A stretch of 64,000 nucleotides of DNA from Haliotis rubra (lineage: Eukaryota), in NCBI RefSeq assembly GCF_003918875.1, contig NW_025765753.1:1-64000 (forward strand). Reading direction: 5' to 3'. Under the pieces are notes generated by a model, which did not search any database, had not been told where the DNA came from, and was given only the letters and a program-made list of their open reading frames with translations. The translations under genes were made by a program, and so were the position numbers. Shown here piece after piece: positions 1 to 64,000 of this stretch (position 1 is its first letter; every line of letters starts with the position of its first letter).

Positions 1-479
1 TGGAAATCCTCTTTATAGTAGCCAAATAGTGCCGGATCCCTTCCAGCTTCCTTTCCGATGAAGTTTAAGACCATAACCTCCGTTTTCATGACATTAAGGA
101 TGACACCACAATACCACAATTTTGATCGCGAAGGTGCTTCAACTTCCAACAGCATATGAAACTCATTAGCATAGGGTTCGTTCACTTCATGCTGGCCTTA
201 TCCTTTACACGCGCCATATATGGACTGCTTCAACTTCCTTCTTTCCTTCTCTTGCTTCTTCTTTATAGCCCACGCGATAAAGGGTGAGATTCATCCGCTT
301 TGAGGAACCGGGTTAATTGTTGTGCCAATAACAGCGATGCCCGAAAACGAATGTTTAGACGCCGTAGCAATGTTCTTGAAAGTGTTGCAAACATTGTCTT
401 CGACTTCATCAGTATTCTCCATTATTGTCGAGATGGAAGAAGTCATGCGTTGATTGCACGACTACGATTGAGTCGTGGA

Positions 480-2460
480 TAAGCTCAAGTCCGCCGTTGT
501 AGGCCCTTTAAGATGACGGCTCATCCATATTAGTTGATATTGTTAAAGGACGTGAGATCTTTGTAGGTGTCTCCAGATAGAGGGATGAAAGGCGCTTTGA
601 ATTTTCGCCTCCCTTCGCCTTGTAGAGATCTTTGTAGGTAGATTTTCAATGTTTCGACTGACATATGATAGATCCCGAGACTGCGGCTCAAGAACCGACG
701 GCGCTGGAACGTGAAATTCATTCCCGTCCGGCCGACCGGCAGCTGGTCTCTTTGCCAGAAACTTATCCAACCCAGATGCATGATGCCGCGATGCAATCAA
801 ACTGTATCTGCTCCCCAAAAGTCCAGAGCGCAAGTATTTCGGACATCCGCCGCCGCCAAGCAAATCAGAACAGAGAGTTTCTGCCGTGTCCCGTATGTCC
901 TTCTAGGTCCGTAGCCACCGCGAGATGCCGCATCACGCTGAGATCCCGCCATACTTCTAAACTTTGCCGTCTCCAACTTCAAAGCTTACGGTTTCGCACC
1001 CCGGCAATTTCTTGGCCGCCTACAGACCCTACGGCGATAACCGCGTTTATGCCGCTGAAAGTATGCGTAGAGTGTTGAACCTTTAATCAGCTTTAGTTTG
1101 TCTTAGATTATCAGTAGAGTCATTATTTCGAGATGTGTTAAAGTTATCGCAGTGAAGTCCTTTCTCTTCAACATACGCTTCCTTCAAAATCCTCTGGTAT
1201 CACATTTCAGGTACGGTCGTCGCATAAGCCGCGGTTGATCTATCGTGAGGGTTAGTAGATCACCGGTATGTCGCTGCCTGGCGAATATCCTCTTCTCTCA
1301 AAGTTTTGATATCGCCCATCGTTGATTTCCGCGTAGCCACATTGGTGTACCGACACGAATTAGGGTCGTCACCGCAGGTTGACTGCAAGTTTTGCGAATT
1401 TCGCTGCACGAATTTGCCGGTACCGCTTCGATTTTCGGCAACACCTCAAGCGTATTGCCGGAGGCGTTTAGTTTCACCGTCTCAGGAAGATGCTTAGAGC
1501 ATCTGCTACCATGCCAGGATTCCTGAACCGGAGACAAATGCAGTATTTCGGTTTGCCGATCATCGTAGACTTCCCAGAGTCCACCATAGATGGTTCGTGT
1601 CCGGCCCGGTGAAGTCCTGAAGCGAGTCCAGACTGCGCCCAGATGAGCTCACGCCCGTAGCGGGCCGCAGTTGTGCTTCAGCAAGTCATACCCAGCGCCG
1701 ATGCGAGAAATTATCAGGCGAATTTCGCCACAAGTAGTGGTAACTGGAGAAAGCTGAGATACGTTTGTTGAGCCTGACTCAACGCCTCTTCCGGGACCAT
1801 CATACGAGCCCGCGAGCGTGACGAAATGAGTCTTGAATAAATCGCAGAGAGTCTTCGTGTGTCGCAGTTCCTCGCATTGAAAGGGAGATTAGCCATTATC
1901 CGTTTATAGGTACCGATGAAGTTTGCCGATCGGGATGATGACCTGAATTTCAACGTCTGTAAAATGCGGCACTGCGAGATCTTCGATGTATATGTGACGA
2001 TTGCTATCACCGAGTAAACAATCAGGCGTCGACGATATGCCCAGATGGTAAGCACCTTCCATTGGCGACGCGAAGATGGAATCGCAGGTACTTCCTTTGT
2101 TCCTATGCCGACGCGAAGATAACGCGATCCGGTGATGATGTTACAGGTAGTCTTTATCGACGCACAGTTGCTCCAGTTGAAGATGCAGTCATTCTGAACT
2201 TCGGCGACTAATGCAGATACCTGCTGAATTCCCATGTTGGTACATGTCGAACTTTCCTGTTCTTCGGTACCAAGAAGATTGGGGAGAAAACCGCGACAAA
2301 GCCCTGTTTATTTCTTTTCGACGCCTTCTTCGCGGATACATGCTGAAATTTCCACTGCAAGAGAATAAAATAGAAGCTGTTGTCAACGGTGTAGCAACAG
2401 CCAGAAGTCTTTTGTTCTCTGCAGAACGGGACGAAGTCGCCCCAGCACTTCACTCTTCCA
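480..2460 (-). mobile_element. Garbled mirror image of DIRS pol (RT/RNase H) and tyrosine recombinase lying beyond position 64000
   Basis: Minus-strand remnants in DIRS order: FSPIFLVPK (~2265-2290), RKYLRF and QWKVL (~2050-2095), MVADALS (~1494-1514), (CPVR)TLKIYLQRS (~625-665), WMSRHLK (~507-528). Confidence 0.7.
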
Positions 2461-4489
2461 GCAAGCAGACGTTCAATTACTGCCGAAGCCAGAAGGGAAC
2501 GCCGGGAGCGACCCGAAGCTCAACCATATCCTTCAGCGCTGACAGTTCCTGGCCTTGTTTCGCCCGGGTTACCTTCTGTGGAGCTCTGCCAGTTTACCTG
2601 GGGTGAATTCCTGCCTTCCGGATGTTTTACTTTTTCAATGGTTTCTGTGGTCTCGGCAACTTCTAATTCGCCGAAGTTATGACGCTCGACGGATAACACT
2701 GACTAGTGTATCGAGCGGACTTCTGGATCATCGTTTGCCTCTCGGACTCTTTTCACGCCTTCAGATGATGCTGACCACGGAGTCGGCGTTGACTTGCGAG
2801 CATTACCCAACTGCTGGTGAGATTGTCGCACGACGGTGCAGATCAATTTATCTTTCAGAAAGTCGTTTCTACACGACAGGGTTTCATTACGGCTCTTTAT
2901 CGCTGGCACTGAAAGGAAGGCACGCCGGTAGTTGCGTCTTATACCAACTTTATCTCCGACAGAGTCGCCACGATCTGTAGTTCTCACCATTTATGAAGCT
3001 CATGGCAGCCCAGAACTTCGCTGAATGGTGATACTTTTGACCGAATTGCTGTCTTCCAGAAGGTTGCGCGAGGTTCTTCAGTTGTTATCGATGGGCGGCG
3101 GCGGCACGCCCCTGCCGAATATGGCGATGCAATGCTTCATTATCTTCTATGCGATGCAAGTTCTGGTTCATTTGCGCCATCCGCTGATTTGACCAGCACG
3201 AGTGTCGATTCCACCATTACCAGATTTAGAGGCTTGTTCTCAAGATGGTTGTTATTGTGTTCTCTTCTCCCGCACAAGATCTCATGCGAGTGTTCGGATT
3301 CGGCACGGCACCCCAAAGATATGTTTAATTTGACCGATAGCACTTTCCTCGGAGTTTTCGACGTTCTGCCTCTAGCGTGGTGATTCTCCAGTGAAATGTT
3401 CGATTTGCCGTCCGGTGACTGAAGAGGAGGATAATATGCCTGAAGTGAACGTTCGGTTCTGGCTCCAGCGCCGCAGATTCATCGCTGTCTGACAGCCGTA
3501 CCCACAGCCATTATTCTAGCCAGTCCGGAATATACGAAATGCATAGCGCATTTAAACAGTTATCATTAATCATTCATACGACTCAAAAGTTCTTCCTAAC
3601 TGTCCTCGCATGTTCTAAGAATGGAACACAAAATATTGATAAATTAAATCAGATAATGTTTATCGTTGGTCAGCTTGTTCCAGCAACAACGGTGCTAGCA
3701 ATTAGATAATAAATGGAACAGTACCACAACCGCATTTAATGCGTTGATCAGTTACAAACAAGATAAAATCAAAGTCAATCAACGAATGGGTAAAATAGAT
3801 AATACGGTACTTCAAACAGACAATACATCGAACGAATGTCGATAAAGCCACTTTAGTGAAGGTGCTGCCCAACATGATTACACCATAGCAGGGGATCGCT
3901 TATAAACGCCTTCAGGGCTGGGTTAGAAGGCGATGAAACATGGGGTCGAGCGCAGATTCGAGCTTCCTCGCCAAAACAGTTAAAGGAGATAATATGAGCG
4001 ATTATCCGCTTTTTGAAGCTATCGCATGATCCATGTTCCGACTATCTTCGCTAGTTAGCGCGATATCAAAGCACCAAGCATTTGAAACAGATAAGCGAAA
4101 ATATATGTAACCAACGCAGAAACATTTATGACAATTTAAAAACATTTCAATAAATGCATGCATTTCCGAAGTTTCGTTGCATGAAAATAATGAAATCCTC
4201 GTCACTAAAGAAATTTATTTATTTTCAAATTCATATATCTTTCACCAGTCACCTTCACAACTGTAGTGAACTATACTAAAAGACAGAACAGATGCTGAAG
4301 CCTTCAACCAGTATTATCATCACCTAATCCAGCAAAACAGCTATTTTAAGTGCAAATGCATCATAACAATTGCTCAAATAAACAATCTTTCCTCAAATTT
4401 CGACAATACCAACCTCTCATCCTTCCAAAGATTCAACAAAATCCTCACCGTCATCATCTCCATCAGCAAAGTTGAGCGACAGTATTATT

Positions 4490-7400
4490 CGCGTTCGCGT
4501 ACAGCATAAGTCCTTCATTATGCTCTACCGCTACCGTCGCGTCCCGGCCCGCAGTTTCAGGTCTTCACCTGTCTCCTGCAAAATACGTCGCCTCCAGGTT
4601 CTTTAATTAGGTCATTGCGCCCGGACAGTCTTCTTCCGGAACCGTGACCAATCATCAATAGTAATGGAAGTCGAGCACGGTGCCACCCGATCCGGAACAT
4701 TTAGCTATTTAGTCGCACACACCATTCATGATGTAAATGTTTGGTAACGTAGTATTTGTCAAATCGCTGTATGCTTTATTTGAAGTTTCGATTACGTAAA
4801 CCGATCTGGTTTGACAGGTCGCCGTAAAGCTTTTTTTTCCGTTCGAAAAGTAATAAAGCGATTATTGGCATAATGATACCTCCTGAGCCTGGCTAATAGG
4901 TGAATGTCTCTTTCAGACAGATTTTCTTCTTCCTCAAACTCCTGGATAGAAGCCCACGACTGACTTTCGCATAAGCACCGAAACATTGTCATTGTCATCA
5001 ACGCGAAGTTTTAAAGAAAAAGTCTCATCATGTCGCGCCAATTTCCGAAACATCATCGCTCAACGACAGATACGGATTAAGTCAATCGTTACCATCCGGT
5101 TCCAGTCAATAACAGAACCACACTGCAATATATCGACAGTTTCAGATCGCCGCAAAACCGTTAAAGCTTCAACCGTCAACACCCTTTCCTTCACGTTCGC
5201 AGATCGACGAACGCTTCATTCCTTACCCGAAATATTTTCTGTCAGTCTCCGGTTCATTAGCGATGTTCTTACATCTACGGTTTAGTTCAAGGTGTCAACG
5301 CTTCGCAATGAACAAACCAGTCCAACAAGCACATGTACGCTTCACTTTATGCATCATCATCGAACAACAGCTCCAAAGAACAAATCAAATGCGAAAGTGA
5401 AAGCGAGCGTTTACACCGCTTTCAGTTGGGTATTCAATATCGATGAGACCAGCTTCATCATTGTACCAATAGGGAATGAGCAGCCTGGGCTTTCTGTCAC
5501 CAGTAGCCATTCTCAACGTCTTCAACCAAATGTAATCGTTGATTAATAAACACGGCTCAATAAAGGAATATCAAATGTTCTCGATATTGCGTATGGATTT
5601 ACTGTTTTTGTCAATATTCAGGGGACACCAGAAATGGATCAATATCAGTGTTCATGAGTAAGAACACTTCGACTGGTTCGACACCCCGTCCTGTTTCGAA
5701 TACCTGAAACCCTTATCATACCACCATATACCATCTCTGCCGCATCGAATTCCTGCCCGCATCTGCCTATCTGTCGTTACCGATACCGCGGTTCGTAAAC
5801 GTCTTCTGATCAGCGTTTTACACTGTGGATACCAGTAATATCGGTGCGTCCAATACCGAATAACGAAGATTGGAACGCGACTTCAATCTTATCAGCTGCT
5901 CCATCGATGCCTTTCTCATAACGTAATCATCGGTTCGAACACTTCGTTAACAACATTTTTCGTTTTGTTCGTTACATTGTCATGCTCTATTTCAGTCATG
6001 ATTGAATTTTATTCTGAAGCGATTCGTTGATTATTTTCGCTTTATACCAGTCGGGTTTCAAAGATGAAGTAAAAATAATTCAAAGAATTACAGCTCCTTA
6101 TATGCGCATTAACAGTTAACGACGCAACCAATTTTTTCGATGATCGATCGGTTATAACAATCATAATCATGAGATTTTCACCTTCAACGACTAATGAATA
6201 CTGCATCAATACGAACTTGTTAACTCATCTAAAAATCCAGATGCGCCGCCGAAATAATCAGTCTCAATACATCTCAATGCTGTTTTCAGCATGAAATTAG
6301 TCTTCGACAGATGTTCACGTTCACTTCGCGCTAATAACAATACCGTGTTCAAGACAAGCTGTGTACCGTCGTTAAAGAGGCTGGGGAGCAGGCATAACGA
6401 TAGATGTCTGGTTCGACGGCAGTCTGCAGGAGTGCTGTCAGCTGTTTCTCGCAAACAAAAGCCCTCAACACCGACTAAGCCGGTTTCAAACAAGCCGCTT
6501 CGTTAACCAGCACTAAAGATTACTATTCACGACAAAATACCAGCGCATATTGTTTTCGTCATATCTCCATGATATAGTTCCTTTAACTGCTATCTGCCTG
6601 TCAACGATTTGTTGAAATGAATAAAGTTTCAGAAATGATGCGTTGGCCATGTATCAAGTCCATTTAGATACCGGCGGTTAAAGCCAGTTCTGTGGTTTTC
6701 ACAGACTAATAACAGAGATATGCCGATTTATTAACAAGAGAGCCAACTAATAATGGGTCATAAGCAGTTTTATCGCGTTGGCAGGCTATCAAATAACAAT
6801 GACCTGTTATCGTTCGTAAACATACAGACTCTGCCGATGTTACCTTGTTAATATCACAACCCCTAAAGTTGAAAACTTTCATTTCAGCGTCTTCTTCAAA
6901 GACAACTAAAAAATGGAGGATCTGCCACGCGCAGTGGCGAATTCGACGTTGGCGTTCTAAAAGAGTTCTCAATACCGAATTTGCCGTTGTTGCCAGAACC
7001 GAATAAAGACAGCAAATGTCGGTCGATATTTTATTCGCTATGTTTTCCGAGGATCAACGAATATTACCAATAGCTTCCGAAGTTCACCGACTGCTCACGT
7101 CGTTCGCCATAAAGTTAACGTCGATTGCAGGTAACAATACGGCAACATTACCAAACCCTCACAGCTGGAGGCGCAGAACATCAGAAACCAATATCTTCAT
7201 TGTTATGCCGCACTGATTCCTCCCAACATCATCATTGCAAACATAAATTTCATATTCTCATCATATCAGGTCTAAGCACCATTTTGAAGTCGCGTCACCA
7301 GACTCCTCACCGCACCCAATGGCAACAGTTCGATTCGGAGATCACAATGGAACATCAACACGTTATTTCGTCAGTACAATTTCGAGCTTCTTCCCCTTCT

Positions 7401-10200
7401 GGTCGCAGCTTCGATGCGGACGTCATTAAGAGAAGAATGAGCGGGAGTTTACCAGACAGAACATGGTCAGACCGTGCCACAAATCAGGATGAAGTACCTG
7501 TTCATTAAGTTAACGGCGATGACCCGCCTTCAATTAAACACCGCAAATTTCAATGATCATAATCGGCTGGCGAGTTCGTCCGTCAGCATCGGTGCCGTCA
7601 TGCTGCCCACGAAGCGCTTCATAAATCATTAAGATTGGGAAATAACGGTAATTACCGGCAAATAGCGTCGACAAACATTTCGCCCCGATACCTTCCGTTC
7701 GAAGGTCGCGACGCAACATAATTAATATGTCGGTCAACATTCGGCAGCCGTGACATGAACACTGACTGGCCGTCGGGCGAGCTCACCGGAGACGAACAGA
7801 AAAATGCTTCGACCGATATCATTACATTGATCCACGTAGCCAGGCGCACGACCATCAGAAATCACCAAAGCTTCGACCAATTCGTCCATTCCGGGTCATC
7901 ACTTCACTCCACCAGCTAACTATTCTTACCCCAACTTCATCAAAGCCGAGTTGTATGAAACAATCATTGACGTAAAGATCATCAGCGTATGCAGCAGTCT
8001 GACGCCGAAAGTTCACGCCCAAGACAGCATACCAATCTCATCTATAAATCAACATCCTTCAGTTCGAACACAGAACTTCGAGTAAGAAATGACGACACGG
8101 AATATCAAAGACTGATCCCCTCATTAACGGTTGCATCCGAGCAAGCCGCCAGGGAGAGCACAGTTTCAAAACGACTGTTTCTAACCGGCCAGAAGTCGCA
8201 GTACAAAGACGCCGATCCAGCATCACCACAAAGCGCAACCGGGCATCAAACCGACTCTCGTGTATCGGGCGGTCTGTCTGGCCACGGTTCTTTCGCCGTC
8301 TTCAGAGAAGGCTTTATGACTTCTGACGATCTCAACAGGTCAAACAGCTCATCAGTTCTGGTGAGATCGTTCTATAGTCCCATTCCCAGAAGCAGGATGA
8401 ATACGGTGTCGACAAATCAAATGCTCTCATCATCTCCAATCGATACCGATTCGTTCTTTTCAATCCGCTCGACAGAGTCGCTATCGCAGTCAAAGCCCAT
8501 TTTTCCAAGAGCAGGGCATGCCTGCCGTTCAGATCTGGTCCTCATCAACTGTTAACGTACGATTAGCGACATAAGTTAATGAAACTATTTCCAGCCTCAA
8601 CGACCCCACAGCGTATTGATATCATCATTACCGAATTGAGGTTGATTCGCAGCAATACGGTTCGGGATGACTCAGCCAGCGGGTTATCTTCCGGTCGCCG
8701 CGATTCACCATTGTGCTGTCGCCCAGCCAGATATTCGCAAATATGACAATATTTCCACTATCGTTGCGCATAGATTAATACTGACACCTGCATATCAGAA
8801 GATGAAGAAACATTCGCAGCCACATCATTTGATAATAAATGCGCTGAATGCCTTTTGCCGATTATCACGCAGCATTATCATATCCATGATATGGTTGTAT
8901 CATTATGATGCCATCAGTTAACTCACCACCACGTCACGATCATCAATGGCATATTTATTCTGCATGCTTTTTCGAAGATTTCAGCAACAAATGAAGCCCA
9001 AGTTTTGAAAGCGACGAAGTTCTCCGGAATTCAATATCCTTCATTTCTAGATCGGCCGACGGTGAAGAGTTCACGGTATCGTCAGCCTTCTTACGGAGGT
9101 GACGTCGTTACCATTCGTCATATAACCGAGTGAATTATTAGTTTTTCGTTAATCAGCAATATTCATAGCAGTTCGGTCAATCGAACGGACCGAACAATAG
9201 CATGTTAATGATTCGCGCCATTAACCCATTTATCAATAGACGTCAATCAGTCAAGCTTTGTCGATCAATTTGTCTCGTTAGTCTTCAAAACAGTTACGGT
9301 CACCGAAGGCTCATTCGACTTCGTCCCCGTCAAGATAAGACTCGACATATACATTGAGCCGATGCATTATAATTACGCACTTAAAATCCCAATAAATTCA
9401 AAAGACCAAGATGACGTAATGATCGCCGCAATTTCGAAGTGACCCGCAGCGACACGGTAGACATCCAGCCGCTGGTAATGCGTGAAACAATACGGTTCCG
9501 GCTGCTTAGTTCGTAAAAAGCCGACTTCAGATCGTCACTCTTTCATTCCATCATTATCGCATACTCCCCGTTCTTTCCGTTTATCAACAGTCCGAACAGA
9601 TAAAGGCGTTGTTATTCAGCCGAGATAATGAATATTATTTGTGTTGTCGCTGACACCGAAGTCACATCAAAGGCACGACATAAAATATCAACACTTCTTA
9701 AAAATATAGATCAAAATATTGTCAATTTTAAATGCCTTCATCTCAGCCATGAATCATTGACGACACGATGTCAATTAATTATTATTTCGAAATATAGTGC
9801 CATCATGCTCCATGCCTGCGGATATGGAAGCAAATCCGACCCCTCAGTTACCATCATAGCGCGAGATTGTATAAAATCATCGTTAATATTAAATTCCATG
9901 TCGCGAGAAAAACACTTATCGTTCATCAGGCACCAACTGACCGCATCAGCTCAGTACGTTCAACACGCTCATGCAAGAGTTCAATAGCACGCCTGTTGAA
10001 ATAAAGTTTATAAGAGTCACGCCGTTAAAATTAATGTTCGTCGCTCATCGACTGATCGACGTCCGAAAACACAACTAAAACGTTCATAAACGACGAAATG
10101 TTGCAGCGAATTCAAAAATCAATTTTGCCGATAATGAGTCGACGAACCGCGTCCTCGAATGCTCGATTCCTTCGCCTTCAAAGAGTATTTTGTCATGGCC
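4490..10200 (-). other. Garbled mirror of the KIF11 exon 1-12 region (not a real paralogue or pseudogene)
   Basis: ~4500-4600 matches exon 12 (e.g. caggtcttcacctgtctcctgca); ~10170-10280 matches the promoter/ATG region; introns and exons are equally corrupted. Confidence 0.85.
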
Positions 10201-13200
10201 TGTTTTCGAGCTATATCGTTCGTTCGAATGACTACTTTAGCGTCAATTCAGATGAATATAACCAAAATGCCTGCGAAGCTAATCGATTTATCATATTTCA
10301 AAATCGATTAAAAGGGGAGTAACTCAAACCGGTGAATGAAAGCCGTGGTAGTGTCTTTCAACCGAACATGAATAAATATTGTCTTGTTCCGCTTTAAATA
10401 ACATATTTCATTAATATCTTTCATAAGGCAAAACAAGAGTAACAGCGCAGCATTCGACGAAAGAAACATGTCATTAATGTGGAGACGTATTGCGTAAATC
10501 ACCCTCGATTTGCAACCGAGAGCGAGATTGATCGTTATCACATTCGCCCTATACGTACCGGGGATGTGGTAACATTTAACAACATGCGCATATTGAAAAG
10601 AAAGACGATAGTGCCGCTAACGCATTAAAGATGCATCACCGAAAGACGTTATTGTTATAGATTTATCGATCGGTCAGTTCCCCGCGCATGCGCGAAGCGA
10701 AATCACGCAGCGGCAACATAATAAAGTTCGTCACTGACATTTGTTCACGTTTCGTTTCGGTCATAATTAAATTCAAAAACGGAAGTTTCGATTGTTTCGA
10801 AGAATATGAACCACCATACCAACCATGTTGCTTTTGCCGAAAGATGTTGCCGTCCATGAGTCTTCACGGGTTATTCCTCATCAAATCAATTATCCTTTAA
10901 TTGTGTTCCTCTCGAACATAAAATACTGACGATATATAAAGTTATCAAATCTTCGATAAACAGCAGAAGAAAGAAACAGCCATACGGTTTTCATTGTGCC
11001 GACAAGCAGAAAAGGCGCGCGTGAACCGCGCCGCGTTTCCGGAGAAGTGGCGTTACTTTCGGAGAGCAGTGGCGCATTTCCGGGAAGGCGTACACCCGTT
11101 AGCGGTCATTTATCGGGCCAAACGGGGCAAAAGTCGCGAGCGTGCCCCGATATCCTCAATGAAAGTTATTGCGAAGTTTTGCAGGAGCCATAACATCTGT
11201 GAAACCCGGAAGATGATTTGAACCGTCAGTAAGAAAGGCCCGACTACCAGGTTACTCACGAAAGGCGACGTTAATTACGCCGCAGAAAGCGCAGGACGAA
11301 TATTAGAACAACATCTGTCTTCCGAATGAACCAAAGAAAACGCAAGTCTTAGTCATCAATCATAAAATGCATGAAAGAATATCATTCAGAACTTCGTAAT
11401 TCAGACTTCCGTCAATATATAGACCGCTTCGATATGAGCCAATACAGCCGGCTTATCGACCATAACATCACGGAATAACATACATTTAACGTTAAAGGTG
11501 CCGACGATAAACAGTAAACGTCCTCCTCAGTGTCTGCGTCCGGCGATAGCCGCCTTTCGAGCGAAAGCGTCGTCGCCATCCCGTGTTATACGGCGGCGGT
11601 TCGTAACAATGAGTTCGAGAATTGTTATCAACAACAGAGCGATAACCGGGGACAACATTTATCAGCGTGTCAACATGTCAACGACGTTAGTCGCCCTTTA
11701 CGGGTGAAATATTCACTCCTATCCGACCGTCGAGTCACCCGAAAAGTAACAGCGACGCATTTGAAAACATGACGGCAAGAAATCACCGCGTGATATTGCC
11801 AAAACGGCGCAAAAATCGACAAAGTTAAACAGCTCTTTCATGCTGCAATTCACGTATACCAGACATTCCCATCCGGAATCATACGGCCTGTTCAGCAGCC
11901 GTATTGGCGCCGAGCTCATTGACGTATAGTACCTATTCAGAGACAAGTCTTGATCCTGTGTATATCGCTTTCCAGATAAAGGGAACAAAAGCACATCAGC
12001 GACGCCCTGCCAGAGGATATTTCGGAGAAATTATCACTAAACTATGCCATCATTACCTGTAGCACCTGCGTCTTCAGCATGAAGCATGTTTAAAATACCG
12101 AACAACGCGTCGATGACGTGGAGTGTTGTAATTAATGCCAAAGTTCAGACGTACCAATCAGCCAATAAGTGAGTCCATACCAATACAAACCAGGCAATGG
12201 GCCTCTATGCCAGTCATTGCTGTACGCAGCTCGACCTTGGGGAGACTTCCAGAATTACACCAGACAGCGAAGATTCGCGATAGCTTTAACATGGCACATG
12301 TTCGCTTGAGCAGGTTCATTGATACAAACAAGTTCGAGAACATCAACCGCCCGGTTTCATTGTAGCATATGTCATCGCGCCATACGGTTCAGAAAGCATG
12401 AACAGCAGTCCTTTCGCGAAAGGACAGCGTGACTGGCTGCGGAAGTGGCAGGCAAAACAGTCAAGCCGACATTGTTCTTCCTTCATTCATGCACTAAAGT
12501 AAAATAACGTTATAATTCCTCGCATGTGGGGACTGTTGGCGGTTTCAACGATTATCGCGGTGAAACCAAGCCGTACGATTAAGTGAATCACGCACCAGTA
12601 ATCCATGTGAAAGCGACAGCAGTGGGTTCGAAATCCGAAACTGGCGCGCCAGCTCACGGTAAAAACTGTCAGATAGAATTCGAATCATGACAGCACAGTT
12701 CTCCAGCCTTATTTTCTCTCGCCTCAAAGTCAAACGCAATACCAGGTTCCAGCAATTTTGAAGAGCCTCATTCACGATTCGCTCAGTTAATTAAAGTTGG
12801 TTGTTTCTATCACCAGATCTTCGAGACTCCGCCGTTAAATGCGCTCCAGACCGGTGCAGATAACGCATAGTTTATTAACATTTCGAAAATGGTTATTAAT
12901 AGCGGGCACGGGCCTTTGTAAAATGCAGCAGTTTGTTCAATAGCTAATACGTTCGGGTGATAAGCACCAATACCAAGAGACGCCAAAGATAAGGTGTCTT
13001 ATGTCGTTCGTTCAATGGGTCAGCCGTAATGTGTTTAGCAGTTCAGTAGTTGCTTTAGAAAACATGAGTAAAATACTTGAAGCTTCGAGCAATATACTGT
13101 TACTTCACTGTAGATACCGCCATTTAGAGCCCTCAGTGCCAGAGCCAAATCACGTTCACGAACGCGAGTTATCAAGACAGATGAGCTGGCCTGGTTGACA

Positions 13201-16200
13201 ATACGTCAGTCGCATTCCACTGCAGACGACAGTCAGCATTCCTCATTTGTTTTACAGACCAGCAGCTGAATATTGCCCAGCGCGGCGCCAAACAATCGTC
13301 CAAGAATTGTTCGTTCATGCCCATCTCGTTTTTCATTGAGTGTCTTCGTGGTATTTATATTAGCAAATGATGATATTACGCATTGATCGAAAGTTTACAT
13401 TTCAATTTCATTTTAAATCAACATTTGTCAAACCACCTTTTATCTGTTCACGGGATTTGTACCAGCGTTTCGATTGATTCAGGTCAAGCAGCCTTTGGGA
13501 TTCGAGATAAGTTGGTGACGACAATATAAACCATTATTTAGTTCCCACCATCGTTAACAGGCCGAGCCACCCTTCGTTTGTCGTTCGTCCGATCATCCAG
13601 ATCATCGCAGTCTCCATATTTATTACTGTGTCGTAACGGGGGTAACATCACCGACAACGAAATATTACGAGTGATGAAATGACGGTAATTATCTCATTTG
13701 TCGTTAGATGACCGAAGGTGAGCATGATCGCTTCGGTTGGATTTGCCATAATACGGCGTAGATCAACAGAAATGGTTTTCACATTCGTAAATTACGTAGA
13801 ATGGAACCCGGCCCCACAGCGTTCAAGTTACCCGATCGCCCCGACCAGCAGAATAAACTCCTTGTAAACACCAGGTCTATCTAAGAAAGTTACATTTATA
13901 TACGATACCGCCGCCGGAATATGTTCAAACAAAGCCAGTGGTCGTACCCTAATTGTTGAAGACACCGAACAATCAATACGGCAATCGCGCTTTCAATAAC
14001 AATAACCGGCTATCGTTGTTTCGTCCATGTTAGAGTCTGCTATCGTCACGATTGTGTTTTCGGCACGCCACCCAGATATCGCGATGTTTGTGCGGTGTTT
14101 GATGTTGTGAGAAGTATAAGTCTACGCAGCTCTGACTACGCGAACACAAAATGCGTTTCGCCATCATCTCAAACACGGTATTCAAACGATGTCTCAGCGT
14201 ATATATTCAAAACACATTCAAGCAGCGTGAATGTTTCGAATAGCTTCGGCGTCACGGGCTTCCGTGACGTGGACCGATTGTTGTCATTCACTTCAGCGTT
14301 CATTTATTCAGGTCTTCATTAGCATCCTTTATGTCCGGCCGCGACCACGCAGACGATATCGCACCAGAGCAGCGGTGATTTCAAGTCGATCCCGCATTCC
14401 AACAAATAATCTTCGAAGAGTCGACGACTCAGCGTTAAGACCACCAGCAACAGCGGACCACTGCAACAAGAAACGGTTGATGTTCGACGCCAAGGGAGTT
14501 ATTTATGACCGGTATCAACATTCAATAAAGCCTTTCGTTTAGCCTTTGTAAAGCCGCGCCGAACTGAACACAGTAAACACGACCATCAACTAGACGAAAA
14601 CAGTTCATTGATACAATATCACAAATTCAGATTGTAACATAATGGGATACCGGCAGAATCGTCGCACAGAACGTTCGTTGCGGTCGGCCATACGCAAATG
14701 AAATGATTGAAAATAGCAAGCTTCACAAACAAACAGACAGACAGACAGACAGTATGGGTGTCATCATTTCGATGTTTGATGCCGGCAAAACCAGCACGGG
14801 TCACAAGATGCCAGTTCGAAGTTGCAGGCTTCTGTGCACGCACAACATAGCGTTCTCAATAAGGAAAAAGTATAACACTTATCAAAACATCATCCCAGAT
14901 TTATCATCAAGATCAATCTTTCGTCAATATATGTTGCGGAAACATTTATCCGGATGCATTTCCAACACGTATCAATTTAAATGGTATCTTCAATCACTGG
15001 CGATGCATACAATATGTCGTAGTCTGAAATATAGCAGCATATGCCTCGCCACCATGCCGCATCTCGCTTCCATGGAACCTCCGAACAGAAGAAACGCACG
15101 TTTTCAACTATCAAAACAATTACAACGATTTTGCCACGAACACCGTGTTTACCGGTTGCGCACCCGAAGACAAATACGCCAGCACCATCCGTTATCAGGT
15201 TCCGGTATCTAAAGCAGCCAGTAATAAAGTACTTCCACGAAGGTACCGTTCGCCAACATTTACGCTGTTCCGGTCATTAGACCGGTTAATCAAAACGGCA
15301 ATGCCAATGTAACAGAACGACAGAGGACAGCCGTGTTCGTTTCTCAGATCAAACCTTTCTTCATTATTCGATAATTGATTTAACATGAACACCTTTCCTT
15401 CACATTGATTTAGCGATTTGAAAATACCCGTCTTTAATACGCTTCCATAGCCGAGATTCAGCCGGGTTATATCGCCGCCAGAATACGATAACAGAGTTAA
15501 ACAGAATGCCGGTATCAACTACGGCATACGCAACGTTGTATTCCAACTTGTTATAACAGCGATGCGATTGAAAGACAAGAACAATAAATCAATAAAAATA
15601 AGACGCCAGTCGTACAGACGATGTGCTTTATATGAATAATGATCTACCAAACTGGCGACCTTTTTCAATCATCAAAACGGTTGATGGCCAAAATGTTTGC
15701 GCCCATAGAACACGTCCATTTCACCTTTTGCGCGTATCCAAGACGCATGCATATCAGTTCGGTACTTACCTGTCAACGCGATGTTCCAGATATTCAAGTT
15801 ACCGTTTCCCCTTCGATAAATAATTTGAAGAAAGGGATCGTCGTTAAAGAAAACAAAACGAAAACGACTGGCGCATACAATGAATGTTTGAAATTCGTTG
15901 AAATCGACGATCGACGCCTTCTTAGAATGACACCCGGTCCCGATGAAGGATTGGCGTATACCAATATTGTCAATTTTGAGATAACGATTTCAGCAGATTC
16001 AATAGAGCATCAGTAACGGTCTACTGAGTGCTTCCATGGAAGGTTCGAGATAAGCAAACAAACGACGTTTGATCTGCTAGCGGCTTCGTTGAAATGAAGA
16101 ATTGTTTCATGATCATCATTACGGCATCACGAATAGATGTTCGATTACCGTTCGATATTGCTTCGGTTACAGTTGCAAAGCGAATATATAGATGCTCAAA

Positions 16201-16419
16201 AATAGGCCATTTGCTCATCACCTCTCATACATCTCATCATCAACGTCAGTCAAGTGAAAATGTTGACGAAAGAAAATCATTACCTTGTTCATTCGTTGAA
16301 TTGAATTTAGTACCCACCATATGTACTTCAAAGTTTATTGAATTTCAACCGCATTTTACGTTTGTTTTGACATTCGTAGCCTTTATGAAGTCAATGAATA
16401 GCGAAATTATCACTGAATG

Positions 16420-17250
16420 CAGATTATCCGCTTCACCAACCGAGAAAGTCGTTGAAAATCAAGATGGAAGAAGCGCTTATCGGTCATCTTCGTGACCACG
16501 GCATCAATCCGGCACGAACGAATAGTTCGCCCGCAAGCCGTCGCACCACCCAGTGCTCGTGAAAGCGATTTCCAATTCCGCCACCAAAACCAGGTTAACT
16601 TCAATAAGATACGATCGGGTTAAATCCGGCGATCTGAGGTCAGGAGCACATTGCCGCCACAAATTTTATGACGCTTAGTGTGCTGTGGGGCCTGAACCTG
16701 TTGAACAACTTCCGGCATCAACGATTGAAAGAGGGGCGTAGATTGCGTCAGACGTCTGATCATCAGCTTCACGGCAGGTGATCATCGGTCATTCTTCACA
16801 GCAGAATTCGCTCACCTGTAGCAGTCGGCGAAATGTCGCTCGTACATCCGCATTCTTCCATCGCGTCGTTCGTTAGAAACGTGACTATCATCGAACCGAT
16901 CGGTATATTCGAACGTTGGTTTCGACGACGCTGCCGTCGAGGTGTTATCGTAAAGTTCACCCGCCACGACTGAAATGGCGAAGCTGCATACCGATTTATG
17001 GTGACGCAATCGACAGCGATCCAATGCCAGTATCGCCTGAATGCTCACGAGGGCATTCAAGTCGCATTCGCCGGCGACATTTTCAGATGTGAACATTACG
17101 CGTCGGGCAATGGCACGTTGATATTGCGTCAATGTTAAAATGCGAAGAAGACGGTTGCTTCACCGACGCATTTTGCGCTCCTCGCCGAAATACAGTGAAT
17201 AATTTGTCATATCAGCGATCAACCTTTCATACCATCATTGAGACCGCCCG
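16420..17250 (-). other. Garbled mirror of the Tc1 transposase
   Basis: ORF 16812-17132(-) retains QRAIARR and ERRDGRMRMY...HFAD, matching QRAVARR and ERRDGRMRVY...HFAD of the 45294 ORF. Confidence 0.88.
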
Positions 17251-20200
17251 ATTTCCGTCCACGCGCACGTACGAATTCGTGGCTTCAGACATTGTTGACG
17301 AAATCGAAATCATGCCAAAATAGCACGCCTGGTTTTCGATGGTGCGTTTGTTGGTGATGCTCAACATAAACGACTACAGATTACAACAGAAGCAACCTTT
17401 GCAAAACGAATGCCTAATTGATTACGAAACGTTACTACGATGCTCAGAGCATATGATGACGAGCAAACGCTTTAACACTGCTGCTTGCGCCTCATCGTTT
17501 AGGACCCGGAAGTCGACACCACATGTTGGCGAGTGCATTTATCGATGTTCCGCCTATTGAACATTTACAAAGCGGCGTAAAACCATCATCAGTCACCATA
17601 TTGCCTGCAGTTCCCGATTTCATACCAAACACCGTCCACATTCAGTACGTTGCTCAACACGATAACCAAAACATACGCATCCGTCTCCGTTTAACAGCGG
17701 AACATACCCGTATAATCTCGATCGCAGTTTCGACGCGACCGACATGCAACAACAGGCATGAAATATTCACATTCCCGAAGCCTTGCGCCTTCTTTGAAGC
17801 TCCCTTTACCAAAGCATCTGTTATCACAAAATATCTGGAATGTCGAAACAAAGGCATCAAATCGTGAAAGAAACAGATCACGTATCGACGATTCCAGGAA
17901 CAAGGAAGAGAAACCATCGAAAGTACCGCAGCCAAAATATTTGCGAGGCAGACTCACAAACCGGAAATATGGCGACATTGCGCCAGCGACGGCTTCGGTA
18001 GATCTTGTCGTGCATCGGTCAATAGAATGGGTTCACCTGCCAGATCGGCATAGACGAATCATCTATATCATTGTTCTGCAAAACCAACCAGGCGTCGATC
18101 GAAAGAAGAACGATGCCGTTGGAACATTGTTGGTTAGCATCATCATTTTCGGGTATGAATGAATCCGTTTTTTTGTCGTTCATCCGAAAGCTCATCATTA
18201 ATAGGTTTCGATTATTTAACAATAGCGTGAAGCCCATTTCGCAGCCCTTCGCCGGAACATTGCTAATACATCGCAACCAACCAACCGCATCGATCGTTAG
18301 CGAAAGAGTCGACGGGAATCGGGTGAATAAGCGTTTTATCAATATGTCATCGCAATCCTACGATCGTTAAAGCCGATCGTCAATAGCCCGTTCATAGATC
18401 AATCGTCATATAGCCGAACGCGTCCGCATCATCATCATCAGTGTTATGACAAATATCTTCGATATCAACATAACCGAAGCGATCGAAGAATCAGTATCCG
18501 GGTGCCGAACCGTCAATTACGCGTTAACGTATGGCAGTGGTGAGCGTAGTCAACATGAACAACGATCAGCGAATATGATTGTTGTCAATTTATCAATCAA
18601 CCGGAATCGTCGGTTTGCGGTTTTCGTTATCGAAAAAATATTCGGTCTGGTGATTGTTTGAATATCGACTACGCTGTTCCTGTTAAAGCCTTAACATAAC
18701 GACATCAAAGAATTCGTCAGTGCATGACGCATACGAACCAGTTTCATCGAACCGCGTTATGACGAAACTCAAATTCAACGTACAAGAGCCCCGAAGCCAG
18801 TCGACAGTCCGAAACAGTTGCCCGCAGCTCCGATCGTCAGTAAAATCGAAGAAATCAATCTTCATATCTTTTGATATTTTGTCGATGAATTTCTTCAAAG
18901 TAAAATATTCCAGACCATTAGTTCACTGAAGCGTATGGTGATAAAACATGTCGTCAAACGGGATTGCGCCCGTTCAGAATATTTGCAACGCCGCGTAATA
19001 TAGTTCTGAAAACGTACGATGTCTCTCGATACGCTCGTCATTAATCAATAAACATGGCCGTTGGTGAAGATCTCGAACCGGCAATCCAGACTTCAACAAT
19101 AATTCCCAGACCGCACGGCCGCATTGGGCATATTTGTTTGAAATATCCGTACATTCTAATAGAGGGCAAAGTACCAACACAAAAGATATTATAAGTCAGT
19201 CTGATAGTCGCTTTCAGCCGAGCGGTCTGATTCGTGCTACGAAAGTACAGTTAGACAACAATGCATCGTTTTAAAGCGCCTGACACTGCCGCGTTGTTAT
19301 AGTTGGTAACTTGGTTGCGCAATAACGACAATCACAACATTCCAGGACGAAAGTATCTTCATAAGTACGAGCCTGTAGATAATCTCCAGGGTAAGCAGTA
19401 TAGTAGCAATATAGTACAGTGGCAGTAGCAATGCAACAAAGCAACAAATATGCGGTATAAACCGGTACGTTGAATATAAACGCCTCGCGTAAAATCATTT
19501 GAAAGCAACATACGACATAGCGGTTCATAGTACGCGTCAAATACCATAGCTCCAACGCCGAGTTCCGGTTCGATCAGTTTCGAAACTCGCCGCGATATTG
19601 CAAATAGTTACAGCAAAGCGAACATCACCATCAACAATGCGAAAGCAAGTTTAGTTTACCACCAGCAATACTTCGTTATGGCGGCGGTTCGTAACAATCA
19701 TCTGAATAACCAGTGATCAACCCAAATACAATGAAAGAAGACGGAGATATCATAACCAAAATTACAAAATATGAAATATTCATTCCCAAATCCATTTTCA
19801 GGATGCAGCAGTACCAGCCAGTTTCGTCGTTTGTTCGTTTGCTTCAGCAACAGTTGTAAACAAATGCGGGCGAAATATCGTTCATCAGACGCCAATAACG
19901 AGGGTTTGTCGATAACTTCATTAACAACAAAACCGTCAGTAATCACAACGTTCGTTAATCAATAAAAGAAGCAATCGACGAAGTTTCAGGCCTCAGTAAC
20001 CCAAATATTCATATCACGGATTGTGAGCCTGCGTACCCGTTACCTTTTCCAACCAAACATAGCAAACACGTTTGTTTCCGTTCATCAAATATTTGATTTT
20101 ATCATCAAAGAATATTCTTTCGTTCATCGATACTTTTCGAAAGCGTTGATAGACGACCATAATCAAACCTTCAACAGATGCCTGGGGATTATACCCATGT

Positions 20201-22649
20201 TTGTGCCACCGCTGACCCAGAAAGTCAACAACTATTTTGGCTTAGCCGAAACGTCGTCGAGAAGGCGAAGGAAGCCGTTAAGCCCTTCATGCCGTCAATA
20301 TTGTGAAGACGAAACAATCAAAGTGACACGGTCATGAAGGAACAGCATCGGGTTAGGCGATCACCGACGTGCCGTTGCAAAGGAGATGATGAGCGATGCC
20401 TGATCATCGTCGCTTTTCTCCGTCAAAGAGAAGTCATTCTGGCGCTGTTTGTTCGAAATGAAATGAACAGTTTTCTATCTAATCATAATAATAACACAGC
20501 GGTTTCAATGAGCGTAACGACGTTCACCAAAGAAAGTCCGGACGCAATTTTCCGCCAGTTCTTTTCGTCAAGAATCAAGCACGCGAGCGTTAATATTTCG
20601 CGTTCATCATCACGCCATTGATGCAGTCCGAAAGGCATATAACAGACCCGAAAGAATTTTATCCACGCGAAACAGCACTTGTGGTGCCGATCGTTTCAGT
20701 TCTTCTTCACCATATATTTACGATCATACCGACCGTTTCTTTGCAAAACACGTTCATTTCAGAGACCAGGATGTTAAGTCTTCAGAAATTTCGCATCATT
20801 CGGCAGTGGAAGCACCGCATTGATCCATGCACACGTGTTCCTCGATACCACAAGCACATTTAGCTGCGTTACGCCAATACACTCGAAGCATCAAAGCCCA
20901 TGTTCTGTCGCGGCAAGTCTGATTTCAAAGAAAATGAAGAAGTTCAGGTTCTCATTATATACTTTGTTTTTGAGCACCAGTTGTTATTGTGCCGAGAGAA
21001 GGCGAATCAATTTCAGATACCGTCACTATAATATTCAACGGTTCATCCGGCAACTGACCATATGTCACGTCTGGTCAGCCGGAAAGTGCCAGACCGGTTC
21101 GGATCATCGGTGTACTGTTCGTATAAGTCGCTTTAAAGGAAAGTTATCCGATGGAAAGCAGCACACGACGCAGACATCAGTCAAGGGAGCAGGCAGTCTT
21201 TGCCAGCAAAGCCACGCCGAAGATTCGGTTCAATCATTATGAGCAAATAATGCGAAGCCCACGTCCGCCGAAGGCCCGCAATGAAACCATCAATTAATAC
21301 CACCGTCAAAATGGTCGATTTATGGTCATCATGAAAGGCAACATAGAATAATGTTTATATCGCAGGCGACATGTTCCGGTCGAGTCATCACATATGAAAG
21401 CAACAGCAACACCTGAACGAGCCGAACATGCCTTCATAATCAATTCACAGGTTTCCAAAAACGACTCAGGCGAAGTCAACTGCTTTGCAGAAATTTATTA
21501 ACGAATAAATTTCGTATTTGGTCAATATCGCTTCAGCAAACAAAACTCCGTGAAACAAAGTTAATTGAAGCGGTATGCTCTAGGTGATAATCACTAAAGT
21601 TTCTAATCACATTCATCACGCCTTATGATTTATTCATTACATGCAGCAATATATTTCAGCTTGGTTCAAAATCTCGCGCCAGTCTATAGCAGCGGACAGA
21701 CAGTCTTCGATTCGGTTGTAATATTAGTTAATAATACCACGGAACAGATTGTTACCTGCTCGACCGTTTCCGGTTTCATATGTGGGTGAAAGGGTTCAAT
21801 TCAGTTGGTGAACTGATTTAATGGAGGTCACGAATAACGGTGATGATATACCATGTAACATGGTGCATGCAGCATTTGGCGACACAGGTTAAGATGGCTT
21901 TTTCAGCGAGGGCAATCATCGTCATTGAATGTTTCTGACAGGGACAAAGATGTCGATGGGGAAATGCGAAGCGGCGCCGGGTGAATTGCTTCGTCTCGAA
22001 TATGCTATCATTTGATAGAAAATCAATAAAAGACATCGAACGTAGACTCTGTTCAGTTGAACCTTTGAAGACAGAAGTAGGGTTTACAAAGCGATAATGC
22101 GGCGTCGGAGCGGCGTGGTGCCGTTTCAGATCAGCTGTGATTCGAGTTCTTTGTGAAACCAATAATTTCCAGAACTTCGCATATCAGCGTTTCGAAAAAT
22201 GTTCGTAAACGTTTTCGAATTAAACCGCAGTTTTGCGCCAACATCTATACAATGCCCATAATGGTTCAATAAAACCGTCGCCAGTCTATACATGCGACGG
22301 CAGAGACACGGATTACACGCATGTAATGTACCGGTGAAATATTATCGGGCTCTTCCGGGGAAAGTGATTGCATACTTTGTTCGCTTAGTAGCCACACGTT
22401 TCGAAGATTATATCACGCCGGTCACAGCCATCGGTTTTCGGCACAAAACCGTCACAGTGAAGCGGGTGAGTTACAGTGCAATAACCGCCGCCAGTCTCCC
22501 GAATATACATACTTCTGATAAGGTCAGTCAAGCCCATTGAAAGAGTTCACCGAGATCAGCGCTCCAGGCAGCAGTATTCGGTGAGCATGGTCGCGCCGAT
22601 ACCAGCATACCGAATAATAAAGTCAATGTGAATGAAAGTTGTCTCAAGC

Positions 22650-24500
22650 CCGGCCACCGGCGCCGGTCTTCGCCCACCTCAACAAACTTACCGGTTCACG
22701 TTTCACCGCCCTCTTTCTGCCGCTTCACCGGCATCTCTGTCTTCACGCACAGACTCGCCGTACCACTCGCCTTCTGTTCATTTTCACCGTTTCTGCTGGT
22801 TCATTTCACTGCCTGCTTTCACAGACCTCGTCGTCTTTCACTGTCTCTTGTTGTTCACGTTCTTCACCGCACTTCGTTGATCTTCACGCCCTGGTGTCTT
22901 CAGCACACAACATCAGCCCAGTATTTCAGTTTATTGAGCAGCTTTTAGCATATAATGCACATTAAAGAAGATCCGACCAGACGATCCATCATTCAGTTGA
23001 TTAATTCGTTATTCATCACCATCAGACGAGTCCATTCGCCAGTTCCAGCCATTCATCAGTTCTGTTCAATGTTCATCAGCATCTTCACGTCGATTGTGAC
23101 TTCTGTTCGATTCACGTTCTGTTCAGTTCACGTTAATTTGCCACGTTCATCATTCACTTCTGTTCAAATATCTTCTGTTCATCATTTCGTTAATTGCCAT
23201 CAATCTTGAAACCACGCCAGCCTTCAGTTAGCCGTTCGTCGACCTTTGTTTTGCTTCATCGTTCACGTTCCTGTTGATCGTTCATCATCTTGTTCACGTT
23301 ATCAGTTTCGTGGCACTTTGTTGATTTCACGTTCTTAATCGTCTTCACGTTCTTCACCACGCCATTGTACTTTCAATTTCACGTTCCAGATCTTCACGCC
23401 TTTCGTCTTCACTTCGCCTTGTTGAAACGCCACGTTACCAGACTTTGTTCACGTTCAGCCCTGTTACCAGATCTCTGTTATCTTTCACGTTTTCAATCGC
23501 CGTTCAACGCCGTTTCATCTCTGAAACAGCTTCTAAAGTTGTCTTCAGTTCTTTGAAACCACGTTACCGTTTCGTACCACGTTCAACAAGCCTTCACTGT
23601 TCGCCACGTAGTATTCCCGTGTGCTGAATCTTCGTCTTCTTTTCTTCACCGCATCTTCTTGTTTTCACGTTTATCTTCACTGCACCTTTCTGTTCACGTT
23701 CTTCACTGTTCATGTTCTTTCACCGCATCTTTGTTCACGTTCATTGTTCTGTTCACGTTCACCGTACCGTTCACTGTATCTTTCACGTTCACCGACCTTT
23801 GTTGTTCTCTTTGTCTTTCACGCTTCATTATCACTTGAAACGCCACGTTCGTTTCACCGTACTGAATTGTTCTTCAAAGAACCAATGCCACCGCCTTCTG
23901 TTTTCACAAAACGCACTTCTGTCTTTCAACAGAGAAATATCTTCACGTTCATCAGCTTCGTCTTCGCTTTCGGTCACCGCAGCCGAATTGTTCGTTCACT
24001 TTGGTTCGCCGTGCGTTGTTCATCAGCCTTCGCGATCTTCACGCCACTGTTCACGTTCATTCGTCTTCTTAAATAGTTCGTCGTACAGTTTCTTTTGAAA
24101 CGCCACGTTTCACCGACCCTGCGCCACGCACTGTATTTCACGCCGACTGATAATGTCTTCTGATCAGTTTGCGTTAACGCCACGTTCAATACCGCACACG
24201 CCATTCGTTTGTCTTTCGCTTCACTTCAGTTCTTTGAAATACCACGCCATTTCGTTCAGTTCTTTGAAACGCATGTCGGTTTTCGTTTCAGTTCCCGTAA
24301 AATAATTCACGTTACCACCACGTTCACTGCACTTTATCTTTCATCGCACTTTTCGGTTCACGTTTCACTTCATCACAGTCTGTTCTTCGTCGCACTTTCT
24401 GTTCACGTTTTTCAATAAGCCGTACCACGTTCACCATTCTCTAGCCCACGTTCGGTACCACGTTCTTCATCAGCCGGTTCTTCGCCGTACGTCATCTGCT
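22650..24500 (-). repeat. Garbled, compressed mirror of the 32-bp minisatellite
   Basis: Dense ttcacgtt/tcttcacc words are the reverse complement of the satellite core. About 1.85 kb here versus about 3.57 kb on the right arm. Confidence 0.88.
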
Positions 24501-27500
24501 CGTTAAATTTGTTCGCCTTTGCTTTATCTCGCGACGACCAACGGGGATCGGGTGATTGCCGCCGTACCGATATCATTATCTCTCAATAGGAACGACGCCA
24601 TGATGTTGATTGAATAATTCCGTCCGGTGACCTTTATTTATGTTGAATACGTTTGTTCGGCGTTATAAATCAACCAAGAACCTACCGTCGCGGTCGTCGG
24701 TCGTCGTAGATGAAACAAACGTCAGTAAGAAATAACCGGTGTTTCATTTACCCGACATATCCCGTGAGAGACGGGTGAACACCCGTAATTGTCGTGGTGT
24801 TGTTTTCATCTTCCAGAAAGAAATATCGACTTCATCACGTCATTATCGTTCCTCGCATGGTTAACGCAGTATTCCTGTTCATGTTTCGAGTTTCACGGTT
24901 TTGTTTTCAGCGTCAATACGTTAATACTGATTCATATGGGAAGGGAACCGTTTTCTGCGAGATTTGTTTATCACGCCAATCACGCCAAGACTACTTTTGC
25001 ATCCCGAAATAAGCGTTTCACCTTTGTTTACGATAAAGTTCGTTTTCCCGAAAAGAATTCATTCACCGTGAAGCTGGCAGAATCAAAACGAGGTGATCAA
25101 TGATCGAGAGCTGGCTGCCGATTGTTCGCGTATCGATGTTAATGTTGCCGACCGATCGGAAGGTCGCTCAGACCGATATTTACAAAGGCTGGAATATTAA
25201 ATGAGCATGGCGTTAAAATTAATTTCAAATGCCTTTCCGCTGAAAAACATGTTATGTCGGTTGGTGATAAGCGATTGCGTTAGATGTTCGATCATGATCA
25301 ATACGTTTAGCTGGTCGTAAGCAGCTGAAGACGTTAAAATAAACACTGGCACGCGTCTTCAGTCGCATTTATCGAAAAGAAGTCGGTTTGTTCGCTGGCA
25401 TAACTTTGTCTGTGCCATATTGTAAAATCGTCAACCGTATGGTAGGTGACCGATTCGTACCGGAGAAAGTCGACAAAGGCGACAAAAGATAGCCGATCGA
25501 TCGATCTTCGACTTCGAACTGCATAAAAATGTAAGTTCGACCGTTTAAGCTTCAGCAGTATACGAGTGTAGGTAGAACTTAAAATATTTATTTCAGCCCA
25601 AATTGAAATAGCATGTTAATCATAACATAGCAAAAAATCAATATACGATTGCAAAAGTTCAGATTTTATTTTAAAACTATTGTCCGCAAAACAGCATAAA
25701 TGTTTTCTTAAAGGTACGCAGGTAAAGCTTTGTTTGAAGAAAGACACCGAAGCATTGGTGTTTGCCATATGGCAGCGGTGTGTAATATCGAAAGTTCGAC
25801 CGACATGTTCAGGATTTCGATCGGTTATCGGTATCTGAATACCCGAAGACGTAGGGGCATTAGCGCGAAGATTACGTTTGTTTTCAAAGGATAATAACAT
25901 TCGCGATCAAACCCGGTCTCGAGTATTCACGTAGATTCTCAACTTCTCGACAACGGCGTTCTATTTAAACAAATACTTGTCGAATCCAGTGATTCTTAAC
26001 ATTACGAACATTGTTTTGCGTCATTGGGATTACGGCCGTCGATCAGGCGTTTCTTTGTTTACGACGTTTATCCGGATCTGAAGTGATTTTATTACCCAGT
26101 TTAACAAATATAATTTTCGTTATATTCGATTCAACACAGCACGTTTATCTCGACCAACCGCCACAAGATTTTAAAACAATACACAAATTGTGCCGGAAAA
26201 TCAGAGGTATATAACGCCGAGACCTTCGAATGACTTCTTAACTGATCAATTAACCAGTATTTGCCGAGTGGGTATCATCAGGTTTTCAGCCAACCGAATA
26301 CTCGAAGTGCTTCATGAAGGTTTCTCGATAACGGTAACAGTTTATTTGTTGTTAATAGTCGGTATCAATCAGCATTCAGTTGATACAGTATTACGGCAAC
26401 ATAATAAATCGGTATAGTAGGTGGTTGCATTTTCATATTGCGATATATTATACGTGAAAGAGCGTATTGCGGAGCGTACGCAACATATTGCATGAAAGAA
26501 ATTAAACACTGGTTTTCATAATCGAGTTACTTCATGATGAGCAACAACAACAGGCTTTATTTAATAACAACTTTAATCATGATAAAATATAACAATATAT
26601 AATAGTCGAATAAGGATATAACGAACATTTCCGAGTGTTTATTTTCCTTTCGACGCAAGTCGGTTTTGATCAGCGTAATGCAATGTTTTCATAGCCCGAA
26701 CCGGTAAATACCGTGGTAAACCGAAAGATATTGCGGCCCTGAGACAGTCGAAGAATGTTACGCCATTCGAATACGAAACGCATAATGTTATGCTCGTGAA
26801 TGGCGGTGAATATCTTCATCGGAATAGTCGCCGGCATATGTTCTTATTGCGCCGTCAGTAACTTACTGGCGCTGGTGCAAGCATATTCGAAATACAACAC
26901 TGGCCCGGAATGTTGTTTATATCGGCCACCGATGGTTCGAACATTTGCAGGTTCACTGAATATGACTGTTATGCCGTGAGGTTGCAATGGCCTGCGAACA
27001 GAACACATGGTGTCGGCTCATGTCGCCATAGTTCAGCAAAAGAAGATGGGTCAGTTCTCAATCGTATTCTTTTTGCTTCAGCCAGGTGATCAATGGTCAT
27101 CGAAGATAGTGCTCCAGTTTGCGTCGCTCTCCCCTCTATTATTATCCGTTTAAACATACCGTAATTGAATGAAGCCGTCGTAGCGAGCGTACGACCGTTC
27201 GACATTTGCCGCAAAGAACATGTTCACGCCACGCCAACATTATCTTTAACCTGGTTTCGCGAGAAATCAATCACTTCATCCAGCACATGCGACGATATCA
27301 AATGGTTTCATACCGAGGTGAAATGAATTTTCTTCAAATGCTTGAAACGGCAAGTTGAATTTCCGACCGGCGTAGATACCAGCGCGCGTAGTGAATAACG
27401 GACTCGTTAAGCCGTAAGCCACAGTAACGCACGCGAGATGTATCGCGGCGTCTTTCACAATGCGAAACGCCGAAAACCGATATCATGATGCCGTAATAGG

Positions 27501-28828
27501 GGAGGGCCGATGTTGGGGTTTCGATTTTGCCATTAAGTGCCTTCAATAGCATATCAGCCTTGAATGAGGACGACGACCCGATCGATAACACGGCCGATAT
27601 CATCACCGACACGGATGGTCACTGTTAGATGCGCTATCGATGGGTGGTAATCAAAGGTTTCTGATCCAGATTAAATTTATCTAATTTGTTCTTCAACTAA
27701 AACACTCGATTCGTTATTTATCAAGATACTGGAAATGCCGCCGCGCCAAATTCCCTATTAATTTGTTATCTAATCACGTAAAGATATTAGCGCCCTCAAA
27801 CGTCACTCTGCCGATCTTCGCCGATTGCGGCCTTATTCATTACAACACATATCATGTCGACTTCTTCGCCCTCTGCCACAGTCAAAAACACTTCGGTGAA
27901 CGTAATGACATTCTCGCTTTGCCCACCAACACTGACTGTTTGCCCGGAAATCGCATTTTATCCCTGGTCATACCGAGTTAAGCTGTGTCAGTCGTTCGGT
28001 TTATCCTTCGTTTTGCAAATGAGTTAGAATGTTATTCCCGTCACATAAGACCATGTTTTCAGCTGCGTTGCAACCGAGATGAAGTCGCTCTAGCTTCAAA
28101 ACCGAAGCTGTCAGTTGCGTGTTAGAGCGAAGGGAATTACCTTCCTCAACACCACCAGTCGATCGACCTTTGGGCTTTTAGGCAGCTGACATAAAACCAC
28201 TTTTCAGGGAGGGTCCGTCGCCTCTGGTTAGCAATCCCGATATAGACATATCCGGGGTCGGGGAGACAATATCAGGAAAGCTGAACTCCGGGATGGACTC
28301 AAAATAGCAAACCACCGTAAGCATGGCGTATTGTCAGTAAAGCTGGTGACAAGTTGTTGTCTCTGGAATGCATGAAAGCTGGTTCAATAGCTCCGAAGCG
28401 AGTGATTTAAAATCGATCGACAGTATTCGGCAGAATATGCGCGAGTGTTCAGTGAAAGCGATGAGATATTTTTTGCCATTTCCAGGAGCATCTACGTTAA
28501 AGATGCGATCAGTCCGTTAGCTGATATGCGAAATCTGGGAATGAACTACGATCGATTTTCCTGGTACGCAGAAAAGGGTCATCTAAGACCGTTGGATATG
28601 AGATTACAAATGTAGCCTCAATCTTTTCTTATGAAACAGGTGAAGGAGTGAAAGCGAGTGAGGAAAGGAAAGGAAAGTGAAAGGAAGTGTGTGTGCAGCG
28701 AGCGCGAGTGTGGTTTCTCCGTTACCAGTTTTCGATTTGAAAGAAAGTTTGTTTTACCGCCACCGTATTTTCGCATAATGTTTCGCGAAGAGCTTTTGTT
28801 GAGAGCAGGTGTCCACTTGGACGTACCC

Positions 28829-28905
28829 TAGGCTAACGCTTAGTCTCTGAAAAATACAATTGTGATAAAAACAAACTCTTTTCAAATCGAAAAGGAGCCC
28901 CAATT
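28829..28905 (+). mobile_element. Terminal fragment of the TAG-ended element next to the fold-back apex
   Basis: CTAGGCTAACGCTTAGTCTCTGAA (28828-28851) is an exact inverted match to 38214-38237; followed by aaaaggagccc. Confidence 0.65.
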
Positions 28906-28918
28906 GAGCTTGGAGAAC

Positions 28919-29008
28919 CACACTCACTCACTCACTCACACACACACACACACACACACTGACACTCACTCACTCACTCACTCACTCACTCACTCACTCA
29001 CTCACTCA
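28919..29008 (+). repeat. Compound (ACTC)n/(AC)n microsatellite
   Basis: Direct reading of the sequence. Confidence 0.95.
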
Positions 29009-31009
29009 CCTGTTTCATAAGAAGATTGGGGCTACGGTTTGCCCAGTAGTCTCATATCCAACAGTCTTAGATGAGCCCTTTTCTGCGTACCAGAATCCGA
29101 TCATGGATTCCATTCCCAGATTTGCGCTAATAGTGCTTTAGTTTGTCAGCATCTTGTACGTAGGTCTCACAAAATGGCAAAAAATCTCATATCTGCATCA
29201 CTTTCGGCTTTCCTTGAACACTCGCTATGATATATACCGAATACTGGTCAATCGGTTTTAAAATCACTCGCTGAATTTATTAGATTAACTCATGCAGTCT
29301 CGATTCCAGGATTGAGTAACTTTGTCACCAACACTGACCCAAGTACGCCATGCTTGCAGGTGACTGGGCGGACGCTTCGATACAGGTCTACATCCCAGGT
29401 TCAATACTCTGTGTGTGTCCCGACCCCGGATTAATGTCTATATCAGGTTCTCTGTAGGGGCAATCGACCCCAACATAATTGGACCCTCCCTGAAATTATA
29501 GTTTTACTATGTCCAACAAACACCCTAAAAAGCTAAAGTCAGATCGAAACTAGTGAATATTTTAACTCTGAGAGATTATGTGTTAATTCCCTTCACTCCT
29601 GCTCTGTAAACTGACCTTCCGGAACAAATAGAACTACAGCTTGTCTCTCTCGGACCTTCCCAAGCACGCAATGTAGCAAAACATAGTCTTATCTTGAACA
29701 GGAGACTCTTTATTCCCTAACTCGACACAGAGCGAAGGATCGTATTGAACAATGACTATTTGCTTAAAGAGTGAACATCTCGAATATGATAGGGATAAAA
29801 TACGACTTCAAAAAGATTGCAAAACGCTAGTCTCTGAAAAATGTTGATAGAACACGCTTTGGGGTGAAATGTCAATTCTGTTTCAATACGAATTTTTAAA
29901 CATTCACCGAAGTGTTTTGTGTATGTAAAAATTGTGACGGAAAAAGTCGACATGATATGTGTTATGTGATAGGCCACACAATGAGCAAGGTCGGCCGTGG
30001 CAGTTTGGGGCGCTAGTATCTTTACATGGTCGTCTGCCATTAATACAAATTTGGCGAAAACGTTTCCAGTATCTTGTCATCTTGAATCAGGTGTTTTTTT
30101 TAGTTATGGGGAACCGTTAGATAAATTTAATCTGGATCAAGAACCTTTGATTACCACCTGCGTTATCAGGTGCCCATCCTTAACAAGTAACCATCCATGT
30201 CAGTGAGTAACTTCAACCGATGATTATCGATCTGATTCCATAAATTTGTCACGTCGTCCTCTATTTCAAAATTTGATATACTGTGAAACATATGCCAAAA
30301 ATCGAAACCCCGGAAACATCCCAACCCTAAAACCCCTCCTCACCAAGGCCAACCTTGGACTTACCTGTACAATACAACCGTATCGGCTGAACATCTTGGA
30401 CGCACCCATATTTGTTCTGTGTAGAAAGACACCGCCATTATCTCGCGTGCATTTATACCTGTAAGCACGGCCATGACACGGGTCCGTTATTCACTACACG
30501 CGCTGGGACATCTAAACGCCGAGGGGTCAGAATTCAACACCCGACTTCAAACCATTTGGAAAATCTGGCACGCATGTTGTAGAATATTTGATATCATTCA
30601 CTGGCCATATTGTAGATAGAGTGAGGATTGATTTCCTCTACTTAAGTAGGTTTATAAAGTCAATGGTAGCGTGTGAAAGGCGTGAACATATGATAACAAC
30701 ACAGAAGCAGAATGTCAGACGAGGTCATGCGCCTCAGCTGCGACAGCCGTTTCAATTTTGAACATGATCTAAAACAAACGGATATTAATAGAGGGGTATA
30801 TAGGGAGGGCATACCGTTGACGGACAATTGACTGGCGCTGTCTTCGATTGTGCATTGGTCACACTGTCACAAACTTAAGGAGTGTGCAAATACGATTTTG
30901 AGGAACTGACATCTTAACGCTGAACTGTATGCTGAACATAGGCCGACGACATGTGACTATATGTTCACTATACATGCTGACCGTACGTCAGTTGCAACCT
31001 CACGGCATA

Positions 31010-31270
31010 GCGAAGTCGTATTCCGAGTGAATGCTACCGTATTCCGAGTGTATCCCGGTGGTATTCCGAATGTATGCCGACCGTATTCCGAGTGTGTGAC
31101 AACCGTATTTCGAATATATGCTTACTGTAGGTAAGTTACACACTGACGGCTTCAAGGATTGTATGCCGGCGGTATATTCCGATAGGGTGCTACCGTATTC
31201 TGAGCGTATGCCGGCGTTATTCCGAATGTATGCCGACCGTATTCCGAATGTATGCCGACGGTATTCCGAC
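31010..31270 (+). repeat. Degenerate ~22-bp tandem repeat (CCGACCGTATTCCGAATGTATG), interrupted by a MITE
   Basis: Repeated gtattccga(a/g)tgtatgccg(a/g)c words; similar words resume after 31675. Confidence 0.75.
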
Positions 31271-31277
31271 TATATAC

Positions 31278-31666
31278 TAGGGCTGCGCAATATAACCGGT
31301 TTACCGGTATTTACCGGTTCAGACATGAAACGATACGCATTGCGATACGCTGATCGAAAACCGGTATTTTGACTTGCATCTCGAAACTTCGTAACACTCG
31401 GAAATGTTCGGATATGTCCTTGTTTTCATTTGTGCCAAATATTATTTACATTTATATTTTATCATGATTAAAAGTTGTTATTAGAGCTTAATCGCTTCCC
31501 TAGTGATTTTGTTGTGTATTTGCTCTATAAATCATGAAGTAACTCGATTATAAGTAGTGTTTGTTTATAAATACTTCCATGCAATATATTGCAATACATA
31601 TCGCAATACATGCTTTCGCATCGCAATATATCGCAATATGAAAAATCTCTGCAATACCCACCCCTA
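31278..31666. mobile_element. hAT-like MITE (389 bp)
   Basis: TAGGG...CCCTA termini; perfect 8-bp TSD CTATATAC (31270-31277 and 31667-31674); subterminal ATCGCAATA/GATAC repeats. Confidence 0.85.
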
Positions 31667-31918
31667 CTATATACCGATTGTATGTTGCCGTATGCAAAAC
31701 CGTATGTCAACTGAATACTGATTTGATACTGACTATTAACTAACAATGCATAAAACTACAGTCGAACACCGTTGTATCGAAGTTAAAGGAAACCTTCGTA
31801 AACACTTCGAGTATTCCGAGGTTCAACGAAGCCGCAAAATGATTACTAATTTTACCCTGACTTCAGTAAATACTGGATTGTGATTGGTCAGTTAAAGTCA
31901 TTCAGAGGGATATCATCA

Positions 31919-32038
31919 CGTTTATATACCTCTGGATTTTCCAACACAGTATGTATTATTTTTAAAAAATCTTAATAACGCGGTTATGGTAGAATGGAGA
32001 TAAAACGTACTGTGTTGGAAAATCAGAGGTATATAACG
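31919..32038. repeat. ~120-bp inverted repeat with ~32-bp arms
   Basis: cgtttatatacctctggattttccaacacagta pairs with tactgtgttggaaaatcagaggtatataacg. Confidence 0.75.
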
Positions 32039-32124
32039 AAAGTAGAATAGCTCTAATTATTTTATTTAAAACCCTCACGCTACGCTATTTAGATCACCGT
32101 CATGGTTGGCGCAATAGGAAGCAT

Positions 32125-32590
32125 CCTTCAAGATCCGGGTTAGAAATTTGTGTCTTCAGAAAGCCATGCTTGTCGTAAGAGAACGCCTGATCGTCGACTT
32201 GGCCGTATCCCAATGACGCAAACAGATGTTCATGTGTTAAGTCACTGGATTGTCCGGCCTAGTTTCGATTACATTAGAGAACGCCGTTGTGTCGAAGTTG
32301 AAGGAATCTACGTGAATACTTCCGAGTTATCCGAGGTTCGGACACAGTCGCGGAATGACGTTATTATCAAGTTTACAGGAATAACGTATCACGTGACATA
32401 ACGCACTAATTGCCCCTACGTCTTTCGAGGTGGTATACGTTGAAACAGATTTTTATACACGTGCTGTGCGTAAACACGCCCAATTGCATTCAGAAATCCC
32501 TGGATTGTCTGGTCCAGACTCGATTATTTACACACCGCCGCCATATGGCCGTACAATTGCTGAGTGCAGCCTTAAACAACAAACAAAAAC
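32125..32590 (+). mobile_element. Two degenerate family-B SINE fragments (~32125-32270 and ~32495-32590)
   Basis: aagatccgggttagaa...ccatgcttgtcgtaagag head; ctggattgtctggtccagactcgattattt...ccgccgccatat tail. Confidence 0.7.
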
Positions 32591-33265
32591 ACCCATTGCA
32601 CCACCCAACAGTGCGTTTGCTACACAACAAGAAAGCATTTGTACCACAGTGGTTCGAATCTCTGTTTGGACAATAATTTTTTAAAATAAAAATCTAGACT
32701 TTTGCAATCGTATATTGTTTTTATATGTTATGATTAACATATATTTCCAATTTGAACGAAATCAGTGAAGAAATAAATATTTTAGAAAGTTCTACCGCTA
32801 CACTCATTACATAAAATACACTGCCCAAACAGTGATTCGAACCCCTACGATCTGTACATACAGTTCAGAAAGGTCAGAGAAATCAGTCAGTCAGTCAGAC
32901 AGCAGGAACAATCACACATTGATCTGTCGCGAAAACAATATGTATTCGACTCTCCGGTATATTGAATCAGTCACACCTACCATTATACAGTTGACGGTTT
33001 ACACGTTTTTGTAATGTAACGGATAGGTTTATGCCAGCGGATAAAGACAGCGCCGACTTGGGTCATTTACCGATAAATATGCAACTACAAAGAGGTACGG
33101 TACTTAGTGTTTACAAACACGGCGTCTTCGAAGCATGTTCTTACGTTATATTTCATGTGTGTGATCATGATCAAAATTATGGTTTGAGATATCTAAGCAC
33201 AAGTCAGCGCTTTATCACTTATGACATAACATATTTTTTAGCAGGAAACCCGTTTGAGTGAGATG

Positions 33266-33462
33266 TTTGATTGCGTATTGTTTAACGCCATACTCAGCAA
33301 TATTCCAGCTATACGGTCTGTAAATAATCGAGTCTGGACCAGACCTTCCAGTGGTCAACAGCATTAGCATCGAATTACGCAACGGGGAACCAAGTCAGCG
33401 AGCCCGACTACTCGATCCTGTTAGTCACCTCGACAATTCTAACCCGCATCTTCACGAGTATG
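33266..33462 (-). mobile_element. SINE family B with internal deletions
   Basis: Family body; TSD GAGTGAGATG (33256-33265, 33463-33472). Confidence 0.8.
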
Positions 33463-34056
33463 GAGTGAGATGAGAATTCTTTTCCCGGAAAAGAAATCTT
33501 GAATGACATTTTATGAAAAAGAAGTTATAACGAACGTATTTAGGATCCTAAATATCGTGTATAAGGAATAAAAAATATGCTTAAAAACATTTCCGGACAA
33601 GTGGAGTAGTCTTGTGGTTAACGTGATCGCTCGTCTCGCAGAAGGCCTGAGTTCCTTCCCATATGAATCCAATGTAAAGGCCAATGTATATTGCTGAAAA
33701 ATTGCTAAATGGGCTTAAAAACAAACTCAGAAATTTTATGAACTAGGAGTAAGTACTGCGTGTTAATGTTCACGTACGAAGACGTGAAATGACGTGATGA
33801 ATTGATCAGATGGCACTGCTCTGGGAGGAATGAAACCCAACACCTGCATGACTTGAGTAGATTTTGTTATGTTGCAGGTGTACAATTACACACCCGTCTC
33901 TCACAGAGTTGTAATCTAACGGAGTACCATCAATTGGCCGTAAACCGCCAGATGACTCTTTACTTGTTATTTGATGTTAATTTCATCTAACACGAACGTG
34001 ATGACCGACGCTTGGGACGGGAAGACCTACACGGCAGGTGGAGGCTGGTAGGTTCT

Positions 34057-34272
34057 TGGTTGGTTGTCTAACGCCGAACTCAGCAATATTCCAGCTATAT
34101 GGCGGCGGTCTGTAAATAATAAAGTCTGGACCAGACAATCCAGTGATCAACATCATGAGCATCGTTCTACACAATTGGGATACAATGACATGTGTCAGTC
34201 AGCGAGCCTGATCACCCGATCCCGTTAGTCGCGTCTTACGACAAGTAATTCTAACTCGGATTTTCAGGGGTC
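34057..34272 (-). mobile_element. SINE family B with an internal head deletion, directly left of the minisatellite
   Basis: Reverse complement begins gacccctgaaaatccgagttagaatt...cttgtcgtaagacgcgactaacgggatcggg. Confidence 0.85.
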
Positions 34273-34344
34273 GGCGGGCGTAGGAGACGGGGAGACCGAC
34301 TCGGGGTATTGGGTGGAGACGGAATGGACATCAGGGTGGAAGAA

Positions 34345-37300
34345 CACGGGGGCTGGTGAAGAGACGTGAAGACCAGCAAGGGGGCTGGTGAAGAGACGTG
34401 AAGACCAACAAGGGGGCTGGTGAAGAGACGTGAAGACAAATAAGGGGGCTGGTGAAGAGACGTGAAGACCAACACGAGGGCTGGTGAAGAGACGTGAAGA
34501 CCAAGAAAGGGTCTGGTGAAGAGACGTGAAGGCCAACAAAGGGTCTGGTGAAGAGACGTGAAGACCAAGAAAGGGTCTGGTGAAGAGACGTGAAGGCCAA
34601 CAAAGGGTCTGGTGAAGAGACGAAGACCAAGAAAGGGTCTGGTGAAGAGACGTGAAGACCAACACAGGGCTGGTGAATTGACGTAAAGACCAAGAAGGGG
34701 CTGGTGAAGAGACGTGAAGACCAAGAAGGAGCTGGTGAAGAGACGTGAAGACCAACACGGGGGCTGGTGAAGAGACGTGAAGACCAACAAGGGGGCTGGT
34801 GAAGACCAACAAGGGGGCTGGTGAGGAACGTGAAGACCAAGAATGGGGCTGGTGAAGAGACGTGAAGACCAACACGGGGCTGGTGAAGAGACGTGAAGAC
34901 CAACACAAGGGGCCTGATTAAGAGACGAAGATCAACAAGGGGTCTGGTGAAGAGACGTGAAGACCAACAAGGCCTGGTGAAGAGACGTGAAGACCAAAAA
35001 AAGGGTCTGGTGAAGAAACGAAGACCAACAAAGGGCTGGCGAGGAGACGTGAAGACCAACAAGGGGGCTAGTGAAGAGACGTGAAGACCAAAAAAGGGTC
35101 TGGTGAAGAAACGTGAAGATCAGCAAGAGGGCTGGTGAAGAGACGTAAAGACCAACACGAGGGCTGGTGAAGAGACGTGAAGACCAAGAATGGGGCTGGC
35201 GAAGAGACGTGAAGACCAACACGGGGGCTGGTGAAGAGACGTGAAGACCAACAAGGGGCCTGATTAAGAGACGAAGATCAACAAGGGTCTGGTGAAGAGA
35301 CGAAGACCAACAAGGGGGCTGGTGAAGAGACGTAAAGACCAAGAAGGAGGCTGGTGAAGAGACGTGAAGACCAACACGGGGGCTGGTGAAGAGACGTGAA
35401 GACCAAAGTACGGGGCTGGTGAAGAGACGTGAAGACCAAGAATGGGGCTGGTGAAGAGACGTGAAGACCAACACGGGGGCTGGTGAAGAGACGTGAAGAC
35501 CAAAAGGGGGCTGGTGAAGACCAACAAGGGGGCTGGTGAGGAGACGTGAAGACCAAGAATGGGGCTGGTGAAGAGACGTAAAGACCAACAAAGGGTCTGG
35601 TGAAGAGACGTGAAACCAAGAAAGGGTCTGGTGAAGAGACGTGAAGGCCAACAAAGGGTCTGGTGAAGAGACGTGAAGACCAAGAAAGGGTCTGGTGAAG
35701 AGACGTGAAGGCCAACAAAGGGTCTGGTGAAGAGACGTGAAGACCAAGAAAGGGTCTGGTGAAGAGACGTGAAGGCCAACAAAGGGTCTGGTGAAGAGAC
35801 GTGAAGACCAAGAAAGGGTCTGGTGAAGAGACGTGAAGGCCAACAAAGGGTCTGGTGAAGAGACGTGAAGACCAAGAAAGGGTCTGGTGAAGAGACGTGA
35901 AGACCAACACGAATTGAAGACCAAGAAAGGGGCTGGTGAAGAGACGTGAAGACCAAGAAGGGAGCTGGTGAAGAGACGTGAAGACCAACACGGGGGCTGG
36001 TGAGAGAGACAAGGGCTGCTGTGAAGACCAACAAGGGGGCTGGTAAAGCCCAACAAGGGGCTGGTGAGGAACGTGAAGACCAAGAATGGGGCTGGTGAAG
36101 AGACGTGAAGACCAACACGGGGGCTGGTGGAAGAGACGTGAAGACAAGGGGCCTGATTAAGAGACGTGAAGATCAACAAGGGGTCTGGTGAAGAGACGTG
36201 AAGACCAACAAGGGGGCTGGTGAAGAGACGTGAAGACCAAAAAGGGTCTGGTGAAGAAACGTGAAGACCAACAAAGGGGCTGGTGAGGAGACGTGAAGAC
36301 CAACAAGGGGGCTAGTGAAGAGACGTGAAGACCAACAAGGGGTCTGGTGAAAAGACGTGAAGACCAAGAAGGGGGCTGGCGAAGAGACGTGAAGACCAAC
36401 ACGGGGGCTGGTGAAGAGACGTGAAGACCAACAAGGGCCTGATTAAGAGACGTGAAGATCAACAAGGGGTCTGGTGAAGAGACGTGAAGACCAACACGGG
36501 GGCTGGTGAAGAGACGTGAAGACCAACAAGGGGCCTGATTAAGAGACGTGAAGATCAACAAGGGGGCTGGTGAAGAGACGTGAAGACCAACAAGGGCGCT
36601 GGTGAAGAAACGTAAAGACCAAAAAAGGGTCTGGTGAAGAGACGTGAAAACCAACAAAGGGGCTGGTGAAGAGACGTGAAGATCAACAAGGGGGCTAGTG
36701 AAGAGACGTGAAGACCAAGAAGGGGTCTGGTGAAGAGACGTGAAGACCAACACGGGGGCTGGTGAAGAGACGTGAAGACCAACAAGGGGCTTGTGAGGAA
36801 ACGTGAAGACCAAGAATGGGGCTGGTGAAGAGACGTGAAGACCAACACAGGGACTGGTGAAGAGACGTGAAGACCAACAAGGGGCCTGATTAAGAGACGT
36901 GAAGATCAACAAGGGGTCTGGTGAAGAGACGTGAAGACAACAAGGGGGCTGGTGAAGAGACGTGAAGACCAAAAAAGGGTCTGGTGAAGAAACGTGAAGA
37001 CCAGCAAGAGGGCTGGTGAAGAGACATGAAGACCAACAAAGGGGAAGAGACGTGAAGAGACGTAGGAAGACCAACAAGGGGCTGGCGAAAAGACGTGAAG
37101 ACCAACACTGGTGAAGAGACGTGGAAGGGGCTGGTGAAGAGACGTGAAGACCAACAAGGGTCCTGATTAAGAGACGTGAAGATCAACAAGGGGTCTGGTG
37201 AAGAGACGTGAAGACCAACACGGGGCTGGTGAAGAGACGTGAAGACCAACAAGGGGCCTGATTAAGAGACGTGAAGATCAACAAGGGGCTGGTGAAGAGA

Positions 37301-37910
37301 CGTGAAGACCAACAAGGGCGCTGGTGAAGAAACGTAAAGACCAAAAAGGGTCCAGGAAGAGACGTGAAACCAACAAAGGGGCTGGTGAAGAGACGTGAAG
37401 ATCAACAAGGGGCTAGTGGAAGAGACGTGAAGACCAAGAAGGGTCTGGTGAAGAGACGAAGACCAACACGGGGGCTGGTGAAGAGACGTGAAGACCAACA
37501 AGGGGCTTGTGGGAGGAAACGTAAAAGACCAAGAATGGGGCTGGTGAAGAGACGTGAAGACCAACACAGGGACTGGTGAAGAGACGTGAAGACCAACAAG
37601 GGGCCTGATTAAGAGACGTGAAGATCAACAAGGGTCTGGTGAAGAGACGAAGACAACAAGGGGCTGGTGAAGAGACGTGAAGACCAAAAAAGGGTCTGGG
37701 TGAAGAACGTGAAGACCAGCAAGAGGGCTGGTGAAGAGACATGAAGACCAACAAAGGGGCTGGTGAAGAGACGTGAAGACCAACAAGGGGCTAGTGAAGA
37801 GACGTGAAGACCAAGAAGAGGTCTGGTGAAAAGACGTGAAGACCAAGAAGGGGTCTGGTGAAGAGACGTGAAAGACCAAGAAAGGGGCTGGTGAAGAGAC
37901 GTGAAGACCG
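34345..37910 (+). repeat. 32-bp minisatellite, ~110 copies, consensus CTGGTGAAGAGACGTGAAGACCAACAAGGGGG
   Basis: CTGGTG starts at 34385, 34417, 34449, 34481, 34513, 34545 (period 32). Purine-rich plus strand; sub-variants and higher-order duplications present. Confidence 0.97.
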
Positions 37911-38031
37911 ATAGGACAGCTGGGGTGACGGGAAGACCGACACCGGGTGTGGGGATTAGACGGGAGCAACTTTCGGTTGATCACATTGACACAATGTGTG
38001 AAGCCAGTATGCTGTTATGTCTGTTGTATTT

Positions 38032-38236
38032 TAGTCTGTCTCACAGTCCCTGAACCACATTATTTTCCCTACTGCCAAGCATTATATCTGCAGTGGGCTA
38101 AAGCCCTAAATAAATAAAGTCTAGATTTGCTAAGGTTCAGTCTGAATCTCTGGTCTCCCTGAGGCCCTTTTCAATTTAAATGGGCTTGTTTGTTACTATC
38201 AAAATTATATATATTCAGAGACTAAGCGTTAGCCTA
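38032..38236 (-). mobile_element. TAG-ended non-autonomous DNA element with 9-bp TSD (AcademH-like), inserted in a degenerate family-A SINE
   Basis: TAGTCT...GCCTA termini; perfect TSD GTTGTATTT (38023-38031, 38237-38245); SINE-A fragments flank it (~37980-38005, ~38250-38296). Confidence 0.75.
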
Positions 38237-39848
38237 GTTGTATTTTAGCCGGATTATTGCTACACGCGGCTTAAAATAATACTCACCCACTCACCCGTGT
38301 TGACGAGTTTTGTTGTATCTTTAGAAGCATTATTGCGAAAAACCATTAAACATATTCAACATGATATAATCTTCAGAAAACACGTGTAACTTCTCGCTTG
38401 AACATAAAAATGCTCCACAATCACTTCTCCCGGAAGATTGATATCATTTCACAGTACGACACATGCGTGTGAGCTAATCCATTAATATAAATCTGCCGAC
38501 ACGTGTATAGATAAGCGAGCAACCATTTTATTTTCAAGGGAGGGTTTTTTTATTGAATTATTATGACATTGTACTCATTCTAGCACAAAAAGAAAGCTAT
38601 TTTCTTGCAGACGAGAATTCAAAAACACAGTTCGGTATTTTTTCAGAAAACACCCCAATTATACACAAGTTTCTGTTGAAAAAAAAATTAATTGGTTTCC
38701 TAAAGAATGAAATCACAGCTGATCTACAAAAACAACACCACACCCATAGTCTCACAGTTCTTGTACCGCATTATGTCCCTTTATGCCAAACCCTTTCTAC
38801 AATGCTAAAGTTCTAACTGAACAAAGTCTACATATCCTTAGGTTCTGATGTCTTTTTATTGATTTTCATTTTCAATTTAAAAAGAATTGTTTGTTTCTAT
38901 CAAAATGATATATATTCAGAGACAAAGTTTTTCTTTAGTCTACACTCACCCAACACCACACAACCCTTCCCTGCCATCTTCCCCATCCGGACATCAAAAG
39001 GTTTGTCCCTAATCAGAAGCATTCATGGTGTGGTGCACTTCTTCGCCGCGTCCCACTACAAGGAGTCGGGACATCAAGAGTTTATCAAAAGCCATCTTAA
39101 TAACCTGTATGTCATAAATGCAAAACTTGCATACAGTGTTACATGATTTATATCCCGTCACACCGTTCACATTCGTGGCTTTAACCTCCATTAAATCAGT
39201 TCCTGGCTTTTAAAAGATGAACCCTTTCACCCTTTTATATGAAAGTTTTCAAACAGGGGTCCGAACGGAGGTAGCAAATCACAATTCCGTGTGTGTGCTA
39301 ATGGTCTATTACAGCCAGGTCAGAGATAATCATAATCAACGCTGTCGGAACCTCTCTCCCTACGGGCCCCGCTGGGACAAAATGGCTGACATGAGTTAAG
39401 AGCCCTGTTTTGGAGACAGGTTAAATGAGCTAGAAGCTTATATTGCCATGTAATGGTCGCATCATGTCGGCGTATTGATGTGAATTAGAAACTTTAGTAG
39501 TTATCCTTTCGACACATACCGCTCCAATTGCTGACATACGGGTTTTGTTTGTAAACGTGTGATAGATGCAAGTTTATTCGTGCAATAAACATATGTGGCC
39601 CTTCAAGCTTTTAAAGCAGATTCGAAAATAGGCTTCACCTGGAGTCGTTTTGAAACCTGTAGATAGTTATGAAGAAAACATATTCGAAAACTCCTTTCCA
39701 ATGTTCAAATTGGTACTTTTTATGTTGCTTTTCATATATGATGATATTAGGTTATGTCATATTATATATACCTTTATTCTAAAATAAACTTGTTAATTCT
39801 ATGTTGCCTTTCGTAGATGACCATAAATGTTACATTTTGGTTGAGTGA

Positions 39849-40035
39849 GAGAGGAGTGAGTGGGTGAGTGAGTTTCATTTTACGTTGCTTTTAGCAATAT
39901 TTCAGCAATATCACGTCGGGGGACACCAGAAATGGGCTTCACACATTGTACTCATATGAGGAATTGAACCCAGATCTTCGGCGTGACGAGCTGACGAGCG
40001 AACGCTTTAACCACAAAGGGCTACCCCGCCGTCCC
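39849..40035 (-). mobile_element. SINE family A, full length
   Basis: Complete element; 13-bp TSD TTTGGTTGAGTGA (39836-39848, 40036-40048). Confidence 0.88.
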
Positions 40036-40356
40036 TTTGGTTGAGTGATGTCCTGCGTCCCAGTGTAAGCCTTTCCATGGACTGCTTTCCTTTCGCGACT
40101 GCTACAGACAAGGACAGACTGCACCCGTACCAAGCGAATGGTCCAAGAACCAGTCTAACTTTTCCATAAAAACTGCCGCGGCATGGCGTAAGGCGTGACC
40201 TCCATGACTGCGTTCCTGTCTTAAATAAGATATGACATGCGGCTGCGCATGTGCAACGTAGAATATCAGGTTACGGAAGCAGTTGAACCAAACTCTATGG
40301 CCGATGTCTTCCTCGTGACAGACATCTAAATTGATTCACCTTCTCTCGGGCTGGCG

Positions 40357-40515
40357 TAGACTAACAACTAGTCTCAAAAAACAAAATATATAATGAAAAG
40401 GAGCCCTGAGACTTTCTTCATTTTCAGAAGCTGAGGAAATCTAGACTTGCCACATTTTCTAGACTTGTGTGAGCTTTCTTGGATATATTTGCTTCAGGGT
40501 CTGTACGACAGACTA
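40357..40515 (+). mobile_element. TAG-ended non-autonomous element (AcademH-like)
   Basis: TAGACTAACAACTAGTCTC...GACAGACTA; degenerate 9-bp TSD GGGCTGGCG/GGCCTGACG; nearly identical to 43035-43232. Confidence 0.75.
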
Positions 40516-40634
40516 GGCCTGACGTTGTTGACCTAATTAACGTGTAAGCACAGCTAAATGTACTTGTGGTATCGAACACATTCTGTGCATGGATGTACGG
40601 GCGATACTTGCGAATGATGATGCAGGGGCTCTGG

Positions 40635-40810
40635 TAGACTAACATCTAGTCTCTGAAATGAACATGTTTTACAAAAAAGAAACAGTTCCTAAATTATGAT
40701 CATAAAATATAGTGAAAAGGAGCCCAGAGACTTTCTCCAATTTCAGAAACTGTGGAAATCTAGCCTTACCACAAATTCTTGACTCGCATGGATAAAATTC
40801 TTTCAGGGTC
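40635..40810 (+). mobile_element. Truncated copy of the same TAG-ended element
   Basis: tagactaacatctagtctctgaaatgaacat...aaaaggagcccagagactttctc...ggaaatctag. Confidence 0.7.
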
Positions 40811-41960
40811 CTGATTATTCCAATCTCATCTTATGCCCCTTTCGGATCACTGGACTACCATCAATAACATGATAGTGGGTAACACGAAAAATATTAACAC
40901 TCTCGCGTACTTAATTCTGAAACGAAAAATTTGCTTTGGAAGGTTAGAAAATTGCACGATCAGACTCTTTACAATCGGAAGGTGAGACGATCGTTATATC
41001 ATTAGAAACCGCTGTGATACAATATTATGAATTCGTCGAAAAACCGTTGACACATTCATTTCAAGTGTATATAAAGAATGACGCTTCTCTTTTAACGGAA
41101 AAAAGCGACTTGTGTCGAAAACATCGCTCATCGTCTCCCTTTTACCGTAAGCACGTCGAAGATTGATCGCCCCATACACGATACTGTTCCTTCATAATAC
41201 TTGACCATGTCCACTTTGACCATGACTGCGTCTTCACAGCCAATTGACTAGATAACGCCCGAAGAAGGAGACTTAACACAATGCAGCCTTCCTTCGCCTT
41301 CCTCGACGGCCGTTTCCTTCGCCGGCGACACAATGGACGTTGTTGACTCTGGGTCAAGCTGGTGGCCAGGCTGTCTGAAGCCGTTGAAACTGCCGTCCTG
41401 AATCCCCAAGTCATGTGATTGAAGGGACAGTTATAAGTCATCTATCAACACTCGAAAAAGTATCAATGTTTTTAGATGTGAGACGAGAATATTGAATCTT
41501 TGGTCGCGACTGACAAATCAAATATTTGATAGGCAAAACCAAACATGTCCATATGTTTGGTTAGGAAGAAACCAACAGGAGTCTGTTACGCAAGGCTCAC
41601 AATCCGTGGTAAGAAAACCAGATAGTATTTGGGTTACTAGAATTGCAAAGCTTCATCGAATTACTTCTTTATTGGTGCTGAAACACGTACGTGTGATTAC
41701 TGACGGGGACTTGTGGTGTTGTAGAAGGGATTATGTTTTGATAAACCCTCATTGGTAAGTAACGTCTGATGAGACGATGTCAGCCGCCCCACGGTGACCT
41801 TGAACACAACTGTTCTTAAACAAACAAACAAACAAACAAAAAAGGCAACAAACAAACACTGCCATCCTGAAATGGATTTAAAATTCGTCTTCATATTTTG
41901 TAATTTTAGTTGCTGACAATTTGTGAGAGTTAATATCTCCATCTTCTTCATTGTATTTAG

Positions 41961-42066
41961 GTTGATCACTGGATTGTCTGGTCCAGACTCGATTATTTAC
42001 AGACCGCCGCCATATATAGCTGAAATATTGCTGAGTATGGCGTAAAACTAAACTTACTCACTCACA
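41961..42066 (+). mobile_element. SINE family B, 5'-truncated
   Basis: 3' body and (ACTC) tail; TSD CATTGTATTTAG (41949-41960, 42067-42078). Confidence 0.88.
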
Positions 42067-42078
42067 CATTGTATTTAG

Positions 42079-42244
42079 TGAGTGAGTGAGTTGGGTTTTA
42101 CGCTGCTTTTAGCAATATTCTTGCAATATCACGGCGGGGGACACCAGAAATGGGCTTCACACATTGTGCCCATGTGGGGAATCGAACCAAGGTCTTCGGC
42201 GTGACGAGCGAACGCCTTAACCACTAGGCTACCCCACCGCCCAA
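42079..42244 (-). mobile_element. SINE family A, full length
   Basis: Complete head, core and tail; TSD ATTGTATTTAG (42068-42078, 42245-42255). Confidence 0.9.
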
Positions 42245-42359
42245 ATTGTATTTAGGAAGTTGAACGCCGTACTATTGAACCGCGTTATATGTCATATGTG
42301 TTGCTTTTCAAAATGAACTACACGAGAGCGTTTATATTAACATACCAGTTTATACCACA

Positions 42360-42426
42360 CTGTTGTTGCTTTTGTTGCAGCTGCTACTGCCACTGCTACT
42401 ACTATTGCTACTGCTACTGCAACTGC
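42360..42426 (+). repeat. Imperfect (TGC/TAC)n trinucleotide-type repeat
   Basis: tgttgttgct...ctgctactgccactgctactactattgctactgctactgc. Confidence 0.75.
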
Positions 42427-42738
42427 TTACCTAAGTCTACAGAGACATCTACAGGTTCATCGATACCGTCGAGAGATACTCGTCCTGTTATTTAACGCAA
42501 AAGAATGTTGTAATTGTCATTTGCTTATTGCCTTAACCAACAAGATAACCAAACCCACCAACCTTCTTAACATAGCAGATGTAAGGAGACACTTTTAAAA
42601 CGATACATTGGCAACGTATCTAACTGTACTTTCATGTAGCACGAATCAAAGACCTACACCGTACCAACAAAAGCAATATATAGATAACTTATAATATCTT
42701 TGTATTTAGTACTGCCCTCTGCAACATTAGAACCTAAT

Positions 42739-42945
42739 TAGTCTGTCATACAGATCTTCAAACAAATATACCCAATGCAGCCCGTGCAAGTCTAGAATGT
42801 GTGGCAAGTCTAGATTACCGCAGTTTCAGGGTCTCTGAAAATGAAGAAAGTCTCTTTGCTCCTTTTTATTGTATTTATAATATTAATTAATAACCTTTTA
42901 TTTTTTGTAAAACATGTTTATATCAGAGACTATCCGTTATTTTAG
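42739..42945 (-). mobile_element. Inverted copy of the TAG-ended element
   Basis: tagtctgtcatacaga...gtggcaagtctagatt...aaaatgaagaaagtctc...tcagagacta is the reverse complement of the family consensus. Confidence 0.7.
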
Positions 42946-43034
42946 AACCTATATTATGGCGGTCACTAAATATTCGAGCCTGGGCCAGACAATCCAGTGT
43001 TTGACGACATGAACACCTCTCTCTACACCACTGG

Positions 43035-43232
43035 TAGACTAACAACTAGTCTCTGAAATGAACATATTTTACTGAAAAAAGTTCATAGTAAAATATAAAA
43101 AATATATAATGAAAAGGAGCCCTGAGACTTTCTTCATTTACCTGAAGCTGAGGAAATCTAGACTTGCCACATTTTCTAGACTTGTGTGGGCTTTCTTGGA
43201 TATATTTGCTTCAGGGTCTGTACGACAGACTA
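43035..43232 (+). mobile_element. TAG-ended non-autonomous element (AcademH-like)
   Basis: TAG...CTA termini; perfect 9-bp TSD CACCACTGG (43026-43034, 43233-43241). Confidence 0.8.
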
Positions 43233-43709
43233 CACCACTGGGATTTTTTTCATCTCTTTGCAGTTCACAGAGTAAACGAAAACATAATTGACAAGGGACA
43301 TGTAAATTCATCATACACCTGACAAGTCTCTTTGATGTCGTTATGGTAAAACTATGCAGAGAAGATAAAACGAAAGCATGGGTATTCTATTCAAACTGTA
43401 TCTGGACCAGATGAATATTTTTTGTCTTTGTTGCTTAAAGCCACCATCAGTATTCCAGTTAACGATCCACCGCGATTGATATCGTGAGCAACGAGTCATC
43501 CGTGTACCATGATACGCTGTCGACAAAAGTCGCCGAGCCTCATTATCAAATACATTTGACTGCCTCACACCACTACCATACGGTGCTGCATGTTGACCAG
43601 TTCAACGCGGATGCACACTGAGGAGATACTCCAGTCAAATACCGTTGTGTCGAACTTCCGGTTATGGTTGATATCAGAATATTCATTATGCATTTGTGTC
43701 CATAGCACG

Positions 43710-43890
43710 AGTGAGTGAGTGAGTGTAGTTTTACGCCGCATTCAGCAATATTCCAGCTATATGGCGGTGGTCTGTAGATAATCGAGTCTGGACCAGACAA
43801 TCCAATGATCAACAGCATGAGTATCGATCTGCGCAATTGGGATACGATAACATGTGTCAAGCAAGTCAGCGTACCTGACCACCCGACCCC
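43710..43890 (-). mobile_element. SINE family B, 5'-truncated
   Basis: Family body; degenerate TSD GTCCATAGCACG/GTCGATAGCTCG. Confidence 0.85.
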
Positions 43891-43924
43891 GTCGATAGCT
43901 CGCTAATGATCAATCTGTATGGTG

Positions 43925-44040
43925 TGTGAGTGAGTTAGTTTAGTTTTATGCCGCTATTAGCAATATTCCAGCAATATCACGGCAGGGAACACCAGAAATG
44001 GGCTTCACACACTGTGTGCATGTGAGAAATCAAACCCTAG
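43925..44040 (-). mobile_element. SINE family A, partial
   Basis: Tail and core match the family consensus. Confidence 0.8.
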
Positions 44041-44802
44041 CCTAATGTTTCAAACTTTCGGATGAACGACAAAAAAACAGATTCGATTCCTCACACGGGT
44101 ACCATGTGTGAGACCCAGATAGTGATATTGCTGTAATGTTGCCAAAGCAGCGTAAAACACTATACACTCGTTCACTCTTTTCGATGTACCTGGTTGAACA
44201 CAGAAACAATGTCTATGATGATTCATCTAATGCAGTGAATCACAACAGGTCAGACCCATTCTATTATTGATGCACGATGCAGGATCTACCAAGCCACATG
44301 TGACTCACTGAAAAAACAATGTCATATATATTTCCAGTTTGTGAGTCATCTGCCTTCCTCATAAAATATTTTGGCTGCAGTACTTTCAATGTGGTTTCTC
44401 TTCCTTGTTCCTAAAATCCGATACGTGAAATCTGTTTCCTTTTCTGATTTGATGCCTTGTTTCGACAGATTATGTTCCAAAGATAATGTTTTCCTACAAC
44501 TGATAACAAAGTGCTTTAAAATTAAAGGGAACTAAAAGAAAACACAAAATTTCAAGAATGTGGGTCTTTTCATACCTGATGACACATATGTCAGTCACGT
44601 GTCAAAACTGCAGTCGAGATTATACAGATATGTTCCATATTAAACTGGGGGGGTGACAGATGCTTGCCCTGGATGCATGTTGTGTTAAGATGTTTTAGTT
44701 ATGTTGAGACTTGTGACGTACTAGTGTAAGTTAATTGACAGGTTATGCATGGGGAAGATCAAGAGACGCTCTTGAGGCTCTAGGGCACAATATAGATTGT
44801 GA

Positions 44803-44930
44803 CTGAGTGAGTATGGTTTTACGCCGCTTTTAGCAATATTCCAGCAATATCACGGCGGGGGACACCAGAAATGGTCATCGCACACTGTAGCTATGTGGGT
44901 ATCGAACCCGGGTCTAAGACGTGAGGCGCA
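44803..44930 (-). mobile_element. SINE family A, head degenerate, just left of the Tc1
   Basis: gagtgagt...ttttacgccgcttttagcaatattccagcaatatcacggcgggggacaccagaaatgg...atcgaacccggg. Confidence 0.85.
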
Positions 44931-44967
44931 AACAGCCCAATTGTTAAAGCGTTTGCTCGTCAATATA

Positions 44968-46492
44968 TACTCTCCCAAAAAAGAAACGCATCATGAAAAT
45001 AGCAATTTCATGTAGCAATGAATTAAAACGTGATTCATTTTACAAAAGGTTTTGCTCTGTTTATGAGTCCTATGGTGTTTATGTTTGAAACATCACAACA
45101 AAACGCACCATCCGTAAAATACCCGTATGTAACAGCATGATTTTCAATTTCGGCGTGTAGTGTCACAGAATACACAATTCACATGCAATGCACGTGAAAG
45201 TTGGAAATCAGATAGTCTCAATGATGGGTATAAAAGGTTGATCGCTGTCTGTCGAGTATTCACTGTATTTGGAATATTGTTGACGAACGCAAAATGCCAC
45301 GTCTAAGTGAAGCCAACCGTCATATCGCCACTGGTTTGCTTGAAGCTGGCCAGTCTCAACGTGCAGTTGCCCGACGCATGAATGTTCACCAAAGCACCAT
45401 TTCACGGCTCTGGGAGAGATATCGCCGGCAGAATGCGGTAGCAGATGCCCCTCGTAGTGGGCGACCTCGAACGACCACTGCGGCGCAGGATCGCTACATC
45501 CGGGTACATCACCTGCGTCATCGAACAGCTACGGCGACCAGTACCGCTCGACAAATACCCGGATTGAGGAGGCTTTCTGCACAGACCGTCAGGAACAGGT
45601 TGAGAGAGGCTGGTTTACGTGCCAGAAGACCTTATTTTGGCCCTGTGCTTCGACAACAACACCGTCGACATCGAGTTCAGTGGTGCACCAACGTTCAGGC
45701 CTCAAACCTACCGAATTGGCGTAGAATCTGGTTCAGTGATGAATCACGATTTCTATTGGAACGACGCGATGGAAGAATGCGGGTGTACAGACGTCGACGT
45801 GAACATTTCGCCGACGCTTGCGTTCCCCAGGTGGGCAGATTCTGCTGGGGAAGTGTTAGGATGTGGGGAGCGATCACCTGCCGTAGGAGAAGTGATTTGG
45901 TGATGATCCAGGGCAATCTGACAGCTCAACGGTACTGTGACGAAATCCTACGCCCACACCTCCTTCCAATCATTGATCGCCAGAGGGAGTTGTTTCAACA
46001 GGACAATGCCAGGCCCCACACAGCACGTCACACTAGAGACATCCTCCAGAACAACAACATCAATGTGCTCCCCTGGCCCTCAAGATCACCGGATTTTAAC
46101 CCGATCGAACATCTGTGGGGTGCCCTGGACAGACGGGTGCGACGCTGTAACCCTCAGCCCCAGACATTTCAGCAACTCGCACAGGCACTACAGGCAGTGG
46201 GCTGCGATTGGGCAACACGAGATTCTGAGACTTATTCGTTCGATGCCGAGACGATGCCGTGCAGTTCTGGATGCCCACCGTGGTCACACGAGGTATTGAC
46301 TTCAGCGCCACCACACGTCTCCATGTGACACTCAAACTGACTTTCCTCGAGTTGGTGCCAAATACGGATAAGTCTGCATTCCCAGTGTGCAATTTCGCTA
46401 TATTTCATTGACTCATAAAGCCTACAAGATGTCTCAAAATAAACATAAAAATACAGTTGAAATTCCTATCTGCGTTTCTTTTTTGGAGAGTA
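44968..46492 (+). mobile_element. Tc1-family DNA transposon (~1.5 kb), near intact
   Basis: Terminal inverted repeats TACTCTCC(C)AAAAAAGAAACGCA (44968-44990) and TGCGTTTCTTTTTTGGAGAGTA (46471-46492), sitting in a TA-rich palindromic target. TATAAAA at 45229-45235 upstream of the transposase. Confidence 0.93.
45294..46299 (+). CDS. Tc1 DD34E transposase with one frameshift near 46195
   Basis: N-terminal HTH, GRPR linker, FSDESRF, FQQDNARPH and SPDFNPIEHLW with 34 residues between the second D and the E. The canonical C-terminus (LIRSMPRRCRAVLDAHRGHTRY*) is in another frame ending at 46299. Confidence 0.9.
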
Positions 46493-48534
46493 TATATTGT
46501 GAGGGTAAGACACTAAATACTAATTCAACAGACGTAGACAAAATTGTGGATTTTCTCGTCAACATTTTTCTTTATCTCACCACTTGACCTAAGTGGCGTT
46601 GAGTGAGTGGATGTATAGGGAGTATTTGGTGACTGAGTGAGCAAAATAATATTTTTGAGAGCAATCTATATATTCCTTTCACAGCTGTAACCAACCAATA
46701 TATTTGAACAATATCAAACAATCTATTCATCTTTACCTTCATTATTTAATTATATTTACGTTTGTGTATTGTCCATAAACCAAATTCTTCATTTCTTTTA
46801 AACCACTGCCGTCAAACTATTCGTTTGGGGCATATCTCGAACAAAATATTCTCCAACCCTCAACCCGAGAAATCAAGATGGAAACACTCCAAACATGCTT
46901 AAGGATAACCATTGCAGTTCCCCGTGTCTCTACTGTATGAACATCTGCTAAAGGAGATAGTCTAGTAATGCATTATCCTTCAGAAGCCGTCAGGGTGTGT
47001 TGAATAATTAGTTATACACGCCAATCAGCCATGTTATTCTCCAGGACCAGGTTGTCATTCCTAAAGAGGCTCGGCTCGGTCAGTTGTCGGTTTCAGCAGA
47101 TTTCGTGCAACATTTATTTATATATACATGTAGTCATTTTGTTTTTGTTTTCGCCTTTAGCGGCCATCCATAGGTCTGCCTGCTAGAGTAACTGCCCTTT
47201 ATCAAAGGGAAGTAACTCTAACCCGAATCTATGAGACATCGCGTTTATTTAGAGTAAAATATACCAAAGACCCTGTGTACATGCGTCTTAGGATATACGC
47301 ACAAAGACAAAATGAGACGTGTTCTATGGGCACACCGGCACTTATTTTGGCCATGTCCAGCCGTTTTGAATTGGTGGAAAAGACCGCGGAGGTCTAATGC
47401 TCTTCCTACTCGGATACAATGCCGTCCGGTAATTCCGCGCACATAAGCACATCGATCGCAACACGGCAACTAACGTCTCTTATTTTTTTGTGATTTACGT
47501 GACTAAACATGCTGGTATGCATCATATTTATATAAGACTATAAGATTCTAACGTTGCATTATGCCGTATGGTTGACCTTACCGGCGTTCTGACGACTTCG
47601 CTTGTTGTCCGGTAATTCTGCGCAGCAACTGATGCGCATAACATCCAGCTGGAGATCCGAAGTATGGAAGCGTATTAGGGCCAGATTATTTTCAAAAATC
47701 ACTTCATCAATGTAAGGAAGAGTGTTTCATATTAAATCCAATTATGAATAATGAAGAAAAAGGTTTAAAAGTCTGAAGAAAACGAATTTTTATAAAACTG
47801 TCAATTAATCTGTCAGTTTCTGTTACATTGTATTTACTTACCTTTAGTGATTAAAAGCCAGTCCCTTGTAGAAATGTCCCGATTTCAAGCGTAAATGTGG
47901 TAGCAGACAATTTTACCTTCGATACGGAAGTACGCTATTGCAGCTGCGCAGAATTACCGGAACCTGATATCGCTGGATGATAGTGATTAAGTTTCTTTTG
48001 CAATATTTATCTTCAAGGTGCACAACCGAGTAAAACACAGTGTTCAGTATCTTAAAATCGTTATGATTGTTTTGATAGTTGAAACATTGACCTCTTGCGT
48101 TTTTCTTCATATTCCGGAGGGTTCCGATTGACAAGTGCGACGCCATGTGTTTGTTTGTTAACAGGGAGGCATAATACACTGTACTGTAATAGACTCTGTT
48201 TATATTGCTATACATGTACCAGTAGTTGAAGATGAATACCATTTAAATTGTCAATGTTTAAAAAATGCATCAGATAGAATGTTTTCCACCTAACCTATAT
48301 ATTGGTAACCCGTGTAAAGATAGTCTCGTTAGTCTTGTGTCATCTAAGGATGATGTTTTGATAAGTGTTGCTACTTTTTCCTTAGTAGGGTATATTATGG
48401 CTGTACATTGTACACAAATGTTTTCACAGCTTTCAGAGGCAATAATGTATGACCATTACTGGTTTTACCAGCATCAAACCAAAATGTAAAAATATTCTGT
48501 AATGTGGGCCATGGCCTTGTATACTGAAAATAAA

Positions 48535-48567
48535 TCTGTCTGTCTGTCTGTCTGTCTGTTTGTTTGT
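48535..48567 (+). repeat. (TCTG)n/(TTTG)n microsatellite
   Basis: Direct reading of the sequence. Confidence 0.9.
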
Positions 48568-49665
48568 AAACACTGAAAAAGTACCTACCTGTCCTTTCAC
48601 ATTTGCATTCTTATGTGACCACAACAAGTACCGTTCTATTTTTTGACGATATTCTGCCGAGAATTCCCATTATATGATAGCATGTATTTTAATCTAAAGA
48701 TTTATTGTGTATATCAATAAAACCGTATTTTGTCCTAGTTACATTGAGTCATTGACACAATGTTTCAGTTCAGCACTAACTACAAAAACTAAACAAAGGC
48801 TGTGAATGTTGTCTAGTCCTCGTAGCTTCCCTTTAAGTATCATCCGGAACATCAATAACGCCAATCACCGTTTCTTGACACGGTGAGTCACTGTTGCTGG
48901 TAGTGCTTATACACATTTAAAGTACACCTTGGAATGTCTCCTGACTCTTCCCGAAGAGGTTAATTTGTTTAGAATGCAGGATCGACTTACCTGAAATCAC
49001 CGCTACTGCGGTATGGTGCGGTATCGTCCTGGCCAGGACATAGTGCCTGAATAAACATGCACTCCAATATGACTTCCTTTTGCTGAAAGTGAATATTATT
49101 TTACGTGGCTTAAGCAATGGTCCAGCAACATCACGGCCGGTGACGCCAGAAATGGCTTCAAACATTCACACTGCCAAAATGTGTTTTGAATATGTATATA
49201 CATACAAGACATGTTTAGATATACACGTGTTTAGGAATGTGCTTAAGTCTCAACGGAAAACACATTTGGTGTGTTCACGTAAACACGATTTGGGTCAAAA
49301 CACATGGAATGGGCTGCCGTCTCACAGCATAAAACACCACCTAAACACATCACCGTTATCTAGGTTAACATTACCCGAAAACACAATCATAAGCATGCTT
49401 AGACCTCTAAACGTGTTCAAATTATGAGACAAGTAACGTGCTTAAGTTTGTGTGTAGGATGTAAACACATTTTAACATTGTACCCATGTGTGAATCGAAC
49501 CTATGTTCGGTGTGGTGTGCGAACGCCTGTAACAATTAGGGTACACGACCACCAGCTTGTTAAGACCTGCATGTTCCAGCAAACAGCAAAGAATAGAAAT
49601 ATATAAATGTAACTTTCTTAGATATGACCTGGGTGTTTACAAGGGATTTATTCTACTGGGTTTAT

Positions 49666-49820
49666 GGGGGCGGTGGGGTAGCCTAGTGTTTGCTCGTAAT
49701 ACTGAGGGCCCGGGTTCCATTCCCCACATGGGTACAATGTGTAAAACCCATTTCTGGTGTCCCCCGCCGTGATATGGCTGGAATATTGCTCAAAGCGGTG
49801 TAAAATCATACTCACTCACT
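49666..49820 (+). mobile_element. SINE family A
   Basis: gggcggtggggtagcctagtg head, catttctggtgtcccccgccgtgat core, (ACTC)n tail. Confidence 0.88.
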
Positions 49821-50359
49821 ACTGGTCCTGTAAAATATCCCGTGTATAGGAATAAATAGGAATAAATTCTGTCAAACATACTCATATCTTCATTTATCCA
49901 GTGTGTTACATCCCCGTTACATTATAGTAATAAATATAGAACTACGATGATCTGGATAATCGAGGATGACAACCGTAAGGAAAATGTGCGCTCAGCTGTT
50001 AACATTAAGTGGAACTAAATATGAAAGCAGCTTCGTTTTACCATCTTTGAGTATCATCTGCTCATCCCTGAATCCCGAAAACTACTTGACACAAATCTCA
50101 ACTGCACGTGTGAGAATCCAATCAAGAAACGCAGAACAAAATCCCGTAGAACCTAGGTCGTTAAAAGGAGTGGTTTGACGTTAAATCATTGAATTTAAAA
50201 AAAATAAATTAAAATGTCATTTAAACTTTTCAATCAAAGTGCATGTATCATATTCACGTATATAAATACCCTATAAAGAGACCCTCAAATAGTACCAGTT
50301 GAAAAACAGGAAAGTTATATGGCGTAAATGTGCTGGGGAATGACATGAACTGAGATTGT

Positions 50360-50530
50360 CTGTTTGTTGTTTAACGCCGCACTGGGCAATATTCCAGCTA
50401 TATGACGGCGGTCTGTAGATAATCGAGTCTGGAGCAGACAAGCCAGTGATCAACAGCATGTGGATCGATCTACGAAAGTGGGATACGATGACATGTGTCA
50501 ACCAAGTTATCGAGTCTGATCACCGATATC
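50360..50530 (-). mobile_element. SINE family B, partial
   Basis: aatattccagctatatgacggcggtctgtagataatcgagtctgg...gggatacgatgacatgtgtcaaccaagt. Confidence 0.82.
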
Positions 50531-50923
50531 GCGTTCAATATGAGAGTTGAACGTGGATTTGGCTCTAACACTTGGGGCGCTCCCGTGTCCACGTGCCCAT
50601 AAATGAAGCGGGCATCACCATTCCCAATTGAAATAACAATTATATATTACTCAAATGTAAAATGTTTTACTCATGCTTTCTAAAACAATAACTGAACTAC
50701 TAAACTACATTACGAAATTATTGAACAGACATAAAAAAGACCTGTATCTTTGCGTCCTCTTGAACACTGTTCCTATCACGAACATTATTATTTGAACAAA
50801 CTAACAGTGCTTTACGACACAAAAGGGCCCGTTAGCATATTAAATATACATTTTTCGAGAAGTGTTCAACCAATAAATATACATTATCTACCAGTCACAG
50901 TAAAGGCACATTTAACTAAAGCT

Positions 50924-51092
50924 TAGTCTCCGAAGGTCTATAATTTTGATAGAAACAACAACTAGATTAACTTGAAACGAAATCAATGAGAGATGGGAAA
51001 TGTAAAATTGCTTCATTTAGGACTATAGTATTGCAGATTTGACAGGGCGGAAAGGAAAATAAAATTGTTGAGGGACTGTGTCACAGATCAAT
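50924..51092 (+). mobile_element. Diverged copy of the 38032-type TAG-ended element
   Basis: tagtctccgaa...aattttgatagaaacaac...agggactgtgtcacaga matches the reverse complement of 38032-38225. Confidence 0.55.
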
Positions 51093-52447
51093 GGCGGCCG
51101 TGATATATCAGGAATTCCGGATTCTATCTGACAGTTTTTTACAAGTTTCCTACCGACGTTAAACAAACATTATTTCCAAGTTTCCGGACCCACTGCAATA
51201 ATTCTATTTCCACATGGGTTTTACTGGGTGCGCGAGTAGTTCCACTTAATCGTACAGCTTAGTTTCCTGCACGATGAAGTCATTGGGAAACCACTTCAGT
51301 CGAACAGTCTCCCCACATACGGGAATTATAACACGGCGATTATTTACTTTAAGTCATGAATAAGGACCTCTGACTGGCAAAGGAAGGAGCTCAATATCAA
51401 GCCTTCCGTCTGTTTGCCCTCACTATAGTCAATGAGGTTTACTTTCACATATCCTTTCCCTTAAGAAAACAGAACCTGGTCATACCATACTCTGAACCGT
51501 ATGGCACGGGGGAATCTCCGCCTTCTAATTGGCGAATCTACATAAGCATATACTACAATGAAGCCAGGTGTAGAAGGACAATGTTTCTTCATCTCGAGGC
51601 TTGATTTGTATCAATGGAATTTCTTGCTCAAACAGGACATAAGTACGCGGACGTATGTGTTCAGGTACATATTGGGTGGTCTGCCGTGTTAAAGTATCCT
51701 TGAATCTTCGACTGTCTGGTTTGGTTGTGTTCTGGAGAGTCTCCCCCAAAGGTCAAACTGCGTACAATCTGTGAGCTGGCATAAAATTGAGCCCATTGCC
51801 TGGTTTGTCGACAGTGAACATAGTTTACTTATTATTGAAGCTGATTAGACACATCTGTCTTGGACGCTCCGACAATGGCGCATTGTGACCTTCTTGGGAT
51901 TCGACCTGTTACAACACTCCACAATCATCGACGTTCTGTTCGAACATTTTCGTAATATGCTCCGTATAATAATGAAAAGACTTGCACAAGTCTCTAAGGT
52001 AATAATTAATAGTTTAAATGATAATTTCTCAAAAATATTAATATCCCTCTAACAGAATGGCGTCCTTGGATGTACTGTTCCCTTATCTAGACTTGTCTCT
52101 CTAGGATGAATTACTATACATCCGTAGGCTCAGCATTCTCAGTACAGCCTTGGAGCAAGGCTAAATTATGATTAGTTAGAATTTGAATATATACTCATGC
52201 CAATAATGGTTGTCACCCCTCCCACTCAGTACAGCCTTCCCCAGCACCCTCTCACCAATTAAAAATTGAAGGGGTGACAATCTATTGGCATCTGAATATA
52301 CATGGGTATAAAGAAGCTATTTGAATGTGTGAGCGACTGTGTTTTTACGCCGTTTTAGCAATATCACGGCGGGGGTGGAGGGGGTGATTTCTTACCGTCA
52401 TGTTTTTCAAATACCTACATCATGTTACATTTTCAAGGTAGCCTATC

Positions 52448-52686
52448 GACCCGTGAAGATCCGGATTAGAATTGATCTTCAGTAACCCATGCTTGTAAGA
52501 GGCGACTAACGGAATCGGGTGGTCAGCCTCGCTGACATGGTTGACACATGTCATCGTATCCCAGTTGTGTATATCGATGCTCCTGTTGTTGATCACTGGA
52601 TTGTCTGGTCCAGACTCGATTATTTACAGACCGCCGCCATATAGCGGGACTATTGCTGAGTGCGGCGTAAAACTAAACACACTCAC
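52448..52686 (+). mobile_element. SINE family B (no tRNA head), full length
   Basis: Starts GACCCGTGAAGATCC; body cactggattgtctggtccagactcgattatttacagaccgccgccatatagc; tail shared with family A; 15-bp TSD TCAAGGTAGCCTATC. Confidence 0.9.
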
Positions 52687-52799
52687 TCAAGGTAGCCTAT
52701 CACTGGACATAGGATACTGAGAGGTTGTTCTGTTTATCGATCAACCTTGCCGTTAAATGTCACATATGTTATGTGAAACAAGCCCCTCCGACAATGTTA

Positions 52800-52925
52800 T
52801 AGTCTGTCATACAGAAGCTGTAACGAATATATCCAAGGAAGCCCTTGCGAGTCTAGAATATGTGGCAAGTCTAGATTACCAAAGTTCTGAAAATGAAGAA
52901 AGTCTCTAGGCTCCTTTTCATTACA
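52800..52925 (-). mobile_element. Partial inverted copy of the TAG-ended element
   Basis: tagtctgtcatacaga...gtggcaagtctagatt...aaaatgaagaaagtctctaggctccttttca. Confidence 0.7.
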
Positions 52926-53230
52926 TTTTATGATTATTATTCAGGAACCGTTTTTTCTGTATACTGTACCAGGTTCATTTCGGAGACAAGATGTTATTCT
53001 AATAATGTCCCTGCATACCACGGCATGGAGCATCTCACAGATAACATCCTTGCCTTTTCAGCATGGAATAACCTATGTGAGCATTGAGTCAAGGCCTTTC
53101 GCCCTACAATATGAAAGCACGTGGTTCAAATCCCGTCTCGGGACTCACAAATGTTATAGCTCCTACAAAACCACGAAGAAATAACTCGTGAGATCGAAAA
53201 ATTTGCACACTCACGCACAGGCGCACCCAG

Positions 53231-53232
<2 letters not shown>

Positions 53233-53312
<80 letters not shown>
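53233..53312 (+). repeat. (GT)40 microsatellite
   Basis: Perfect dinucleotide run. Confidence 0.98.
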
Positions 53313-53313
<1 letters not shown>

Positions 53314-54569
53314 GGAAAATGGAAGTGTCCCACCCCACCCCTTTGTCCTGGTAGTTTATTAAATCACCCATGAAAAACGGGTGAAAATGAAGTGTGCACC
53401 CACCCTTTCTCAAAAAAGCTGTATCCACCCTTGTCACTCCCCTCCCTTCATCCTCAAACACGCACAGGCGCACGGACTCACACACGCACGCCTTTTTCTT
53501 GCTTATCGGCGCAGACACAGATTATTGAAAAACCGATACAACGTGACAACGTGACTCTTCTCTTGTTTATGAAAGATACAATCCTTCCCATCCTCTCATC
53601 AAATTTGTATGTTTGAGAGAACAATTAAAAGTCGTGGTTGGTGGACAAAGGGAGATAACCCGTGAAGACTCATGGATTTGCTACCTGGTCCGAGCCAAGC
53701 CTTATCTTTCAACAAAAGATATACATACCAACATGGACAATTATGAGTAGTTCATATATATATATCAGGGAGTTGATCAAAATGTCAAAGCTTACCTGCT
53801 ATTTTGTTTTGCAAGGTTATGATTTAATTATACATATGAGCTCCCTGAAGAAACGAAACGTAGAACAAATGTGTCCAGTGATTATTTTGAGAACTTTTTA
53901 GTATATTTGCCACTGTACACACGTGAATTTCGCTTTTCATATATATTGATATGTTGCATGCGCATTTATGAAAATTTATTCGGTGGTAGTCTATATATGT
54001 AATCTTTCCGACTCTTTGATTCTTCTTTGGGTGACCATCCCCTAATGCGTGCCTTTTAAATCTTGGCCCTTCCTGTAATTGTCTTTCCTTTTCCAATATC
54101 ACATGGTATTTAAATACATGCGTTCAAATTCCATCTCCCATCCCGAACATTTTAGGCCGATATAAATTGATAATCCTCCTTTCTCTCAGTTTGCAATATG
54201 GAATCACATGTCATTGATGTCAGAGCTATATGATAATATCATGCCATGAATGTTGATAATAATTATTTAAATCAAACCTGAAAGTGGTGAATTATTAAGA
54301 TTTAACATCAGGGTGATTTTACGTGCGTTTTAAGTAACTCATCCTTCGCATTACATTATGGCTAAGTGTTTTCTTTCTGTCAAATATACGCCATTGCCAT
54401 TAGCCTTGTTTTATTAAGAAGAATATTATCGTGCATAAGAAGAATATATTGATACAAACAGGTTTCAGACTAAAACAATATATTTGAAGCTATGATTCAG
54501 TTGAGAAGACTGGGTTACTACCCACAACACCATTCTACCAGTTTGTGGAAAATGAGAGTTACTCCCCTT

Positions 54570-54710
54570 TGATATTTTGAAAATATGACCAATCACAGTT
54601 AAGCTTTCACAGGCATTTTGGTTATGGTTGACTCATCTGATTGGCTGCTTCGAAATAGTCACAAAATTCGAACAAGGCGATAGCTCCAAAGAAAACAAAC
54701 CACTGGCAAA
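54570..54710 (+). promoter_or_regulatory. Putative KIF11 proximal promoter with two CCAAT boxes, CHR-like hexamers and a MYB-type site
   Basis: CCAAT 54589-54593; ATTGG 54640-54644; TTTGAA 54576-54581; TTCGAA 54649-54654 and 54667-54672; CAGTTA (=TAACTG) 54596-54601. All lie within 140 bp of the ATG; no obvious TATA box. Confidence 0.6.
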
Positions 54711-61904
<7,194 letters not shown>

Positions 61905-62347
61905 GTAAGCCTGTCACTCAGCTTGCTGTCGGGGGGGGGACTGGTGACGGGGTAGGGATCACATTGGAAAATCTTTAGAGGGATAGAGGTTGAAATTATT
62001 GTCAAATTTGGGGAAAAGTTGACACTATTTGAAACAAACTGGTATGATGTATGCATTTTGCACTTAAAATGTATTTTGCTGGATTCATTGTTATTATCGA
62101 TGTGCATACTTAGTTGAAGGCTTCAATAGCAGATCTGTTTAGTTCTGTGCTTTTAGTATAGTTCCTACAATTGTAGAAGGTGACTTAGTGAAAGATATAT
62201 GGATTTTGAGAATAAATAAATTTCTTTAGTGACAAAGTTTCATTATTTTCATGAAATACAGCAGAAACCTGTACTCAAATGCATACATTTATTGAAATGT
62301 TTTTAAATTTAATGTCATAAATATTTCTGCATTAGTTTACATATATT

Positions 62348-64000
62348 TTTCCTTATCCTGACTCATGCTTAATTGCTTGTCTCCTTCTTGCGAAAGGTAG
62401 TGGAACACTTGAATCCCCTTTTGAAGCTCCCTTCAAAAAAACGGATGTAAAATCACTCACCCAGTGTTATCTCCCTTTAGCTGTTTTGGCGGGAAACTCC
62501 GTCACATGACCCCACATGTTTTCACTCTCTCCTTCTTCGCCCTAGAGGACGTTTATGAGAGCGCCTGGGTCCCCTATATGGCGTTATATCCTTTTATATT
62601 TAGGCCTTTACTACTAAATTAGCTTTATACGGCATTTACGATTGATATACCAGCAATATGGTTTGAAATTTTTGTCTAAATTATCTGTTTATTCACGTTG
62701 TTGACAGTTTTTTTTATCTTGTTTACAACTGATGAAAACTTGCATTCGTTGCAGATACCGTTTGTCGGTTGCTGATTCGCATTTATTATGTCCTAATTGT
62801 ACTTCAATTGTTCTTCCAGGTTTCGCTGTTAACTTTGTCAGCATTTATCTGAATTTGAATTTAATAATAATTTGTATTCCATTCTTAGACATGCCAAGGA
62901 CAGGTCTAGACGACTTTTACAAGTCATGTCTAAACCGAGTGATTGCGCTGATAACTGTTTATTGCTGTCTGCTGACATTCACTATTCCAGTGTTTTACCG
63001 GTTGCTTCTACGGAGCATGTCGCTGTGACTGATTGCAGCTCAGCATGGACAACGATGAATCTGCAATAGATGTTCCAGAGGAGCCTTTGGGCAGGAGCAG
63101 AACCAGACGTTCACTGGAGCATAGCAGATCCTCCTCCTCAGATACGGACAGCCATCAGGAGCCTGCGCGCAGGCACCCTACATACTGTAGAAGAGAATCT
63201 ACACCTTCACGAAGGCACAGAGACACGTCTCAAGGCTCCAGGGAAGATCCTTATCTGAATCAGTCGCCTGCATGCAGGTCTCCGTGCAGGTCTCCACGAA
63301 GACCTCCACGCAAGTCTCCATGCAGGAAGGAGACACAATGGCAACCATCTCCAGAACAAGAAGCCTCTAAATCTGAAGATGATGGTGGAATCATATTTTC
63401 CGATACTGAGATCAAATCTTGGATGGCAAATGGATTAGAACTTGCATCACCTTCTGAAGAGGATAATGAAGCATTCACGTATATGATGTCTAACGAGGAC
63501 TTTGATACACTTACCCTTCCACCCATCGATCCTGTCTTGGATGTATCGGAGAACCTCAGCACAGCCTTCTGGAAGGCAACGAAGTTCCAGAGTCAAAGTG
63601 TCCCACCATTCAACGCCAAGAAGTTCTCTCTTCACCGCATGGAACCCTTCATGAAGGCCCCATAGATAGATGAGAACTACAAGATCATCAACGACTCCTG
63701 ATCTAGGACTTATAAAATGGAGGATAAAAAGTTGGTACAAATAGACACAACTACCAAACGTACCTTCTTTGGTCTAGCCAGGTCAAGAGCCATCAATGAA
63801 ACCCTCATCGTGAAGTTTAGAAACTTGACCTCTGAAGAAGATAGAATGATCTACTCGTCATTGCCGACAAGGATTGCTGTCTTCCTGTAGTTGGAGTGAG
63901 CGCTTCACCAAGTCAATATACAGAGCTCCGTGGTCAGCATCATCTATCTTCGCAGGGGAAATTGAGGACGTGGCCAAGGAAGTAACGAAAGAGTCAAGGG
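62348..64000 (+). mobile_element. DIRS-like tyrosine-recombinase retrotransposon, 5' part, in KIF11 intron 12 (left boundary approximate)
   Basis: ORF1 begins with a C-x2-C-x7-D-x-H-x2-C-x2-C motif (62732 MKTCIRCRYRLSVADSHLLCPNC) followed by an S/R/P-rich gag-like region (63033-63665). The fold-back mirror of the downstream sequence shows DIRS-type RT, RNase H and recombinase motifs. Confidence 0.72.
62732..64000 (+). pseudogene. DIRS gag-like ORF1, interrupted by frameshifts/stops
   Basis: Cys/His motif in the 62732 frame; frame changes to the 62872 and 63033 ORFs (RSPCRSPRRPPRKSPCR); another frameshift near 63660. Confidence 0.55.

Follow-up and report, generated by a model that had tools for sequence, protein, structure and literature searches.

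A window-wide asymmetric palindrome in a Haliotis rubra contig, with one clean and one noisy arm, of probable nanopore fold-back origin

Fold-back reads and the blacklip abalone assembly

Fold-back artefacts account for 0.55–0.6% of Oxford Nanopore (ONT) gDNA reads (PMC12870357). Their junctions often lack an adapter and are missed by Porechop, and the authors of that study report that such reads can tangle assemblies (PMC12870357). A related degradation has been described for inverted duplicates read in nanopores, where the second arm translocates faster and bases are missed, over a stretch equal in length to the preceding complementary one (PMC7229812). In 2D chemistry, a linker joins the two strands and the same uplift of second-strand current is seen (PMC7229812). 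The blacklip abalone assembly was produced from Albacore-called MinION reads using Porechop and wtdbg and DBG2OLC backbones, followed by Racon and Pilon (PMC6774278).

The stretch analysed here (hereafter the window) comprises the first 64,000 nucleotides of the forward strand of Haliotis rubra contig NW_025765753.1. It combines a palindrome with noise that is one-sided, deletion-dominated and strand-asymmetric (Table 1). Our analysis indicates that the window is very probably of technical origin, a nanopore fold-back read used as a contig backbone, in which the left arm would be a mis-read copy of the right.

Table 1. Features of the 64,000-nt window and the basis for each
Feature	Start	End	Strand	Basis or remark
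Outer continuation of the noisy arm	1	2781		Clean partner would fall beyond window position 64000
Noisy arm, deletion-riddled reverse-complement copy of 28817–63926	2782	28816	-	Collinear, uniform noise
Apex or turn-around zone	28776	28848		5-bp/2-nt mini-hairpin inside (28811–28822); palindromy without support from alignment
Clean arm of polished and seemingly genuine genomic sequence	28817	64000	+	Tc1 contig match, intact KIF11 exons, TRF arrays
(CA)11/(CACT)n microsatellite, ~100 nt from apex	28921	29009	+	TRF; left mirror CTTTC-like
32-bp purine-rich satellite, 113 copies	34343	37909	+	TRF; left mirror 23008–24522
Tc1-like transposon, 21-nt terminal inverted repeats	44961	46499	+	Pfam DDE_3, HTH_Tnp_Tc3_2
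KIF11/Eg5 (kinesin-5) motor-domain exons	56551	58709	+	Motif scan, PDB phmmer

Geometry of the palindrome and its apex

An earlier note on this DNA had proposed that the whole window is one asymmetric palindrome, and this was confirmed by two comparisons of the arms. All 39 HSPs from a blastn search of 1–28816 against 28817–64000 were minus-strand and collinear, with identities of 66–81%. Unique 12-mers common to both arms were predominantly inverted (809 vs 110 direct), and 712 of the 809 inverted anchors fell into a single monotonic chain running outward from the apex to 2782 on the left and 63926 on the right. The left arm, read from 28816 back to 2782, was therefore collinear with 28817 to 63926, at an overall left/right length ratio of 0.74 (26,035/35,110). 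Local ratios ranged from 0.71 to 0.85 and dropped to 0.53 across the 32-bp satellite. Arm-to-arm identity was about 58–63%, with a column identity of 58%.

The apex motif named in the earlier note, GTCCA-CT-TGGAC, was found exactly at 28811–28822. The accompanying claim of essentially no spacer is not demonstrated, as the innermost ~30–50 nt on either side of the apex gave no convincing alignment, and as many as ~70 nt there may be non-palindromic. Over the first 50 bases of the right arm, counted from the apex, the left arm carried 16 extra bases; among the intervals listed, the only others reaching that number belonged to the misaligned satellite edge. Fold-backs were taken to have reverse-complement halves of one locus that meet at a common coordinate, to within about 200 bp, and here the inverted chain ended ~65–75 nt from the apex on both sides. 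Adapter sequences were also aligned to this noisy region. The ONT Y-adapter, top and bottom strands, scored no better at the apex than in the rest of the window, and the hairpin adapter scores at the apex were equalled by 551 and 260 of 1272 null windows. A resemblance to the hairpin adapter seen by eye (shared 7-mers) was dropped since the alignment scores lay inside this null distribution. No adapter or hairpin was thus recognisable at the apex, although in sequence this noisy such comparisons say little for or against one.

The outer segment of the left arm (1–2781) was evaluated with a 5-mer Markov classifier trained on noisy versus clean sequence, for which held-out noisy sequence scored +13 to +82 LLR/kb and held-out clean sequence −20 to −99 LLR/kb. 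Scores of +11 to +30 LLR/kb were obtained for 1–2781, which suggests that the noise extends to window position 1. Neither arm ends within the window, and by this classifier the left arm still scores as noisy at window position 1.

Distribution and nature of the differences between the arms

Intact exons, repeats and the transposase ORF were confined to the right arm, in agreement with the earlier claim of one clean and one corrupted arm. Three KIF11 exons were recognised on the right, coding for the P-loop (about 56551–56697), switch I (about 58242–58340) and switch II (about 58635–58709). Their left mirrors (8645–8742, 7357–7459 and 7067–7120) were all frameshifted, with 53, 19 and 26 bases deleted, respectively. 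A PDB phmmer search with the right-arm exons matched human KIF11 with E-values of 1.5e-18 and 3.7e-11, and a homologue search with the KIF11 exon ORF returned only fragments of 61–84% identity and no same-species short-read contig. The transposase ORF of the Tc1-like element (45294–46328; 344 aa) was intact and 94% identical to its best homologue, while the mirror of the Tc1 stretch 45013–46380, at 16416–17424, was broken. A 210-aa ORF at 63033–63665 had no Pfam match and no homologue in the search, so the label of DIRS gag given to it in the earlier note is unsupported.

The tandem repeats followed the same pattern. A perfect (GT)40 and all TRF tandem arrays were restricted to the right arm; no tandem repeat with a TRF score of at least 100 was found in 2782–28816, and simple repeats were almost absent from the left arm. 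The left mirror of the microsatellite nearest the apex was systematically mis-read as CTTTC-like units. The satellite mirror had 42% of the length of its right-arm counterpart, and the lag-32 self-match of 0.67 in the right-arm satellite compared with a maximum of 0.31 over all lags in the mirror.

Ten ORFs of at least 130 aa were present in the left arm, nine of them on the + strand, where stop trinucleotides are scarce in this arm. When ten ORFs, five from each arm, were looked up exactly in a collection of 15 billion proteins, none was on record, so the look-up does not distinguish the arms. An Rfam scan found nothing, and a tRNA-Ala called by ARAGORN at 16498–16592 was judged spurious, as it lies inside the noisy Tc1 mirror and has no counterpart in the clean arm.

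Three-way comparisons were used to assign the changes to one arm or the other. With a Logan short-read Tc1 contig (L001) as the outgroup, the left arm had 756 private sites, the right arm 7 and the contig 15; the right arm was 97.5% identical to this independent contig over 1371 nt, with 3 gap columns. A relative-rate test on 34 SINE triplets assigned 2830 changes to the left arm and 193 to the right. The mirror of a SINE was also further from its partner than are paralogues unrelated to that pair. Judged by these comparisons, nearly all of the change is on the left arm. A genuine palindrome should have arms that are near-identical or symmetrically diverged, whereas the column identity reported above was low and the change was one-sided.

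Per right-arm base, the left arm showed 61% match, 9% substitution, 30% deletion and 4% insertion. Nearly all of the 3178 deletion and 869 insertion events were shorter than 10 nt and a single gap reached 50 nt or more, so that no difference of TE size separates the arms. The error level was even in every 2-kb bin along the arm. With respect to sequence context, error rates by 5-mer spanned 11% to 88% (chi-square 2318, 978 df), those of 5-mers and their reverse complements were uncorrelated (r = 0.07), and A>G was 3.4 times as frequent as T>C (p = 5e-84). The left arm is without any polished stretch: exact matches between the arms reach 27 nt at most, and the best identity over 200 columns was 0.815. 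Based on this profile, the arms appear to differ through read-out noise rather than divergence.

An ancient inverted segmental duplication, in which ordinary mutation had left one arm to decay as a pseudo-copy, would fit an arm identity of merely ~58–63% and a functional-looking gene in one arm. However, neutral sequence (the Tc1 element, SINEs, microsatellites and satellite) was likewise intact in one arm only, and the relative-rate asymmetries (756:7 and 2830:193) also speak against this scenario. So do the distance of the SINE mirror from its partner, exceeding that of unrelated SINE paralogues, the lack of TE-sized indels, the strand-asymmetric and context-bound substitution spectrum and the erased satellite periodicity. 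Taken together, we assign an ancient duplication a next to negligible probability.

Among technical sources, missed SMRTbell adapters also yield template-complement palindromes, and a PacBio CLR read with such an adapter could have been written out as a palindromic subread. The PacBio CLR error profile is insertion-rich and near-random, unlike that of the left arm, where errors were deletion-dominated (27–30% deletion vs 4% insertion) and k-mer specific. In addition, the blacklip abalone assembly contains no PacBio data (PMC6774278), and this source is considered extremely improbable.

Origin of the noisy arm

The earlier note had favoured a nanopore read of template and complement with a poorly called second strand. 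The noise observed here, being k-mer-bound, strand-asymmetric, one-sided and deletion-dominated, lends support to that reading. From the sequence, we infer that a single read was the source, that the platform was nanopore and which arm was read first. According to the proposed mechanism, a long nanopore read would have followed one strand, turned at the fragment end (~28817) and continued along the complementary strand, and the assembler would have taken this read as a contig backbone. Other reads aligning to 28817–64000 would have corrected that part to consensus quality, while 1–28816 would have attracted no reads in polishing and stayed as raw basecalls. The second arm was likely pulled through the pore too fast as it re-annealed on the far side, so that bases were missed, and this is the likely reason for the ~27–30% of bases that are missing. 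We consider it highly likely that the left arm is an artefact of this known kind, the nanopore fold-back, and neither real genome nor part of a biological palindrome. The fold-back read would have to measure at least 64 kb as called, an extreme value among the read lengths reported, and this speaks against an artefact.

As a sub-case of the artefact, a hairpin-linked read from a 2D LSK208 library may have been basecalled linearly, with template, hairpin and complement written as a palindrome. The abalone data include five LSK208 libraries, with Albacore 2.3.3 basecalls throughout (PMC6774278). The linker chemistry with its second-strand current uplift (PMC7229812) and the ~70 nt at the apex that are not demonstrably palindromic would also be in line with a 2D origin. 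However, LSK208 reads had mean lengths of 2.5–7.4 kb and an N50 of 3–9 kb (PMC6774278, Supplemental Table 1), in comparison to the read of at least 64 kb that is needed, and the hairpin sequence matched no better than chance. A 2D library was first favoured and then downgraded on the N50 values in that table, and is now regarded as unlikely. Given that the N50 of the LSK108 libraries was 17–32 kb, a 1D LSK108 library is the more likely source of the putative fold-back read.

The remaining rival is a real, near-perfect chromosomal palindrome at the KIF11 locus, with arms of at least 38 kb, a short spacer or none, and one arm unpolished; spacer-less palindromes of 38 kb are rare and unstable, which counts against it. 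Here, a spanning read would have served as the backbone, its second arm would have been mis-called by the inverted-duplicate effect, and polishing reads would have gone to the clean arm. Genuine inverted duplicates give exactly such second-arm degradation in nanopores (PMC7229812), and at ~60% identity with 30% deletions the arm would presumably recruit no Racon or Pilon reads, whether real or not. Even a real perfect palindrome could keep one unpolished arm if reads preferred the clean one, a point against the artefact. Yet the 53 Gb of nanopore reads over an abalone genome of 1.4–1.6 Gb imply roughly 35x coverage (PMC6774278). At this depth, reads coming in from the far side, together with those contained in one arm, would be expected to yield a reasonable consensus, or else the arms would have collapsed. 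The noise also appears to reach window position 1 before any clean flank resumes, and ONT gDNA commonly contains fold-back artefacts (PMC12870357). A real palindrome is therefore regarded as quite improbable. If real, the KIF11 locus would be duplicated, and its second arm would survive in the assembly merely as a raw, unpolished ghost.

On the preferred reading of a fold-back read, about 29 kb (45%) of the window, and probably more upstream, would be a mis-called duplicate that should be masked or removed. The biological significance is low; the relevance is one of data hygiene, and the stretch deserves a flag. The noisy arm would inflate assembly size, give rise to false ORFs and at least one false tRNA call, conceal how the chromosome really continues leftward of 28817 and mislead scans for ancient palindromes, pseudogenes or diverged duplications.

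Comparison with described systems

The window resembles the ONT fold-back reads described by Heinz, Meyerson and Li (2026, PMC12870357) in having opposite-strand halves of one locus that join at one coordinate, and in the junction, which in those reads usually has no recognisable adapter and is missed by Porechop. Unlike those reads, the structure reported here is fixed in a finished assembly, has arms of at least 29 kb as called, and is of far poorer quality in its second arm than an ordinary read. The missed bases, wrong calls and compressed length after the junction correspond to the observations of Spealman, Burrell and Gresham (2020, PMC7229812); that study, however, dealt with genuine inverted CNVs in yeast and human using signal-level data such as current uplift and samples per base, whereas the present case is known from basecalls alone. 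As in ONT 2D or 1D-squared template-complement reads, a strand and its complement appear as one molecule, but unlike 2D reads no hairpin was recognisable, and the read would be too long for the 2D libraries behind the abalone assembly. Lastly, gene-carrying inverted arms of tens of kb are shared with genuine large palindromes, such as those of ampliconic sex-chromosome regions and breakage-fusion-bridge fold-back inversions. The arms of genuine palindromes are near-identical or symmetrically diverged, whereas those described here are ~60% identical with all of the change on one side.

Geometry and extent of the inverted repeat

The palindrome in the window sequence (no N; G+C 43%) is real and far above chance. 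BLASTN of positions 1–28816 (the left, noisy arm) against 28817–64000 (the right, clean arm) returned 39 HSPs with 66–81% identity and many gaps, all of them minus-strand and collinear, while unique 12-mers common to both arms numbered 809 in inverted versus 110 in direct orientation. A single monotonic chain accounted for 712 of the 809, running from the apex to left position 2782 and right position 63926. These results bear out an inverted repeat of the whole window, as claimed in an earlier note based on sequence alone; its arm ratio matched the overall left/right length ratio of 0.74, and its apex motif GTCCA-CT-TGGAC was located. Per 2-kb step, the ratio was 0.71–0.85 throughout, except for 0.53 over a satellite array.

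The reach of the noise was assessed using a 5-mer Markov classifier trained on a portion of the noisy arm together with the matching clean sequence. Held-out noisy pieces scored +13 to +82 LLR/kb and held-out clean pieces −20 to −99. Positions 1–2781, whose partner lies outside the window, scored +11 to +30, and therefore the noise probably runs on to position 1; if so, the noisy arm is at least 28.8 kb as written and corresponds to ∼39 kb of true genome. Towards the apex, clear homology begins ∼50–70 nt away on both sides, with 16 extra left-arm bases opposite the first 50 right-arm bases, an excess equalled, among the windows listed, only at the misaligned satellite edge. The ONT Y-adapter and hairpin sequences used as queries gave no match at the apex above the window-wide null. 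At the turn, as many as ∼70 nt may be foreign or unreadable; alternatively, it may be noise only.

Contents of the two arms

The contrast previously claimed between one clean and one corrupted arm was confirmed, with KIF11 exons, Tc1 ORF and arrays intact only on the right. In the right arm lie motor exons of kinesin-5 (KIF11/Eg5) in which the P-loop, switch I and switch II are all intact. They match human KIF11 at E = 1.5e-18 and 3.7e-11 (PDB phmmer) and have homologues named kinesin family member 11; the mirrors (left-arm counterparts) of the three exons lack 53, 19 and 26 bases and give no sensible translation in any frame. Neither exact look-ups of ORFs nor a homologue search with the KIF11 exon retrieved sequence from the same species. 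All eight TRF rows scoring ≥100 fall in the right arm and none in the left; they include a perfect (GT)40, a (CA)11/(CACT)n array and the 32-bp satellite. Long homopolymers, dinucleotide and tetranucleotide repeats number 17, 3 and 6 on the right versus 2, 0 and 1 on the left. The satellite mirror retains 42% of the satellite length and no periodicity (best self-match 0.31 at any lag; the right arm reaches 0.67 at lag 32). The satellite itself gives rise to long minus-strand ORFs, the largest of 415 aa, which are spurious. The label "DIRS gag", given earlier to an ORF near the right window edge, was not upheld: a Pfam scan and a homologue search of a 5.8-billion protein set (E ≤ 1e-5) both found nothing.

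Coordinates of features in the two arms
Feature	Position	Arm	Description
Apex motif	28811–28822	apex	
Tandem array	31017–31269	right only	22/44-bp unit, GTATTCCGAATGTATGCCGACG
Purine-rich 32-bp satellite	34343–37909	right	3.6 kb, 113 copies, consensus AACAAGGGGGCTGGTGAAGAGACGTGAAGACC
Satellite mirror	23008–24522	left	
Tc1-like element	44961–46499	right	intact 344-aa transposase (Pfam DDE_3, HTH_Tnp_Tc3_2)
Tc1 terminal inverted repeats	44961–44981, 46479–46499	right	
SINE-like repeat	34071–34245, 43712–43892, 50361–50524, 52460–52689, 55824–56063	right	∼170–240 nt; at least five copies, 83–88% alike, both orientations
ORF labelled "DIRS gag"	63033–63665	right	210 aa
tRNA-Ala call (ARAGORN)	16498–16592, minus strand	left	95 nt, inside noisy Tc1 mirror

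Spurious features were also found in the noisy arm. ARAGORN called no tRNA at the clean-arm position matching its tRNA-Ala, which is probably a product of noise. Stop trinucleotides occur at 40.7 per kb on the plus strand of positions 1–28816, compared to 49–54 for the three remaining arm-strands, and this stop-poor strand thus yields nine spurious ORFs of at least 130 aa, with no Pfam matches among those tested.

Error profile and direction of change

The arms were compared by piecewise global alignment anchored on the 12-mer chain. Per right-arm base, 60.6% matched, 9.2% were substituted and 30.2% were absent from the left arm, with 4.3% extra in the left; excluding the satellite, matches rose to 63% and substitutions to 10%, while deletions fell to 27%. 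Relative to the right arm, the left showed 3178 deletion and 869 insertion events, mostly of 1–9 nt. Only one gap reached 50 nt and no insertion did, and therefore the arms contain no transposon-sized difference. Error rates were uniform across all 2-kb bins. No exact inter-arm match exceeded 27 nt, and identity over 200 columns peaked at 0.815; there are no polished stretches in the left arm.

Mutation of double-stranded DNA is approximately strand-symmetric over tens of kb, whereas a single-strand read-out is not. Base error probability depended strongly on the 5-mer, from 11% (TGATG) to 88% (GCAGT; chi-square 2318 on 978 df), and showed almost no correlation between a 5-mer and its reverse complement (r = 0.07; test of symmetry, chi-square 974 on 410 df). 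A>G occurred 3.4 times as often as T>C (p = 5e-84); for G>A relative to C>T the factor was 1.7. Hot spots in the noisy arm (2782–28816) centre on the A of CAG (TCAGT, TCAGC, ACAGT, TCAGA and GCAGT, 69–88% error), and A miscalled as G is by far the commonest change; together these may be a signature of the basecaller model under fast translocation.

Relative-rate comparisons identified the arm that had changed. The outgroup for Tc1 was a Logan short-read contig (run SRR24940897) encoding the closest transposase in the database (94% identity), which aligned to the right-arm Tc1 across 1371 nt at 97.5% identity, three columns being gapped, but to the left mirror in two fragments only (73–85%). 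Private sites in the three-way alignment numbered 756 in the left arm, 7 in the right and 15 in the outgroup. Across 34 SINE-like triplets (right-arm copy, left mirror and right-arm paralogue), which overlap and hence are not independent, they numbered 2830 in the mirror versus 193 in the right-arm copy, in the same direction in 34/34. SINEs were more divergent from their own mirrors than from unrelated paralogues (∼15% divergence). Since neutral sequence cannot decay in just one arm, an old diverged duplication is ruled out, and the left arm equals the right arm plus noise. Run SRR24940897 comes from a DNA-virome study of heart tissue of green sea turtles in Queensland (PMC11281379); the presence of a near-identical Tc1 in reptile-derived reads suggests either that the library was cross-contaminated or that this Tc1 family was recently transferred horizontally.

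Origin of the noisy arm

The noisy left arm is very probably an assembly artefact of an already known kind. Its deletion-rich, k-mer-bound, one-sided errors support the earlier reading, a nanopore fold-back with a badly called second strand. A genuine perfect palindrome could look identical in the assembly if a single spanning read had supplied the backbone and the clean arm had drawn every read used for polishing. However, spacer-poor 39-kb palindromes are rare, the noise never yields to a clean flank inside the window, and fold-back reads are common. Moreover, 53 Gb of nanopore data for a 1.4–1.6 Gb genome (PMC6774278) amounts to ∼35x, which should give a better consensus or collapse; on these four grounds we consider a genuine palindrome highly improbable.

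It has been reported that fold-back artefacts make up 0.55–0.6% of ONT genomic reads, that in fewer than half of them the junction includes more than 11 bp that do not map, and that they escape Porechop and can tangle assemblies (Heinz, Meyerson and Li, PMC12870357). The blacklip abalone assembly used MinION reads, Albacore 2.3.3, Porechop, and wtdbg and DBG2OLC backbones, followed by Racon (x2), Pilon (x1) and QuickMerge (PMC6774278), methods consistent with a fold-back artefact. After assembly, the long reads, like the short ones, would map to the clean arm rather than to a ∼60%-identity copy, which would leave the noisy arm untouched in polishing. The fold-back could instead be a hairpin-linked 2D read basecalled as linear, as five LSK208 libraries are listed; yet their N50 is just 3–9 kb, versus 17–32 kb for 1D LSK108 libraries (PMC6774278, Supplemental Table 1), so that, given a required fold-back length of ≥64 kb, a 1D artefact is more likely and a 2D origin unlikely.

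The biological interest is low; the left 28.8 kb, together with any sequence further upstream, should be flagged and not mined as genome. After an inversion junction clears the pore, translocation of the second arm speeds up; bases are consequently skipped or miscalled along a stretch whose length is governed by the complementary sequence read before it, an effect likened to uplift in the discontinued 2D chemistry (Spealman et al., PMC7229812). This second-arm degradation fits the left arm's 27–30% deletion, its length ratio and its k-mer-bound errors.
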